Source: Candidatus Latescibacterota bacterium
GTDB lineage: Bacteria; Latescibacterota; UBA2968; GCA-2709665
Length of the DNA stretch: 64,000 bases
Direction: 5' to 3'
Assembly (NCBI GenBank): GCA_965203805.1
Contig: OZ241917.1
Coordinates: 1,664,001-1,728,000, forward strand
Shown one piece after another: positions 1 through 64,000 of this stretch. Position 1 is the stretch's first letter. Each line of letters opens with the position of its first letter. A program made the position numbers and the translations under genes. The notes below the pieces were generated by a model, which did no database searches, was not told the origin of the DNA, and saw only the letters and a list, made by a program, of their open reading frames with translations.

Positions 1-422
1 CGTTGCACCGTTCGATAGGAGATGCTATCGACGATCTCCAAAGCCACGAGTTCATCGGCTAAAAGCTTCAGCGTCCACCGCTTACGTCCCTTTGGAGGTT
101 TACTGCAAGCCAACGCGATCAATCGGGCTTCCTTGGCGCCATCGAGCTTTCTTGGTGTGGGAGGATGCGCGCGCTTCTTTCGCTCGAGGGCTGAATCCAG
201 GCCCTCCATCACATAACGCTTCCGGATGCCCTCAACCGTTGACCGATTGAACGAAAAGGCCTCCGTGATCTGTCGATCCAACCAGGACGGACCCTCTGCA
301 TCGGCCTTGAGAAGCACGTGGGCGTGCCTGATTCGGAAGGCTTGTGTCTTGCCTTTGCTTACCAGATCCTGCAGTTGCTCGCGTTCTTCGGGACTCAGAC
401 GGACAATGTATTTCTTCGGCAT
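1..422 (-). CDS. IS630-family transposase, N-terminal HTH part (partial)
   Basis: Manual translation from ATG 422: MPKKYIVRLSPEEREQLQDLV...RHAHVLLKAD...KLDGAKEARLIALACSKPPKGRKRWTLKLLADELV, characteristic of IS630 OrfA; absent from the ORF track because it runs off the edge. Confidence 0.9.
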   Translation of the reverse strand, partial: MPKKYIVRLSPEEREQLQDLVSKGKTQAFRIRHAHVLLKADAEGPSWLDRQITEAFSFNRSTVEGIRKRYVMEGLDSALERKKRAHPPTPRKLDGAKEARLIALACSKPPKGRKRWTLKLLADELVALEIVDSISYRTVQ

Positions 423-496
423 GCCGATGGCTCCTTTGTCTTCAGGGGAGACATCGAACTATAAGCACGTGCAGTCTTAGAAGTCAATAGGTACTA
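1..496 (-). mobile_element. IS630-family insertion sequence, left part (runs off window start)
   Basis: Transposase N-terminus on the minus strand; element end reads TA|GTACCTATTGAC on the minus strand at a CTAG (494-497), typical of IS630 TA targets. Confidence 0.85.
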
Positions 497-712
497 GTCG
501 GACCCGATAGTTGCGTGCCAAGTGTCGCGATTTTCCCAATGTTGGAGAGCAAGGTAGGACCGAGTACCCGCGATACGCAGCAATCCTAACCCAAGGCAGC
601 CTGGCAGTCTCTCGAAGTGGGGAACGATCTCCTCACGGACGAGGTTGATTAGTTCCGACTCTTGTTGCCCGTCTTTCAGAGCCCAACGTTTGAAAGTGAT
701 GAATTCAGACAT
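494..712 (-). pseudogene. ABM/dimeric alpha-beta barrel protein cassette gene, truncated by IS630
   Basis: LPGCLGL...YLALQHWE pattern; its stop codon is created by the IS end (GAC TA|G). Confidence 0.6.
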
Positions 713-740
713 GGATGGGTAGGCGTGGTTTTAGAGTGGC

Positions 741-887
741 GGCTAACGTTCTTCAGGTTTACGACGCCCGCTGTCCCGAAGGGCTGGCGCGGCGTTTGCG
801 CTTCTCAGCAAACGACGTGACAGAAGCGGGTGTGCCCGAAGGGCCAAGCGGAACGAAGTGGAGCGCAGCGTAAACCTGATGTTAACC
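741..887 (-). repeat. attC-like site 1
   Basis: GGCTAAC-GTTCT-TCAGGTTTACG...CGTAAACCTGA-T-GTTAACC (+ strand), with an inner stem and nested hairpins. Confidence 0.85.
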
Positions 888-988
888 GATGGCGACGCGG
901 CCCCCTTCAGGGCGAAGCCCTCAACGGGGCCAACATACAGCGCACACTGTGACTCGGTTATACTGCCAAGGATTACGTCGTTCAATTG

Positions 989-1918
989 CTAACCGATATG
1001 AGTTCTAAACCAAGAGGGCGGTCCGTTCCCTCTAAAGTCATGCGAATCTATAGTCTCGGCGATACGTCGTTGCCACCAAACCAGCTGATCATGATATAAC
1101 AGATGCGCTCCCAGCAGACTTGCATGCTGATTCAAGGCCACAAACAGGTTATACCGCTGCCAGAAGGATGAGGAAATCGTTCCATCGCAGTATCCCGATA
1201 TTTGTCCACACGCAAAAGGAATACTGACTGGACACGTATATTTCGGTAGTTTGAAAAAGTCTTCAATGGGATCACCCCAGTCGCATCGATTAAAGTCAAT
1301 AACGTGTAGCTTACCGCCTTGGTCTATAATTATATTACCCGGATGGAAATCGTCATGCTGAAATCGAACAGGGCTTTCGTTAAGCATGATCAAGTGTTCC
1401 TCGATGTAGCGCTCGATTTCCTCCTGCTTGTAGAAGTGTAGGCCCTGATCGCGAGTCTCCTCAACCTTCCGTCTATACTTGGCTATTCTCCGTTTCGGCC
1501 AGTTATAGTCTGGATCTGGACAGGGTAAACTATGCAATTGCCGTAAAACTTGGCTAGCTTGCCATCCATGTTTGAACTGCTCAGACTCCGATAGCTGGGG
1601 GAGTAACTCCTCGGCACAGGTGCCGGGCAAATACGACACAACGGTAAAGCAATGCATATCATCCCGAGTAGTACCCCAGCAGATTGGTTTCGAACAAGGA
1701 ACCTTACGAGCATAGTGCAACTTCAAGAGATCGAATTCTCGTTGCCGTTTCTCTTTGAGCTTCAATGGACTAATCCGCAAGAGGAAGCATGGTCGTTCGA
1801 ATTCCCATAGAATGTATTTCTTATCTGGTGAAAATCCCCTTTTGAGAAACTCAACCCGATCGACTGATTTGAGCTGGGGGGTGATTGCGATAACTTCGTC
1901 GATGACTGATTGATGCAT
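989..1918 (-). CDS. Aminoglycoside phosphotransferase (APH)/choline kinase-fold protein, cassette
   Basis: GFSPDKKY N-lobe, HDDFHPGN Brenner motif, IDFNR, GDP.EDF. Confidence 0.85.
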   Translation of the reverse strand: MHQSVIDEVIAITPQLKSVDRVEFLKRGFSPDKKYILWEFERPCFLLRISPLKLKEKRQREFDLLKLHYARKVPCSKPICWGTTRDDMHCFTVVSYLPGTCAEELLPQLSESEQFKHGWQASQVLRQLHSLPCPDPDYNWPKRRIAKYRRKVEETRDQGLHFYKQEEIERYIEEHLIMLNESPVRFQHDDFHPGNIIIDQGGKLHVIDFNRCDWGDPIEDFFKLPKYTCPVSIPFACGQISGYCDGTISSSFWQRYNLFVALNQHASLLGAHLLYHDQLVWWQRRIAETIDSHDFRGNGPPSWFRTHIG

Positions 1919-2002
1919 TATCTAAGACCTCCTCGCTGTCAAGATGGCCTGCTTGTGCGCGATTACCGGGGTGGGGCGGTTGGGTCATCCTGCGCCGCTT
2001 TC

Positions 2003-2133
2003 GGTTAACGTCCTCACAATTGCCGAAGACGCCCTGTTTTTTTAGGGCGGCTTGGGTGAACATTGGCAGCCTTTTTGCGCCTTTGTCTTCTGCAAAACGG
2101 ATGACAATGTGAACTGGCAATTGTGTGTTACAC
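2003..2133 (-). repeat. attC-like site 2
   Basis: GGTTAAC-GTCCT-CACAATTGCC...GGCAATTGTG-T-GTTACAC. Confidence 0.85.
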
Positions 2134-2213
2134 GATGGCGGCCCTCCCCAATAGAGGCGAAGCCTACAAAGGGGAAGAATAAAGCGCGCATCTTCACAGT
2201 CTGGGTTTTGATC

Positions 2214-3023
2214 TTATGCCAACTTTTTCCCAATGTACAGAATGTGGGGAGACAGGTCCACAATTGCAGGCTCTGAAGCCGTCTTCAAGGTAAGATCCAT
2301 CCAACGTTGCCATCGGGCCTCATCGTTTCTGAGTTGATTGCAGGCTTCTTCCAGCCCTCCTGATAATCCCCCACATCCTGCCATTCCAACACTCACCAAC
2401 CCCGATGATTCTGCCAGTGCTCGAATTTCATCCGCCCGAAAAAAATGAACTGGAACGCCTCCTACCAGAATATCACCTTGCTTAACCAGTTCATCAAAGG
2501 ATGAGTCCAGAAGTCGCTCTTGAAAGTATTTAAACATATGTCGAAGCACAGCGAAATAACCACGCACCCCAAGGTATACAATGCCTTGAGTTTTGGTTAT
2601 CCGATTCAATTCCGAAACGACACTTCCTCTCTCCCCACTATCACAAATATAAGAAAGGGGATCAAGGCATAAAACAGCATCAAAATGGTTGGATTCAAAG
2701 CAAGACAGGTCCCGCACATCACCTACAATAAAATCCAACAGCCTATCTCGAACCTTCACTGGTTCTGATTGAACCTCGGATTTCGCCAGTTCTACGCATC
2801 CTTCAGAAATATCTAGAAGGACAACCTCATATCCTCGACGGCATAACTCAATCGAATAACGCCCAGGTCCTCCTCCTGCATCCAGTACTTTGCCAGTATC
2901 AGGAAGATACTTCAGAAGATGGTGCATTGTGACGTGGAACTCAATGGATTGAAAAGGCGTCTCTTCTAAACGTCTCCATTCTCCATGGGGATTCTCGTTA
3001 TAGATTTGGGCAACCGACTTCAT
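2214..3023 (-). CDS. Class I SAM-dependent methyltransferase, cassette
   Basis: VLDAGGGPGRY motif I, LLDIS, GDVRDL, FDAVL. Confidence 0.9.
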   Translation of the reverse strand: MKSVAQIYNENPHGEWRRLEETPFQSIEFHVTMHHLLKYLPDTGKVLDAGGGPGRYSIELCRRGYEVVLLDISEGCVELAKSEVQSEPVKVRDRLLDFIVGDVRDLSCFESNHFDAVLCLDPLSYICDSGERGSVVSELNRITKTQGIVYLGVRGYFAVLRHMFKYFQERLLDSSFDELVKQGDILVGGVPVHFFRADEIRALAESSGLVSVGMAGCGGLSGGLEEACNQLRNDEARWQRWMDLTLKTASEPAIVDLSPHILYIGKKLA

Positions 3024-3116
3024 GATAGGTACTCAATAGTGAAGGGCTATTGCATGGTCTCACGGATGTACCGGGTTTTGCGCGCTTTCAGGTTCTTTTT
3101 TTTGGGGGCCGCTTTC

Positions 3117-3200
3117 GTGTAACGTTCTCGCCGTGCCCGAACCGCGTAGCGGTTGCGCGAAGGGCCGAATGGCCCGAAGCCGGGCACGGACGTGTTATCT
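3117..3200 (-). repeat. attC-like site 3
   Basis: GTGTAAC-GTTCT-CG-CCGTGCCCG...CGGGCACGG-A-CG-T-GTTATCT. Confidence 0.9.
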
Positions 3201-3944
3201 GACGTGCGACGCGTCTGGTGTGATAGCCTGCGATCTTTGCGACCTGACCCACTGAGCAAGCAAGACAGGCAGGAAGCCATTCAGCCGACGCATCACATCC
3301 CTGGAATTCTCCACAAACACATCCCCGTGGCCGCCATAGGCATCGCCACCGTCCGGACCGACGAGATCCGTCACCCCACGTACGATGACGCAAGCAACGT
3401 CATTCCTGGAAGCGACCCATGCGATCGCGCCCGACTCCCAATCTGCGACAACCGCACCGTACCGGGCTCTCAAGTCCGCAAGATCATCAATGATCAGGTC
3501 TCGGTCCGCTGACAGCAACAGACTCCGAAACTCTCGGTCGTTCATGGGCTCCTGCATCCAGCTCAGGTCAAGCTCTGTGCGGTAAAAGTCAATCGCCTCG
3601 GCCGGATCCAACATCTGCTCCACGATGTCATACACCACGGTGGAAGTGGCGACGACGAACATCCCCTTCTCAACGTAGCCCTTGAATCCACCACAAGTGC
3701 CCAAGTTGATGATCAAGGCAGGCTTCCACCGATCCAGAACGTACTGCGTCGAGGCGGCGGCTGAAATCTTGCCCCAACCGCCCTGGAAGAAGACGAGAGG
3801 AATACTTCTGCCTCCCAAAGTAACCTCATGGCGAAACCACTCGCCAAAGGGCGACTGTGAGCAAATCGTGTTAGGATACAAGCTCCGCACAGCGACCCAC
3901 TCCGTATCAGCAGAAACAAGAACGATTACTTCACCCTCGGGCAT
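3195..3944 (-). CDS. MTA/SAH nucleosidase (PNP_UDP_1) family protein, cassette
   Basis: GGWGKISAAA, INLGTCGG, DWESGAIA, RGVTD; start moved to the ATG of MPEGEV; stop codon lies inside the R-box of site 3. Confidence 0.85.
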   Translation of the reverse strand: MPEGEVIVLVSADTEWVAVRSLYPNTICSQSPFGEWFRHEVTLGGRSIPLVFFQGGWGKISAAASTQYVLDRWKPALIINLGTCGGFKGYVEKGMFVVATSTVVYDIVEQMLDPAEAIDFYRTELDLSWMQEPMNDREFRSLLLSADRDLIIDDLADLRARYGAVVADWESGAIAWVASRNDVACVIVRGVTDLVGPDGGDAYGGHGDVFVENSRDVMRRLNGFLPVLLAQWVRSQRSQAITPDASHVR

Positions 3945-4018
3945 AGTGTCTCCTGCAAGAGCGACCCCAATAGGGTGCCCGAGCAACACGGCTCAGTCTT
4001 CTTTTGATTCCGCATGTC

Positions 4019-4102
4019 AGATAACGTTCCCGCCGTGCTCGAACCGCGAAGCGGTTGCGCGAAGGGCGAATTGGCCCGTAGCCGGGCACGGTCGTGTTAA
4101 GA
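4019..4102 (-). repeat. attC-like site 4
   Basis: AGATAAC GTTCC...GTTAAGA; near copy of site 3. Confidence 0.9.
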
Positions 4103-4822
4103 GAAGTGCGTCCAAGCCAATTTTTCGAGAACTTGCTTCAAATCAAACAAGGATCGGATAACGATTCCCGAGCTCACATGCACTTGACCGATTCGGTCGA
4201 TGAGCACGGGAATCATGTTCGCCCGTCTCGCCCCCAGACAGTCCCAAGTTGGATTGTCTCCGACAAACAGGCACTCTTCTGGTCTACATCCGAAATGACC
4301 TAATGCGCGACAAAACATAGGTTGGGCAGGCTTACGCCATCCTACATCTGAACAAAAAATAGCCACCTCGCATCGCTCCGATAGGCCATGTCGCTGCAGT
4401 TCTTCAAACCAAGGCTCGCTCGGTGCACCCCAAGGGCAGTTTGACAGGATTCCTATTCGGCAGCCATCCGACAGGAGCGCATCCAGAGCCGGAAGGGTGT
4501 CTTCATAGATCTTGGCAACAGAAAAGATTGGGCCGAGGAAGGCGCGACAGATCGGAAGCCACTCTTCCTCTGAAACGCCGCCTGCGACCGCGAAAATCCG
4601 ACCAAGCCTCTTGTGGAGTGGGCGAACGCGACTGTTCTTGGCTTCGTAGTTCTCCGCTGCGACACGACGCGCGATCTCAGAATCCGAAGGCAAGTCGTGT
4701 CCTGAACGACCCAATGCCTCTTTGGCTGCCTGAATCCCTTCCCGAAGCAATGGAGGAAACGCTTCCCTGCGATAGTACTGGACAAGGGTGTCGCCAAGGT
4801 CAAACAGCAGAACTGGTCTCAA
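4097..4822 (-). CDS. HAD-superfamily hydrolase, cassette
   Basis: FDLGDTL, LSN, KP, VGDNPTWD motifs; TTG start. Confidence 0.9.
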   Translation of the reverse strand: MRPVLLFDLGDTLVQYYRREAFPPLLREGIQAAKEALGRSGHDLPSDSEIARRVAAENYEAKNSRVRPLHKRLGRIFAVAGGVSEEEWLPICRAFLGPIFSVAKIYEDTLPALDALLSDGCRIGILSNCPWGAPSEPWFEELQRHGLSERCEVAIFCSDVGWRKPAQPMFCRALGHFGCRPEECLFVGDNPTWDCLGARRANMIPVLIDRIGQVHVSSGIVIRSLFDLKQVLEKLAWTHFS

Positions 4823-4856
4823 ACCTGAAAGTCCTATTCGAATCTTGAAGCATTTC

Positions 4857-4942
4857 TCTTAACGTTCCCGCCGTGCACGAACTGCTGAAGGCAGTTGCGC
4901 GAAGGGCCGAATGGCCCGGAGCCGTGCACGGACGTGTTATAG
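4857..4942 (-). repeat. attC-like site 5
   Basis: TCTTAAC GTTCC CGCCGTGCACG...CGTGCACGG-A-CG-T-GTTATAG; same family as sites 3 and 4. Confidence 0.9.
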
Positions 4943-5009
4943 GCTGTGCCTGGTTGGGGTTAACAGAAGCCAATCGCTCCAAACTATAAATTTCTCCGGG
5001 ACGTCCCAT

Positions 5010-5465
5010 TCAGTAATTAGCCTTTCCTCTGACCGTCCTGACCCGATTGAAGAGATGAGGCTGTATCTGTGGGTACGTCAGGTCTTCAGGAAGGTCCGAA
5101 AGAAAGGCAAGCTCTTGGATCTCGGATTGCAATTTCTCCGCCATTTCCGTCACCCTAGCGTAGTAGAGTCTCCCGTATTGGATGTTCCCGTCACGTTCCA
5201 CCGAGTACGTGCAGACCTCCCGAATCTCTGTGGCACGCGCTCCGGTTTCCTCGCGCAGTTCCCTCGTAGCAGCCGCCAAAGGTGTTTCCCCCGGCTCAAT
5301 GTGTCCACCAGGGATCTCCCAGCTTTCACGATCTCTATGTCTGCAAAAGATCCACCTTCCCCGAGTTTGCGCGGCAATCACCACGTAGGTTAGATTAGTA
5401 TCTGGGATGCTCTCCGAACTGTGGAACGAGACAGTCATTTGTTGATGTACCAACATTTCAGGCAT
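5010..5465 (-). CDS. NUDIX hydrolase, cassette
   Basis: Nudix box [23 protein letters not shown]; ATG directly follows GTTATAGGCA. Confidence 0.9.
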
Positions 5466-5468
5466 TGC

Positions 5469-5555
5469 CTATAACGTTCTCGCGGGCTGCGAACCTGCGA
5501 AGCAGGTTGGGTCGGAGGCGCGAATGCGCCGCAGCCGCAGCCCGTCGTGTTATGT
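5469..5555 (-). repeat. attC-like site 6
   Basis: CTATAAC-GTTCT-CG-CGGGCTGCG...CGCAGCCCG-T-CG-T-GTTATGT. Confidence 0.9.
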
Positions 5556-5632
5556 GCAGTTGCAGCCCCGGTTACCGTCGGCCTTGCCACGGATGGCAAG
5601 GCCGAAAATGGACTGATACCTCAGAAATTCAA

Positions 5633-6406
5633 TCATGCTTTCTTCCTGCGAAATGCCAAAGCCGTTTCGTAGTGCTTGGTAATCGATCCTCCGTAGTTCC
5701 TGCCTATCAGGTCAGCGATACCGTCAAATAGGAGCGCGCGATTGTACTCGGGCAGCGCGATGTGGTCAGAGTAGGTTCCAAGGAGTTTGATGTACTGTTC
5801 CGCAGAGTAGTTTGCGCTCCAGGGATACACTCGGTGGATAGGATCGGAAAAAGCAGTAGTTCCGGGTTCCGGAGACTCTGACCTCGTCGGAGTACTGGGA
5901 TCCTGAGGGGAATCTGAAACTACATAATGCTTGGCATAAACTCCCTGGACTTCAGCAAAGAAACCTTCGTCTTTTCTTACATGTTGGTTAGAGAAGATGG
6001 CCAATGATCCCCTGGCCTTCAGGGTGTCACGGGCTCTGATGAATCTGACTCTTGGACTCACCCAGCGGAATGCAGTCGCGGAGATCACAAGGTCAAACTT
6101 GCTAGTCGAGTCCCAATCTTCGAAAGCACACAGGACGAAGCGAACGTTCTTGTAGTTGTTGAGTCGCGCCCTCGCAACCTCGATCAAATCGTGGCCAATA
6201 TCCAAACAGGTCATTTCGCAACCGAGGGTGGCAAATAATCTCGAAGCCTGTCCGGTTCCACATCCGACTTCCAGGATTTTTCCGCTTCTGTCCATTCCGG
6301 AGAGGTCCAAGACATCCCTGACAAGCTCATCAGGGTATCCGGGCCTCACTTCGTCATAGAGCGAGGCAATGGCATTGAAAGTGGTTTTGAGATCAGGGCG
6401 GGGCAC
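5633..6406 (-). CDS. Class I SAM-dependent methyltransferase, cassette
   Basis: YDEVRPGYP, ILEVGCGTGQ, FDLVISATAF. Confidence 0.9.
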   Translation of the reverse strand: MPRPDLKTTFNAIASLYDEVRPGYPDELVRDVLDLSGMDRSGKILEVGCGTGQASRLFATLGCEMTCLDIGHDLIEVARARLNNYKNVRFVLCAFEDWDSTSKFDLVISATAFRWVSPRVRFIRARDTLKARGSLAIFSNQHVRKDEGFFAEVQGVYAKHYVVSDSPQDPSTPTRSESPEPGTTAFSDPIHRVYPWSANYSAEQYIKLLGTYSDHIALPEYNRALLFDGIADLIGRNYGGSITKHYETALAFRRKKA

Positions 6407-6469
6407 TGGAAATTTCCATGATTTGGGCTTAGGCGGCGCGGGGAGGCGTCGCTCTGGGACTGCAATTTC

Positions 6470-6556
6470 ACATAACGTTCTCGCGGGCTGCGAACCTGCG
6501 AAGCAGGTTGGTGCGAAGGGGCGAAAGCCCAGAAGCCGCAGCCCGACGTGTTATAT
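6470..6556 (-). repeat. attC-like site 7
   Basis: ACATAAC...GTTATAT; near copy of site 6. Confidence 0.9.
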
Positions 6557-6571
6557 GCTGCCGTGGTCGTC

Positions 6572-7384
6572 TCAGTCCTTTGGCTTTTCACCTATGTAGA
6601 GTATGTGTCGAGAGGAAGCTACCATGCTTTGCTCTCCACTGATTTCGAATAGAAGGTTCAACCAAAGTTCTCTTTGCTTTCCCTCAAGTTTGTTGTAGCT
6701 CTCGTCGTCTGCAGAGATGGCTGGCTCGACGCCGGCGATCTTGAGTGTGCGGAATCCGACCGTCTCGTGCATGGGGGCCACCTCATTAAGACGTACGAAG
6801 TGACCTCGAAATCCCCCTTTTGGCGCACCGGCGGGGCGGCGGCCGTGCTGGACGAGTGACCTAACGTAATCCTGGTCCTCAATCCAGGAGGGATTCTCTA
6901 TGATAAGATTGCCGAGAACACCCAACCGAGAAAGCAGTGCTGAGAAGATCACTCCCCCAGGTTTGACGCAGGCGTACGCAGACTGCAAAGCTGCTGTTCG
7001 ATCAGCTTCGAGCACCAGGTGGTAGAGAGGTCCCATAAGGAGCACCGCATCGAAGTCGTGAAGCGGTACACCATCCAGCTTTCGGGCGTCAGCCGTCCGG
7101 AAGTCAATCTGACCAGATAGGCCGAGTTCTTCCGCCTTCGCATTGCAACGGGTAACATATTCATCAGCGAGATCGACAGCCGTTATCTGGTAGCCACGCT
7201 CCGCGAGGGCAAAGGTGTAGAACCCTGTCCCGAAGCCAATCTCCAGAAGCCGGCCAGTGGGTGGAAGGTGCAGATCCAAATAGCGCCAGATGATCTCACC
7301 CTCGAGTTGGTGGCGTTGTAGTCTGGTAGCCTCAATTTCTCAACCAGCATTGTACATCTCACGTATATCAGTCAAATCATCCAC
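6572..7384 (-). pseudogene. SAM-dependent methyltransferase cassette with in-frame TGA at codon 15
   Basis: GTG 7384 with GAGGA RBS gives MDDLTDIREMYNAG*EIEATRLQRHQLE, in frame with ORF 6572..7279 (LLEIGFGTG, FDAVLLMGPLYHL); TGA at 7340-7342. Confidence 0.75.
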
Positions 7385-7410
7385 GCGGTGTCCTCTTCGA
7401 CCACGGGTGC

Positions 7411-7505
7411 ATATGACGTTTCAGGATTGCAGACGCCTGCCGAAGGCAGGTGTGCCGTCAGGCCGGAGCGACTGAAGGGCGCGAAGCTGCAAACCGTTGT
7501 TATGG
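7411..7505 (-). repeat. attC-like site 8 with mutated core (GTC instead of GTT)
   Basis: ATATGAC-GTTTC-AGGATTGCAG...CTGCAAACCGT-T-GTTATGG; related to site 9. Confidence 0.8.
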
Positions 7506-7792
7506 GTCTGTGCCTCCCCCTTTCGTGAAGCAACGAACGTGCAGAGATTGCGCGCAAGCCTTCAGATTTCCCCCCGATGTCTCGATCGATTGAGCAATCA
7601 GCCTCAATCCGAAAAAAACAGCAACGCGGCGACGCGATAAAACCCTCCGAAACGGGGCGTTATCGACGTATAGAAGGACGTTTTTTCCCTACACGTCCAG
7701 TGACCTGATGTATCCTGGTAATCCGCCGTCTAATCGCCTTTATTTACAAGCACATATTCGAATTAATGTCCCCGAAGACTTACGAATCAAGG

Positions 7793-8476
7793 TCAGGCTT
7801 TGGTTGCAACGACCGCCAGCAGAGATGGGAGCGTGTCACCATCCAATTCGGCAACTGATTCGAGCCGCAAGTCAGCAGCGAGCAGTTTGTTGAAGAGTTC
7901 GGCAAGAGGAACGTGCCGGACACCCACCTTCGACCGAATGCCCTCACCCAATCCAGGACCTTCGAAAACTCGTGCTGTTTCCCGGTAACCCGGATGGATC
8001 TTGGCAATTCCCGTGTCTCTCTCGATGGTCGCAAATGGTCCCAGAAAACACGGATGTGTGCCCAGGATAACGAAACGCCCGTGACGATCCAGGACGCGGT
8101 GTGCTTCCGAGAAGAATGGCCCTACATCATCGAAATCAGTGAGTGTCAATACCGACACGACGCGTCGAAACGTGGCTGACGAGAAAGGCAGACTACGAGC
8201 ATTGGCTAGGACAACCCTCGGAGAGCGATCACTTGCCAGTCGAAGCTGGTCGGCTGAAAGGTCGACTCCAATCACGGACCAGCCAAGCGATTGCAGTAGC
8301 TGGAGATGCACACCTGTTCCGCAACCAATGTCCACACAGAGTCCGGAGCCGGGTCCAACCAAACGCGATAGATGAGCTGGGATGTTCTCGTAGAAAGGCA
8401 TCTTGAGATATTCATCGTACCACGTCGCCCAGCCGTCGTATCGGGCGCCATCCTGGTTGGAATTCAAGGAAGGCAT
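7793..8476 (-). CDS. Class I SAM-dependent methyltransferase
   Basis: VDIGCGTG, GVDLS, LPF, HPCF. Confidence 0.85.
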   Translation of the reverse strand: MPSLNSNQDGARYDGWATWYDEYLKMPFYENIPAHLSRLVGPGSGLCVDIGCGTGVHLQLLQSLGWSVIGVDLSADQLRLASDRSPRVVLANARSLPFSSATFRRVVSVLTLTDFDDVGPFFSEAHRVLDRHGRFVILGTHPCFLGPFATIERDTGIAKIHPGYRETARVFEGPGLGEGIRSKVGVRHVPLAELFNKLLAADLRLESVAELDGDTLPSLLAVVATKA

Positions 8477-8628
8477 AGTCTCCTTCGGATGAGTAGTCCG
8501 ACGACTTCCTGCCTGCTTCGCGTCGCCCTCCTCCGCCGTTATCGGCCGCTAAGATCGCCCAAAGCAGTCCCGTATGTGTGTCCATGAAGGGATCGTTCCA
8601 GTTACTGCCGCCAGGGAGACTCGACAGC

Positions 8629-10083
8629 TCAAACCAGAGCCTTTCGTAGAAGCCTCACTCCCCGTAGAAGCGAGGGCTCTCCTGCTTCCGAGAATCCCAG
8701 CAACACGCCCTCAGGACCGGCTTCTGCTCGGTAGCTCGACAGCGGGAGTAGCTCAAGACCTTCCTTCGCCGCTCGCCTGCACACGTCCTCTGCTACCATC
8801 CCATTGCGCAGCCAACCTACCAGGTGCATGCCTGTCTCGTCTGGATCCACGTGCAGCAGCCCATCTAGCTTCTCCTCAACTGCCTTGATTAGTCGGCGCT
8901 GTCGCTGGGAGTAGACCCGTCTCATGCGGCGCAAGTGTCGTTGGAAATGTCCTTCCGTCAGGAAGCGCTCCACGACCGCTTGTTCGAGCACTGGAGGTGG
9001 CCCACCGACGATTTGTCGGGCGGCCCTGAAGGCCGGAGCCAGATCCCGTGGCACAACGAGGTATGCCATGCGCAGACCGGAGAACATCGATTTGCTGAAC
9101 GACCCGAGGTACATGACTCGCTGATTGGGATCAATTCCTTGTAGAGCTGCCAGGGGTGTCCCTGAGTAGCAGAACTCACTATCGTAGTCCTCCTCGAGGA
9201 TCCAGGCGTCGGCGGTTTTCGCCCACGCCAGCAGATCGGCACGACGCCGAAGCGGCATGGTCTTTCCCAGGGGGAACTGGTGCGTTGGTGTCACGTGGAC
9301 GAGCCTTGCCTGCGGGGCACGCTTGCGTCCGGCCTCTACACTCAACCCCTGATCATCTACCGCAACCGGCACGACTTGTGCACCCCAGCCAACGAAAGCC
9401 CTGTGCGCGCCAAAGTACCCAGGGTCCTCCACCCAGACCGAATCGTCGGGATCCAGCAGGACATTCGCAACAAGAGCAATGCCCTGCTGACTGCCGCTGA
9501 CGACGATGACCTGGTCAGGCGTGCATCGGACGCCCCGCGTAGTGCCGAGGTGCTCAGCGATCGCTTCCCTCAAGGGCTCGAATTCGGAGCGACCCAGGCC
9601 CCGAGTCCCGATCAATTGATCCCAGCATTGAACCAGAAGCCTGCGCCAAGCCCTGCTTGGAAACAGATCGGCAGGTGCTCCCATCCCGAAGGCGCGACCG
9701 CGAGACTCCCCAGGCAACTGGATTGGCTCCGGCCATCTCTTGGCAAGGTTGTGGATCGCACGACCCTGATTTGAAAGGTTTCGACGACCACGAGGCTTGT
9801 CCAGCTCGGCGGCGCCCGGCCCGAACGGGATACCGCTCGGCAATTCCGCCACGAAGGTGCCGACGCCCTGTTTGCCTTCCAGCAAACCCTCGAGAATAAG
9901 TTGCTCAAACGCCATGTGAACGGTGTTTCGCGACACACCGCGTGAAGCTGCGAGCGCTCTTGTCGAAGGCATTCGGGCCCCCACCCGAAACTGACCGGAC
10001 AGGATTGCGTCCCGAAGGCCATCATAGAGCTGCCTGGAGAGAGAACCCGCTGAGCGATCCAGGCTAAGAGGTGGCAATGTCAT
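8629..10083 (-). CDS. MocR/GabR/PdxR-family PLP-dependent GntR regulator
   Basis: N-terminal wHTH (PSTRALA...VSRNTV), aminotransferase-like domain EDPGY, TPTHQFP, EEDYDSEF, GSFSK...LRM. Confidence 0.95.
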   Translation of the reverse strand: MTLPPLSLDRSAGSLSRQLYDGLRDAILSGQFRVGARMPSTRALAASRGVSRNTVHMAFEQLILEGLLEGKQGVGTFVAELPSGIPFGPGAAELDKPRGRRNLSNQGRAIHNLAKRWPEPIQLPGESRGRAFGMGAPADLFPSRAWRRLLVQCWDQLIGTRGLGRSEFEPLREAIAEHLGTTRGVRCTPDQVIVVSGSQQGIALVANVLLDPDDSVWVEDPGYFGAHRAFVGWGAQVVPVAVDDQGLSVEAGRKRAPQARLVHVTPTHQFPLGKTMPLRRRADLLAWAKTADAWILEEDYDSEFCYSGTPLAALQGIDPNQRVMYLGSFSKSMFSGLRMAYLVVPRDLAPAFRAARQIVGGPPPVLEQAVVERFLTEGHFQRHLRRMRRVYSQRQRRLIKAVEEKLDGLLHVDPDETGMHLVGWLRNGMVAEDVCRRAAKEGLELLPLSSYRAEAGPEGVLLGFSEAGEPSLLRGVRLLRKALV

Positions 10084-10217
10084 CCTAAGTGTCCTTTAAA
10101 ATTTTACACAATTGGCACTTTTCAGAGACATCTCATCGGTGTATCATGGAGTTCAGAACCGTTCGATGCAAGAATCGAATGCCCAGACGCGTTTCCCATT
10201 TCACAGGAGAATGGACT

Positions 10218-11003
10218 ATGAACCGGGACACAGTCGTAATTGGCGAAGGGAAAACAAAGATCGTAAAGACGAATCCGAATGACCCAGCGACGGTCTTTCT
10301 CTACTTCAAAGACGACATCACAGCCGGAGATGGCGCAAAACACGATGTCTTTGAGGGTAAAGCTGTGCTGGACTGGGCGGTCAGTCGAGATTGTTTTGAG
10401 TTACTCTCGCGACGTGGACTGATCACGCACTATATAGACAGTCCCGAGGAGCGCGTCATGCTCGTCCGGAAGCTGGACCGTAAGCTCGAATTGGAGGTGG
10501 TCACTCGCCGAGTTGCGACGGGTTCGATTCTCAAGTGGGGTGACTACTCAGAGGGGGATCGATTCGACCCGGTGATCACGCAGTTCCACTACAAGGACGA
10601 TCCGCTTCATGATCCGATGCTGGACGACCGATACGTTGAGTTCATGATTCGGGACAAGGACGCGTGGGAATACGCCTCCATGCGTCAAGTGAATACCCAG
10701 GCGTTCCTGGTACTGGAGGCTGCGTTTGCGCAGTTCGGCGTGCAGCTCGTGGACATCAAGCTGGAGTACGGCATCATCGATGGAGAATTGTGCGTGATCG
10801 ACGAGATCTCGGGCGGCTCCTTCAGGCTGTGGCCTTTCAGATCAGATGCGCCCAACCTTGATTTGAGCAATGTGCTCTCCGAATTGGCGCCAGAGCAGCG
10901 GCTCGACAAAGATACATACCGCATGGGGGGCGCGCAAGATGAAGTCCTGTCCAGGTTCCGAGCGATTTCAGCGTTGACGTCGCGCTTCAAGGAGGTGGAG
11001 TAG
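10218..11003 (+). CDS. purC: SAICAR synthetase-family protein
   Basis: EGKTK, KDDITAGDG, EVVTRRVATGS, KDDPLHDP, VDIKLEYG, LDKD; AGGAG RBS before ATG 10218. Confidence 0.85.
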   Translation: MNRDTVVIGEGKTKIVKTNPNDPATVFLYFKDDITAGDGAKHDVFEGKAVLDWAVSRDCFELLSRRGLITHYIDSPEERVMLVRKLDRKLELEVVTRRVATGSILKWGDYSEGDRFDPVITQFHYKDDPLHDPMLDDRYVEFMIRDKDAWEYASMRQVNTQAFLVLEAAFAQFGVQLVDIKLEYGIIDGELCVIDEISGGSFRLWPFRSDAPNLDLSNVLSELAPEQRLDKDTYRMGGAQDEVLSRFRAISALTSRFKEVE

Positions 11004-11068
11004 GAGCGATGCCAAGGCGCAGTGGCGAACGCTAGTATGTCATGTATGAGATCGAGGATTTTCAGGTT

Positions 11069-11103
11069 GCGAAGCGACCGGAGCCAGCAACTGTGTGTTA
11101 AAT
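11069..11103 (-). repeat. attC-like remnant (one arm only)
   Basis: GCGAAGCGACCGGAGC...TGTGTTAAAT matches the corresponding arm of the site at 20243-20381. Confidence 0.6.
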
Positions 11104-11167
11104 GGAGTCGTGGCTGGGGCGGGCCTTTTGCACGTATATAGACCCCATCCCATTCACGGGAAGTTCG

Positions 11168-11785
11168 CTATCTCAATAGCTGGAGAATCTCGTCTGGACG
11201 ATCCCGCTTTCTGGCATAATCCAGCGGCGTTTCGATTTTGGCAGAAGGTAGGGCCTTATCTGCGCCGGCCTCAAGCAGAAGTTCGATAATCTCCTTGTCT
11301 GCATAAGAAGCCGCAAAGTGTAACGCTGTCTCGCCGTAAGTCCGTGGGGGATCGTCAGTGGAAGTTGGCGCATCCTCATGGCACCGCTGATTCACATCTG
11401 CTCCTGATTGAACAAAAAATCTGACGACCTCAAGATTGTTCACCTGAACCCCGCACTGCAGCCCAGTCAGCCCATTGACTGCAGAAGCAAGGTTGATATC
11501 TGCCCCTACGTCCAGGTAGAGTTGCAGATACTTCAATTGGCCACGCCCGGCAGAGAACATCAGCATGGTACCTTCGTCGAACTCATTATGATTGACATCG
11601 GTCCCATGGGTGAAGAGGTAACGCATAATTTCTTCATGTTCGGCCGTTTCCTGCATTGGAGGAATGACGGCAGCAGTAATACAAGAAGCCTCTGCGCCGC
11701 CCTCAACCAATTGGCGCATCCCATCGAGATCTACCTCTTTAACAGCCTGAATCAGTGCTTTATTTCGGTCAATCTGTTCAGCCAT
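11168..11785 (-). CDS. Ankyrin-repeat protein
   Basis: GLTGLQ..V, GETALHFAA...LLLEAGAD, ETPLDYA; AAGGAGG RBS before ATG 11785. Confidence 0.9.
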   Translation of the reverse strand: MAEQIDRNKALIQAVKEVDLDGMRQLVEGGAEASCITAAVIPPMQETAEHEEIMRYLFTHGTDVNHNEFDEGTMLMFSAGRGQLKYLQLYLDVGADINLASAVNGLTGLQCGVQVNNLEVVRFFVQSGADVNQRCHEDAPTSTDDPPRTYGETALHFAASYADKEIIELLLEAGADKALPSAKIETPLDYARKRDRPDEILQLLR

Positions 11786-11920
11786 AGTGCCTCCTTGTAT
11801 GAAGTATGTACGTCCTCGGTAATGACAACCTACTATCTCCAAGATATTTCTCTTTTGGAGCAGCCATACCGAGCTGCTTGTGGCAGTCTTACCAAGATCT
11901 GTTCGACATCTGCGAAGGGG

Positions 11921-12004
11921 TTAGAGTTCCCACAATTCAATATCGTATTCGAGCTCTCGAATCACGCTATTTATCTTGTGCCTCAACTTCGGATCGCTTT
12001 CTTT
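11921..12004 (-). pseudogene. C-terminal remnant of a gene cut by IS21
   Basis: Open frame KESDPKLRHKINSVIRELEYDIELWEL* abuts the IS21 end; short, so weakly supported. Confidence 0.35.
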
Positions 12005-12603
12005 TGTCAAAATCGGTTTTAAATTAGACAGAAACGACGGTTCAAAAATGGACACTTCCGTGTAAGTTCGCTGCAATACGCAGCGAAGCCCTGCCTGTGC
12101 TTATGGTAGGGATATCCACACATATCCCAAAAAGCACAGGAGGGCTCGTACCCATGATATTGAGGGAGATGTCCATGCAAATCAAGTATTTGAGTGAAGA
12201 CGGTGTTCCGAAGGCACGGATTGCCCGACAGTTGGGCGTCTCACGGCAGACGGTGTATAACCACCTGAACCGTGAGGAGGTGTTTCCCAAGGTGAGGGCG
12301 CCACCCGCCTCGAAGCTGGATGCGTATAAGGGCGTGATCCGGACGCGTCTGGAGCAGTTCGATTTGCCCGGGACGGTGCTGTTGCGGGAACTGCGTTTGC
12401 AAGGCTATACCGGCGGGATCACGATCCTGCGTGAGTTCATTCGCCCGCTGAAGGCGTCGTTGGTGCGTCGTGTGCCGGAACGCTTTGAGACGACGCCCGG
12501 GCGCCAGGCACAGATGGACTGGGGCGAGTGCGGCACGGTGCAAGTGGGTGATGGTCGCAAGAAGCAGTATGTGTTTGTGCTGGTGGGCTATTCGCGGACG
12601 ATG
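12005..12603 (+). mobile_element. IS21-family element, left end only
   Basis: Starts TGTCAAAA with tandem subterminal repeats CGGTTTTAAATTAGACA / CGGTTCAAAAATGGACA, followed by the 5' part of istA. Confidence 0.85.
12154..12603 (+). pseudogene. istA: IS21 transposase, truncated
   Basis: IARQLGVSRQTV HTH, SKLDAYK, GYTGG, RFETTPGRQAQMDWG, GYSR, then breaks off; no istB. Confidence 0.9.
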
Positions 12604-12921
12604 GATCAGCATGTTGTCTTCGGGAATAATGTGCCCCACGGGAATGTACCCGATGACGCGCACGTCCCGCGCATGGGCCTCGGCGATGGTCTCGGCGAGC
12701 AGGTCACGCTCACCTAATTGAGGGTGCGGGAGAAAGAACTCATTGGGGAAGACCGCCCATTTGCCCGCGCTGCCGAACCAAATGGCGTTGGCGTGGTATT
12801 TCCGCACGACATCGACGAGTTGCTTCGCGTCAAAGTCGATGTCGGGCCAGAAGGGCGGGTGGTATTGCTCTCTCTGAAAGGTGCGGGCCCGCCGTACCCA
12901 CTCGTGGCTTGGCTTGATCAT
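12601..12921 (-). pseudogene. N-terminal fragment of a glycoside hydrolase-like TIM-barrel protein (GHL6/alpha-fucosidase-like)
   Basis: FDAKQLVDVV..YHAN, G.WAVFP, HPQLGERDLLAETIAEAHARDVRVIGY; truncated at the istA junction. Confidence 0.7.
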
Positions 12922-13024
12922 AGCGATGACCTCCAAAATCTGTACCGTCTTTTTTTACATGCAGAGAACGGCCTCCCATGATTCACGGCCGCTCATTCAT
13001 GATCGAGAAGCCGAGAATTATCAG

Positions 13025-13074
13025 GCTGAACCCAGCCAGCAGCAGCCCAGGCTCGGCTGTCGCCGAAGTTATGC
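13025..13074 (-). repeat. Degenerate attC-like site (cassette 3' end)
   Basis: GTTATGCGCC at 13068 complements GGCGCATAAC at 13740-13749; the hairpin body is not recognisable. Confidence 0.5.
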
Positions 13075-13088
13075 GCCGGCATTGTCTT

Positions 13089-13694
13089 TCAGACGTTCTC
13101 TATCCCACGTTTCCGCAGGTACCCGACGATCTCTTCTCGTGTCTCAAGACCCTCGAATATGACAGCATTGTAGATGTGTCTTCCACTCGAATCGGGTGTT
13201 CTTCCCTCTGTCGTCAGGAGAGACTGCTTTATCTCGATGATCTTCCTTCTGTCGTTCTCGGTCATCCTCTCCTTAACTGTCGCCATCTGCGCTTTGTCCT
13301 GCTCCAGCAGTTCTGCCTTGGTCGACCAAAGGTCTACTTTCCAGGGAATCTGACGGTCAGGCCTGTCTACCCTCCAAGTCCAGTGGAGCCCCTCGGGCTG
13401 GCCATCTCGGGGAAAATGGGCACAGTCGTGGAAGCTCATTGTCAGGACCTTACCGAGTGAGGCGACTTGGCTTCCAAGCTCAAAAAACCTATCGATGGAC
13501 CAAGGGTCCGGTTCCATCACCATGTGGATGTCCAAGTCGGGCCATACCATCGTGTTCATTTCGTAGCTGCCCCGGTACCAAACATCTCCGAAAGAGTTTA
13601 GGACTTTACCAAGTCCGCACTCGGAGATCAGCTCATCCGCCTCTGCCTTGAGGTCTTCTGCTACCTCGAGCGGCTCAACTGGCACCGAGCACAT
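13089..13694 (-). CDS. Pol-beta-superfamily nucleotidyltransferase-like protein, cassette
   Basis: GSY....MVWPDLDI (GS-x-DxD) and WKVDLW third Asp; start placed after site 9. Confidence 0.7.
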   Translation of the reverse strand: MCSVPVEPLEVAEDLKAEADELISECGLGKVLNSFGDVWYRGSYEMNTMVWPDLDIHMVMEPDPWSIDRFFELGSQVASLGKVLTMSFHDCAHFPRDGQPEGLHWTWRVDRPDRQIPWKVDLWSTKAELLEQDKAQMATVKERMTENDRRKIIEIKQSLLTTEGRTPDSSGRHIYNAVIFEGLETREEIVGYLRKRGIENV

Positions 13695-13742
13695 CCCTTG
13701 AGTGTCTCCAAAGCAATGGGGTGATGACTGGATTCTGCTGGC

Positions 13743-13880
13743 GCATAACGTTTCAGGGTTGCAGACGCCTGCCGTCCCGAAGGGTTGGCGCGACGGCTGC
13801 GTAGGCAGACGGCGTGACAAGGCAGGTGTGCCGCAGGCCCGAGCGACCGAAGGGAACGATGCCGCAACCCGTTGTTACCT
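13743..13880 (-). repeat. attC-like site 9
   Basis: GCATAAC-GTTTC-AGGGTTGC...GCAACCC-G-T-T-GTTACCT. Confidence 0.85.
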
Positions 13881-13943
13881 GTTCGTTGCGACCGGGGTGG
13901 GGAGTGGCCATGCCAGGACGCCAAGGCCACCCACCGTTTCTCC

Positions 13944-14762
13944 CTACTCTTTGTCCGGCAGGAATCGGAAGAGATGGGTTTGCCATCTTGACAACGGACT
14001 TTCCTGCGTCTGTTCAAAGAAGGCGATTGAGGCGCGAGCATTGAGACTTTCAGATCTGTTCAGCGGATTGCAGAAGCTGTATTCAATGCCTCCATTCTCT
14101 TCCTCTCGCACATATGACTCCAAGCAGTCCATCAGATCGGATCGTTCAAGGTCGAACGGAACACAGTCAGTTGTCGCCAGAATCCCCTCGTGGTAGAACC
14201 CGGGCACATCGTGTTCGAGTCCGACAATCCTGGAATGTCCGTATTGGTATGAAATGCTAAGGAAAACAACACCACCACTCTTCAGGTAGTCCCTCGCTCC
14301 GCGCAGGATGACTCTTCGGAACTCGAAACCATCATCATCCTCACTGGAAGGTGGATTCGCCAAGACGAAAGAGACCTGTCCCTTCAATGAAATCAGCGTC
14401 TCCAGATCTTGGGCGGCGTAGGGAACGTAGGAGTCTGAATGGAAGAAGCCTGTCTTCTTTGCTGAATCATTCAGTTCCGCATTCTGTAATGCTGTCTTGA
14501 TGTTGGCCTCATCAATATCAAGACCAAGAACACGACTCACCGAAGGGATTCTTGCAGCAGCGATGCTAAGGCATCCTCCCCCACAGCCCCAATCGAGCCC
14601 AATGCCCGAGAGCAGGCCTTGGTGAGTCCCGATGGCCTCCAATGAGATCCTGCTTGCGGGAGTTATTGGGAAAGTGTCAGGGGGGCTCATCAGCCGCATA
14701 TCACCGAGACCAAAGGTGTCTGGGTCAGCAAGCGTAAGGTCGGGTACCTGGGTCTCTTCCAT
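13944..14762 (-). CDS. SAM-dependent methyltransferase (PrmC/RsmC-like NPP motif), cassette
   Basis: LDWGCGGG, GLDID, LANPPS; GGAGG RBS before MEETQ. Confidence 0.8.
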   Translation of the reverse strand: MEETQVPDLTLADPDTFGLGDMRLMSPPDTFPITPASRISLEAIGTHQGLLSGIGLDWGCGGGCLSIAAARIPSVSRVLGLDIDEANIKTALQNAELNDSAKKTGFFHSDSYVPYAAQDLETLISLKGQVSFVLANPPSSEDDDGFEFRRVILRGARDYLKSGGVVFLSISYQYGHSRIVGLEHDVPGFYHEGILATTDCVPFDLERSDLMDCLESYVREEENGGIEYSFCNPLNRSESLNARASIAFFEQTQESPLSRWQTHLFRFLPDKE

Positions 14763-14845
14763 TCTGCCTCCGTTGTTGTAGTGGTTAGTCAGTCCTCTCG
14801 TTTGGCGCCAAGACGGCGCCATCTTCCCAGGGAGGTCGCAATGAC

Positions 14846-14967
14846 AGGTAACGTTCTCGCCACTTGCGAACCCACCCCGCTCTGTGAGCGGGTTGCCGTC
14901 AGGCCAAGGAGCCCTTTGACAAGCTCAGGATAAACTCCGCGACGCAGCGCAAGTGGACGTGTTAGCA
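14846..14967 (-). repeat. attC-like site 10 (belongs to the RT cassette)
   Basis: AGGTAAC-GTTCT-CG-CCACTTGCG...CGCAAGTGG-A-CG-T-GTTAGCA. Confidence 0.85.
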
Positions 14968-14992
14968 GGCGTGCGCTTTTGGCTTCTGGAAA

Positions 14993-16561
14993 TCAAACTC
15001 GCATCGGATTCTGTCTCGCCCAATGCGTAATCGCGATTTCGATTGGGTCAAGTCGACTCTCAAGGGATTGGTACCAGTGTTTCCGCTCATCTGATGGCAA
15101 GCAACTACCGCCATAGAGCACCGCCCGCCTCTCCCAAGGGGAGAAATCAAACACGTTGCGTTTCCGTGTACGGAACCAAGAATCCTGGAGAGAACGTCCA
15201 AGACACAGAATTGCCTCCCTACTTGTGATGTGATCAGGCCACCTCGAGCATATAGACACGAACCGGTCCGCGTTGTTAAAGCCTGAATCCTGAGCAAAAA
15301 GAGAGAGCAACCACATTCTGTGGAACTCCAGGTGTGACACCAACGAGCTATCCAATGCCGTCAAGAGCTGTCGTCCCGCACTTGCCTTTTCGGCTCCCGT
15401 GAGTCCGTGCAATCCTCCAATGTATTGGACGACATGGCTGAATACGGGATATAGCTTCTCCAGGTTATCCATAACCACTTGAAGTGATTCGCGGTTGCCC
15501 AACTGAGAAAGTCTGCTAAGCAGAAAACGAGTTACTGGAATGTCAATTTCCTCTCCTTCAAGTTGCGCATCTAATAGACCGCCAAGATTCAGATTGGCGA
15601 TCTGCACCTTCTGTTCTTCTGTTAGGCCCTCCCAGGTTATCGGTTCATACAAGCTCTGGAGTCCAAGGTTGGCTGCTATTTGCTGAAAGCTTTGAGTAAG
15701 ACTGGTTATCTCCAACTCGCGATCACTGGACAAGTATCTGTGGTTGAAAACTTCCACTGGCAGAATTCTTGTTTTGTGCTGCTGCAAAGTCAAACCATGA
15801 TTCTCAAAAAGGACGTTCGCCAAAAATGCCAGTCTCTCATATGCCTCTCGCTTTGTGTTGCAGAAGATTCGAAAGTCGTCGCTGAATCGTACAAAAGTCC
15901 AACCTTCTGAGATCAGTGATCTGTCAACGTCATCGAGTGCAACCTCGGCAAGCAGTCTTGATGCCGATGGACCGACGGGAATGCCGTAGGAATAAGACTC
16001 CGACCAACCATTCAGGAGGTTATCTAAAGCGAACGCATGGTTCGTTTTGGTGGTTGCTGCGGTTAAGGCGTTTTTTATCCTGTGGTGATAGATTCTCGGA
16101 AAGAAATCCGCAATATCTGCAAGCACTACCCAGCTGTAATTGAGGGCTGCAAGCTCCTTACATTTCTTTAGGTAGGAGTGGTAACCGTAGTCTGAATCAA
16201 ACATGGTGCCGTCAGATTGGGGCAAAAACCGATAGGAATGAACGACGTCATCTGACTTGCTGACTCTCCGATTCTCAATGTCCACACCGACCTCGTAAAC
16301 GAGGGCTGTGAACACGAGGAAGTCCGCGGGATCTAGCTGTGTTGATATTCTAAACCCAAATTGGTGCTTGGGAGTAAGGCATCGTCTTGATGGACGCACG
16401 TCCCAATCCAGCACATCCTCGTCGGAGAGCCAACCAAGGATGTCGGATGAGCGGTCATCGATCGCACGAAATTCAAAGATCCCGGGGAAAATGTCGGTAT
16501 CCCCCTTGATGAGAGCCTGTTTAAGGGCCCAATTGAGGCTTTGCCTATTCAGCTTGAGCAT
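14993..16561 (-). CDS. Reverse transcriptase of the UG/Abi (defence-associated, DRT-like) type with helical C-terminus, cassette
   Basis: GDTDIFP N-terminus, PK...FR, DIADFFPRIYHH, GIPVGPSASRLLAE, catalytic RFSDD, L.LQQHKT, then ~250 aa predicted alpha-helical region. Confidence 0.9.
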   Translation of the reverse strand: MLKLNRQSLNWALKQALIKGDTDIFPGIFEFRAIDDRSSDILGWLSDEDVLDWDVRPSRRCLTPKHQFGFRISTQLDPADFLVFTALVYEVGVDIENRRVSKSDDVVHSYRFLPQSDGTMFDSDYGYHSYLKKCKELAALNYSWVVLADIADFFPRIYHHRIKNALTAATTKTNHAFALDNLLNGWSESYSYGIPVGPSASRLLAEVALDDVDRSLISEGWTFVRFSDDFRIFCNTKREAYERLAFLANVLFENHGLTLQQHKTRILPVEVFNHRYLSSDRELEITSLTQSFQQIAANLGLQSLYEPITWEGLTEEQKVQIANLNLGGLLDAQLEGEEIDIPVTRFLLSRLSQLGNRESLQVVMDNLEKLYPVFSHVVQYIGGLHGLTGAEKASAGRQLLTALDSSLVSHLEFHRMWLLSLFAQDSGFNNADRFVSICSRWPDHITSREAILCLGRSLQDSWFRTRKRNVFDFSPWERRAVLYGGSCLPSDERKHWYQSLESRLDPIEIAITHWARQNPMRV

Positions 16562-16608
16562 AACTGTTCCCTTCTTTCCATCAGGCTCTAAGAACTAGCG
16601 ACAAGCGT

Positions 16609-16638
16609 CTGCCTGCTAACTACCGTATTACCGGCAAT
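16609..16638 (-). other. Candidate attI/dif-like simple recombination site
   Basis: CTGCCTGCTAA-CTACCGTA-TTACCGGCAAT; left arm is the RT cassette 5' end, and no attC hairpin follows. Confidence 0.45.
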
Positions 16639-16683
16639 CTGCCAAGTGCGTGCTGGGAACTGCCACTTACCCAATCGGAATGA

Positions 16684-17094
16684 TCAGCTCCGCTTCGACA
16701 CATCAGGCTTCTCTTTGAGCTTATGGATACCGATCTGATTCCCGTCCGGGTCCTTGATCACGGCAATACTGCAGCGGGCTCCTTCGAAGGGTCCCAATTC
16801 AAACGATACGCCACAGCTTTCAATATGCGCGATGGCCTCTTCGAAATCCTCCACCTCCAACGAGAGTCCCGCGCTGAGCACGGCTGGCGGTTCGCCGTGA
16901 AACCAGGTCGTGGTCACCGCGAGCGTATCGTGGGGGCCGACAGCGTACTCGATGAAGCCGTCATCCCCATCGGGTCCGCGAGGAGGGTCAATGACCGTGG
17001 GTTCGGGCAGGCGCAGAACCGTCTCATAGAATTCACGCGCGCGCTTCAGACTCGTCACCGGATGGCCGACAAAAGCGAATCCTCTAATCTTCAC
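16684..17094 (-). CDS. VOC/glyoxalase-family protein
   Basis: PV..LKRAREFYETVL, LEVEDFEEA, KDPDGNQIGIH. Confidence 0.9.
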   Translation of the reverse strand: MKIRGFAFVGHPVTSLKRAREFYETVLRLPEPTVIDPPRGPDGDDGFIEYAVGPHDTLAVTTTWFHGEPPAVLSAGLSLEVEDFEEAIAHIESCGVSFELGPFEGARCSIAVIKDPDGNQIGIHKLKEKPDVSKRS

Positions 17095-17254
17095 GCAACG
17101 CTCCCTTTCAGTTGATTCCTTTTAATGCTCAGTTCCTTGCAGATGATCGAAAATTGTGGATCGCCAAATCTCCGCAGATCACCGAAAACCCATTGCCTGA
17201 TCCAATATTCGAAAAGGCTATCATACGGCGCGCTCTCAGTGGATTACGGTCCGC

Positions 17255-17609
17255 CTATGTGATGTCCCCAGATATATTGGCGGTGATTCAGAGCCGGAGT
17301 CAAGATGATCGAGCAAGGGTTTCGGATAGAATCTCATGCGCTTAAGTCTACCAGGTGGACACCTTTTGCCTAGGGATCGGGGTGATTGTCAGTGATATAT
17401 TCTCGAACGAATTGCAGACTTTCAACCTTGACATCGGCGCCTATTTCTTCCTGGCACTCCCGCTTGAGAGCATCCAAAAGTGTTTCTTTGCAAGGTTCCA
17501 TACCTCCTCCAGGAAGAATGTACCAAAGACCGTTGTCGTCGATGTTCTCAGTAATGAGAATCCGGTCGTCTCTCTGGATCAGAGCCTTGGCCGCATTTCG
17601 CAGTTTCAT
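17255..17609 (-). pseudogene. NUDIX hydrolase pseudogene
   Basis: LPGGG.E...ETLLDALKRECQEEIG, TAG at 17370, then AKGVHLVDL, an apparent deletion/frame change to RFYPKPLL...IYLG and a final frameshift. Confidence 0.7.
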
Positions 17610-17695
17610 AATGGATGCCTCGAAAGAACGTGAAGATCGCACGAACCCGCTGCAGCTACAAGATAAAGCAAAGCCCTCTGGTCAGCGAGGGCTTT

Positions 17696-17758
17696 GAACT
17701 GCTGCGAGTTGGGCGAAGACCCTTGTGGCCTGAGCCGTGCACTGTCGTGTTTTGCGGC
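17696..17758 (-). repeat. attC-like remnant (family of sites 3-5)
   Basis: GAACTGCTG..AGTTG.GCGAAG...GAGCCGTGCAC.G.CGTGTT aligns with site 5; end GTTTTGCGGC pairs with GCCGCATAAC at 20240-20249. Confidence 0.65.
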
Positions 17759-17826
17759 GCTGCTCTCTCTGCCTTTAGAAAACGGAGCTTGTGTCAGGCC
17801 TGTCGAACCAGCTCTCGAATACCTGT

Positions 17827-20106
17827 CTACTTCTTTGCACCATATCTCTTCAGCAGTGACCCGATGTCTACATCCTCCGAGTCTATGCGAGCGTACTCCT
17901 TCCTGCCCTGCGGTTCCTCGCTCCAGGCCAGAGGCGTCGCCCATTCCGCGCCCGCCAGGTTCGGATCGGCTTCCGCCTCCAGCATGAACCTGGCAAGTTC
18001 GGGCCATTCATAGAGCACTGCCATGGCCAGGGGCGTCGATTGCCTCTCTCCGCCCAGAACGTTTATCTCCGCACCGTGTTTCAGCAGCTTCTCTGCAAAC
18101 ACGATCCGGTCCCTCTCAGTGACGTGCCACGTGATCTCCGCAGTCCAATGCAGGGGTGTCAAGCCGCTTACTTTCGCACGGGCATTTGGATCGAATCCTC
18201 CTTCAAGGAGAAGCTCGAAGCACTCGTAAAAGTGCTCCACACACGCCTTTCCCGGATTGCCGGGACACCGCAGCCTCCACATGCGCATGGCCTGGCACAA
18301 CACGTCGTGCATTTCGCTCTCCGTAAAACTCGGACTCTGTGAGAGGCAGACTGCCACCAGGTCCGGATGCCCGCCGTGGACGGCTCCCTTCAGGACCTCC
18401 TTTGCACACGATGGATCGGAACTTACGAGCGCGGCATCGACGGAGACATTGTCGCTGTTCGCGGCGTAGAATCCTGGAGAGGCACCGTCGTCGAACCCGG
18501 GAAATGCCCCATGTCGCAGCAACAGTTTCTCCATCGCGTCGTTCCCGTTCGCGATCGCCCAGTTCAAGGCGTTGCCGGACGCATCCATCACGGTATGCGC
18601 CGATGCCCCGTGCTCCAGGAGCAGCACTGCCATCTCCAGATCGTCATTGAGAGCCGCGGCGTGCAGCGGCGCGCCTCGCTCGGCCACGGGATAGCCTTCG
18701 TACTTGTCATACGGTGTATCCGGGTCCGCACCCCGTTCCAGGAGGAGGCGCACCACCTCGAGGTGTCCCTTGTCGGCGGCAATCGAGATCGGATACGCGT
18801 CCATTCCAGGATAGTTCCGGGCCCAGTCGTTCACGGCTTCGGGATTGGCATCCAGAATTCTCCGCGCCCCGTCTACGTCGCCGATGGCGCAGGCAACCCA
18901 CAGGTCGTATTCGGCGCCGTGTCCCAGCAGGATTCCGCCGATTACCGGCCACAGGGGGCTTGGCGGCGGGTCCCATCCGCGTTTGGGCCGCGGCCCTAGC
19001 GCGAGGTGGATGGCCTTCTTCCCGCGTGCGTTCACTTCGTTGGGTTCGGCCCCGCGAACCAGGAGTTCCGTGACCACCGGGATATGATGGTATTCCACGG
19101 CGACGTGAAGTGCCGTATTCCCTGACTTGTCTACTCCGTGAATCGCGGAGGGGTCACCATCGAGCAGCTGTCTTACCGCTTCAACATCGCCCTTGCCCGC
19201 GGCCTGGCAAAGGGCGATTCCCAACTCAGTCTCACCGGTCCGCCTGGCTCGCCATTCCTCCATTGACGCGACCACATCTGCATGACCCTTGCTTCGGGCC
19301 ATATCCAAAGCCGAAACCCGCTCTCCATATGTTACCCTGGTGGGACTGGCGCCGGCGTTCAGCAGGTGCTCGACAACCGCCAGGTGTCCCTCCCGTGCCG
19401 CGTAGTGTATGGCCTGATACCCCTGTTCGCCGTCTCGGTGCGCCAGCTCCGGCTTCTTCTCCAGGATGGCCTTGATTCGATCCAGATCTCCCTCCTGAGC
19501 GGCGTTGCAGATTCCGACTACACTGACGAAAGCATCGTCCTGGGAAGGCGCGTTTTTGCGCAACTCTCTCTTCGCCATTGCGAGTAACCCCTTTTCAAGG
19601 CGCTTCCGCGCCGATCGCAGCCGGTTGTTGACCGTGTCCGGCGAGACCTGCAGAAACGCTGCAATCTCTTGATGAGAATGAGCACCCATGTAGAACATCG
19701 TCGTGACCGCACGTTCCGTCTCTGGGAGCGCGTCAACCGCGTTCTGAATCTGGACCCTCATTTCCTGCGCTTCCAATTCATCCAGCGGTGAAGGACTGCC
19801 TGACGGAACATCGTGCACGTCTTCGATCGGAACCATTTCCGGGCGCTTCTGCCTCGCGAACTGAGTGCAACAGGACCAAACTATCGCTTTGAACCAACCG
19901 GGGAAGGCTTCAGGACTTCGCAGATCCTCCAATTTACGGTACGCGATCAGAAACGCTTCCTGCGCGGCATCTTCTGCCAGGTGGAAGTCCCCCAGTATGC
20001 TGTAGGCATACCCCGCAGCCATGTCTTGAAACCGTAACACGACACCCTCATAGGCACGCAGGTTTCCAGATTTGACTGCACGCAATAGGTCGGATAGTCT
20101 ATCCAC
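17827..20106 (-). CDS. ECF sigma factor fused to ankyrin repeats
   Basis: Region 2 DFHLAEDAAQEAF..FPGWF, region 4 SHQEIAAFL..TVNNRLRSARKRL, many ankyrin repeats (GNTALHVAV, GAPLHAAA, GLTPLHW, STPLAMA). Confidence 0.92.
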   Translation of the reverse strand: MDRLSDLLRAVKSGNLRAYEGVVLRFQDMAAGYAYSILGDFHLAEDAAQEAFLIAYRKLEDLRSPEAFPGWFKAIVWSCCTQFARQKRPEMVPIEDVHDVPSGSPSPLDELEAQEMRVQIQNAVDALPETERAVTTMFYMGAHSHQEIAAFLQVSPDTVNNRLRSARKRLEKGLLAMAKRELRKNAPSQDDAFVSVVGICNAAQEGDLDRIKAILEKKPELAHRDGEQGYQAIHYAAREGHLAVVEHLLNAGASPTRVTYGERVSALDMARSKGHADVVASMEEWRARRTGETELGIALCQAAGKGDVEAVRQLLDGDPSAIHGVDKSGNTALHVAVEYHHIPVVTELLVRGAEPNEVNARGKKAIHLALGPRPKRGWDPPPSPLWPVIGGILLGHGAEYDLWVACAIGDVDGARRILDANPEAVNDWARNYPGMDAYPISIAADKGHLEVVRLLLERGADPDTPYDKYEGYPVAERGAPLHAAALNDDLEMAVLLLEHGASAHTVMDASGNALNWAIANGNDAMEKLLLRHGAFPGFDDGASPGFYAANSDNVSVDAALVSSDPSCAKEVLKGAVHGGHPDLVAVCLSQSPSFTESEMHDVLCQAMRMWRLRCPGNPGKACVEHFYECFELLLEGGFDPNARAKVSGLTPLHWTAEITWHVTERDRIVFAEKLLKHGAEINVLGGERQSTPLAMAVLYEWPELARFMLEAEADPNLAGAEWATPLAWSEEPQGRKEYARIDSEDVDIGSLLKRYGAKK

Positions 20107-20242
20107 TGCCGTTCCTTCGAGAAGGTCCTCTATTCTAAAGGAGGCACCCGAGGCATGGAATTGGTAGAAAAAAGGGAAAGAAGTGCGAATAGGAAGAGCT
20201 GTACTTACTGTGAGGAGCTCTCACAGCGATCTTGCCAATGCC

Positions 20243-20381
20243 GCATAACGGTCTTGCGGTGTGCGAACCCTGCCGTCCCGAAGGACTGCGTTGCGTTCGC
20301 GCCTCTCAGCAAATGACGTTACAGAGGTGAGGTTGAGTCGGAGGGAGCGAAGCGACCGGAGCGCAAGGCCGCGTGTTACAC
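20243..20381 (-). repeat. attC-like site 11
   Basis: GCATAAC-GGTCT-TGCGG...CCGCG-T-GTTACAC; internal TCTCAGCAAAYGACGTKACAGA shared with site 1. Confidence 0.8.
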
Positions 20382-20539
20382 GCTTGCGGCGCGCCCCTTC
20401 CACGGCGAATCCCTCAACGGGGCTGAAATAAAGTGCACACCATAGACAGGTGGCTTCCTGCTTTTTCGTCTTGTTTCTAATGAAAATCAGGCGCCCGTCA
20501 ATAGCACCCAGGAAAGAAACAGAGTTTGAACTTCGCCCG

Positions 20540-21034
20540 TTAGATGGGGTTCGCCTTGAAGAGTCGGAAAAGGTCACCTTTACCGGGACGTTCGGATGTC
20601 AAAATCAGCATCAACTTTGCCAGCAGGTCAGCCCGGTCGAAACGTTTGAATTCCGGGTACAGCCCGATACGCCAATGGAGATAAGCTTCAAGCTGGTTCA
20701 CATCAGGGAAGATCTGTCTGGCCGCAAGGAATTCTGCTTGCAGGGCACGACGATGTGCGTAGGCATGCGAGCGTGAGGCCAGTTTGTGCTGGATTTCCAC
20801 CTGCTCGTGCAGTGCGATTAAGTGCGCGTACTGCTCATCGAATTCGATTAAATCCGCCGGGATGTAAATCGTTCCTGTTTCGTCGTAGAAAACGAGATCG
20901 GGTGTATTGCCTCTATAGCGAAACACCGAATAGGAGAGGGCAAGGTCTGCCACGACTGCCTGCTCAGTGCGGATGACGTTTTGCTTAATCGCGTCGAGCG
21001 TCTTGGTAGCTTCCGGATGTGGCAATCGAAGCAT
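20540..21034 (-). CDS. Hypothetical protein with HExxE...HxxAH motif, cassette
   Basis: 164 aa ORF exactly between complementary cassette ends; LHEQVE...HAYAHRRALQAE. Confidence 0.75.
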   Translation of the reverse strand: MLRLPHPEATKTLDAIKQNVIRTEQAVVADLALSYSVFRYRGNTPDLVFYDETGTIYIPADLIEFDEQYAHLIALHEQVEIQHKLASRSHAYAHRRALQAEFLAARQIFPDVNQLEAYLHWRIGLYPEFKRFDRADLLAKLMLILTSERPGKGDLFRLFKANPI

Positions 21035-21127
21035 ACGTAAGGTCTCTTCGGTGGGATGTGTTCTGGGTTTCTGCTCTTGTGCACGATTTGCAGGGGTGTG
21101 GTGGTTGGGTCGTCCTGCGCCGCTTGC

Positions 21128-21220
21128 GTGTAACGTCTAAGCATCACGAACCTGCCGGTGATTTTTCGGGAGGTTGTGGACGGTGGGATTCCGGTGAGGT
21201 GCATAAAACTGGTGTTGCAC
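21128..21220 (-). repeat. attC-like site 12 (degenerate stem)
   Basis: GTGTAAC GTCTA...GGTGTTGCAC; left arm complements 20375-20383. Confidence 0.65.
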
Positions 21221-21307
21221 GCTGTTTGGGGAGGCGTCGTCACTATCAGCATTTCCATCAGGACGACAGTCAAGCACGCGCCGTCACTCCGTTTTTTCTC
21301 CCATCTT

Positions 21308-23698
21308 TTATTCGTATCTCAAGGCGTCTATTGGATTGGCTCGTGCAGCTTTCAAGGCCTGATACGCGATGGTGATCAGAGTGACCACAAGCGCCGCTCC
21401 TGTACTCCCGATAAAATGGATGGGGCTTTGGTCAATCCGATAGGCGAAATTCTCAAGCCAACTGTTCAGGGTGTAATAAGCCATCGGATAAGCGATTAAA
21501 CTCGCCAACATTACGAGCATGAGAAACTCCCTTGCCAGCAAACTCACAATGCCAGTTTCTGTTGCGCCAAGAACTTTTCGAATGCCGATTTCCTTGGTGC
21601 GCACCTCGGCAGTGTAAGAAATGAGACCCAGCAAACCAAGACAGGCGATTGCGATTGCCAGACCGGCACTGAGGCTGCACAGACGTCCGAGCAGTCGCTC
21701 TTTGGCATAAACCGCAGCCAGTGCGTCATCCAAAAACTGATACACAAAGGGCCTTGTTGGATCGGCGGTCTTCCAGGCGGCTTTGGTGCGACTGAGCACA
21801 TCTTGGATATCGATGCCGACAATGCGCATGCTGACGTAGACCTGCTCATCGTAAATGGCGGGGATCAGAACAAGCGGGCCGATGGATACACGGAAGTTCT
21901 CGTAGTGGAAGTCTGCGAAAATGCCGATCACTTCCCAAGTCGCACCCCAGAATCGGACGGTGTCACCAGACCGAATACCCAGTAGCTTTGCTCCGGTTTG
22001 GTTGAGCATCACCCTCGTGGTGCCCCATTCATCGTCAACCGTCTGCACGTCGGTGGCAGCAAATGTTCGCCCTTCAATGACCGGAATTTCGTACACTTCA
22101 AAGAAATCCTCGTCTGTGTACAGGTAGGGCAAGAGGATTTCTTTGTCTATCCCGGCGGACCTTATCGATACAACGTCGTCGTATCGACTGCGGGGTTCAG
22201 CAGCCACAAGGGGCAGGTGCTGAAGCGAAACACCTTTGACTCCCGGCACCTGTAGCAGTCGTTCTTTCACGCGCCGACCGACCTTGTTGATACGTGGAAA
22301 CACGAGAAGCGCGTTCCGGTTGTATCCAGGATCTGCGGATGTCATATAACTCGTCTGTTCGACAATAACGAGGGTGGCGACGATGAGCGTGATTGTGACT
22401 GTAAATTGGAGAACGACAAGCCCCCTTCTGACCGCCCCGTGTCCAGACACAACTCCTCGGATGGGCTTTAGCGCGGATATCGGTGAAAACGATGAGATAA
22501 AAAGCGCGGGATAGCTTCCTGCAATGATGCCGACGCCTAAAGCAAAGGCGAACAGCAACGGCAGCGTGTCCATCCCGATGGAGAGGCTCGTGCCCATCAG
22601 GGCATTCGCGCCGGGCAACGCAAGCTTTATTATCCCCAACGCTGCGGCAAAGGCGAGCACCGTAACCAGGATAGATTCCCCCATGAACTGCACTACGAGT
22701 TGCCGCTGCTGAGCACCCACAACTCTTCGCATGCCGACCTCGCGCATCCTGCGAATGGACCGGGCAGTGGCGAGGTTCATAAAGTTGACGCAGGCCACGC
22801 CGACAATGAGAAGGCCGATGGCGGCTAGAGCGTAGCAGGTGTTCAGGTCGCCCTCAACCGCAAGGCCATAACGTTGACGGCCCTGGAGATACAGCTCGGT
22901 CAGGGGCGTCATTTCGATCCCCTTCCGCGAACCCTCCCGCCAATGCCGAAGAGCGAAGTCAGGTAACTTCGACCGAACAGATGCCGAAGACGCGCCCGGC
23001 TTGAGCAACACGTAGGTTTGGGTAATAAGCCATCCACCCCATGTCTCCCACATGGAATGCATCCTCGCAGGGTCCTTCTTGGGCCGCGTCATCGTGATGA
23101 AATCGGGAGAAAGGCCGGGAGTGCTTGTCTGGGGAGGATCTTCCAGGATGCCCGTGATCGTATATGTGTCTTCGAAGAACTTGGACTTGAGGAACACGGT
23201 CTTGCCCAGCGCCGGCGCATCGCCAAAGAGTCTTACGGCAAGACGCTTTGTGGCAAACGCTGAAAAAGGGGTTGCAAGATCACGCATCGGATCGCCTTTG
23301 ATGGTCTGGAAATCGAACACATGGAAGAACCGATCATCGACGACAATAACATGGGAGTTTGTGCCTTCCTGAGTCCCGACACTGACGTTCACACGGCGGC
23401 CTATAAACCGGGTGGCATCCTCAACCTCGGGTATCTCTTCCACAAGTGCAGGTCCCACCGGACCGTTCGCCGCGTAATGGTAGGCCACGTCGCCGTTCTC
23501 CTGTCGAAAGGAAGCCAAAACCCGATGGATGCGCTCGGCCTTCCTGTGGTGGCGGTCGTAGCTAAACTCGTGCTGAAGGTAGAGCAGAATAAGGGTACTG
23601 CATGTGAGACCAATAGCCAGACCAGCAATATTGATGAAAGAATATGCTTTTTGCTTCCAGAGATTTCTGTAAGCAACCCTCAGATAGTTTCTGAACAA
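21308..23698 (-). CDS. MacB/FtsX-type ABC transporter permease (duplicated domains)
   Basis: MFRNYLRVAYRNL..YSFINIAGLAIG, ACVNFMNLATARS..R.REVGMR, RTKEIGIRKVLGA, ANPIDALRYE. Confidence 0.95.
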   Translation of the reverse strand: MFRNYLRVAYRNLWKQKAYSFINIAGLAIGLTCSTLILLYLQHEFSYDRHHRKAERIHRVLASFRQENGDVAYHYAANGPVGPALVEEIPEVEDATRFIGRRVNVSVGTQEGTNSHVIVVDDRFFHVFDFQTIKGDPMRDLATPFSAFATKRLAVRLFGDAPALGKTVFLKSKFFEDTYTITGILEDPPQTSTPGLSPDFITMTRPKKDPARMHSMWETWGGWLITQTYVLLKPGASSASVRSKLPDFALRHWREGSRKGIEMTPLTELYLQGRQRYGLAVEGDLNTCYALAAIGLLIVGVACVNFMNLATARSIRRMREVGMRRVVGAQQRQLVVQFMGESILVTVLAFAAALGIIKLALPGANALMGTSLSIGMDTLPLLFAFALGVGIIAGSYPALFISSFSPISALKPIRGVVSGHGAVRRGLVVLQFTVTITLIVATLVIVEQTSYMTSADPGYNRNALLVFPRINKVGRRVKERLLQVPGVKGVSLQHLPLVAAEPRSRYDDVVSIRSAGIDKEILLPYLYTDEDFFEVYEIPVIEGRTFAATDVQTVDDEWGTTRVMLNQTGAKLLGIRSGDTVRFWGATWEVIGIFADFHYENFRVSIGPLVLIPAIYDEQVYVSMRIVGIDIQDVLSRTKAAWKTADPTRPFVYQFLDDALAAVYAKERLLGRLCSLSAGLAIAIACLGLLGLISYTAEVRTKEIGIRKVLGATETGIVSLLAREFLMLVMLASLIAYPMAYYTLNSWLENFAYRIDQSPIHFIGSTGAALVVTLITIAYQALKAARANPIDALRYE

Positions 23699-23785
23699 AA
23701 CACGCTCACATTTTTACGTGAAAGACAGGTTTAGTTGTGGTTATTGCTAGCCATCTGCTTCTCTTTGAGGTGCCGGGGCAATTTC

Positions 23786-23898
23786 GGCCATCGTCCTCGC
23801 GCCTTGCGAACCTTGCCGATCTGACAGGACTGGCGCGCCGGTTGTCCTTCGCGTCTTCCAACACGCAACCGGCGTGACAGAGGCAAGGTTGCCCAAGG
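23786..23898 (-). repeat. attC-like remnant (core AAC mutated to ATC, one arm missing)
   Basis: GGCCATCGTCCTCG..TGCGAACCTTGCCG..GGACTGGCGCG...GGCGTGACAGAGGCAAGGTTG resembles the bodies of sites 1, 9 and 11. Confidence 0.6.
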
Positions 23899-23901
23899 TA
23901 G

Positions 23902-24339
23902 CTATCGTATGGCCACGCTGTCTTCGGAATCAAGAGCGTCTGCAATCCGCTGCGCGTGTCCCCTCATAAGTGGCGGTAGTGCATCTTTGCCGAAGAATTC
24001 AAATCCATAGGTTTCCGGATTTGATTTGAACTCGCCCTCCGCTGATTTCGCCAGAAAAACCAGCGCTACAACCTGATACTGTGGCCCCAGGTGAAGGTAT
24101 AGTGAGTCGCCAGGGTCCGAGTATACGCCCGATAGTCCACAAATGTCTACCGCAAGCCCTGTTTCCTCTGCCACTTCTCGAAGAGCTGCATCGAGAATCC
24201 TTTCCCCAAGTTCCATAAATCCCCCAGGGAGAGCCCATTCGTTGTTGTCTTTGCGTTTGACCAAAAGGATCCAGCCTCGTTCATCGAGGATCACACATTC
24301 GGCGACGATTTTGGGTGTTATATGCTCATTGAAAGGCAT
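23902..24339 (-). CDS. NUDIX hydrolase
   Basis: WALPGGFMELGE...AALREVAEETG; GAGGAGG RBS. Confidence 0.92.
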   Translation of the reverse strand: MPFNEHITPKIVAECVILDERGWILLVKRKDNNEWALPGGFMELGERILDAALREVAEETGLAVDICGLSGVYSDPGDSLYLHLGPQYQVVALVFLAKSAEGEFKSNPETYGFEFFGKDALPPLMRGHAQRIADALDSEDSVAIR

Positions 24340-24543
24340 TCTAACCCCTCCTCTTCAACAGACGATGCTTTGCTAATTTGGATCCAAAGAGGCGGAACCA
24401 GGACAGCCACCTATACTCCACAACGCAACCGGAGACACCAGTATGGTCAATGATTATCCATTCTGAACACTCGATCAAGTGCCGTCCGACCGGCTTCTGA
24501 TACCCAAAACTGCGGTCGCCCATCCATTCCCGCCGTCGACGCG

Positions 24544-25290
24544 TCACCTTTCCCCCCACCGATTCCGCAGTTCGATGACAGTCAGCATGGTCATCTCTCC
24601 CGTGGGCTCCAGTCCGGCGTCAGCCTGGAACTTGCGCAACGCCTCCCGGGTGGCTGCGTTCAGTTCCCCGTCGACCGGTCCGATTTCGTATCCCAGTCCA
24701 TTCAGGATCATCTGCACCTCGTAGGTATGCTCGGGCCCGGCCGGCATATCGGACGCTTCTTCGGCTTCTTCGGGCTTCTCTTGAACCACCGCCGTATCCT
24801 CGGAGATCAGCACCCAGCGCAGGAGCCGGATCTCGAAGAAGACAGCCACGGTCGCGATCAACCACAGCAGGCCGAACAGCAGCGCGAACCCCCATCGTAT
24901 CGCCATGTCTCCTTCCGCAACAGCCGCGGGATCGGAGCGATCGAAGACTTCGGGCGCAAGCAGATAGCGCATGCACAACCAGAGTCCCGCGTGCACGAAC
25001 GCGAGGACGACCGGCGTGCGGACCGGCACCCTGAGCGGCGACCTCGCGGGGCGCCAGAACCGGGCGATCGCAAGGGTCCAGAAATCGACCAGCATCAGAA
25101 ACAGCGGCATTTCAGCGAGGAAACCCACGGCCCTGTCAGCGGTACCGGATTCCCGCGTCCATGCCCACCAGGCCGCGGCCAGAATCGCCGCCGCCAGCAC
25201 GAACGACGTGCCGACGCGAAGCAGGAGAGCGGTTCGTGAACGACCGGCTGTCGGCTCGGACGCGCCGGGTTCGGGTTGAAGACGGTTCAT
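24544..25290 (-). CDS. Membrane protein with C-terminal peptidoglycan-binding domain
   Basis: Four hydrophobic segments; VQMILNGLGY.IGPVDG....TREALRKFQADAGLEPTG (PG_binding_1). Confidence 0.85.
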   Translation of the reverse strand: MNRLQPEPGASEPTAGRSRTALLLRVGTSFVLAAAILAAAWWAWTRESGTADRAVGFLAEMPLFLMLVDFWTLAIARFWRPARSPLRVPVRTPVVLAFVHAGLWLCMRYLLAPEVFDRSDPAAVAEGDMAIRWGFALLFGLLWLIATVAVFFEIRLLRWVLISEDTAVVQEKPEEAEEASDMPAGPEHTYEVQMILNGLGYEIGPVDGELNAATREALRKFQADAGLEPTGEMTMLTVIELRNRWGER

Positions 25291-25406
25291 TGACAACACT
25301 CCGTATCGTGCGTTTTTGCTGTTAACCCTTCCGGGACACGGGTCACTTGGCTATATTGTAGAGTACACGACCGCACCGTGTCCAGCAAACAATCGGGCCA
25401 CGAACC

Positions 25407-27533
25407 ATGCGTCCCAAATCCGAAATCCTGGCTGTCGAACTGGTAGACGGCAACCGGATGGTGTATTATACGCGCGAAGGACGGGAGACCCATCCATTTT
25501 CGCCGTGGCTGCTGGTCGAGGCGCCGGAGGACTGCGACAGAGCCGGCCTCGAGGGCGTACGAAAAATCGCGCGTCTCAGGGGCGCGGGACAGCTTCGTTA
25601 TCTGGTCCAACTCCACTCCTGGAACGATTTTCTGGATGCCAGGGGAACACTGTCGGCAGACGGCATCACCCATTTCGACTTCAACAATCCCGTGAAGCAG
25701 CACCTGCTGCTTTCAGGAAACACGCTCTTTCGGGGCCTGCGTTACAACGAGACCCACCGGATGCAGCTGGATATCGAGACCACCGGCCTCAACCCCGAAG
25801 CCCCGGACGCGCGCATTATCCTGGTCGCGCTTTCCGACAACCGGAGCTACGAGGAGGTACTCGGCGCCGGGGAGATGTCCGAAGGCGCACTCCTCGAAGC
25901 CCTCAACCAGCGTATTCGAAGCCGCGATCCCGATATTGTCGAAGGCCACAACATATTCGACTTCGACCTCAACTATATCCGGGTCCGTGCGCGAGCCCTG
26001 AACATCGGCCTGCCCTGGGGTCGCGACGGCTCGGAACTGAAAGCCGGGAACGGCATGCGCCGGTACAGGGTCGCCGCCCGCAGCCGCACCTTTCGCCCGG
26101 CTTTTATCCACGGCCGTCACATCATCGACACCTATCATCAGGTCCAGCGATACGACATCGGCGGGCGTCTGGAGAGTTACGGCCTGAAAAACGTCATTCG
26201 TGCGCTGGGCCTGGAGCGCGCGGGCCGGGTGTTCGTCGAAGGAGCCGAAATCGGGAAGGCGTGGCGGACCGATCCCGGCCGGGTGGTGGACTATGCGCTG
26301 GACGACGTCCGCGACGTACGTGCGTTAAGCGAAATGGTCGCCACAACAGAATTCTACCAGACCCAGGTGCTGCCTTACCGGTTTCAGGAAGCCGCGATTA
26401 CCGGACCGGGCGAGAAGATCAACGCCCTGATGATCGGCGCCTATCTCAGGCGGGGCCTCGCCGTTCCGCGACCTCAGCGCTCGGAGCCGTTCGGGGGCGG
26501 ATATACCGAGTTGTTTGCCTCGGGCATTTTCAACCGGGTTGTCAAGGCCGACGTGGAGAGCCTCTACCCTTCCATCATGCTAAAGTACGGCATACGTCCC
26601 GGTTCCGATACGGAAAACGTGTTCCTGCCCATGTTGCAGCGCCTGACCGAGCGACGCCTCAAGGCCAAATCCAGCCTGAATGACGCCGAAACCGATGCCG
26701 ACAGGTCCTACTGGGACGGCGTTCAGGGAAGTTACAAGGTCCTGATCAACTCGTTCTACGGATACCTGGCGTACGGAAGGGCGAACTTCAATGACTACTC
26801 GGCGGCTGCGCGGATCACAAAACACGGCCAGCAGATTGCGCGGCAGCTTGTGGCAATGCTCAGGGAAAGGAACGCCGGGCTCATCGAAGCCGATACCGAC
26901 GGCGTGTATTTCGTCGTCCCCCCCGGGATCGATACGGAACGGGACGAGCACGACTTCGTTGACGCGCTGTCCGGAGAACTGCCGGAGGGCATTCACCTTT
27001 CCCACGACGGCAGGTTCCGGGGTATGATCAGCCTCAAAGCCAAGAACTACATTCTGATCGACTTCAGCGGACGCCTGATCATCAAGGGCAGCAGCTTGCG
27101 CAGCCGGCGTGATGAGCGTGTATTCCGTGAATTCGTCAGGAAACTCGCCCCGCTGTTGATCAACCGGCAGTCCGGCGCCGCGTCTGCCCTGTACATGGAA
27201 TTCGCCGACCGCCTTCAGGCGGGCCAATTCGACCGCGGGGAATTCTGTCGCAGGGAAACCGTTACGGAGAAGACATTCGCGAATCCGAACCTGCGCCGGC
27301 TGGCGGCTGCCGCGGAGGGATGTGAAGCGGGGGAAAGGATTGCCGTCTATCAGAAAGATGACGGCAGCCTCGCGCGAATCGAAAACTACGCGAATGATGA
27401 AGACCGGGGCTATCTTCTGCGACGACTGCACGACATGGCCGGGCGCTTCCGCGGCCTCTTCGGCGAGACCGAATTCGATCGGCTCTTTCCACTCCGGAAA
27501 CAATCCGCGGGTGAACAGCTCAGTCTGTTCTAG
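25407..27533 (+). CDS. Family B DNA polymerase with 3'-5' exonuclease and C-terminal beta-clamp motif
   Basis: Exo LDIET, GHNIFDFD, YALDD; Pol DVESLYPSIM, KVLINSFYG, ADTDG; ends QLSLF. Confidence 0.95.
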   Translation: MRPKSEILAVELVDGNRMVYYTREGRETHPFSPWLLVEAPEDCDRAGLEGVRKIARLRGAGQLRYLVQLHSWNDFLDARGTLSADGITHFDFNNPVKQHLLLSGNTLFRGLRYNETHRMQLDIETTGLNPEAPDARIILVALSDNRSYEEVLGAGEMSEGALLEALNQRIRSRDPDIVEGHNIFDFDLNYIRVRARALNIGLPWGRDGSELKAGNGMRRYRVAARSRTFRPAFIHGRHIIDTYHQVQRYDIGGRLESYGLKNVIRALGLERAGRVFVEGAEIGKAWRTDPGRVVDYALDDVRDVRALSEMVATTEFYQTQVLPYRFQEAAITGPGEKINALMIGAYLRRGLAVPRPQRSEPFGGGYTELFASGIFNRVVKADVESLYPSIMLKYGIRPGSDTENVFLPMLQRLTERRLKAKSSLNDAETDADRSYWDGVQGSYKVLINSFYGYLAYGRANFNDYSAAARITKHGQQIARQLVAMLRERNAGLIEADTDGVYFVVPPGIDTERDEHDFVDALSGELPEGIHLSHDGRFRGMISLKAKNYILIDFSGRLIIKGSSLRSRRDERVFREFVRKLAPLLINRQSGAASALYMEFADRLQAGQFDRGEFCRRETVTEKTFANPNLRRLAAAAEGCEAGERIAVYQKDDGSLARIENYANDEDRGYLLRRLHDMAGRFRGLFGETEFDRLFPLRKQSAGEQLSLF

Positions 27534-28831
27534 TCCTGTCCCAAAAACACCTCACCATGCTTCCGCCTGCCTGCGCAGTGCCCTGCGCTGCAGGCAGGCC
27601 GAACCATCCCCTCTCGCCGGCTTCCCACGTGCTTCCAGAGTACCACTCCCAGCAAACATCCGGAGATTGCGGGTACAAGCGCCGTCAGTGCGGCGCCGTG
27701 GAAATGGTGCGCCAGAATTCCGGCGGCCGTTCCCGCCACGACGAGAATCACCATCAAAACCAATGCTCGACCCTGCCTGTGGGCGGCGAGCAGGGCGGTA
27801 TGCGCCAGGCCGCACAACACGAAAGGCGGCACGCACCAGACCAGCAGCCTTGCGTACGGCACCGATGGCGTATAGGCGTGGCCCAGAAGCCAGGATACCG
27901 CCGGGCCCAACATCACGTGAACGACGGCTGAAACGGCGACGGCAAGGCCCGTCAGCGTCACCGCGGACCGGACGGCCAGTTTCAGGAACGCCTGCCGATC
28001 GGAAAGCCGGGTGCTCAGGGCGGGCAGGACGGCCTCGAAACTCGCTCCGATCAGAATGAGCAGCGCCGCCGCCAGCCGGTACCCCACGGCCAGATACCCT
28101 GCTTCCGCGCCGCCACCGGTCTGATAATACATCGTGAGGTAATTCAGATTCAACAGATTGATGAGGAAATACACCGCGGGCAGGTGTTTCAATCCGTCCA
28201 CGAACCGGCGCCGATTGAGTCCGGTGAGAAGAAACGGACCGACTCTACACCCCACCCGCCGGACAGAGACGAACCCCGCCCCGAAATACAATGCGCGAGA
28301 GACCAGGTAGCACAACCCGACGCCCACAAGATCCCAACCCGCCATCATCGCGCCGATCCCGCCTGCCAGCAGCAGGATGTTGGCTCCGAGCATAAGCACG
28401 GCGCAGGTTGCGGATCTCTGAAGGCCCTTGAACACGGCAACGAGCCCGTCCCCCATGCTCATCAATACCGTCGAACCGCCCACGAGGAGTACGGCCAGCG
28501 TCACATCCGATCCGGTCTCGAACGCGCGGGCGGCCAGCAGCATAATCGCCAGCACCGGGGTCGCCAGCGCCAGCTTCAACGACAGGGCCTCGGAGCACGC
28601 GGTCCGACCCGCTGTCAGGCTCGAGGCCGAGGCCTTGATGACCCGGTTGTTCGATCCCGCGTCCAGGAGCGGAACGAAAAAAGCGGTCAGCCCAACGACA
28701 AAGACGTAGTCGGCCAGCCCGCTTTCCCCAAGAAGGCGCGCCACACCCACCAGAAGCAGCATCCCTCCAAGCAGGTGAGCGCCTTTCTCCACCGTGATAA
28801 AGATCGAGTTTTCCGAAACCCGCGCCAACAT
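27530..28831 (-). CDS. Wzx/MOP-family oligosaccharide flippase
   Basis: About 12 TM segments, ARLLG..G...Y, LLDAG, AGYLAVGYRL; start after a GGGAGG RBS. Confidence 0.8.
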   Translation of the reverse strand: MLARVSENSIFITVEKGAHLLGGMLLLVGVARLLGESGLADYVFVVGLTAFFVPLLDAGSNNRVIKASASSLTAGRTACSEALSLKLALATPVLAIMLLAARAFETGSDVTLAVLLVGGSTVLMSMGDGLVAVFKGLQRSATCAVLMLGANILLLAGGIGAMMAGWDLVGVGLCYLVSRALYFGAGFVSVRRVGCRVGPFLLTGLNRRRFVDGLKHLPAVYFLINLLNLNYLTMYYQTGGGAEAGYLAVGYRLAAALLILIGASFEAVLPALSTRLSDRQAFLKLAVRSAVTLTGLAVAVSAVVHVMLGPAVSWLLGHAYTPSVPYARLLVWCVPPFVLCGLAHTALLAAHRQGRALVLMVILVVAGTAAGILAHHFHGAALTALVPAISGCLLGVVLWKHVGSRREGMVRPACSAGHCAGRRKHGEVFLGQD

Positions 28832-28907
28832 CCCCTCCCATGCCACCAGAAACACGAAAAGCAGGTCAATGCCTGCTTTTCGTGTCACTGAACCGCGTGA
28901 TAATTCC

Positions 28908-29627
28908 TCACAATTCAAACCCGAGACGGTCGTCCACGCGTATCGTTACGGTATCCGGTTCGCTGGTGATTGCGCCTTCCGCAACGAGGACATCGTCACG
29001 GACGCGCAATTCAAAAACAAAATCGGCAGGAGCGACGGCCCGGAAGATGGGCATGCTGTTCGCTGCGTCGAAATCGACCCCAGGGCCGTCCAACTGTGTC
29101 CACATGTACCGGAGCGGGTCCCGTTCCGGGTCCGAACTGCCGGCGCCGTCCAGTGTCACCTGGAGTCCGCTCGAATAGGCGATGGTGCGATCCATGCCCG
29201 CATCCGCCACGGGCGGGCCCTGGGTGACGTGAATTTCAACCATCCCTTCCGTTTTGGCGCCGGATTTCCCGTCGTCCACCTCAACCTTGAGCGTATAGAC
29301 GCCCACGACTACCGGCGCAATCCAGACGACAGTCACCGAATCCTGAAAAAGCCCCCTCAACGAATCCAGCTTGCTTTCATCGAAGAGGCCGCCCTCCTCG
29401 TTTTTGAGGTCCGTCCAGAGATAGTCCAGTTCGTCGTTATCCGCGTCGTTCGTGAGAAGCGTAATTCTGACCTCGCTTCCCCGCCCTACGGATGGATGGT
29501 CGTCCTGGTCGGTGGTAAGCGCGACAATCTGCGGCTGTTCCTGTCTGTCCAGGAGACCACATCCCGCAAGAGCAACCAGGCAGGCCGACGCCAACGTCCA
29601 GCGCACGATATCCCTCAGAAGCGTCAT
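28908..29627 (-). CDS. Lipoprotein with PKD/Ig-like domains
   Basis: Lipobox LAGC; DADNDELDYLW, PVADAG.D, LDGAGSSDPERDPLRYMWTQ. Confidence 0.8.
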   Translation of the reverse strand: MTLLRDIVRWTLASACLVALAGCGLLDRQEQPQIVALTTDQDDHPSVGRGSEVRITLLTNDADNDELDYLWTDLKNEEGGLFDESKLDSLRGLFQDSVTVVWIAPVVVGVYTLKVEVDDGKSGAKTEGMVEIHVTQGPPVADAGMDRTIAYSSGLQVTLDGAGSSDPERDPLRYMWTQLDGPGVDFDAANSMPIFRAVAPADFVFELRVRDDVLVAEGAITSEPDTVTIRVDDRLGFEL

Positions 29628-29837
29628 GGCGGGCGAGACATCCCCTTTGACCAGGTTCGCCCTGGGTTTCAACGAGACAGTGTCACGAAGGGACTGGATC
29701 ACCAGTTCAAACTCTCTGGCCGCAAAGGAGTTCCATCAAACGGCCGGGGCATCCGCGTGAGCCGGTGCTGATTCGGCCGCGGGGCCGGACAACATCGGCT
29801 GATTGGACGCCGAACCGCACTTTCGAATGCGGGAAAC

Positions 29838-30470
29838 TCAGTCGCTTTCCGTTAACAACATCGTCAGGTCCGGGAGCAGTTTCTTCGGGAGGCCCTGGTC
29901 GGTCCCGTCGTAGTAGGCCCGAACCCGCCCCTTCTTGTCCACCAGCGCAAAGCGCAGGCTGTGCATGATCTGGTCCGTGCCTTCTTCCACCCCTCCCACG
30001 CCCAGTTGAAAGCCTTCGCGTATGACGGCGTACACCCGGGGTTTTTCACCCGTCAGAAACAGCCAGCGATTCTCGTCCGCGAGATAACGGTCGGCGTACT
30101 CGGAAAGCACTGGAGGCGTATCCCGTTCCGGATCCACCGAAAAAGACACCAGCCGGGCGTCCTTGTATTTCCTCAGCGGCGCCTGAAGCGCTTGCATATT
30201 GGCCGACAGCAGCGGGCACGGACCCGCGCAATGAGTGAAGATAAAGTCCGCAACCCAGACCCGGCCAAGCAGATCCGAAAGACCCATTTTCCTGCCGCTG
30301 CGTTCCAGGAGAGCAAACTCCGGGACCTGGCTCAGAACCGGCAGGCGCTGCGATTGCGCCCGTATGGCCTTTACTTCGCGCAGGAACAGAAACGCCCCCA
30401 CGGTCAGCATCAAGAGAGTCGCACCAGCGAGCACCAGCCAGAAAACACGGACCTGTCGGGGTACGCCCAT
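29838..30470 (-). CDS. SCO1/SenC copper chaperone
   Basis: FIFTHCAGPCP, SVDPERDTP, HS.RFALVD. Confidence 0.95.
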   Translation of the reverse strand: MGVPRQVRVFWLVLAGATLLMLTVGAFLFLREVKAIRAQSQRLPVLSQVPEFALLERSGRKMGLSDLLGRVWVADFIFTHCAGPCPLLSANMQALQAPLRKYKDARLVSFSVDPERDTPPVLSEYADRYLADENRWLFLTGEKPRVYAVIREGFQLGVGGVEEGTDQIMHSLRFALVDKKGRVRAYYDGTDQGLPKKLLPDLTMLLTESD

Positions 30471-30475
30471 CGGTT

Positions 30476-31285
30476 TTACCGCGCTCCTTCCCGTCGTCTG
30501 ATCACACCCAGGGAAATGCTCAACGTCGCCAGAACAAACAGACACGTCACCAGAAGGCATGCCTCCGGCGACGGAACCCGTCCCGTCAGTTCAGGCGCTT
30601 CGAGATACAGCGTGTGCCGGACCCCGGCGACGCCGTACGTCAACGGATTGATCCGCATCACCCACGCGAGCCATTCCGGCACGCCGGAAAGCGGAAACAA
30701 TGCCCCGGAAAGCGCCCACATCGGCAACAGGAAGAGGTTCATAATGGCATGGAAACCGGCCGTGGACGCCATACGCCACGCAATTGCGAAACCCAGGCCC
30801 GTCAGCGCCAGACCCACAAGAAACAGAAATGCCACCGTTGCCACGAGAGAAACAGGGCTGACCGGAATGTCCAGTTGGAATACGAACAACAGGAACACCG
30901 CCCCTTCCAGCACCGCCAGCGTCGTACCCCCCAGTACCTTGCCGATAACGACACCGCTCCTGGAAACGGGTGCGACAAGCACGGATTGCATGAATCCCTC
31001 TCTCCGGTCCTCGACCACCGAAATTGTGGAGAAGATGGCCGTAAAGAGCAAGACCATCAACAGCGCGCCAGGATAGATGTATTCCAGGTAACTCATCGTG
31101 CCGGCCATCCCTGCGGGCGCGAAAGACGCGCTCATTCCAATGCCCAGCAGCAGCCAGAACACAAATGGCTGCAGGATCGCGCCAAGCAGACGGTGCCGGT
31201 CCCGGACGAATCGCACGAGTTCCCGCCGCCACAGCGTTGCCGCCGGAAGGAAGAACCCTTCACCGCGCCTCACGTCATCCGGCAT
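30476..31285 (-). CDS. ABC-2 type transporter permease
   Basis: YIYPG, EDRREG...LVAPVSR, LSGALFP, NPLTY. Confidence 0.9.
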   Translation of the reverse strand: MPDDVRRGEGFFLPAATLWRRELVRFVRDRHRLLGAILQPFVFWLLLGIGMSASFAPAGMAGTMSYLEYIYPGALLMVLLFTAIFSTISVVEDRREGFMQSVLVAPVSRSGVVIGKVLGGTTLAVLEGAVFLLFVFQLDIPVSPVSLVATVAFLFLVGLALTGLGFAIAWRMASTAGFHAIMNLFLLPMWALSGALFPLSGVPEWLAWVMRINPLTYGVAGVRHTLYLEAPELTGRVPSPEACLLVTCLFVLATLSISLGVIRRREGAR

Positions 31286-32216
31286 TTCCGCCCTCCCCCG
31301 TCGCGAACGGACGCCCCGTCTCCCGGATGAACACATCCTCCAATGTGGGCCTTCCCAGTCTGATTGCAGAAATCCGTTCCCGGAAACCGGCGTACAGTGA
31401 CGCCATCATTGCCTGCCCGTCTTCACACTCAATACGCAACGTGCCGTCAACAACGACGGTGGAAGTGCTCACACGGGCTTCGATATCGGCTCTGAGCGCC
31501 TCTGTATCTTCTGCTTCGATCACCAGGACGTCTTTGTTCATCGAACGCTTCAGCGCCTCCGGCGCGCCCTCCGCGACCAGCCGCCCCCGATCCAGAATAC
31601 CCACGCGGTCGCACCGCTCCGCTTCCTCGATGAAATGCGTGGTCAACAGCACCGTGACACCCCTCTCCCCCCGCAGTTTCCGGAGATCGTCCCACATCGC
31701 CCTGCGAGCCAGCGGGTCCAATCCGCTGGAGGGTTCGTCGAACAACAGCAGCTCCGGTCCGTGCAACAGTCCTCTCGCCAGGTCCACCCGCCTTCGAAGT
31801 CCGCCGGAGAGGTCCTCGGTCCGGTCGTCCCTGCGATCCGCCAGGCGCACCGTGCGGAGCACCGATTCGATCCGCTCCTGAAGGAATCGTCCTCGCAGGC
31901 CGTATAAATGGCCCTGGTGGCGCAGGTTCTCGAAGGCAGTCAGCTTGAGGTCCAGGCTGGCATGCTGAAACACGACCCCGATGCGCGCCCGTATTCCCGC
32001 CGCATCCCGCAACGGATCGCGTTCCAATACCCTTACCGTGCCGTCGGTGGGTTCGAGAAGTGTGGCAAGAATGCGGAAAAGCGTCGTTTTACCTCCGCCG
32101 TTCGGGCCGAGCATGCCATAGACTTCCCCCTTCTCAATTCGAAGATCGATCCCGTCCAGCGCAATCCGATCGCCGTAACGATGTCGCAATCCGGCAACGG
32201 CTATGGCAGGCGACAC
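31275..32216 (-). CDS. ABC transporter ATP-binding protein (DrrA-like)
   Basis: GPNGGGKTT, LSGG, DEPSSGLD, TTH, PTLEDVF. Confidence 0.95.
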   Translation of the reverse strand: MSPAIAVAGLRHRYGDRIALDGIDLRIEKGEVYGMLGPNGGGKTTLFRILATLLEPTDGTVRVLERDPLRDAAGIRARIGVVFQHASLDLKLTAFENLRHQGHLYGLRGRFLQERIESVLRTVRLADRRDDRTEDLSGGLRRRVDLARGLLHGPELLLFDEPSSGLDPLARRAMWDDLRKLRGERGVTVLLTTHFIEEAERCDRVGILDRGRLVAEGAPEALKRSMNKDVLVIEAEDTEALRADIEARVSTSTVVVDGTLRIECEDGQAMMASLYAGFRERISAIRLGRPTLEDVFIRETGRPFATGEGGNAG

Positions 32217-32313
32217 TGAGACTCCTTACCGAAAATCTTCATGATCCTAAAAGAGAAAGGTGATAGGCTACCCCTATCACCCGAAACGACGTGGTTTGCG
32301 GCGCCCCATCCCA

Positions 32314-33216
32314 TTACAGGAACGTATCGAACAGCAGGGCGATCCAGAGCAGAGGCAGATAAACAAGCGTCGTGCGCAGCAGCCGTCTCGCGTTCCGCTC
32401 CGACCGGGTACCGGCGAACGTGGTTACGGAATACAGGAGGCAGAGTCCCGCGGCCGCAGCCGCGGCGGCATAGACCGCACCACACAGACCCGCCAGCCAA
32501 GGAAGCACGGAACAGGCCAGCAGGACCGCGCTGTAGATGGCGATCTGTCCGGCCGTTCGCCGGCCGGCCGGATCGTCCGTGGATATCATCTTGAATCCGC
32601 CGCGCACGTAGTCCTCCCTGTAGATCCAGGCAATGGAGAAAAAGTGCGGAAACTGCCAGAAAAACACGATACCGAAGAGCATCCACGCGCCGCTGCCGAT
32701 CTCTCCCTGCGCCGCGGCCCAGCCGCCCATGGGCGGCAACGCCCCCGCAACGGCGCCAACGGCGGTGTTGTGCGTGGACACCCGTTTCAGGGGCGTATAC
32801 GCGAACAGATAGATTACCGAGGTCAACGCCGCGAGTAGACCGGCAAGCCAGTTAATCTGCAGCCCCATATAGAGGATGCCGGTTCCCGACAGCAGGAGCC
32901 CGAACAAATAGGCTTCTTCGGGATAAAGGCGGCCGGCAGGCAGGGGCCTGCTCGCGGTACGTTCCATACGGGCATCCATCTTCCGTTCCAGGAACTGGTT
33001 CAGCACCGCCGACCCGCTCGCGATCAGGACCGTCGCCAGCAGTGTGTGCAGAAGCCGGGAAACCTCGAAGACACCGGCCGAACCCAGAACGAACCCAACC
33101 GTTGTGCTCAAGACGACAAAAACGGTGATTTTGGGCTTGGTGAGGGTCAGATAATCCAACAGGCGCGCCCGCGACAGTGCGGGACTCGCCGCCCCGGTTT
33201 CAACCCGCGGTTTCAT
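32314..33216 (-). CDS. ctaB: Protoheme IX farnesyltransferase (heme o synthase)
   Basis: LTKP.I, D.RMERT..RPLP, YTPLKR, WQFPHF. Confidence 0.95.
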   Translation of the reverse strand: MKPRVETGAASPALSRARLLDYLTLTKPKITVFVVLSTTVGFVLGSAGVFEVSRLLHTLLATVLIASGSAVLNQFLERKMDARMERTASRPLPAGRLYPEEAYLFGLLLSGTGILYMGLQINWLAGLLAALTSVIYLFAYTPLKRVSTHNTAVGAVAGALPPMGGWAAAQGEIGSGAWMLFGIVFFWQFPHFFSIAWIYREDYVRGGFKMISTDDPAGRRTAGQIAIYSAVLLACSVLPWLAGLCGAVYAAAAAAAGLCLLYSVTTFAGTRSERNARRLLRTTLVYLPLLWIALLFDTFL

Positions 33217-33236
33217 CAGTCAAAGACCTCCAGCAC

Positions 33237-34229
33237 TCAGCGGTCAGCGTGTAATGATGCGATACCGGAACTGCGCGCGGCGTCCATCCGCAATACGCGA
33301 AGCGTCTGCACCAGGCTGGTTCCCAGCACCGCGGCGCCTACGACCACGTGCATCGTCGTGATCGCGACACCCTTGCCGGTCCAGATCACCAGGGCCCCCA
33401 ACGCGAGCTGAACAAGAAGCAGCGCAAGCAACGCCACGGAGGGCCTCGTCAGTTCGGGTCGGTTCCCGTGGGCGCGCAGGACACGGCACGCGGTCCAGAC
33501 CAGAACAACGGACACGACAACTGCCCACGCCCGATGGGCAAAGTGGATGGCCACTCGGGTCCGGAACGTGTCGATCGAGATGGGAAACGGGTCCGTTGCA
33601 TCGACAGTCAATTCCGAAAAGGGCGGAATCAAGCGGCCGAAGGAAAGCGGAAAATCGGGAATGGCCAGGCCGGATTCGGTATGCCGCATCAGCGCGCCGA
33701 GGACCAACTGAATGAAAACCACCGCCGTGCCGGCCGCTGCCAGCCATTTCAGCGGCACCCCGCCCGCCTCCGGCAATGGCTCCGCGGCCCCCTTCCAGCC
33801 AGCCGACGTAAATAGCGCGATGCCCACGGTCAGGCAGAAAAAGGCCTGCGCCAGGCAGGCGTGGCTTATGGAGATCCACGTGGGCAGGAGATAGAGCACC
33901 GTCAGGCCGCCCAGCAACCCCTGCAGGACAACCGCGGCCAGGGCCGCCACACCCAGGTTCCGCAACCAGCGCCGTTCTTCCCGGCGCCACAGCCAGATGG
34001 CGAGAACCGCGGTCAGCACCCCCACGAATGTCGCCACCATCCGGTGGCCGTGTTCGTAGAATATTCCGCCGACCATGGGCGGAAATACCATACCGTAGGA
34101 TAGCGGCCAGTCCGGAACCGCCAGTCCCGAACCCGTACTGCTGACCATCGCGCCGGCGAAAATTAAAAAAAGGGTCGCGCCGGCCGTGAACACGGAAAAA
34201 CGGTGCAACCAGCGATACCCCTGCGACAT
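33237..34229 (-). CDS. ctaA: Heme A synthase (COX15/CtaA)
   Basis: GSGLAVPDWP, YEHGHR, QGLLGG, H..LAQ, HFAHR; start at MSQGY. Confidence 0.9.
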   Translation of the reverse strand: MSQGYRWLHRFSVFTAGATLFLIFAGAMVSSTGSGLAVPDWPLSYGMVFPPMVGGIFYEHGHRMVATFVGVLTAVLAIWLWRREERRWLRNLGVAALAAVVLQGLLGGLTVLYLLPTWISISHACLAQAFFCLTVGIALFTSAGWKGAAEPLPEAGGVPLKWLAAAGTAVVFIQLVLGALMRHTESGLAIPDFPLSFGRLIPPFSELTVDATDPFPISIDTFRTRVAIHFAHRAWAVVVSVVLVWTACRVLRAHGNRPELTRPSVALLALLLVQLALGALVIWTGKGVAITTMHVVVGAAVLGTSLVQTLRVLRMDAARSSGIASLHADR

Positions 34230-34258
34230 TGCGATATCCACTTCCGTCCGGCCTGTCC

Positions 34259-34531
34259 CTATTCCGCGTCGGCGGCAAGCCATTTGCCGTTCATACCGAG
34301 AATTCCCGGTTGTCGTTTTGAATGACGTCGCGCGCGGCGCATCCAGAAGATCGCCACACCCACAATTCCCACCAGCACGGACACGATAATACCCATGAGC
34401 ACCAGAACCCCGGCCGCCGCGCCCTTTGCCATATCCGATTCCGGATTCCCGTAACACACGGCGCAAGCCTGAAGGGTCTCGGGAATCATCAGGGCCCCGG
34501 TGACAGCCGCTGCAAACCAATCACGCCTCAC
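34259..34531 (-). CDS. Small membrane protein with CxxC (ACAVCYG) motif
   Basis: GTG overlaps the upstream TGA; signal-like N-terminus, CAVC, one TM helix. Confidence 0.7.
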   Translation of the reverse strand: MRRDWFAAAVTGALMIPETLQACAVCYGNPESDMAKGAAAGVLVLMGIIVSVLVGIVGVAIFWMRRARRHSKRQPGILGMNGKWLAADAE

Positions 34532-34734
34532 AGATAACTCCATCCCTTGAGCTTCTTCAGAAACCAGAGGCCGTACCACACCAGGACGACGCACCCCGCG
34601 AATGAACCGACGCCAAGTACGAGATTCGTCCCGTTGCCGGTCGCGGCGTAATCCTGAACCGCCCAGATCCCAAAACCCAGACAGCAGAGTATTGACACAA
34701 TGACAAAGACCACGTGGAATGCCTTGAGAGACAT
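34528..34734 (-). CDS. Small two-TM oxidase-operon protein
   Basis: MSLKAFHVVF.., two hydrophobic helices, operon position. Confidence 0.75.
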   Translation of the reverse strand: MSLKAFHVVFVIVSILCCLGFGIWAVQDYAATGNGTNLVLGVGSFAGCVVLVWYGLWFLKKLKGWSYL

Positions 34735-34747
34735 CGCGTTCTCCGCT

Positions 34748-35065
34748 TCAAGACTCGCTGGTCAACGCGCCCACGCCCGAGAATTCCGTAACGGACGGAA
34801 GCAGCATCAGGGCGGCAAAAAAGACGACCGTCAGCGCCAGTACCCAGAAGATAATCTGCTTTTCGGACACCAGATGCATGAAATACCCGGCAACCAGCCC
34901 GCCTTTGATACTCGCGATGAACAGCGCGATCAGGACCGTAGCCGCCACCGACTCGATCTTGAGATAGGAGACGCCAACCGTCACGACCGTGAGCACAGCC
35001 AACGCGGCAAACACCAGAATGTAGACCCGAACATGCTTCCTGATCTCTTCAGCGCTTTCAGCCAT
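34748..35065 (-). CDS. Cytochrome c oxidase subunit IV family protein
   Basis: Y..VF.AL.VLT, IA.IKG.LVA.YFMHL. Confidence 0.9.
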   Translation of the reverse strand: MAESAEEIRKHVRVYILVFAALAVLTVVTVGVSYLKIESVAATVLIALFIASIKGGLVAGYFMHLVSEKQIIFWVLALTVVFFAALMLLPSVTEFSGVGALTSES

Positions 35066-35075
35066 GCCATGCTCC

Positions 35076-35675
35076 TTACAGCAGGTAAAGAATCGGGAAC
35101 AGGAAGATCCAAACCAGATCCACGAAGTGCCAGTAGAGACCGGCACACTCGATCCGGTTGGCAAACTGCTCGGGCGCCGTATGCCAGAGCTTGCTTCCCG
35201 GGAACAACAGGTAGAGATTCACGATAATGCCGCCCACCACGTGAAGCCCGTGCAGGCCGGTCATCGTAAAGTACGTGGCGTAGAACGTGTTGGTGGACGG
35301 AAAGATGCCAAGATGGAATTTGTGGGTGTATTCGAAATACTTGATGACCAGGAACACGAAGGCCAGCAGTACCGTCAGCCCCAGATAGAGTTTGAACCTG
35401 CCGAAGTTGTCCATTTTCAGGGATGCCCAGGACATCACCATGGTCACACTGGACGCGATGAGCACGAACGTATTCAGCGTGGCCAGCGGTACATTCAACA
35501 GCTCCGAACCCTGAGGCCAGCTGGGCGCGCCCACCCTGAGCAGGACCAGCGTTGAAAACAGCGCGCCGAACAGCATCACCTCGGACGCCAGGAACAACCA
35601 GATCCCGAATTTTCCGTTATACACCCCTGTAATCGGATGCGGCTCCACCGTGTGGGGAATTTCTTCAACGGACAC
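35076..35675 (-). CDS. ctaE: Cytochrome c oxidase subunit III
   Basis: WLFLASEVMLFG, TGLHGLHV, YWHFVDLVW. Confidence 0.95.
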   Translation of the reverse strand: MSVEEIPHTVEPHPITGVYNGKFGIWLFLASEVMLFGALFSTLVLLRVGAPSWPQGSELLNVPLATLNTFVLIASSVTMVMSWASLKMDNFGRFKLYLGLTVLLAFVFLVIKYFEYTHKFHLGIFPSTNTFYATYFTMTGLHGLHVVGGIIVNLYLLFPGSKLWHTAPEQFANRIECAGLYWHFVDLVWIFLFPILYLL

Positions 35676-35719
35676 CGTGTGTCTCCTTTACGTTTGTAGC
35701 GGACGGGCCGCCCGGTTCG

Positions 35720-37522
35720 CTAATCGTCGTCCGCGGGCGTGGGCGTCGGTTCGGGTTCGGGTTCGGGTTGAGCCACCTGGCCGTTTTCGGACGCGTGCTG
35801 CGGTATGAAGTCACTGGAAGCGCCCGGAACACTGTATTCGTACGGCCCCCGGTAGACCCTGGGCGTAACCGCGAAATTCCCGTGCGGCGGGGGCGTGGGC
35901 GTAGCCCACTCCAGGGTGGTGGCCTGCCAGGGATTGTCCGACTCGACCTTCTTCCCCTTCTTCATGCTCCAAAAGAAATTGACGATGAAGAATATCTGAG
36001 CCAGTCCCAGCAACCACGCGGACCAGGAACTCATCGCTGTCAGGCCCTGAACCTGCGCCCCGTAGGCGTACTGCGTCTGGTCGTAGAGCCGCCTCGAAAC
36101 CCCGGCCATTCCCACGAACAACATCGGCATGAACACGCCGTTCATAAAGATCAGGCTCGTCCAGAAATGCAGTTTGCCCAGCACATCGTTCATCATGCGG
36201 CCCGTTGCCTTGGGAAACCAGTAATAGATCCCGGCAAACAGCGCGAATATCGTACCCGGCGCCACCACATAGTGAAAATGACCGATCACGTAATAGGTAT
36301 CGTGCAGATGCAGGTCCGACGCCGTGAGGCCCAGCGGCAGCCCCGTCAACCCTCCGATGGCGAACATGGGAATGAACGCCAGGCAGAACAGCATAGGAAC
36401 TGAAAACCGGATGGACCCGCCGTGCAGGCTCAACGCGAACGCCGTCAGGATGATCACCGAAGGAATGGAGATGATCATGGTCGTGGCCTGGAAGAAGGTA
36501 CTAATGGTCGTTCCCATCCCCGTCATGAACATGTGGTGCGCCCAGACGATAAACGACATGAATCCGAGAAAGACAATCGAGTAGATCAGCGTGCGATACC
36601 CCCACAGCGGCCGGCGAGTGTTGTTTGCCACGATCTCGCCCACGATGCCCATAGCCGGAAGAATCAGCACATAGACTTCCGGATGCGCGAGAAACCAGAA
36701 CAGGTGCTGCCACAACAGCGGGCTGCCGCCGCCGCTCACGTCCAGCGCCTGTCCGGTGACGACGAGGCCGCTGGGCATGAAGAAGCTGGTCCCCGCGATC
36801 CGGTCCATGAGTTGCATCACTCCGGCGGCCTCGAGCGGCGGGAACGCCAGCAACAGCAGAAACGCCGTTACAAACTGCGCCCACACGAAGAACGGCAGCC
36901 GGAAAAAGTAAAGCCCCTCGGCCCTCATCTGTACCGTTGTGACGATGAAATTCACCGAGCCCAGCAGAGACGAGGTGATGAGGGCGACCATCCCCCACAG
37001 CCACCAGGTCTGCCCGGTGGGCGCGATAACGGCAAGCGGCGGATAGGATGTCCAGCCGGACTGTGCGGCGCCCTCGGGCACGAAAAAGCTGGCCAGCATA
37101 ATGACGCCGCCTACGAAGAACACCCAGTAACTCGCCATGTTGAGTTTCGGAAACGCCATATCCGGCGCGCCGATCTGGAGCGGCAGCACGTAGTTTCCGA
37201 AACCGCCGACGGCCAGCGGAACCACGCCCAGAAACACCATGATTGTCCCGTGCATGGCCCCGAGCTGGTTGTAGTATTCGGGAACCATGATGCCTTCCGG
37301 CATATTCACCGCGCTGAACAAGGTTCCTATCCAGGGCATCGGCTGTCCGGGATAAGCAAGCTGCCACCGCATCATCATCATCAGGCAGAAGCCGAATAGC
37401 AGGAAGAAAAGTGCGGATACGGCGTATTGGATCCCGATGACCTTGTGGTCCGTGGAAAACACGTACTTCTGCCAGAATGGCAACTCGTGATGTCCGTGAT
37501 CGCCGTGTGCATGCTCAGCCAT
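35720..37522 (-). CDS. ctaD: Cytochrome c oxidase subunit I (A1 type)
   Basis: TDHKVIG, HGTIM, HPEVY, VWAHHM, HFHY, RR. Confidence 0.97.
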   Translation of the reverse strand: MAEHAHGDHGHHELPFWQKYVFSTDHKVIGIQYAVSALFFLLFGFCLMMMMRWQLAYPGQPMPWIGTLFSAVNMPEGIMVPEYYNQLGAMHGTIMVFLGVVPLAVGGFGNYVLPLQIGAPDMAFPKLNMASYWVFFVGGVIMLASFFVPEGAAQSGWTSYPPLAVIAPTGQTWWLWGMVALITSSLLGSVNFIVTTVQMRAEGLYFFRLPFFVWAQFVTAFLLLLAFPPLEAAGVMQLMDRIAGTSFFMPSGLVVTGQALDVSGGGSPLLWQHLFWFLAHPEVYVLILPAMGIVGEIVANNTRRPLWGYRTLIYSIVFLGFMSFIVWAHHMFMTGMGTTISTFFQATTMIISIPSVIILTAFALSLHGGSIRFSVPMLFCLAFIPMFAIGGLTGLPLGLTASDLHLHDTYYVIGHFHYVVAPGTIFALFAGIYYWFPKATGRMMNDVLGKLHFWTSLIFMNGVFMPMLFVGMAGVSRRLYDQTQYAYGAQVQGLTAMSSWSAWLLGLAQIFFIVNFFWSMKKGKKVESDNPWQATTLEWATPTPPPHGNFAVTPRVYRGPYEYSVPGASSDFIPQHASENGQVAQPEPEPEPTPTPADDD

Positions 37523-37534
37523 AAACAAGGCTCC

Positions 37535-38305
37535 TTAAAAGGAAAATTCGTCCTCTTCGTCCGCCGCCCCGGACTGCTCATCGAACCAGACCCGGAAAGC
37601 CGCTTCCGACTCGACCGTCAATTGACCACGCATGCGATAGTGGCCCAACCCGCACAGCTGCGCGCAGGCGATGTCGAAGGTGCCGTTCTTCGTGGCCTCG
37701 AACCAGATCCTGATGTCCTGGCCGGGAATCGCGTCCTGCGTCAGCCGCAGTACCGGTATCTTGAAGCTGTGAATGACATCCTTCGAGGAGATGTGCGCAA
37801 TGACGGGCTTGTCTTTCACAATATGCAGATTGTTGATGGCATTGAAATCGTCTTTGCCGTCAGGGTCATCGGGGTCCAGCCCCAGCAGGTTGTCGGCGCT
37901 GACAAACTCAGGCGCCGTCCGTCCGAATTTCCCGTCTTTACCCGAGTAGTGGATGTTCCAGGCAAACTGCTCCGGTACCACCCGGACCACAAGCGCGTCG
38001 GACTCGTCGGGAAACGCGTGCTTGAAATCCGCCCAGAGCGGCATGGACAGCCCGACGAGCAGCACCGCCTCAACGACGATCACACCGTACTCCACGTACT
38101 TGGCGATCTTTCCCTTTATGGGATCGTAGGTCGCGTCCGGGTTCGCCCTTCTCCGATAGCGGACAAGACAATAGACGAAAAAGACGCCCCAGCCCAAAAA
38201 CAGCGCCACCATGAAGACATGCAGCCAATTGATCAGCCAATCCACGGTGGCGCCGTGGGTTGAGATGTCAATTGGCAGCCAGTAACCGTACACCTTTTCT
38301 TGCAT
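37535..38305 (-). CDS. ctaC: Cytochrome c oxidase subunit II
   Basis: Two TM helices; DVIHSF, CAQLCGLGHYRM CuA site. Confidence 0.95.
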   Translation of the reverse strand: MQEKVYGYWLPIDISTHGATVDWLINWLHVFMVALFLGWGVFFVYCLVRYRRRANPDATYDPIKGKIAKYVEYGVIVVEAVLLVGLSMPLWADFKHAFPDESDALVVRVVPEQFAWNIHYSGKDGKFGRTAPEFVSADNLLGLDPDDPDGKDDFNAINNLHIVKDKPVIAHISSKDVIHSFKIPVLRLTQDAIPGQDIRIWFEATKNGTFDIACAQLCGLGHYRMRGQLTVESEAAFRVWFDEQSGAADEEDEFSF

Positions 38306-38369
38306 TCGGGACCCCTCCCGTATTGTCGCGGTGCGGACCCGCCCGCGACGCCAGTCCGTCGCAACACGT

Positions 38370-39110
38370 TTATTTCTTCGGCTTTATCTTGAAAAGAAAG
38401 TCCACGGCCCTGGACTCGCCGTCGGCAACCGTAATCTCCTCCGTCATCGTGCCCAGGCGCTTGCTTTCGTGCCACGCCTCGATCGTGTAGGTGCCCGCGG
38501 GCAGACCGGCGATCTCAAATTTCCCTCCCTCGCCGCTGACGGCGAAGAACGGGTGTTCCATCACGCCGATATAGGACTGCATCCAGGGATGTACGTCGCA
38601 TTTCACCGGGACCATCACCTCGGGATTTGCAAACGAAATTGTGATCTTCTTCATGAACTTCGGCATGGCCTTGTTGATTTCGCGTGAGTTCTGCGGCTTC
38701 GGGTGGATGTTGTGCAGCGTGCCGTCGCTGTTGAGTACCGTGATCGGTTGCCCCGCCCTGACGCCCATAACGTGCGGTTTATAGATACAGCCCTGCTGGT
38801 CCAGAACGGCGGGCTCGGTCGGCGTGTCGAATTTCCTGCCCTCCAGACCCTTTTTTACGTAGACGAATACGTTGTGCAGACTGCCGTCGTCCTCAACCAC
38901 CACGACCTCGCTCAATGCCGGACCGGCGGTGTGCTTTCCCGCGCAGACCGGATCGGCAGCCATCTGGATTTTCTTTCGGCCCGGTTTCTTGCCCCCCGGA
39001 AATTCCAGTTTGATGGTTCCGGAAACCGTTGCTCCCGCCATCGCATCGCCCGACGCAAAACAGCCGAAACTCACCGCGATGATCGCTGCGATTGACCCAC
39101 GTCGCTTCAT
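38370..39110 (-). CDS. Secreted cupredoxin-like protein with carboxypeptidase-regulatory-like domain
   Basis: Signal peptide; LDQQGC.Y.PHV, HNIH, CDVHPWM, GLPAGTY..AWHE. Confidence 0.8.
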   Translation of the reverse strand: MKRRGSIAAIIAVSFGCFASGDAMAGATVSGTIKLEFPGGKKPGRKKIQMAADPVCAGKHTAGPALSEVVVVEDDGSLHNVFVYVKKGLEGRKFDTPTEPAVLDQQGCIYKPHVMGVRAGQPITVLNSDGTLHNIHPKPQNSREINKAMPKFMKKITISFANPEVMVPVKCDVHPWMQSYIGVMEHPFFAVSGEGGKFEIAGLPAGTYTIEAWHESKRLGTMTEEITVADGESRAVDFLFKIKPKK

Positions 39111-39222
39111 TTGTATCCCCTCTCTTCCGTTAACGTCTGCGACCGGCCCGTTGGACCGGACTAACCTGCGCCGGTTGACATACCCTCATTGTTTTCAATC
39201 GCGAAGATATCCGAAGTTCCAA

Positions 39223-42200
39223 CTAACGTCTGGTCAGACGGGCATCCTGGTGCAGGCCGTAGATGATGTAGTCGGTGAGTGCCTGAATAACCACGTCTGA
39301 GGGCAACTCGAGAAATTCGTCCGAGGGTTTGACCCCCTCCGGCAGCTTCAGATAGGCGGCCATTTCCTCCGGCAGGTAGGTCATTTCGTCGCCGAAGAAC
39401 GTAGGCATCTTGGTGCCCGGCTGGATCTTCTGCGGATCCCACAGCCAGTCCCGGATCCATGCCGGTTTCAGCCGCTCCCGCGCCAGCTTCAGGTCGGGCG
39501 CCCAGCTTGCCGGGTCGCCCGTAGGCTTGATATCGCCCTGCTGGTGGCAGGTGAAGCAGTTGTAAATGTCGGCGCTGAACAACTTCCTCGCGCCCGTGAT
39601 GTCTCTTGAACTCAACCGCTTATGCACAAACGTCGCATACGGGAACTGCTCCTTGTCCAGGCGGGAAAAATAGGTGACCAGGTCGATTGCTTGCTGGTCT
39701 TCGAAGCCGAACGAGGGCATTCGCACTTCGAGCCACGGACGGATGGGTTCCACGTTTTTCAGGAATGAGAAGAACCAGTCCGGCTGGACTTTTCTGCCCT
39801 CGCCGTTCAGTTCCGGCGGCACGAAACCCACGGCGTCGGCGGCGGAGACGTCCTCGGCGCCGTAAGCCTTCACCATCGGATCCCGGATTGCTCCGCCCTG
39901 GTGCTCCACAACGTGGCACCCTTTGCAGTTCCTGTCGTACACCAGCCAGCGGCCCTTCTCGATATCCACTTCATCCGGTGCGAGGCGTTTGATCGCGTCC
40001 GATCCCGCCTGGCTCCGGTTCAGGCTAAGCAGCGCCGTCGTCAACGCGTGCGCATCCTCGTCGCTCAGGCCGTACTGCGGCATACGCAGCTTGTCGTCGA
40101 ACAGTTTCACCTTGCCCTTGTCGAAAACACGGGGTTGCTTGAGCTTTTTGTAGAACCAGTCGTGACGCGTATAGGGAATGGCGTCCGGATCGGTGTTGTA
40201 GGAGCCCGGCTTTTTGGCCAGCAGGCCAAAGTCCAGCTTGTCGACGTCCTTGCTGCCTTGCTCGGTCAGTTCCGTTCCGATGGGCTGGGCATCTTCGAAT
40301 CCCGGAATGAGGTGGCATCCGAAGCAGCCCTGCCGGGAAATGATCTTCTCGCCCAGCCAGATATCCCGCTCATGGCTCGACATCCCGGCCAGTTGCTCCT
40401 TCGCGGTCTTCACGGGCAGCCTGCTTCGAAGATAGTTCAGTACCAGATCGTCGCGCACCTGCGTGTCCACTGCCGCCAGTTGTCGGGCTTCAAACTCCGT
40501 ATTTCGAAGGGTAAGCAGATATGCGGTAATGTCGGCAGCTTCCCGGTCTGTCAGCCGTAGATTCGGCATACGGGTGTCCGGGAAATAGGCCGTGGGATCC
40601 TTCAGCCATGCGAACAGCCACCCTGAAGACAGCTTGCTGCCCACGTCGTTCAGATTCGGGCCGAAGTTCCGGAGGCCGTATTCCTGGCCCAGCCGGTCGT
40701 CCGCGCCCACCGCGTGGCAGGCCTTGCAGCCCACCATTTCCACGAGGCGCTCGCCGCGGCCGGCATCGCCCTGCACCGGAGGCGCGGGGTAGCGGGGCCG
40801 CTCGGACTTGTCGAAGATATACGTCACGATGGCATTGACAGCAGCCGTATTGCGCGCGATATCCTCCGGACCGCTCACGTTGGCCAGATCGAAAATCTTG
40901 GGCATTTTGGTGGATGGCCGGAACCCCTTGGGATCACGCACCCACTTGATTGTCCAATCGCGTTCCAGCTTGCCTGCTGCCTTTCGCAGGTCGGGTCCGA
41001 CCCTTCGCCCGTCCTGCAGCGTATGTTTTGCTATCTTGTGGCACCCGTGGCAACCCAGCGTGCGAACGAGATGGATGCCGCGATTCAGGTTGTCCGCCTG
41101 CGGCACGTCCACAACGCCCGCGTGGCACTGCGCGCACGTGGATTCGACATATCGGCTGGGCAGCATCGGGTGGTCCCAGTATTTCATTTTCTTCCAGCCG
41201 TACAGTCTCTTCCAGCGAGCCGCCTCGACGTCGTCGCCCGGGGTATGGGCCGTATTCTTGAATGTGACGCCCCGGTCGCGCCCGAGATGACATGTCGTGC
41301 ATCCTGACTCGTCGATCGGATGCGGCGAGCCGCTGCTCAGGAAAAGGTCCAGTCTCGGATGCGTGGCGAATGCCCTGGTGCGGCCAAGCCGTACATCCTC
41401 ATCCGCGTGGACCGTTTCCATATACGCCCTGAGCTTCTCATCCTTGAACCAGCCGGTTTCCGGATCGAGTTCGTACCCCGGACGGTCGATGTTCACGTGG
41501 CACGTGGTGCACCGGTCCACCCGGGGAACCCGGGTAAAATTGAGTTCGTTTCTCAGATCGGCCAGAACAACCTGTCGGACTTTTATAGACGGATCGATAA
41601 AATCGACCATCGGCAGGTTTCGGAACACATTGGGGAAACTGGGCACGAGCCCCGTCAATTTTCGCCTCAGGTTGTCTTCATCCTTGCGCAGCGAGCGCCG
41701 CCTGGACGCCAGTGCCTGTCGCTTCCCGGCCACTTCATCGATGATCTTCTGCTGCGCCGCCTGTTTCTCCTCTACCGCCTCTTTGGCCAGCCGGAACTCG
41801 AATATCCGGCCTTCCATGGCCTCCATTTCGGCCTTTTTCTTCGCCGCGGTTTTCTCGTTCCCGGCTTTGGCCGCGTCTTCATACTCAAACTTCACCACGT
41901 CGTATTGCGCTTTTTCAAACTTGAGCCTCTGATCGGCGCCGTACCAATCGGCCTGCGTCAACCGTTTCAACTCACCGGTCGCCGCGTCGTATTGTTCCTG
42001 GTGCGCCTGGATTGCGGCCTGGATCCCGGCAAGTTCGTCCTCGATTGCCTTCAGTGCGTCCTGATCGACGTTCTCCTGCGCCAGCTTGATTTCCGCTTCG
42101 GTCTTGTAGGCCTCCAGCGCCATTGCTTCCTTTTGAAAATCCTTCCATTCCCGGTCGTAGTCGTCCCAGACCATCCAGAGCACGGCGAGAACCAGAACCA

Positions 42201-42276
42201 CGCTGGACACGGCGAAAATCATGTTCATTCTGTCTACATTGTAGACGAAATCTATGAAGCGCTTCGGCTCATTCAT
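39223..42276 (-). CDS. Membrane-anchored octaheme cytochrome c (bc-complex cytochrome c subunit)
   Basis: N-terminal TM, coiled coil, 8 CxxCH (CTTCH x2, CAQCH, CHGCH, CKACH, CFGCH, CKGCH, CFTCH), repeated GP.L / P.T.MP mono-heme modules. Confidence 0.92.
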   Translation of the reverse strand: MNEPKRFIDFVYNVDRMNMIFAVSSVVLVLAVLWMVWDDYDREWKDFQKEAMALEAYKTEAEIKLAQENVDQDALKAIEDELAGIQAAIQAHQEQYDAATGELKRLTQADWYGADQRLKFEKAQYDVVKFEYEDAAKAGNEKTAAKKKAEMEAMEGRIFEFRLAKEAVEEKQAAQQKIIDEVAGKRQALASRRRSLRKDEDNLRRKLTGLVPSFPNVFRNLPMVDFIDPSIKVRQVVLADLRNELNFTRVPRVDRCTTCHVNIDRPGYELDPETGWFKDEKLRAYMETVHADEDVRLGRTRAFATHPRLDLFLSSGSPHPIDESGCTTCHLGRDRGVTFKNTAHTPGDDVEAARWKRLYGWKKMKYWDHPMLPSRYVESTCAQCHAGVVDVPQADNLNRGIHLVRTLGCHGCHKIAKHTLQDGRRVGPDLRKAAGKLERDWTIKWVRDPKGFRPSTKMPKIFDLANVSGPEDIARNTAAVNAIVTYIFDKSERPRYPAPPVQGDAGRGERLVEMVGCKACHAVGADDRLGQEYGLRNFGPNLNDVGSKLSSGWLFAWLKDPTAYFPDTRMPNLRLTDREAADITAYLLTLRNTEFEARQLAAVDTQVRDDLVLNYLRSRLPVKTAKEQLAGMSSHERDIWLGEKIISRQGCFGCHLIPGFEDAQPIGTELTEQGSKDVDKLDFGLLAKKPGSYNTDPDAIPYTRHDWFYKKLKQPRVFDKGKVKLFDDKLRMPQYGLSDEDAHALTTALLSLNRSQAGSDAIKRLAPDEVDIEKGRWLVYDRNCKGCHVVEHQGGAIRDPMVKAYGAEDVSAADAVGFVPPELNGEGRKVQPDWFFSFLKNVEPIRPWLEVRMPSFGFEDQQAIDLVTYFSRLDKEQFPYATFVHKRLSSRDITGARKLFSADIYNCFTCHQQGDIKPTGDPASWAPDLKLARERLKPAWIRDWLWDPQKIQPGTKMPTFFGDEMTYLPEEMAAYLKLPEGVKPSDEFLELPSDVVIQALTDYIIYGLHQDARLTRR

Positions 42277-42380
42277 CGAACGGCTCCAGGGTGGCGGCGC
42301 CGGACCGTCGTTCCGCGTCCACCAACCCCTTCAAATCGCACACAGGATGCTGCAGCGGCGCCGGCAACAAGAGCGAACCC

Positions 42381-43457
42381 TCAGATATTGAAGAAATACT
42401 CAGGTATGGCGACGATGTATTTCAGGTTGAACAGCCAGCGCAGCAACATCTTGATGGGGAGGGCGACCATGCAGAGGAAGAAAAAGATCATCACGCTGTA
42501 GCGGGCGAATCCCATGTTCTTGTAGAATTCCTTGAACACCGTCTGCGCGAGCAATGGCGGCGGAACCAGAAAATACAGGATCACCAGCAGAAATCCCCAG
42601 ATCTCGCGCATCAACCAGAACGAAGGCAAACCCGTGCCCAGCCACTGGACGTAGATATATTCCGAAAGATTGACGTTGACAAGCGCTTCCAGCTTATGTA
42701 CGTCCCAGAATTCGTATGGGCCGAAGAAGTTCCAGTTCGGCCCGCGCAGGAACGTGCCGATCATGATCAGCACCACCCACAACACCACAAAACCGAACAG
42801 GAACACCGTAATGGCGAACCGGCGTTCCTTGAAGGTGTAGTAGCCCAGACCTTTGGGATTCCGATCGATAAACGGAATGGCCATGAGTCCCACAATCACG
42901 AGGGTTGGCAGAACAACCCCTGCGATCCACGGATCGTAATAGACCAGCATTTCCTGAAGTCCCAGGAAATACCATGGCGCCTTGGATGGATTAGGAGTCT
43001 TTGCGGGGTTGGCGGGCTCTTCGATAGGCGCTTTTATAAGTACGGACCAGAGAATCAGGAAGACAGTGGCCAGCGTCAGGCAGATCAACTCCGTGTACAC
43101 CAGGTGGGGCCAGGTGAGGACTTTTTCCTTGAATTCCGCTTTTTCAATCGGTCCTTCGCCCCTCGCGATGCGTTCGTCGTTGTCGTACCCCTGTTTCATG
43201 GCGTACCAGACAAAGAAACCCACCAGGAACAGCAGCATGACAATGGGGATATTGTCACCCTTCGTCACGATGATGCGAAAATTCTCATCCTGAAAACTAA
43301 CCAGGAAAAATACGATCGAGGCGATCAGGGCGGGCAGGCCGAAGCGGACCGTCCATACCCAGCGGGTCCGCAAAGCCAGAAAGAAGAGAATGGCAAACAA
43401 CGGCATGAAATATTCAGGCGTAAGAAGCCAATTGACGAAGCCTTTCAGAACGTCCAT
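42381..43457 (-). CDS. Cytochrome b C-terminal subunit (subunit IV-like) with extra TM helices
   Basis: WPHL, AP..EPANP..TPNPSKAPWYFLGLQE (PEWY-equivalent), PFIDRNP. Confidence 0.9.
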   Translation of the reverse strand: MDVLKGFVNWLLTPEYFMPLFAILFFLALRTRWVWTVRFGLPALIASIVFFLVSFQDENFRIIVTKGDNIPIVMLLFLVGFFVWYAMKQGYDNDERIARGEGPIEKAEFKEKVLTWPHLVYTELICLTLATVFLILWSVLIKAPIEEPANPAKTPNPSKAPWYFLGLQEMLVYYDPWIAGVVLPTLVIVGLMAIPFIDRNPKGLGYYTFKERRFAITVFLFGFVVLWVVLIMIGTFLRGPNWNFFGPYEFWDVHKLEALVNVNLSEYIYVQWLGTGLPSFWLMREIWGFLLVILYFLVPPPLLAQTVFKEFYKNMGFARYSVMIFFFLCMVALPIKMLLRWLFNLKYIVAIPEYFFNI

Positions 43458-43506
43458 CGTGTTCCTCGGTGAAACCCCGAATTTACAGCGTGGAGGCCGT
43501 TTCTAC

Positions 43507-44292
43507 CTACATTGGTCCCGATATCCCGCCGTCTTTCCGCACCCGCCAGAAGTGAACGGCCATCAACACAGCCGCCACGAACGGGATGAACAGACAATGC
43601 AGGACATAGAATCTGAGCAGCGCGCCCTCCCCGACAAAGCGGCCTCCCAGCAACGCGAATCGGGCATCGTCGCCGGCGTGAACCAGATTGATATCGCCAA
43701 GCATCAGGAACGCCGCTCCGGGCCCCTCGTGACCGAGGAAAGGGGTTGCGCGGGCCATATTCGACCCCACGGTAATGGCCCAGATGGCAAGCTGATCCCA
43801 GGGCAGAAGGTACCCGGTAAAGCTCAACAACAACGTCAGAAGAAGCAGAATGACCCCGATCGCCCAGTTGAATTCGCGGGGAGGCTTGTAAGACCCGGTC
43901 ATAAACACGCGCAACATATGGAGCCAGACCGTAATGATCATGGCGTGGGCGCCCCATCGGTGGATTTCCCGCATGATGCCCAGCGGCACCTGCTCGCCCA
44001 GGTCTATAATGTCGGTGTAAGCGTACTCCAGAGTGGGCCGGTAGTAAAACATCAGCAGAATGCCGGTGATGGTCTCAATGAGAAAAATAAAAAAGGTGAG
44101 CCCACCCATACACCAAGTGTAGCGCACCCTGATTCCCGATTTTGGCGTGCGCACAGGATGCAGATGCAGGAAAACATTGGTCAACACCACCTGCGCGCGC
44201 CCGCGTTCGTCTCTCGGTACGTCGTGCCGGAAGATGGACTTCCAGATCTGAGAGCGCTTGGTCCGGTCCAGGAGGCCGGAGATTTTCGGCAT
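43507..44292 (-). CDS. Cytochrome b N-terminal subunit (b6-like)
   Basis: [36 protein letters not shown]...[14 protein letters not shown]. Confidence 0.95.
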
Positions 44293-44378
44293 ACCGTATT
44301 CTCCCGATGGTACCGCAATGCTGAAGCAGTCGCCAAAATCGCGTTAAAGAGGATACCGCCGCCCGATTGCAGGCTTGA

Positions 44379-45329
44379 CTATATCCGCAGGAACGACTCC
44401 GGGTTGTCCCAGTGACCCTTCTCGTACAGGAATTTTCGGGTTTTGTCGACCAGCACCTGCCCGTCTTCGGCCAGTACGATGCGCGCCCTTTCCAGGGGGC
44501 GCGGCGCCGGACCCTCGAAGTTGATGCCCGACATGTAAAATCCGCTGCCGTGACACGGACATTTGAATTTCTGTTCGTTGCCCAGCCAGTTGGGGGTGCA
44601 GCCCAGATGCGTGCACACCGAAATGAGCGCGAACATGTCCTGCGTGGACTTGACGATCCAGACGCTGAACTTGTCCTTCCAGCGTTCATCCACGCCCAGG
44701 TCGTAATCTTCCGCGAACCCGATCTTGAAAGACTGGGGCGGCTCGAACAACACGTTCGGGAACAGAAAGCGCCCGAAACCCAGAAGCCCGGCCGCCGACG
44801 CGACCGCAAAGGACGCCCAGGCCAGGGTCAGCCAGGTGAAGAATCCGCGGCGGGTGGTCATGCCGCCTTCGGCGACGGCCTGCGTTCTCTCCGGGCCGGG
44901 ACGGATTGCGGGCGGCGCCGGAGACGTCTGAACGATCACACGCTCCTCGGCGGGCTCGTCGGTCTTCTGCGTTAACGCGCGAGCGGCGGCGGCCCGGTCC
45001 GCGGTGGATGCGGCTTTCCTGGCCGGCGGGCCGGACGGCGCCGGTTTTGCGCCGCCGCGAGCCTTGCGCATGAGTTCGGCCTTGGCCTTTGCGCGGGCAA
45101 CGCGGTCCTGGATCTCGTCCAGCGACGAAAGATCCACTTCGGCGGCGGCGGATTCGCCTCCCGATTCATCCGGGGCCTGCGAGGAAGCCTCGCCTGCCGG
45201 CGTCTCCCCGGACGCATCACCCGCGGCGGCCTCCCGGGCCTTGCGGAGCGCCTCCGCTTTGGCCTTGGCCCTGGCCACCCGATCCGGAATTTCGTCAAAT
45301 TCCGAAAGATCGATTTTTTCGTCCGACAT
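44379..45329 (-). CDS. Rieske 2Fe-2S subunit with long N-terminal extension
   Basis: Internal Tat motif TRRGFF plus TM helix, CTHLGC, CPCHGS, GPAPRPL. Confidence 0.95.
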   Translation of the reverse strand: MSDEKIDLSEFDEIPDRVARAKAKAEALRKAREAAAGDASGETPAGEASSQAPDESGGESAAAEVDLSSLDEIQDRVARAKAKAELMRKARGGAKPAPSGPPARKAASTADRAAAARALTQKTDEPAEERVIVQTSPAPPAIRPGPERTQAVAEGGMTTRRGFFTWLTLAWASFAVASAAGLLGFGRFLFPNVLFEPPQSFKIGFAEDYDLGVDERWKDKFSVWIVKSTQDMFALISVCTHLGCTPNWLGNEQKFKCPCHGSGFYMSGINFEGPAPRPLERARIVLAEDGQVLVDKTRKFLYEKGHWDNPESFLRI

Positions 45330-45385
45330 GGTGTTCCCCGGAAACCGGCCATGCGGTTTTTGGATCGGAAATCGTCAGATCTGAA

Positions 45386-45400
45386 TTATATATGATATAA
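45386..45400. promoter_or_regulatory. Palindromic candidate operator TTATAT-N3-ATATAA
   Basis: Perfect inverted repeat in an AT-rich patch between the promoter and the Rieske start. Confidence 0.4.
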
Positions 45401-45452
45401 GTTTATAAAATACCGGAAATTGCATCATTTACGGCCTGGAATACAACGGGCC

Positions 45453-45481
45453 AATATATCCAAACCACCCCGGAATGTCAA
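45453..45481 (-). promoter_or_regulatory. Sigma70-type promoter of the respiratory operon
   Basis: TTGACA-N17-TATATT on the minus strand. Confidence 0.75.
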
Positions 45482-45517
45482 GCGGGATTTTCTGCAGATT
45501 CGCACCTTCCGGGAGCC

Positions 45518-45561
45518 AAAGAAAAGGGGATCCGACAGGCGCCCCCGATGGCCGGATCCCT
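45518..45561 (-). terminator. Intrinsic terminator after the HEAT-repeat gene
   Basis: GGGATCCG...CGGATCCC stem followed by a TTTTCTTT tract on the minus strand. Confidence 0.65.
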
Positions 45562-45588
45562 CGCCGAAAATCCATCGGTTCAACCCGC

Positions 45589-46497
45589 TCATTTCCCATC
45601 CCATCCATTCAGAACCTCGATGGCGGCCTGCCGGACCCGCAAGTCCGGATCCTGATTACGCAGCCGCTGCAGCGCAGGTGCCAGCGACGTCGCGTTGAGC
45701 ATGCCCACGGCCCTGATCGCTTCGACGAGAATATTACGTCGCCCCTCTCCGCTTATCCTTTCGAAACCATTCAGATACCCCGGGCTCAGCATTTCGCCCA
45801 GCACCTCCAGACCCGCGCTGTTACCGGCGGAAGCCAATTGCAATGCGGCGTTCCAGCGAACGTCCGGGGTTCGGTCGTGAAGCGCCTGTTCGAGTGCCGG
45901 CGGCACTCGCGGATCATCGAAATTGCCCAGCGCGAATACCGCGGCCTTGCGCAATCCGGCATCGTCGCCTGACGCGATCCTGATAAGATGCGGGACGGCC
46001 GTGGGATCTGCCTGCGCCCGGAGCGAGAACATTGCGTTGATACGGGTTTCGTCGTCCGGGTCATCCAGTGCGGAAATCAGAACGCCGACGAGTTCAGGAT
46101 CCCGCACCCGTCCCATCGCAGCGGCGAGAAAGCGCCTCACCCGCGGATCGTCCGAGCGGGAAGCTTCGAACACCCGGATCAACTCCCCGACGAACCTGTG
46201 ACCGATCCGTCCTTCCCGCTGTTCCTGGTCGAGTACCGTGGCCAGTTCATACGCCGCCTGCCACCGGCTGTTGATGCCGCCCACGCGAATGGTATTGAGA
46301 TAGTCCTCCGCGGTCTTTCTTTCGGCCGTCAACAACCCCAGCCCCAGGTATATGGCAAGCGCCACGAGGATGATCGCCACCGGAAAGATGACGAACTGCG
46401 AAACCAGCCTTGCCCGTGAGACGTCCGCGTCCGAAACCGGAGCGGTGGCGTCTTCGGCGATTTTTCTGAGTTCCTCTTCGGGAGTCGGTTCGTTCAT
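45589..46497 (-). CDS. Membrane-anchored HEAT-repeat protein
   Basis: One TM helix, then DPRVRR..A, DPDDETR, DAGLRKAA, TPDVRWNAA, DPDLRVR repeats. Confidence 0.85.
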   Translation of the reverse strand: MNEPTPEEELRKIAEDATAPVSDADVSRARLVSQFVIFPVAIILVALAIYLGLGLLTAERKTAEDYLNTIRVGGINSRWQAAYELATVLDQEQREGRIGHRFVGELIRVFEASRSDDPRVRRFLAAAMGRVRDPELVGVLISALDDPDDETRINAMFSLRAQADPTAVPHLIRIASGDDAGLRKAAVFALGNFDDPRVPPALEQALHDRTPDVRWNAALQLASAGNSAGLEVLGEMLSPGYLNGFERISGEGRRNILVEAIRAVGMLNATSLAPALQRLRNQDPDLRVRQAAIEVLNGWDGK

Positions 46498-46565
46498 TTC
46501 ACAACCTCTGCAGCGAATAACTGCAAATGCCACCCACCGGGCGGACGCGCGAATACACGCAGTCC

Positions 46566-46595
46566 AATATATACAGCGCCGGCACGCGCTGTCAA
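46566..46595 (-). promoter_or_regulatory. Sigma70-type promoter (HEAT gene)
   Basis: TTGACA-N18-TATATT on the minus strand. Confidence 0.55.
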
Positions 46596-46641
46596 GGTTT
46601 TGGTCCCGCGCGAAGTTTGCCCGGCCCTGGACCCTTCCTTC

Positions 46642-46670
46642 TTGACAACCCCCGGCAAAGACCTTATTTT
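46642..46670 (+). promoter_or_regulatory. Sigma70-type promoter (ferredoxin gene)
   Basis: TTGACA-N17-TATTTT. Confidence 0.6.
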
Positions 46671-46727
46671 ATCCTCGGACGACACAGACTGCATCTGGAA
46701 TTTCCGAACACAGGAGATCACAATACA

Positions 46728-47459
46728 GTGAACGTCGACCTTACCCAGTTTGACGGCATCACCGACCGGGTGGCGCGCGCCAGGGCCAAAGCCGAGGCCA
46801 TGCGGAACGCAAAACAGGGCGGTGGCGACGCGGAATCCGCACCCGACGCGGCCAGGGCCGAACTGGAAGCATCGGCCGCACCCGCGGAAGCCGAACAGGA
46901 ACCCGCCGGCCTGACCATTCTCGAATTCAGGCCCGGCATCCACTTCAAACTGAACGGGCGGGCCGGACGGACGGTGGGCATCCGTTACGATCTGGTCAGT
47001 TTCGTGTACGACGACGACCCCGACCAGCTCGTTACCGCGGACCGATACCGCCTCAGTCACGCCCACGCCGAAGGCACGCTGGAATTCGCGCCGAAGTCGG
47101 AGGTCTACAGACCGGAGCGCGTCGCGAAGAAAGAACGCGTCGACTTCCACGAACACCTGTGGCTCGAGTCCCGCTCCGGCATGACGGCCAAGAAGAAACG
47201 GCCGCGGCATATCGCCATTATCAACCCGGACTACTGCACCGGCTGCAATGCCTGCATCGAAGTCTGTCCGACCGACTGTATCGAGGAAGTGGACGTGGCC
47301 GATGCGGGCCTCGACGGCATCGGCACATTCTGTGAAGTGCGCCTGGAAGACTGCATCGGATGTATCCAGTGCGTGCACATCTGTCCGTGGGAAGCCATCG
47401 AAATGGTGGACACCCCGCGGGTCGAGGAGGCATACGGCATTCCCGTGGGGACGCTGTAG
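46728..47459 (+). CDS. 2x[4Fe-4S] ferredoxin-domain protein with N-terminal DRVARA motif
   Basis: AGGAG RBS, GTG start; CTGCNACIEVCP and CIGCIQCVHICP. Confidence 0.9.
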   Translation: MNVDLTQFDGITDRVARARAKAEAMRNAKQGGGDAESAPDAARAELEASAAPAEAEQEPAGLTILEFRPGIHFKLNGRAGRTVGIRYDLVSFVYDDDPDQLVTADRYRLSHAHAEGTLEFAPKSEVYRPERVAKKERVDFHEHLWLESRSGMTAKKKRPRHIAIINPDYCTGCNACIEVCPTDCIEEVDVADAGLDGIGTFCEVRLEDCIGCIQCVHICPWEAIEMVDTPRVEEAYGIPVGTL

Positions 47460-47486
47460 ATCGAAACTGAAAGAGGTCATATTGAG

Positions 47487-47520
47487 AGAGCGTCGACCGG
47501 TTCGAGTCGACGCTCTTTTT
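47487..47520 (+). terminator. Intrinsic terminator
   Basis: AGAGCGTCGAC-loop-GTCGACGCTCT followed by T tract. Confidence 0.85.
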
Positions 47521-47743
47521 CTATAGCTGGAATCCAGTGTTCTGTCCCGGAAATAAGTTGCCTGAATTCGGCCGTCGAGTCGCCCGGCTCGCATCCTTCG
47601 ACAGGCTCTGGACCCAGCGCCGGAGCGCAGGCGACCTGGCACGGTCGTCGAGCGATGGCAACGCCGCGAGACGGGATGAATCTGCGGAAGAATGGTGAGG
47701 TATTTCCGGGACAGGACACTAGAACGGCGAACAACGCTGCCCG

Positions 47744-48712
47744 TCAGCTGACGCCTGACGTCAGCGCCTCGGAGACGCAGGCCATGTCCGGCGGCAGGTC
47801 CGCGTGGAATTCCAGTGCTTTGCTCGAGACCGGATGGTTGAAACCGAGCACGCCGGCATGCAACATCTGCCGATTCGCCAGATCCAGGACCGTCCTGGCC
47901 GCGTTCCGCAACGACGGCGCAATCCCTCGAATCCGCTTCGGGCCCCCTCCGTAGGTGGTATCTCCGAATACCGGATGGCCGACGTGGGCGAGATGCACGC
48001 GAATCTGATGCGTTCGACCCGTCTCCAGCCTCAATCCCAGCGTCGACGCGAACCCGTGGAACGCCTTTACCTCGTACCCGGTGGCGGCAGCGCGTCCACC
48101 GGTGTCCACCACGGCCATGCGCCTGCGGTCTTCATGGCTCCTGCCGATGGCCTTTTCGATGCGGCCGCGCTCCGCCCGGGGTTGCCCCCATACAATGGCG
48201 GAATATCGCCTGGTCACCGTACGCGCCTCCAACTGCCGTGCCAGCCCCCGGTGGGCCGCGTCGTTCTTGGCCACCATCAGCAGACCCGATGTTTCTCTGT
48301 CCAGCCGGTGTACGATTCCGGGGCGCAGAACGCCGTTGATCCCGGAGAGACCGTCGCAATGGGCAAGGAGGCCGTTAACCAGCGTACCGGATCGCATGCC
48401 GCCCGTGGGGTGCACGACCATGCCCGCAGGCTTGTTGACGACAAGCAGATCCGCGTCTTCAAATAAGACGTCCAGAGGAATCTCCTCCGGATCGATTCCG
48501 GGCGGCCGGGGGGCAGGCAGACAGACGACGATCCTTTCTCCGACCGAAACCCGGTAGCTTGATCGAACCCGTTTTCCCCTTACCAGCACATCCCCCGAGG
48601 CAATCAGCGCCTGGATTCGAGACCGGGAGAATGGTTCGCAAATGGCCGCCAGCAGGCGGTCCAGCCGGCTGCCCGCGTGTTCCGGAAGGACGGCAACGTC
48701 AATCTTCGTCAT
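47744..48712 (-). CDS. rluD: RluA-family 23S rRNA pseudouridine synthase
   Basis: S4 domain RLD..L..SRSRIQ, VNKPAGMVVHP, GIVHRLDRETSG, TGRTHQIRVH. Confidence 0.9.
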   Translation of the reverse strand: MTKIDVAVLPEHAGSRLDRLLAAICEPFSRSRIQALIASGDVLVRGKRVRSSYRVSVGERIVVCLPAPRPPGIDPEEIPLDVLFEDADLLVVNKPAGMVVHPTGGMRSGTLVNGLLAHCDGLSGINGVLRPGIVHRLDRETSGLLMVAKNDAAHRGLARQLEARTVTRRYSAIVWGQPRAERGRIEKAIGRSHEDRRRMAVVDTGGRAAATGYEVKAFHGFASTLGLRLETGRTHQIRVHLAHVGHPVFGDTTYGGGPKRIRGIAPSLRNAARTVLDLANRQMLHAGVLGFNHPVSSKALEFHADLPPDMACVSEALTSGVS

Positions 48713-49163
48713 CCTTTCCGCCCTTCAGAAGACCGCAGCCCAGGATCAACAGGCCGGCCCCCACCGTGACGGATGCGTCGGCGACGTTGAACACCCACCA
48801 GCGAAGGGATCCGAGTCCGAAATCCAGAAAATCGACCACGGCGCCGAAACGGACCCGGTCGATGACGTTGCCGACGGCGCCGCCCAGCACAAGCGCCAGG
48901 CCGGCCGACGCCACCCGTTCCCCGGGCGGCAGCCGGAGCCACATCAGCGCGACCATGATCAATGCCACGCCGGCGAAAATCAGATGTGCAACGTTCCCGC
49001 CCAGCCTCAATCCGAACACGGCGCCGGGATTGTGTATATAGGTCAACCTGAAGAATGAGCCCAGCACGGGAATCGACTCGCCGAGGAACATCGATTCCAT
49101 CACCATCCGCTTTGACACCTGGTCGAGGAAAACGACAACACCGGAAATCCAGAGGCTCCGCAC
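48699..49163 (-). CDS. lspA: Lipoprotein signal peptidase II
   Basis: LDQVSK, NPGAVFG, GNVIDR, VVDF, FNVAD; GTG start. Confidence 0.95.
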   Translation of the reverse strand: MRSLWISGVVVFLDQVSKRMVMESMFLGESIPVLGSFFRLTYIHNPGAVFGLRLGGNVAHLIFAGVALIMVALMWLRLPPGERVASAGLALVLGGAVGNVIDRVRFGAVVDFLDFGLGSLRWWVFNVADASVTVGAGLLILGCGLLKGGKDDED

Positions 49164-49222
49164 ATCGCCCCCAATGGTGACGAATCGAACGCGCCCGATC
49201 CTGCAACGGGCCGGCGGACGAA

Positions 49223-49606
49223 TTATGAAGAACGAAAACCCTGCCGCTGTTCGCCTTCCTTGCAGGGAACGCACAGGCGGGTTGTGGGCACGGCCTCCAG
49301 ACGCGCTTTCGGGATCGCTTTTGTGCATAGCCTGCATGCTCCGAACGTCCCTGCCTTTATGCGCTGCAGCGCGTCCTCCACCTGCGTCAGGTAGGCTCCG
49401 TCGCGAGACGCGAACAGAAACGCCTTTTCCCGTTCGATGGAGTCGCTGCCCAGCTCCGGCATATGATCCGAGTAAATCTGTCCGCCGGATGCCTCCTCGG
49501 ACGTCGCATGCATGGACCTCTGTTCCAGCATCCCCAGATCCTGAACGATGGACAACCGCTTTTTTTCCAGGATCTCCCGGAAGTATTTCAGATCTTTCTC
49601 GGTCAT
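49223..49606 (-). CDS. TraR/DksA C4 zinc-finger regulator
   Basis: Coiled coil with SDHMPELGSD, ALQRI..GTFGAC..C..I...RLEAVP...LCVPC. Confidence 0.9.
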   Translation of the reverse strand: MTEKDLKYFREILEKKRLSIVQDLGMLEQRSMHATSEEASGGQIYSDHMPELGSDSIEREKAFLFASRDGAYLTQVEDALQRIKAGTFGACRLCTKAIPKARLEAVPTTRLCVPCKEGEQRQGFRSS

Positions 49607-49703
49607 CGGCCTCTCCGACTGTCAATTCCAATTGTGCGCACCCGCAGGATGCCGCAATCCTCGCGCGTCCGTGATGTCCGGACCGAATATGGCCTTATAA
49701 CGT

Positions 49704-52700
49704 TCAATTGCGCAAAATGCCGATTGTGCCGCGCAACCCGTTCACCTGCCATTCCCGCTTAAACTGGCAGGAATCCGGCAGTTGGCCTACCAGCAATTCC
49801 TCGGCAAGCGTCTCCCCGCCGACGTACGACCGGTAGCGGGCGACCGCACGCTCCAGGCGACCTTCTCCGAATACCCCCACCTGGATGCGGTCGACGACGT
49901 TCAATCCCATCTCCTTCCGCATGTTCTGAACGCGGTTGACGAACTCGCGCGCGGTACACTCGTCGATCAGTTCCTCGTCGAGATGCACGTCCAGCCCCAC
50001 GCACAGGTTGTTCTCGACGGCAACGACCACGTCGTCTTTCTTTCGCCGCTGGATTTCCAGGTCTTCGAGGCCGATTTCGCCCCCCGCAACCGCCAGCGTC
50101 TCCCCCGTCTGCAGGCGTTCGACCTCGCCGGGCGCCAACCCGGCGATCCGTCCGGCCACTTCTTTCATGCGTTTCCCGAAACGCGGACCGAGCGCCCTGA
50201 AATTGGGTCTGTAGGTGATTTCGCTCAACTCGGTCTCGTCCTCGACAAACACGATCTCTTTGATATTCAGTTCCTCTGCGATCAGTCCCTGCATCGACGC
50301 CAGTGCATCGCGCCCGGCGGCATCGGGCGGCAGAAGGTAGACCCGTCGCAGCGGTTGGCGGACCTTCAGGTCGTGACGGCTGCGAAGCGACCGGCCGAGG
50401 GCAACCGCGCGCATCGCCAGATGCATCTGCGCCTCGAGTTCGGGATCGCGTAACGACTCATCCGCTTGCGGCATTTCGCACAGGTGCACACTCTCCGGCG
50501 CTTCCGGGTGCACGCTTCTCACCAGATTCTGATAGATATGCTCGGTTATGAACGGCAATACAGGCGCCATCGCCTTGACCAGCGCGACCAACACCTCGTA
50601 GAGTGTCTCGTAAACCGCCGCCTTGTCCTCGTCGTCTTCCGACTTCCAGAAGCGGCGGCGGCTGCGGCGGATGTACCAATTCGTCAGCTTTTCCACGAAC
50701 GAGACCATTACCGGCACGGTCCTGTACAAGCGGTAAGCCGACATCTCCGCGTTCATGTCGTGGAGCAGGGTCTGCAATTCCGACAGGATCCAGCGGTCCA
50801 GTTCGTGTGCGGGCGCGGACCCGGTCGACGAGGCGGGCGTCCAGCCGTCGATATTTGCGTAGGTGACGAAAATTCCGCCGTACGCGTTCCACAGTGGGAT
50901 AATGACCGACCTGAGGCTTTCCTGAATGCCCCGCTCGCTGATTCTCAGTTCCTCGGCCTTGAGCGCCGGGGAGTTGAGGAGATACAACCGTAACGCGTCC
51001 GCGCCGTACGCATCCAGCATTTCGGTGGGTTCCGGATAGTTCTTCAGCCGCTTGCTCATCTTGCGCCCGTCCTCAGCAAGCAGCATCCCGGAAACAATGC
51101 AATTCCTGAACGCCGGTTCCTCAAATAACGCGGCGGCGAGAACCGTCAGCGTATAAAACCAGCCGCGGGTCTGATCCAGCCCTTCCGAAATGAAATCTGC
51201 CGGAAAATTCGCATCGAAAAACGATCGGTTCGCGAACGGATAGTGTGTCTGGGCGTACGGCATGGACCCGGACTCGAACCAGCAATCCAGCACCTCGGGC
51301 ACGCGTTTCAACAAACCCCGTCCGGTGGGGCTGGGGATTTCGATATGGTCGATCAGGTGCTTGTGCAGATCCTCAACCTTGCGACCGCTCAAGCGCTCCA
51401 GTTCCTCCCGGCTTCCGAGACAGATCGTCTCCTTCGTCTCCTCATTACGCCACACGGGTAGCGGCGTGCCCCAGTACCGGTTCCTGCTGATCGCCCAATC
51501 GCGCGCATCCTCAAGCCATCGCCCGAACCGCCCGTTCTTGATGTGCTCCGGCACCCAGCGGATCCGCTGGTTGGCGGCGATCATCTTCTCCTTGATCGGC
51601 CCGATGGCCACAAACCACGTCGAAATCGCCCGATAAATCAGGGGAGAATCGCACCGCCAGCAATAAGGGTAACTGTGTACCAGCGTTCCGTCGGAAAACA
51701 GCAATTCACGCTTTCGCAGCTGTCTCACGATATCGCGGTCGACATCCTTTACGAAACGTCCAGCATAGTCCGGGACCTCGCCGGTAAACGCGCAGTCTTC
51801 GTCGATCGGACACACGACCGGGATGCCCTCTTCAACGCCCAATTGATAGTCGTCTTCGCCGAAACCCGGGGCGACATGGACAATTCCGGTACCGTCGTCG
51901 GTGGACACGAAATCGGCTGCAACCACACGAAACGCGCCCTCGTCTCCCAGTTCCGCAAAATAGCGGAACAACGGCTCGTAGCGCATCTCCAGCAGCCCCT
52001 CCGTCGGCTCCGGCTCCACCCGTACCACTTCTCCGTTTCGCCTGCCGAACACGGCATCGAAACGCGGTTCCGCAAGAATCAACTGCTCGCCGTTCTCCAT
52101 GTGGACGCGTACGTACCGGATATCCTCCCCCACCGCGAGCGCCATGTTTGAAGGCAGCGTCCACGGGGTCGTTGTCCAGGCGAGAATCGATGTATTCGCC
52201 TGTCCTCGCACCCGGAACCGCACCGTAATCGAAGGATCCTGGGTGTCCCGGTAGCCCCCAAGGTTCACCTCGAAATTCGAAAGCGGCGTAGCGCACCTTG
52301 GACAATAGGCGAGCGAATAGTAACCCTCGTAAACCAGGTCCTTCTCCCACAGGCTCTTGAACACCCACCACACCGACTCCATGAAATCCGGATCCATCGT
52401 CCTGTACTGGTGGTCCCAGTCCACCCACCGTCCGCATCGCTGGATGACCTGCTTCCACTCCGCCGTGTATTGAAGCACCTGTTCACGGCAGAACTCGTTG
52501 AACCGGTCCACTCCGAATGCAAGGATGTCTTTCCGGGACTTCAGGCCCAACTGCTTCTCGGCCTCGTTTTCGACCGGCAGACCGTGGCAATCCCATCCGA
52601 AACGCCGGTCCACCCGGTATCCGCGCATGGTCCAGTACCGCGGTACGACGTCTTTGATGATGGAGGCCAGCAGATGACCGTAATGCGGAAGCCCGCTGGC

Positions 52701-52874
52701 GAAGGGCGGTCCGTCATTGAAAATGAACGCGCTGGATGCCGGGCGGGTCGCCACCGACTTCGCAAACGTCCGGTTCTTCTCCCAGAAACGAAGGACTTCC
52801 CGCTCCATTTCGGGAAAGTTCATCCTGCCGGAAACATCTGCAAAACCCTTGCCTGCCTGCTTTAACGCCGCCAT
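49704..52874 (-). CDS. ileS: Isoleucine--tRNA ligase (type 2)
   Basis: DGPPFASGLPHYGH, GWDCHGLP, WTTTPWTLPSN, DWAISRNRYWG, DQTRGWF, KMSKR. Confidence 0.97.
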   Translation of the reverse strand: MAALKQAGKGFADVSGRMNFPEMEREVLRFWEKNRTFAKSVATRPASSAFIFNDGPPFASGLPHYGHLLASIIKDVVPRYWTMRGYRVDRRFGWDCHGLPVENEAEKQLGLKSRKDILAFGVDRFNEFCREQVLQYTAEWKQVIQRCGRWVDWDHQYRTMDPDFMESVWWVFKSLWEKDLVYEGYYSLAYCPRCATPLSNFEVNLGGYRDTQDPSITVRFRVRGQANTSILAWTTTPWTLPSNMALAVGEDIRYVRVHMENGEQLILAEPRFDAVFGRRNGEVVRVEPEPTEGLLEMRYEPLFRYFAELGDEGAFRVVAADFVSTDDGTGIVHVAPGFGEDDYQLGVEEGIPVVCPIDEDCAFTGEVPDYAGRFVKDVDRDIVRQLRKRELLFSDGTLVHSYPYCWRCDSPLIYRAISTWFVAIGPIKEKMIAANQRIRWVPEHIKNGRFGRWLEDARDWAISRNRYWGTPLPVWRNEETKETICLGSREELERLSGRKVEDLHKHLIDHIEIPSPTGRGLLKRVPEVLDCWFESGSMPYAQTHYPFANRSFFDANFPADFISEGLDQTRGWFYTLTVLAAALFEEPAFRNCIVSGMLLAEDGRKMSKRLKNYPEPTEMLDAYGADALRLYLLNSPALKAEELRISERGIQESLRSVIIPLWNAYGGIFVTYANIDGWTPASSTGSAPAHELDRWILSELQTLLHDMNAEMSAYRLYRTVPVMVSFVEKLTNWYIRRSRRRFWKSEDDEDKAAVYETLYEVLVALVKAMAPVLPFITEHIYQNLVRSVHPEAPESVHLCEMPQADESLRDPELEAQMHLAMRAVALGRSLRSRHDLKVRQPLRRVYLLPPDAAGRDALASMQGLIAEELNIKEIVFVEDETELSEITYRPNFRALGPRFGKRMKEVAGRIAGLAPGEVERLQTGETLAVAGGEIGLEDLEIQRRKKDDVVVAVENNLCVGLDVHLDEELIDECTAREFVNRVQNMRKEMGLNVVDRIQVGVFGEGRLERAVARYRSYVGGETLAEELLVGQLPDSCQFKREWQVNGLRGTIGILRN

Positions 52875-53028
52875 GAGGGTTTTTCCATCAATTGGTGGGT
52901 CTGTAATCCTGGGGATATCGAGCGCTTCAACGTCCAGTCATTTCCGGTACCGCGACCGATCGGAACCCGTTCCCTTCCGTGCCGCAGGCCGGTTCAGCCG
53001 GTCGTGTGTTGCATGGGAATATCGAATA

Positions 53029-53499
53029 TCAGCGATTCGACCGACCGTTCACCATCGCGACGATCCGATCTTTGTTCTCCTTCAGCAGCGCCTTCTGCTC
53101 CGGCCACATCATCACCGGCAGCCGATCGATCGGGAACCAGTCAACGATTTCGTGATGTTCGACGTCGGTCGGCACGACGTGCACCTGCTCGGTCCTATAG
53201 AGGAAATAGTGCGTGGTTTTCCATTCCGTGCGACGATAATTCATCCGTGCCCGCACGCCCATCGACTGGATCAGCTCCATCTCGGTAAAACCCGCCTCCT
53301 CCTCGATCTCCCGTCTCGCGGCTTCCTCGACGGACTCGCCTCCGTCCACGTGCCCCTTGGGAAGCACATATTCCTCGTACGACTGTTCGCGAATCAGCGC
53401 CACCAGCACCCGACCGTCCGCCACCCTCGCAACCACGCCCCCCGCCGAGACGGCTTCCGGGGCGTCCCCGGGCCTCCTGTACCATCGCTCATCGATCAT
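53029..53499 (-). CDS. NUDIX hydrolase
   Basis: SAGGVV, LPKGHVDGGESVEEAARREIEEEAG. Confidence 0.92.
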   Translation of the reverse strand: MIDERWYRRPGDAPEAVSAGGVVARVADGRVLVALIREQSYEEYVLPKGHVDGGESVEEAARREIEEEAGFTEMELIQSMGVRARMNYRRTEWKTTHYFLYRTEQVHVVPTDVEHHEIVDWFPIDRLPVMMWPEQKALLKENKDRIVAMVNGRSNR

Positions 53500-54383
53500 T
53501 GCAACCCACCCAGATAGTGTCCGTACAAGACATTCAGCCGCTGCCTCGCTTCATCGGGAATGGCGTCGGGCGACGTGATGATCGCGTCTCGCGCCGCGTG
53601 CAGGCATTCGCAATCGGTCGTCTCCGGAAGCAGCCCGGAGATTTCTCTCACGACCGCATTCGCCGTCCGCGTATTGGCCTTCATGATAGCGAGTACGGAC
53701 TCGATTTCGACGTCCCCTTCCTGCTCATGCCAGCAATCGTAATCCGTGCCCATGGAAAGCACGGCATAACACATCTCGGCCTCGCGGGCAAGTTTGGCCT
53801 CGGGAAGCGCCGTCATTCCAATCACCGTGGCATCAACGGCACGACGGTAAAAGTGCGACTCCGCCCGGGTCGAAAACTGCGGCCCTTCCATGCAGATATA
53901 GGTGCCGCCTTCGTGAACCACAGCGCCCGTGTTTCGCGCCGCCCGCACCACCAGGGAGCGCAGACCCGCGCAGAACGGGTCTGCGAAGGCAACATGTCCC
54001 ACCACCCCGTCGCCGAAGAACGTGGACGGCCTGATTCCCTTGGTACGGTCGAAAATCTGGTTCGGCACCACAATGTCTCCAGGCCTGATGTGTTCCTTCA
54101 TGATTCCCACGGCGCCTACCGCGAGAACGTGGGTAATTTCCAGTTGCTTCAAAGCATGGATATTGGCGCGGTATTTCACCTCGGACGGCAGCAACCTGTG
54201 ACCCCTTCCATGGCGAGGCAGAAACACGACCGCGCGTCCGTCGATATCCGTTTCCACCAGAAGATCGGACGGGCGTCCGAACGGCGTATCCACCTCACGT
54301 TCCCGCACCACCGTGACGCCTTCCATCTCATAGAACCCGGATCCGCCGATCACACCCAGGCGCAGCGGGGTAGGCTTTGTCAT
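53496..54383 (-). CDS. mtnP: S-methyl-5'-thioadenosine phosphorylase
   Basis: GVIGGSG, TPFG.PS, RHGRGH, EGPQFSTRAES, GMT..PEAKLARE, TDYDCW. Confidence 0.95.
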   Translation of the reverse strand: MTKPTPLRLGVIGGSGFYEMEGVTVVREREVDTPFGRPSDLLVETDIDGRAVVFLPRHGRGHRLLPSEVKYRANIHALKQLEITHVLAVGAVGIMKEHIRPGDIVVPNQIFDRTKGIRPSTFFGDGVVGHVAFADPFCAGLRSLVVRAARNTGAVVHEGGTYICMEGPQFSTRAESHFYRRAVDATVIGMTALPEAKLAREAEMCYAVLSMGTDYDCWHEQEGDVEIESVLAIMKANTRTANAVVREISGLLPETTDCECLHAARDAIITSPDAIPDEARQRLNVLYGHYLGGLQ

Positions 54384-54404
54384 GGAACCGCTCCGTTCCC
54401 GCTT

Positions 54405-55007
54405 CTACGACACGCTAAGGCCAAAGACCGTGAGAACGGCCGCCTTGGCGAAATTCAAAAGCAGAATCAACAGAATCGGCGACAGATCGAACATCCCCAA
54501 CGGCGGAATCATGCGCCGGAACGGGGCCATTACGGGCTCAGTCAGTGCATACAGCGTCCAGATCAGCCGCCCGTTCCGCAGAAAGGGAATCCAGGAGACA
54601 ATGATGCGAGCGAGGATCAACACAAGATAGACCGAAATCGCCCCGTAAAAGAGCCAGCCGATGACCTGTAGAAAAGCCAGGTTCAATAATGCCCGAACCA
54701 CGCCTTCCAACGCCAGAAGCACGTCGTTGCTGACCCACTTCAGAAAAAACGCGGCCAACAACGTTGCAAGAATCACGAACAACGGCGCAATGCCCAGACT
54801 GTTGGGCGCGGGCAGACTTTGCGCAACCGGCCAGATCATCGGATCGGTCCACTCCCGGACGATCTGGGCCAGCCGGCCAAAGGGCTGCACCCTGAACAGG
54901 ACCCATCGTAGAACCATCAGAACAACGACAACCACAACCGCCGCAAATGCCACGAAATTGACGGCCGCGCGCATATAGTCGATTACCTGAAGCAAAACGT
55001 ATAACAT
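54405..55007 (-). CDS. yggT: YggT-family membrane protein (two YGGT domains)
   Basis: WTDP..WP and [22 protein letters not shown]. Confidence 0.9.
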
Positions 55008-55102
55008 AGTCGCCCTTCGCTGAACCCTGCCGACGCGGAAAGTCGCGCGCCCGTCAGGCGGCGGGTCGCAGCGATTTCATCCGGAAGCGTCCCGTCCCCG
55101 CG

Positions 55103-55792
55103 TCATCGCCTCGAGCCGAAGATCGCAGATCCTATGCGTACCATTGTGGCGCCTTCCTCAATTGCCACCTCAAAATCACCCGTCATCCCCATGGAAAGGT
55201 GTGCCATTGATACACCGGGCAACCTCGCCGCCGCGACCTTCTCGCTCAGTTGACGCAACTGGACGAAACATGGTCGCACCGCCTCCGGGTCCGGCAGAAA
55301 CCGGCCAATCGTCATCAACCCCTCCACACCCAATCCTTTTACTTCCGAAATCCGCCCGACCAGATCGACTGTGGCGTCGGGCCCGGACCCGAATTGCGAG
55401 GCCGACCCCGACGTATTCACCTGAACGAGCGTCCGTGCGGACATCCCTGCCTGCACGGCTCGTTTCCCGATCTCCTTTGCCAATCGAAAACTGTCCACCG
55501 AGTGAACCATTTCGAACATTCGGAGGGCGCTTTTCACCTTGTTCCGCTGCAGATGTCCCACGAGGTGCCATTCCACTGCACCCGTAACGCTGCCAACCTT
55601 CGTCTCGGCCTCCTGTACGCGGTTCTCGCCCAGAACGCGGACCCCGGCCTGCACCGCTTCCCCGACGGCCTCGACGGGCTTCGACTTTGAGACCGCGACA
55701 AGAGTTACATCGTGCGCCTGCCGCCCCGTTCGCTCGGCGGCGCTGGCGATGCGTTCACGGACCCGCTTCAGATTCTCGGAAATCGACTTCAT
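55103..55792 (-). CDS. yggS: PLP homeostasis protein
   Basis: [47 protein letters not shown]. Confidence 0.97.
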
Positions 55793-55965
55793 TGGCGCTG
55801 CGCCACAACAAAAAAGGGTGAATTGCGGTTCCGATACAGAATAACAAATTTACAACAAGGCAACCATTTTGGCAACCCATTCGCAGACCGGGAATTCCCG
55901 AATTCAACCATCGGCCTTACCAGCAATCTGCCAAACAACGAAAAACAAGCGGATTACGCGGAAGA

Positions 55966-58593
55966 TCACACGAAACCACCGGTTCCGGGTCCGTGTCCGG
56001 ACGGCTCTGCCGGCTCCGACGATACCCGAGACTCGCTTCCGTCGTTGTGGATTTCGACGACACCAAGGCTCCCATCCACGGTAATCCGGTCTCCCGTACG
56101 GATTCGCCGCGTCGCGCCCGACACCCCCACAACTGCCGGCACCCGGTACTCCCGGGCGATCACCGAACTGTGGTTCAGCACGCCGCCGATTTCCGTGACC
56201 ACCGCGCTAACGCGCCGGAAGAGCGGGGTCCATCCCGGGTCGGTACCGAGCGCGACCAGCACCTCCCCCTGCGCCAGCGCCTCGAACTCCTCGGGACCGC
56301 GTATCAGCCGGGCGATTCCGGTCGCCGTACCGGGGCTGGTGCCAACGCCTTCAAGCCTGCTCGCATCGGGGTCTCCCCCCCGAATCGGGTTCTCGCCACG
56401 ACCTTCAATCCAGAAGTAATACGGCTGCCGGCAACGCGCACGTTCGAAATCGGCGATCCGTCGATCGACTTCATCCTCGCTTGCGACGGCGCCGCCCGTG
56501 AACGCATTCTCGACTTCGCCACACGACAGGAAAAACACCTCATCCCTCCGCCGCAGCATCCCGCGGGATACGAGATGATCACCCAGTTTCAGATAGACTG
56601 CTCTGTACCCGGCAAACAGCCTGTCCAGACGGAATCTCAACTCTTCACGCAGTCCGAGATAGATTCTGGCGTATTTCAGCACCCGGCGAAATATCGTGGT
56701 CCGCACCCATCGCCACGGCGAATCGGACAGACGTTTCAATACCTTCGCTTCCGCGGACCGCACCACTTCCTTTGGCTCCTTCCTCACCGATACGGGTTCC
56801 GCACCAAGGTTCTGACGGAGCATCTGCACGACAGTCTCCGGGCGTTCACGCCAGCGTTCAAACGTAAAATCCCGATTCGCAGAGCGAATTCCGTACGCGT
56901 CGACAAATGCGTTGAACCTGGATGCAACGTCGGCATGGCCGGCCCGAAGGCATTCGAGAAACGCGGCGTCGGTCCCGGTTTCCAGGGTCCGCCGAAGCAC
57001 GGCATCGCTTCGGATCTCATCCGACAATTTTCCCAGTGCGGCATTGACTTCGGACGTCGCATTGCGTTCAGGCAACAGCAGCAGATCCTTGAATGTGGCC
57101 ACGTCGAGATCCGCCCAGCGGACCAGCATCGCGCGCAAAACCCAGATGCAGTTCATCGCATACGCGTAACTCCACTGGTTGACGTCCCTCTGCTGACGCA
57201 CGGCGAGTTCCGTCAGACGACTCGCGGCCAGAAGCAGGACGTCCGGGTCCCGGGCCGCGGAAATCTGGCGTTCGATGAAACGCACCCGCCGGTTGAATAC
57301 CGGGAAAAACGCCCGCCTGACCCTTCGGTGATTGCTGTGAATCAGACCGTACGGTTCGGTCATCAGGAGGCCCGGAAGACGCAGCAGCGCCGGTACGATC
57401 CCCATCCAGGTCCGGCTCGCGCACGCCACCTCCCGCCGGAGCTTTCGCGGCAAAATGACCAGCGCATCGTCCATCAGCAGTTTCGCGGGAACCAGTTTGA
57501 GGGCCTGCGCAACGGCATCCGCGTTCACGTACATGTAGGAATCGATCACCTTCATCATATCGTGGCGTACCAGCGCCCTGAGTCCGAGTCGCCGTGCGGG
57601 CCCCTGAAACGTGTACGCGTGGCTCAGCCGGCCCGCAATGACGGACGCCGTCATCGGAGAGAGGGCCTCGGACCAGACGTCGTCGCAGATCCCCCGGGAC
57701 CAGGCGCCGTGCGGCCTGGATACGCTCGTCGTAATCGGTCGCGTCTGCAGGACATAAAGCCGTCCGCCGGAAAACGCCCATTCGACGTCCTGGGGCCGGC
57801 CGTCGGAAAACGACTCGATCTCGCAGCCCCGCCGCCACAGCAATTGCAGCTCGCGCGGAGAAAGCGCCTCCTCGTCCCGCAGCCCCTCGGGCATGGGTTC
57901 AGACCGGCGGCCACCCGGTCGCAGGCGCCATAACTTGTGTGCTATCCGCTTCTCCACGACCCGGCCGGACTTCCGGTCCAGCACGTATGAGTCGGGCGAA
58001 ACCTCGCCCCCGACAACGGTCTCGCCGAGACCCCAGTTGGCCTCCACAAAAATACCCGGCGCGCCTGAGGCTACCGGGTTCTTTGTAAAAAGGATGCCTG
58101 ATTTTTCGGCCTCGACCATCTCCTGTACGACAACCGCAATGCGCGGAACCAGACCGGGCGCATAGGTTCGCAACCGGTCGTTCCACGCCGACGCCCAGCA
58201 CAGCCGTACGTGCTCGATGACCGACGCGACATCCGTCAGGTTCAGGTAGGTTTCGAACTGCCCGGCAAACGCGTATGCACGGCCGTCCTCGGACGCGCCG
58301 GACGAACGGACGGCCACGGATCTGACGCCGGCGCCCATCAGAGATTCGGACGAGCATCGGATGGCTGTTTCGACTTCGGACGGAAATGAACCCCGGGCAA
58401 CGGTCTCCTCGGTTGCGCCGGCCGGATCGAGGCCATTGTGTTCCAGAAACCGGACACAGGCGTCCGCCGTCACGCAAAATCCGTCCGGAACGCGGAAACC
58501 TCCCTCGAGCAAACGACCCAGATTTCGCGCCTTACCGCCGACCTGCTCCAATGAAGCCTTGCACGCCTGAGCGAGTTCAACGACAATTTCCAT
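55966..58593 (-). CDS. PEP-synthase/rifampicin-phosphotransferase-like dikinase-family enzyme
   Basis: VGGKA..L, AVRSS...ED....FAGQ, VVVQ.M, QDVEW, LQTRPIT; C-terminal swivel domain TDPGWTP...GGVLNHSSVIAREY. Confidence 0.9.
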   Translation of the reverse strand: MEIVVELAQACKASLEQVGGKARNLGRLLEGGFRVPDGFCVTADACVRFLEHNGLDPAGATEETVARGSFPSEVETAIRCSSESLMGAGVRSVAVRSSGASEDGRAYAFAGQFETYLNLTDVASVIEHVRLCWASAWNDRLRTYAPGLVPRIAVVVQEMVEAEKSGILFTKNPVASGAPGIFVEANWGLGETVVGGEVSPDSYVLDRKSGRVVEKRIAHKLWRLRPGGRRSEPMPEGLRDEEALSPRELQLLWRRGCEIESFSDGRPQDVEWAFSGGRLYVLQTRPITTSVSRPHGAWSRGICDDVWSEALSPMTASVIAGRLSHAYTFQGPARRLGLRALVRHDMMKVIDSYMYVNADAVAQALKLVPAKLLMDDALVILPRKLRREVACASRTWMGIVPALLRLPGLLMTEPYGLIHSNHRRVRRAFFPVFNRRVRFIERQISAARDPDVLLLAASRLTELAVRQQRDVNQWSYAYAMNCIWVLRAMLVRWADLDVATFKDLLLLPERNATSEVNAALGKLSDEIRSDAVLRRTLETGTDAAFLECLRAGHADVASRFNAFVDAYGIRSANRDFTFERWRERPETVVQMLRQNLGAEPVSVRKEPKEVVRSAEAKVLKRLSDSPWRWVRTTIFRRVLKYARIYLGLREELRFRLDRLFAGYRAVYLKLGDHLVSRGMLRRRDEVFFLSCGEVENAFTGGAVASEDEVDRRIADFERARCRQPYYFWIEGRGENPIRGGDPDASRLEGVGTSPGTATGIARLIRGPEEFEALAQGEVLVALGTDPGWTPLFRRVSAVVTEIGGVLNHSSVIAREYRVPAVVGVSGATRRIRTGDRITVDGSLGVVEIHNDGSESRVSSEPAEPSGHGPGTGGFV

Positions 58594-58595
58594 AG

Positions 58596-59585
58596 TTATC
58601 GGTCCGTCCGGAGCGCCTGCAGGAAACCGTGCATCTGCCCGACGCAAAACGCGATATAGGCACGCCCTTCCTCGTCGCCCGCCAGTTCCATGATGTGGTC
58701 GTAGTCGATGGCGCCGTCAAAGCCCACGTCGTGCAGCGCACGAACCACCTGAAACATATTCAGGTCTCCCGTATCCGGAATCACCTCCTCGTATCCTCCG
58801 GTTTCCGGAATGGTCCCCCGTACGTTCCGAAAGTGGACGTGGAAGATCTTCCCCTGCCCGCCAAATCGCCGGATTCCCTCGAACACGTCCTCGCCGGATT
58901 CGTACCGCGTCCCAACGCAGAACGTCATCCCGTTTGCCGGCGAGGGCACTTCCGAAAACAACCGGTCGAACGCCTCGAAATCGAACAGGACCTGCGGCAC
59001 TCCGTAAAGGCTTGACACAGGAGGGTCGTTCCCGTGCATGGCGACCCGTGTGCCGGCCGCTTCCGCGACCGGTACCGTCGCGCGAAAAACCTTCAGGGTT
59101 CGTTCCCAGAGTTCTTCGTGCGTCGGGGCGCCTTCCGGCGCCGGTTTGTTCAACGCGTCGGTTAAATCGACTTTCAGATGCCGATAGCCGCCGCGTCCTT
59201 CGACCCATTGGTAGACGCCCCGCGGCGTCCCTCCGAACTGGGCCGCCTGAAAACACTGGATTCCCACGACGGGAAACCCGTGTTCACCGCAAAGAGCGAC
59301 GTTGGCCACAAGCCGGTCCAGTTCCTCTCCGGCATCCGCTTCATCAAGAAAAATCGCGCGCATATAGTTGTTGGTTGAATTCGCCCGCTCGATCTTCAGT
59401 CCGGCGCCGTCCACCACCTCCACCACGCGTTCCACGCTCTCGCGACACAGTCTTCCGGACTCCCTGTAGCCCGGAAAGATATCCAGCGTCACATCCACCA
59501 CATCCACGCCGATCTGCTTCAGAAACCGCAAGTCCTCCGGCCGGTCCAGCCAGCCCGGATCGATCCGCGTTCCAATCTTGATCAC
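58596..59585 (-). CDS. Mannonate dehydratase (UxuA)-family protein
   Basis: PVAE.AG..VAMHGNDPP, SPANGMTFC.GT, IFHVHFRNV, DYDH. Confidence 0.85.
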   Translation of the reverse strand: MIKIGTRIDPGWLDRPEDLRFLKQIGVDVVDVTLDIFPGYRESGRLCRESVERVVEVVDGAGLKIERANSTNNYMRAIFLDEADAGEELDRLVANVALCGEHGFPVVGIQCFQAAQFGGTPRGVYQWVEGRGGYRHLKVDLTDALNKPAPEGAPTHEELWERTLKVFRATVPVAEAAGTRVAMHGNDPPVSSLYGVPQVLFDFEAFDRLFSEVPSPANGMTFCVGTRYESGEDVFEGIRRFGGQGKIFHVHFRNVRGTIPETGGYEEVIPDTGDLNMFQVVRALHDVGFDGAIDYDHIMELAGDEEGRAYIAFCVGQMHGFLQALRTDR

Positions 59586-59694
59586 GAGACACCTCTCAGG
59601 AAGACAATTTCGTTTTCACAAGGTTATGCCCTGGACTATATTGCCTGCGTTGTGAAGATAGCCGACAGCCTGCTTACCGGGGAGCCTGCCGGAG

Positions 59695-60627
59695 ATGTAT
59701 TCCGAGGACTTCAAAAATCGACTCAAACACACCCATGCGTTCGTGGTCACGCCGTTCGAAAGGCAAGACCGCGGTCGACTTGCCGTTGACGCCCTTGAAC
59801 GGAACCTGGAGTTTCTGATCGAGCACGGCGTGAAGATACTGAACATCGGAGGGGGCACCGGGGAGGTCAACGCCCTCTCCGGCGCCGAACTTCTGGCGAT
59901 GACCCGGGTAACCTTCGACATTGCGAGGTCGGGCCCGCTGGTCATTCCCACCCTGCCGGACAACCTGGGCGCCGCTCTGGAACTCGCGCCGGTCTACGAA
60001 CGCCTGGGCGCCCGGGTCGCGCTGGGCATGGCGCCCTATATTCGCAATGAAACACCCGACGACCTGGAGGGTGTTTTCAACCACTACCGGATCCTGGCGC
60101 GCGCGTCCGGTCTCGCGTTAATGCCCTATAACACGCAGGCCTGGCCCGCGGGGTTCTTCCTCAGGCTCGCAGAGATCGACCGCATTGTCGGAATCAAGGA
60201 TCCGTGCCGGGCGCCGCACAATCTGTTCGCCGCGATTCAGATCCTGGGCGACCGCTTTGTCTGGATCGGCAACAAGCGGCATGATCCGGGCGTTCTGCAT
60301 CTGCGCTTCCAGATGGGCATCGACGGCTTCTCCGCCGGCTTCGTCAACTTCGCGCCGCAACACGAACTCGAACTCTTCGACCTGGCCTGCGAGAAGAACT
60401 GGGCGGCCATGGTCTCCCTTCAGCGTCGGCTGGCCCCTCTTGAACGGCTGAGAGCCAGGTACGGCGACGTTTCGATGATCAAAGCCGGCATGGACCTGGC
60501 CGGTCTGCACGGCGGACCCGTCCGGCCGCCTCGCGTCGACGTTCCCGTCGCGGCTCGCGCGGAAATCCGCGCCGCGCTCACGGAACTCGGCGTCGAAACG
60601 ACCGGCCCATCGTCCGAAGCGGGGTAA
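59695..60627 (+). CDS. DapA/NanA-family class I aldolase/dehydratase
   Basis: VTPF, GGTGE, PYN, Schiff-base GIKD, IKAGM..G..GPVRPP. Confidence 0.9.
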   Translation: MYSEDFKNRLKHTHAFVVTPFERQDRGRLAVDALERNLEFLIEHGVKILNIGGGTGEVNALSGAELLAMTRVTFDIARSGPLVIPTLPDNLGAALELAPVYERLGARVALGMAPYIRNETPDDLEGVFNHYRILARASGLALMPYNTQAWPAGFFLRLAEIDRIVGIKDPCRAPHNLFAAIQILGDRFVWIGNKRHDPGVLHLRFQMGIDGFSAGFVNFAPQHELELFDLACEKNWAAMVSLQRRLAPLERLRARYGDVSMIKAGMDLAGLHGGPVRPPRVDVPVAARAEIRAALTELGVETTGPSSEAG

Positions 60628-60661
60628 CCTCAGCAGACCGCGCACGCGGTCTGTCGACGGT

Positions 60662-61906
60662 TCAACGCCCTTCGGAAATGACGGGTGCTGCATTGAAGTA
60701 CGACGCGTCGCCAAACCAGGGAAACATGCCGAAGCCCGCATCCAGGTCCCGCTGCTCCCATACAAGTCCGGTTTCGCAATAGCTCAGCGAGCCGTGGGCG
60801 GGTGGCGAAAACTCCGGACGTCCCAGCAGGTCGCTTCGGAACCAGACGCTCCGATGCCCGAAACACACGCCCCTCTCCAGGTTCTCCCGAACGAATTCAA
60901 CCATATGCGGAAACGTCCGCTGGTACTCCGCCCCCCGGCCGTATTCAATATGGGTCTTCAGATTCTCTCCCGCGGCCCGGACTTCGCCCATCGACATGGG
61001 GGCTCCGCCCTTTACGAACAGCGCATCGGCGTTCGGATCCACCACCGCCCATTTGCCGTACTCGTCGAACCAGACCTCAGCCACGAAATGCCCGTTGAAT
61101 CCGTTCACCGCTTCGGTGAGAACGGCGCATCTGGCCGGAATGCCCACCGCCTGGGCGCAGCTTACGAAAGCGGCCGCATAATGAACGCACATCGCCACGG
61201 GCCGCTTTCCGTTGTGTCCCGCCTGCCGCGGCGCCCATGCGAGGAGGGTTTCCGCGTCCCACGGGGCATATTGGCCGGCCCTGAGCGAATTGGTGTGCTC
61301 CCAGCTGGACGCCAGCCAGGCCGACAGCGCACGGACCCGGTGGATCAGCGGGCCCTGGTCCCGCGCGACCGGCGGCAGCAAACGCCTCAACGACACCAGC
61401 CTCGGTGACTCCGCGACCTCCCATGCCATGGCGGGAGGCGGCGGGTCCGCTCCCTCGGCCAGCCGGACCCGGATGACGTATTCACCCAGAACCGAGTTGA
61501 GGTAGCCCATGCGGTCGCTCCGCCATGTCTCGCCGCCGTCGTCGCTCACTCCGCTGTCCGGCGCCGCGTGACCCGCTTCCATCGCGAGCGACCAGCCGTC
61601 CATCGCCGTGCCATCGGTCCAGAGTTCGAAGGTGTTGTCACCGGCTTCCAATCCGGCCACGGACAGCTCATACCAGGAATACGCGCCGGGCCTGTCGGGC
61701 TGGAGCGCCGCCACCTCTGCGCCGTTCAGGGCCACCCGAAGCGGCGCGTCGTTATCGGGATAGGGCCGGGCGAGGATGTAGACCCGCCCGGGCGCGTCCG
61801 TCGCGGGCAACGCGAGTGTCTTTCGCGCCCGCCGGAACGTCGTCAACTCCTCGCAAAGAGACGGCATGACCCGTCCGTCTTCGCTGTAATACAATCGGCT
61901 CATCAA
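60662..61906 (-). CDS. Transglutaminase-like domain protein
   Basis: C-H-D triad pattern MCVHYA..GIPAR...GHFVAEVW....KWAVVD. Confidence 0.8.
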   Translation of the reverse strand: MMSRLYYSEDGRVMPSLCEELTTFRRARKTLALPATDAPGRVYILARPYPDNDAPLRVALNGAEVAALQPDRPGAYSWYELSVAGLEAGDNTFELWTDGTAMDGWSLAMEAGHAAPDSGVSDDGGETWRSDRMGYLNSVLGEYVIRVRLAEGADPPPPAMAWEVAESPRLVSLRRLLPPVARDQGPLIHRVRALSAWLASSWEHTNSLRAGQYAPWDAETLLAWAPRQAGHNGKRPVAMCVHYAAAFVSCAQAVGIPARCAVLTEAVNGFNGHFVAEVWFDEYGKWAVVDPNADALFVKGGAPMSMGEVRAAGENLKTHIEYGRGAEYQRTFPHMVEFVRENLERGVCFGHRSVWFRSDLLGRPEFSPPAHGSLSYCETGLVWEQRDLDAGFGMFPWFGDASYFNAAPVISEGR

Positions 61907-62015
61907 GGCCTCTCTCTAGTGTGCCCGCCGCGTCGGGCCGCAGGAAACTACGCGCGGACCCTTATCCTGACATCGCTCTCCATGGAAAGCAGTGACATTT
62001 GCCGGATCCCCGCGT

Positions 62016-62918
62016 CTATTTTCCAATGTATTCCGGAAAAGCAAGTTTCCAGTTTTCGTAAATGATGTTGTGGATCACTTCATCCGGAACCCTTGGAAAA
62101 TTCGTCCCTTCCACCACGTCGTTTACCTTCCACTGGCCGGCAATCACCTGCGCCGCCGTGGCCGATGGAAAATCGGACCCGAAAATCAGTTTGTGTTCCA
62201 CGCCGTATTCGATGGCCGACATGAAGGCCTGGTAGTGCCGCCTGGGCCGGTAGTGAAGCGCCGACACGTTGGTGTAGAGATTGGGGTGCTTTCGAATCAG
62301 CACCACGCACTCATCCTCCCAGGGATGCCCCATGTGGGAAATGACGATGCGAAGATCCGGACACGCGATTGCAATGTCTTCGAGTTGAATCGGATTCGCG
62401 TACTTCAACGGACCGGTCCGGACGAACGAGGTACCCTGGTGGATGTTCAGCGGTATGCCGAGCGATTCCGCCTTTTTGAAGAACGGCAGGTGTCGGGGAT
62501 CCCCGGGGTCCCAATTCTGATAGATCGGCGCCACCTTCAGCCCCCGTAGCCCGAGATCCTCAACACAGTGCACCAGCTGATCGATGCAGTCCGCGTCGTT
62601 CGGATTGACCGAACCCCATCCGTAAAACCGGTCCGGATGGTCATTCACGAATGCGGCCACCAGGTCCTGGGGCACGTCGATTCCCACGTGCGGCGCCCGC
62701 AGACCGAACACGATCACCCGGTCGCAATCCTCGGTGGCCGCCAGCAACTGCTCGGGCCTGGCGTCGAATGCATTGCGTTCGTCGCGGGCGTCGGCGGCGA
62801 AATACACGTCGGGCGACAACCGCATCTTTGCCTTCTTGGCGGCAAGCGCGGACTCGACGAACTCATCCGACAGATGGTCCGGATACCACAGTAAATTGGT
62901 ATGGGTGTCGAAAAGCAT
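62016..62918 (-). CDS. Amidohydrolase_2-family protein
   Basis: DTHTN, GLRGLK, IHQG, SHMGHPW, NVSAL, FGSDFP. Confidence 0.9.
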   Translation of the reverse strand: MLFDTHTNLLWYPDHLSDEFVESALAAKKAKMRLSPDVYFAADARDERNAFDARPEQLLAATEDCDRVIVFGLRAPHVGIDVPQDLVAAFVNDHPDRFYGWGSVNPNDADCIDQLVHCVEDLGLRGLKVAPIYQNWDPGDPRHLPFFKKAESLGIPLNIHQGTSFVRTGPLKYANPIQLEDIAIACPDLRIVISHMGHPWEDECVVLIRKHPNLYTNVSALHYRPRRHYQAFMSAIEYGVEHKLIFGSDFPSATAAQVIAGQWKVNDVVEGTNFPRVPDEVIHNIIYENWKLAFPEYIGK

Positions 62919-62952
62919 GACCTGCCCCCATTGGCCACACGGATGGAGAATG

Positions 62953-64000
62953 CTACCCCAGGAACCGCCTCAGCACGTTGCCGGTGATCCTGGACAGTTC
63001 ATCGCTGACCAGAAGCGAGCTGATATATGTGATCGACCCCGTAGAAAAGACGGCGCCGCCACCGTCCGGCTCGTGAACGACCATATGGGCGCCTCCGTCG
63101 TTTTCGTTCATCCCTCTGGCAAGCAGCTCGACGTTTTTCGGCGAGAATCTGGATGAGATCTTGTCGGTTTCGTGCCCGGACGCTCCGCCCGGAATCCGCA
63201 TGTGCAGGTACTCCCTGCCGAAGATATCTCCGTCGCCGAGGCCCGTGCCCTCGTATGCCCAGTGGCCGGAGTCGACGACCCTGTACGGCGCGGCGGTCAT
63301 GATGCCGGCATCGGTAAACACCACCCCGAGCAGGTTGGCCTCGGACTCCTGGCGCATATGCATGCGGCTTTCAAATCCACCGTCCCGCTGCTGGCGCAGG
63401 TTGCCGTTCCGGACGATCATCGTATCCTCGTCCACGAACTCCACCTCACAGTTCAGCCCGTTGCCGCCCAGATACATCAGCCTGCCGCCACGGTTGAATA
63501 CCCAGTCCTTCACCTCGTAATACATCTTGCTGGACCAGTATTCGGGATGGGGTCCCAGGATCAATACCGCGTAGTCGTCCAGGTTCAGCGCGTCGAAATG
63601 CAACTGGGTCTCCGAATAAAGGTCGTATTCGAACCCCTCGCGTTCCAGCCACCCCAGCAACCGCCACTCCGCCGGCGCGACGTGATTGGGCGCACGGCCC
63701 TCGATCGGATCGGTTACCTGCTCGTCCTCCGGCACGACATTGATCGGCTCCGGACGTTCGAAAGACAGCGGCAGGTAGTCATCCGCGTCGTAATTGATAT
63801 GTTCCGGATCGGTGTAGCGCTTCAACTCGAGCCGGGCATTGATGGTGGGTGTGGAAGGCATCCTGTCCGGATGAATATAGTTGCTGCGACCTCCGAAATT
63901 GTTATAGCAGTTCCAGTTGATGTCTGACGCCAGCACGGCCACCTTCGCCGACGGCTCGGCAGGCGCCACAACCCATGGAAACGAGAAAAACAGTCCGGAT
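62953..64000 (-). CDS. N,N-dimethylformamidase beta/large-subunit-family protein (partial, start beyond window)
   Basis: W.CYN.FGG.SNY, LSFERP, WLEREG, HPEYWS, YLGGN, GHETD, GAVFSTGSI. Confidence 0.85.
   Translation of the reverse strand, partial: SGLFFSFPWVVAPAEPSAKVAVLASDINWNCYNNFGGRSNYIHPDRMPSTPTINARLELKRYTDPEHINYDADDYLPLSFERPEPINVVPEDEQVTDPIEGRAPNHVAPAEWRLLGWLEREGFEYDLYSETQLHFDALNLDDYAVLILGPHPEYWSSKMYYEVKDWVFNRGGRLMYLGGNGLNCEVEFVDEDTMIVRNGNLRQQRDGGFESRMHMRQESEANLLGVVFTDAGIMTAAPYRVVDSGHWAYEGTGLGDGDIFGREYLHMRIPGGASGHETDKISSRFSPKNVELLARGMNENDGGAHMVVHEPDGGGAVFSTGSITYISSLLVSDELSRITGNVLRRFLG

Follow-up and report, generated by a model that had tools for sequence, protein, structure and literature searches.

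An integron-type cassette array in a Candidatus Latescibacterota chromosome that has probably lost its own recombinase, with XerA-like recombinases at the head of related arrays

The window analysed here, the whole of a 64-kb stretch of a Candidatus Latescibacterota chromosome, contains integron-type gene cassettes in a long row, 11 of which were measured. Our preferred reading, to which we give a probability of about two in three, is that this is the recombinase-proximal end of an integron-type array that has lost its own recombinase, and that the arrays of relatives are headed by a XerA-like enzyme. What defines an integron is IntI with its special domain; CALINs, attC clusters that have no integron integrase, are common but to our knowledge unexplained, and how IntI arose from Xer-like enzymes is unsettled. 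Full-text literature searches found no description of such arrays with a Xer-like recombinase, and one earlier paper considered non-IntI recombinases near attC and dismissed them because they co-localised with fewer than three attC sites (Cury 2016, PMC4889954).

Within the window the cassette genes are all co-oriented on the minus strand, with one hairpin site per cassette. The motif TAACGTT-N40-70-GTGTTA had five matches in the window and none in any of 100 shuffles, and a covariance model trained on 17 sites (R1) returned 11 full sites and one weak relic. A scan of the genome and its relatives with a model of this kind had been proposed; with R1, 23 matches were found genome-wide, on the plus strand only and at a single locus (genome positions 1,601,395-1,684,378), and arrays were found in related genomes. 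The array totals about 85 kb, of which the window holds the recombinase-proximal 24 kb. The range of 741 to 21220 first assigned to it was too narrow, since about 62 kb of array lie to the left of the window start and a relic site is present at 23791-23879. At gathering thresholds Rfam gave no match in the window and has no family for such sites; a home-made hairpin scanner returned too much noise beyond the array and was blind to class 1 sites. From 744 to 7502 the array is composed as follows, arm matches being given out of 14 variable positions:

744..884, plus strand (the bottom strand): attC-like site s1, long type; R1 56.1 bits
747..2008, minus strand: cassette of the s1 hairpin and an APH-family kinase gene (989-1918; Pfam APH 110 bits); cognate arms 881-898 and 1992-2009, 11/14
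2006..2130, plus strand: attC-like site s2; R1 34.3 bits
2009..3122, minus strand: cassette with a SAM methyltransferase gene (2214-3023); arms 2127-2144 and 3106-3123, 12/14
3120..3197, plus strand: attC-like site s3, short type; R1 77.6 bits; fold computed
3123..4024, minus strand: cassette with a PNP_UDP_1 phosphorylase-like gene (3195-3989); arms 10/14
4022..4099, plus strand: attC-like site s4; R1 69.7 bits
4025..4862, minus strand: cassette with a HAD hydrolase gene (4097-4822); arms 11/14
4860..4939, plus strand: attC-like site s5; R1 75.7 bits
4863..5474, minus strand: cassette with a NUDIX hydrolase gene (5010-5465); arms 11/14
5472..5552, plus strand: attC-like site s6; R1 77.1 bits
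5475..6475, minus strand: cassette with a methyltransferase gene (5633-6406); homologous copies
6473..6553, plus strand: attC-like site s7; R1 83.8 bits
6476..7416, minus strand: cassette with a methyltransferase gene (6572-7279); arms 12/14
7414..7502, plus strand: attC-like site s8, TGAC instead of TAAC; R1 40.0 bits

The original prediction described a non-canonical cassette system, a description that we have not retained: the cassette architecture is of the integron type and the crossover is classical, the limits of homologous cassettes lying at TAAC. As in attC, an imperfect inverted repeat with a covarying inner stem lies between conserved AAC and GTT triplets, and the crossover, placed at TAA|C on the plus strand, which is the bottom strand, falls in the R' box: one cassette keeps the hairpin, and the next receives the first R' bases. 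In 8 of 11 homologous pairs from non-syntenic contexts the cassette limits lay at TAAC, homology running from the left TAAC to within or just past the right TAAC (mostly +5 to +6, up to +57). The HAD hydrolase cassette has a homologue in G057 (87.6% identical) in a different context with its boundaries at TAAC; the methyltransferase cassette at 5475..6475 recurs in this genome 27 kb upstream, has a further copy in G015 and occupies another array position in G012. This last relative is 96-98% identical, with differing cassette order and content. Contigs of public runs X1 and X2 join cassettes at sites in other orders, one X2 contig joining 14848 directly to 744, which agrees with crossover in the R' box; the joints in such contigs share 9-12 letters. 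Contigs of the runs used (X1, X2, X4 and X19) cover the window in part, and the uncovered parts say nothing on absence. Cassette order, as seen in G012 and in these contigs, is thus not invariant, and the sequence comparisons support mobility of the cassettes; the observed shuffling could be old, or could reflect homologous exchange between similar sites, because no recombinase is present at the array.

Much of this resembles sedentary chromosomal integrons and CALINs, the described features of which include co-oriented, mostly single-gene cassettes and an imperfect palindrome with AAC and GTT (PMC4889954). The likeness extends to the R' box crossover, the movement of the hairpin with the upstream gene, the better folding of the bottom strand, the content of small-enzyme and defence genes and the variable order among relatives. 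One difference is that, in the genomes examined, arrays of this kind had no IntI beside them. With 23 sites in one array and no integron integrase in the genome, the array is formally a CALIN, an assignment that presupposes that the sites are attC.

To the right of 7502 the array is interrupted, and the following features were recognized up to 26000:

7503..13067, unstranded: array interruption with a methyltransferase gene, a GntR-aminotransferase gene, a plus-strand SAICAR-synthase-like gene, an ankyrin gene and IS fragments; 197-bp dispersed repeat at 7597-7796
13068..13748, minus strand: cassette with its own attC cut off on the left; arms 13068-13085 and 13732-13749
13746..13877, plus strand: attC-like site s10, long type; R1 45.2 bits
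13749..14851, minus strand: cassette with a methyltransferase gene (13944-14822); profile match, arms compared
14849..14964, plus strand: attC-like site s11; R1 65.7 bits
14852..16619, minus strand: first cassette of array A, with a defence-associated reverse transcriptase gene, Drt8 (14993-16561)
16617..16650, plus strand: TAAC and truncated attI-like remnant (TACCGTATTACCG...)
17690..17752, plus strand: right half of an attC-like site, left half missing; by reading the sequence
17749..20248, minus strand: cassette with a gene for an ECF sigma factor fused to ankyrin repeats (17827-20106); arms 8/14
20246..20378, plus strand: attC-like site s14, long type; R1 52.8 bits
20249..21133, minus strand: cassette with a 164-aa ORF of no family (20540-21034); arms 12/14
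21131..21226, plus strand: degenerate attC-like site; by eye, R1 without match
23791..23879, plus strand: relic of a long-type site; R1 18 bits, E 0.14
24544..26000, unstranded: conserved chromosomal array border with genes for a PG-binding protein and a family B polymerase

The interruption contains an orphan right site half ending at 11100, and contigs of run X1 join 6477 to 13781, with this stretch absent. The arms of the cassette at 13068..13748 differ by four substitutions in 18, with G/A at position 11. The Drt8 gene is full length (PADLOC Drt8, 530.7 bits), and the arms of its cassette match at 11/14. Downstream of the attI-like remnant there is neither a hairpin nor a recombinase gene, and the junction sequence of the remnant is that found beside the recombinase in G011, G013 and G044. 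The end of the cassette at 20249..21133 shares homology with the first cassette of G011, and the border has 80-82% identity to the stretch just past the recombinase in G011 and G013.

The cassette-specific complementarity past the R box on which the original prediction was built is clearly present. When left ends were compared with the reverse complements of right ends over positions 5-18, the window cassettes matched at 11, 12, 10, 11, 11, 11, 12, 6, 11, 8 and 12 of 14 positions, that is, at 10-12 in nine of the 11, compared with a mean of 4.4 and a maximum of 10 for non-cognate pairs (n=158); the lowest score, 6/14, is due to a 1-nt indel. In a pooled set of 118 unique cassettes from the window and from loci of nine related genomes, cognate pairs were identical at positions 5-7 and 9 in 75-83% of cases and non-cognate pairs in 26-35%, the corresponding figures for positions 12-16 being 61-75% and 25-41%. 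Position 8 was G, as predicted, in 116/118 and 110/118 ends, and position 11, identical in 5%, was G/A in 86/118, which gives the expected G.T wobble on the non-coding strand only. The matching of the outer arm (positions 12-18) was also cassette-specific, with a mean of 4.31/7 against 2.22 after shuffling of partners, the observed value occurring in 0 of 2000 shuffles. Pairing covers positions 1-10, gives way to the wobble at position 11 and resumes in the outer arm at positions 12-18, for an R arm of about 17-18 nt.

Pairing beyond the 7-nt R box is not in itself new, since R-box pairing of 9-11 nt has been described (Bouvier 2009) and, in our small set of nine class 1 control cassettes, it covered 8-12 nt in eight and 4 nt in aadA1. 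The concern that known cassettes might be equally extended is thus justified in part, but the outer arm and the fixed G.T wobble were absent from all nine controls, and it is only these two features that go beyond the known extension; the R arm of about 17-18 nt with its fixed position-11 G.T contrasts with 8-12 nt without it in class 1 cassettes. The class 1 attC sites were located by short motifs because an automatic picker erred in roughly half of the intergenic stretches, and the catB2 pair in L046 was left out because the cassette before it lacks its own attC. Among three copies of one cassette, two have hairpins with non-matching left and right arms.

The sites themselves run from TAAC through 5 unpaired nt, a stem with a one-base bulge in its 3' arm and a single nt to GTTA, the predicted AAC-N5 ... 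T-GTT geometry, whereas attC has central spacers of about 5 and 6 nt, as direct reading of the class 1 sites confirmed. When R1 was run on three loci with class 1 sites it picked up none of them, which indicates sequence distance only. The stem covaries (85.2% of cells paired against 73.4% shuffled, 0/500 shuffles, two-sided change in 8 of 15 pairs); its consensus was written by hand because RNAalifold on a MAFFT alignment gave none. An extrahelical base is present on the R''-L'' arm of the bottom strand, as in attC, and is A or T in the array sites compared with the classical G. Unlike in chromosomal integrons, only 4 bp of R stem are paired inside the array (median, 158 sites). Energies calculated with DNA parameters (n=123) were -37.3 kcal/mol for the circle bottom strand, -33.3 for the circle top strand and -29.9 for the array bottom strand, the bottom strand being more stable in 98/123 array and 102/123 circle forms; these predicted energies agree with the suggestion that the site of the excised circle folds better and strand-selectively.

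No recombinase of any kind was found at the array in the window, and no intI with an IntI-specific domain adjoins it. The genome has no IntI (best TIGR02249 match 93.4 bits against a cut-off of 265, far from the array) and only three tyrosine recombinases, all distant from the array, the housekeeping Xer lying at 2.27 Mb; in the genus, 2 of 14 genomes have a copy of the array recombinase, N-terminally truncated in both. The linked tyrosine recombinase that had been postulated was found in relatives, as a XerA-like enzyme that fails both defining tests for IntI: it scores 181-241 bits with TIGR02249 (cut-off 265), in two stretches with model positions ~179-234 missing, and it lacks the IntI-specific insertions near patch III, of 31 aa and 10 aa in the alignment. 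With the XerA model NF040815 it scores at or near the cut-off of 220 (164-235 bits), and two of seven scanned proteins pass. It is nevertheless like IntI in the order of its SAM-like and catalytic domains and in the adjoining attI-like site (compared with TIGR02249 and VchIntIA, PDB 2a3v); IntI is the best NCBIfam match in 4/7, and the best PDB match of the G047 enzyme is VchIntIA (146.7 bits). Many members differ from IntI in an additional N-terminal domain of about 90 aa, for which ESM Atlas returned unnamed clusters only, below 0.9. The wider recombinase family is large (6250 proteins at E <= 1e-30). Unlike XerCD, the recombinases of relatives are linked to cassette arrays, lie away from dif and are distinct from the housekeeping Xer. 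Thus, of the distinct cassette/recombinase class that had been proposed, a linked non-IntI recombinase can be retained for relatives, but the cassette architecture and crossover are classical.

What ties the recombinase to the arrays is comparative evidence only. A search with a single protein query gave only six related loci; 20 loci were chosen by recombinase alone, three of them cut by contig ends, and among the 17 testable ones 12 have an array upstream within 2.3 kb, one has another geometry and four have none. In relatives the recombinase stands at the array head, divergent from the cassettes or co-directional, and clade-specific, conserved attI-like sequences start exactly past the TAAC of the first cassette. 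G011 and G013 share the border of the present array in synteny, and in both the recombinase lies between this border and the attI-like site. The array-linked recombinases do not form one clade.

An ordinary CALIN, built by a canonical integrase that was later lost, would have end pairing that is an R-box extension with drift, and its XerA-like neighbours would be unrelated or late. The classical architecture and crossover fit this explanation, as do the canonical IntI found in 6 of 61 genomes of the class, the frequency of CALINs (Cury 2016, PMC4889954) and the known R-box pairing of 9-11 nt, with 8-12 nt in 8/9 class 1 cassettes. We nonetheless consider it unlikely, as IntI does not reach the cut-off in any genome of the genus, only one (G017) of 19 genomes with at least five R1 sites has IntI, and the three IntI loci examined (G017, G054 and G060) have no R1 array within 20 kb, although other cassettes may be present there. 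Nor does it account for the lack of outer arm and position-11 G/A in the class 1 controls, or for the recurrent position and polarity of the recombinase and its attI-like junctions.

Much less probable still is that IS91-type rolling-circle elements with a tyrosine recombinase and a TAAC target make or reshuffle the arrays, the recombinases being parts of the IS rather than platform enzymes. Such elements share the same wide recombinase family, plasmid homologues adjoin IS91 transposases, and one Latescibacterota lineage (G020) has a 2.5-kb unit that combines a recombinase, a Y2_Tnp/Zn_Tnp_IS91 transposase and a hairpin of its own, in six copies joined at cassette TAAC ends. However, G020 is alone in this: the other 24 scanned loci have no IS91 transposase within 3.2 kb of the recombinase, most array-linked copies having no adjoining transposase, the far-side neighbours are ordinary chromosomal genes, and in G011 and G013 the recombinase is flanked by an attI-like site on one side and the syntenic chromosomal border on the other. 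A last reading, that ordinary genes are separated by hairpins that do not move, such as REP-like repeats or terminators, is suggested by the G+C-rich sequence of the hairpins and their position after genes but can be dismissed given their restriction to one locus and one strand, their cassette-specific flanking arms, the occurrence of the same cassette in various contexts with limits at TAAC and the variation of order among relatives and populations.

Our working model for an integron-type array with a lost recombinase is that a cassette comprises one minus-strand gene followed by its own imperfect hairpin site, and that the R arm of this site is what appears as the cassette-specific inverted repeat, its halves lying at opposite cassette ends because linear insertion splits it. 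The halves would reunite only in the excised circle, where folding of the bottom strand would give an 11-nt arm with the G.T wobble at its end and a 5-7 bp outer stem as a clamp, followed by an asymmetric 5/1-nt spacer and an 11-bp inner stem with one bulged base. With the folded bottom strand as its substrate, the XerA-like recombinase would insert and excise cassettes through the exchange of single strands, aided perhaps in strand choice and folding by the wobble and outer arm, and this genome would have lost the enzyme, leaving the truncated attI-like remnant. Xer-mediated integration of folded single-stranded DNA, with one-strand exchange on a hairpin, has a precedent in the CTX phage.

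More tentatively, and with the odds somewhat against the proposal as a whole, Latescibacterota may harbour a second, IntI-independent lineage of integron-like gene-capture platforms. Stand-alone XerA-like enzymes without the IntI extra domain, some with a HARP-like N-terminal domain, would act on two partners, a conserved attI-like site and the folded single-stranded sites of the cassettes; the R arm would be a full-length Xer-type arm with an outer-stem clamp, and the G.T wobble would take over part of the role that the contacts of IntI with extrahelical bases have in strand choice. If so, many arrays classed as CALINs would have an overlooked recombinase, and IntI itself could stem from within the XerA-like family. 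Such a natural system might explain some CALINs and would offer new structure-specific recombination sites, together with an intermediate or parallel route to folded-DNA recombination that can be tested, with the long cassette-specific R arm and its fixed wobble as a mutable handle on strand choice. The cassette start itself, TTANNNGMMAT, has the 11-nt length of a Xer arm and is followed by 6 nt to the inner stem on the cleaved strand. A start codon at A11-T12 of this sequence was ruled out because the cassette genes start 60-100 nt further inside.

Sequence reading and ORF listing show a series of genes, all of them on the - strand and most standing singly, and the spacers between the cassette genes are imperfect palindromes of 76-141 nt that, on the + strand, start with TAAC and end with GTTA. 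The pattern TAACGTT-N40-70-GTGTTA occurs five times in the window and was absent from each of 100 shuffles. Seventeen sites, taken from the window and from neighbouring parts of the genome, were aligned, and a stem was written by hand with four pairs in the R box and 11 inner ones that include one bulge; 85.2% of stem cells were paired, compared with 73.4% after shuffling (0/500 shuffles) and 32-46% in slid controls, and both-sided changes were present in 8 of the 15 stem pairs. A covariance model built from these sites, R1, gave 23 matches in the 5.87-Mb single-contig genome, and since all lie on the + strand between 1,601,395 and 1,684,378 they are one array of ~85 kb. The original prediction had recognized this array but, confined to the window, which begins at 1,664,001, saw only its right-hand quarter.

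All-versus-all BLAST of cassette-plus-flank segments identified 11 homologous cassette pairs in non-syntenic contexts, within the related genomes G013, G015 and G000 and between genera and families. In eight of these the homology started 0-16 nt before the TAAC of the left site and reached 5-57 nt inside the right site, with +5 or +6 as the usual end point; among the exceptions, two start inside the left hairpin and one has the opposite pattern. The limits of homology in these 8/11 pairs show that each hairpin is part of the cassette to its right (+ coordinates), hence downstream of its gene, and that crossover on the + strand falls within TAA|C. This strand is the bottom strand, and the one-base bulge lies on the 3' arm, the R''-L'' arm, in agreement with the published definition of extrahelical bases. 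In a three-way alignment of one cassette, the left hairpin arm was unmatched to the right arm in two of the three copies. In these hybrid sites (L023:13102-13183 and L043:2381-2468) the right arm is retained and the left arm does not pair with it; exchange between similar sites is the only suggestion we can offer, as a crossover in R' alone is insufficient to explain them.

Cassette order is not conserved between relatives. In genome G012, which is 96-98% identical where shared, the cassette of window 5486-6538 follows the block 7597-14828 rather than preceding it, and there is no listed match to window 741-5486 or to the reverse-transcriptase cassette. Contigs of other public sequencing runs, labelled sponge metagenome or metagenome, were also compared with the window. 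In run X2, a 1203-nt contig passes from 14225-14848 straight into 744-1322, with nine letters fitting both sides, and another contig leaves out one whole unit of 1001 nt and nothing else (5532 to 6534). A contig of run X1 links 6477 to 13781 via 31 other letters.

The claim that the two ends of a cassette share an extended complementarity specific to that cassette was confirmed in every particular, by comparison of cognate ends (both ends of the same cassette) with non-cognate ends in 118 cassettes. Each left end, read from its GTT, was compared with the reverse complement of the right end. In the 11 window cassettes with both ends, cognate matches over positions 5-18, counted from the GTT, numbered 11, 12, 10, 11, 11, 11, 12, 6, 11, 8 and 12 of 14, compared with a mean of 4.4/14 and a maximum of 10 in non-cognate window combinations (n=158). 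The wider sample took R1 sites from 21 loci of nine related genomes, from two loci adjoining the window and from the window itself (29 sources with 174 matches at E <= 1, giving 141 adjacent-site pairs); the 124 adjacent-site pairs less than 3 kb apart matched at a mean of 9.07/14, against 4.71 in 1434 non-cognate pairs. Per-position statistics, calculated on the 118 unique cassettes, showed identity at positions 5-7 and 9 in 75-83% of cognate versus 26-35% of non-cognate comparisons, a conserved G at position 8, identity in 55% at position 10, and identity in 61-75% versus 25-41% at positions 12-16, with the signal down to background by about position 20. At position 11 identity fell to 5%, G on the + strand end being opposed to A on the other end in 86/118. 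The outer arm (positions 12-18) matched at a mean of 4.31/7, compared with 2.22 with shuffled partners (0/2000 shuffles as high). This pairing is not a by-product of related inner arms, because at equal inner match (at least 4/5) outer matches averaged 4.86 in cognate (n=83) and 2.60 in non-cognate (n=572) comparisons.

How much of this repeat is new is a separate matter. Self-pairing past the 7-nt R boxes, to 9-11 consecutive nt, has been described for most cassettes (Bouvier, 2009). In our class 1 control, nine cassettes of integrons on five plasmids, cognate identity extended to 11 nt in VIM-1, 12 in aac(6')-Ib4, 10 in aph(3')-XV, 12 in aadB, 12 in aadA/aadA2, 8 in cmlA1, 12 in psp and 12 in qacL; in aadA1 the run was broken at 4 nt, yet 10 of the first 12 positions match. 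Given these runs of 8-12 nt and the published 9-11 nt, the first 10-12 nt of the repeat are the known extension. What goes beyond it is a position 11 that is fixed as non-Watson-Crick, together with the outer arm and the spacer of 5/1 nt, none of which was seen in this small control: class 1 sites have spacers of 5 and 6 nt and, in eight cassettes, the 7 nt past a 2-nt gap match at only 1-3 positions, which is chance level. An R1 search of the class 1 sites gave no match.

Folding, calculated with DNA parameters for 123 cassettes, differed between strands and between forms.

Mean fold energy of cassette sites (kcal/mol)
Array form: bottom strand -29.9; top strand -27.4
In-silico circle form: bottom strand -37.3; top strand -33.3

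The bottom strand was the more stable in 98/123 cassettes in the array form and 102/123 in the circle form, and the circle form was more stable than the array form in 108/123. In the array form only GTTA/TAAC pair in the R stem (median of four consecutive pairs, 158 sites); the long arm is absent because a site here has flanks from two different cassettes, and it is therefore available only in the excised circle or through cross-cassette end pairing in single-stranded DNA. We infer that selection acts on the circle or end-paired form.

No integron integrase is present in the array's own genome, where the best match to the IntI profile TIGR02249, at 3.37 Mb, scored 93.4 bits against a cut-off of 265, and the only PF00589 tyrosine recombinases are three, at 3.37, 2.27 and 1.36 Mb. 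Among 61 relatives, IntI above the cut-off was found in six, none of them in the genus, and R1 sites at E <= 0.001 in 40; of the 19 genomes with at least five R1 sites, only G017 has IntI. In that genome a canonical IntI (L007:1465-2454) is followed directly by a 314-aa XerA-like recombinase (2828-3679), and the pair is repeated, in whole or in part, elsewhere in the genome.

Another gene recurs beside the arrays of relatives. Its product matches TIGR02249 at 181-241 bits in two stretches, with model positions ~179-234 missing, and the XerA-type profile NF040815 at 164-235 bits (cut-off 220). Aligned with five canonical IntI, it is without the 31-aa and 10-aa insertions that IntI have. Among solved structures, VchIntIA (146.7 bits in two stretches) and XerA (128.9 and 122.5 bits) were closest to the full-length enzyme of G047 (L016:1216-2343). 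The two copies left in the genus are both N-terminally truncated, and many full-length members of the family carry an additional N-terminal domain of ~90 aa.

L016:1216-1500, extra N-terminal domain
L041:8548-8847, extra N-terminal domain

Four of the eight domain-bearing proteins scanned gave weak matches to HARP (PF07443) at the same place, at 26.7 bits in recombinase P0089 (above the cut-off of 25) and 22.0, 20.2 and 18.1 in three others, with no match in the remaining four; the possible likeness to HARP is a lead only.

As the first loci had been chosen partly for nearby sites, a search by recombinase alone was run, with the full-length G047 protein as query against 168 genomes of the phylum. 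It returned 42 places in 28 genomes at E <= 1e-50, and R1 was run on 20 newly fetched places. An array lay within 2.3 kb, on the cassette genes' upstream side, at 12/20 (L055, L056, L058, L060-L062, L064-L067, L070, L072); one place (L069) had another geometry, three (L057, L059, L063) had a contig edge on the expected side, and the R1 search found no array at four (L054, L068, L071, L073). One clade (G016, G057, G105, G106, G108-G110) has the recombinase divergent from the cassettes, the arrangement found in classical integrons; in a second arrangement the recombinase is co-directional with the cassettes. Downstream of the intact G047 gene, at 1.5-5.8 kb, lie three sites.

To find where the first cassette ends, the right flank of the last site was matched to its cognate partner. 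The end is a TAAC, followed by sequence conserved within each recombinase clade: TGCTTGTATGCGAAC-N5-GTTCGCATAATGGCC... in five divergent-clade genomes, 190-256 bp ahead of the recombinase start, and TACGGGATTACCGAACAGTTACGGTAAT in G011, G013 and G044, 43-131 bp from the recombinase gene. The recombinase and the attI-like junction are recurrent in the relatives. In the window, the TAAC at 16617-16620 is followed by the beginning of TACGGGATTACCGAACAGTTACGGTAAT and then by divergence, with no recombinase after this attI-like remnant, and synteny connects window 24544-26000 to the segment immediately past the recombinase in G011 and G013. On the basis of this partial junction and the synteny at the border, we take the recombinase to have been lost and the head of the array to have been rearranged in this genome. 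The conserved border is adjoined by the gene of a family B DNA polymerase (window 25407-27533, +) whose exonuclease domain is RNase H-like; this gene is likewise syntenic in G011 and G013.

The recombinase family is large (6250 proteins at E <= 1e-30) and is not specific to arrays; its members, from Dehalococcoidia, Firmicutes and others, are named XerD, tyrosine-type recombinase or 'site-specific tyrosine recombinase/integron integrase', and plasmid homologues adjoin IS91 transposases. In G020, six copies of the recombinase lie within a 2.5-kb unit that also has a Y2_Tnp/Zn_Tnp_IS91 gene and a hairpin of its own.

L035:10154-12662, 2.5-kb element of G020; also in L036, L038 and L070-L072 (six copies, 94-99.7% identity)

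At the three junctions examined (L035, L036, L038) the element abuts a cassette end at TAAC, and its copies account for two of the 12 positive and one of the four negative loci of the recombinase search. In the other 24 loci scanned, no IS91-type transposase was found within 3.2 kb of the recombinase. In a 35-sequence tree, with a midpoint root only, canonical IntI formed one long-branched clade (100/100) within a polytomy shared with homologues of other phyla and with four lineages linked to arrays; housekeeping Xer fell outside.

The comparisons above establish how the site is built, where crossover occurs, that the strands are asymmetric and that the cassettes are mobile, along with the lack of IntI and the recurrence of a recombinase and an attI-like junction in relatives. 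As a mechanism, we propose that the XerA-like enzyme would insert cassettes by attI x attC and excise them by attC x attC recombination, with exchange of one strand on the folded bottom strand. The cassette start past the cleavage point, TTANNNGMMAT, is as long as a Xer arm; a gap of 6 nt lies between it and the 11-bp inner stem on the cleaved strand, and the opposite strand is almost without spacer, which would block the second exchange. Second exchange is similarly blocked in Xer-mediated CTX phage integration. Position 11, G.T on the bottom strand and C.A on the top, and position 10, T.T or T.G, would contribute to the choice of strand.

In architecture the array is one of integron cassettes; under the definition used in the field it counts as a CALIN, an attC cluster without integron integrase, since neither this genome nor, within the loci examined, the arrays of relatives have the defining integrase. 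IntI is defined by its extra domain, as restated by Ghaly et al., and in the analysis of Cury (2016; PMC4889954) non-IntI recombinases near attC, four IntI/Xer intermediates each with fewer than three sites, were set aside. In the main texts searched, we found no description of integrons in Latescibacterota, nor of cassette arrays headed by Xer-like enzymes.

By Pfam, the gene run in the window is rich in small enzymes, with an APH-family kinase, five SAM methyltransferases and PNP_UDP_1, HAD, NUDIX and glyoxalase proteins, and also encodes an ECF-sigma/ankyrin fusion and a reverse transcriptase. The last is a full-length Drt8 defence reverse transcriptase (window 14993-16561, -; PADLOC 530.7 bits, E 1.3e-159), a single-gene defence system as a cassette, here the first one, adjoining the attI-like remnant. 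The ECF sigma factor-ankyrin fusion (window 17827-20106, -) lies inside a cassette and has 76-82% identical paralogues at other places in every genome of the genus. A MITE-like repeat of ~197 bp at window 7597-7796, with dozens of copies at 92-97% identity in all genomes of the genus, is missing from one contig of run X19 (joint 7597 to 7793). Insertion-sequence fragments with HTH_32/HTH_29 and HTH_23 domains lie at the left window edge (3-422, -) and inside the interrupted part of the array (12097-12717, +). A fragment of a GHL6 glycosyl-hydrolase-like gene (window 12595-13065) recurs at 90-96% identity in many of the genus's genomes, at arrays or close to them, and in G013 a full GHL6-like gene of 757 aa is the first gene adjoining the attI-like site.
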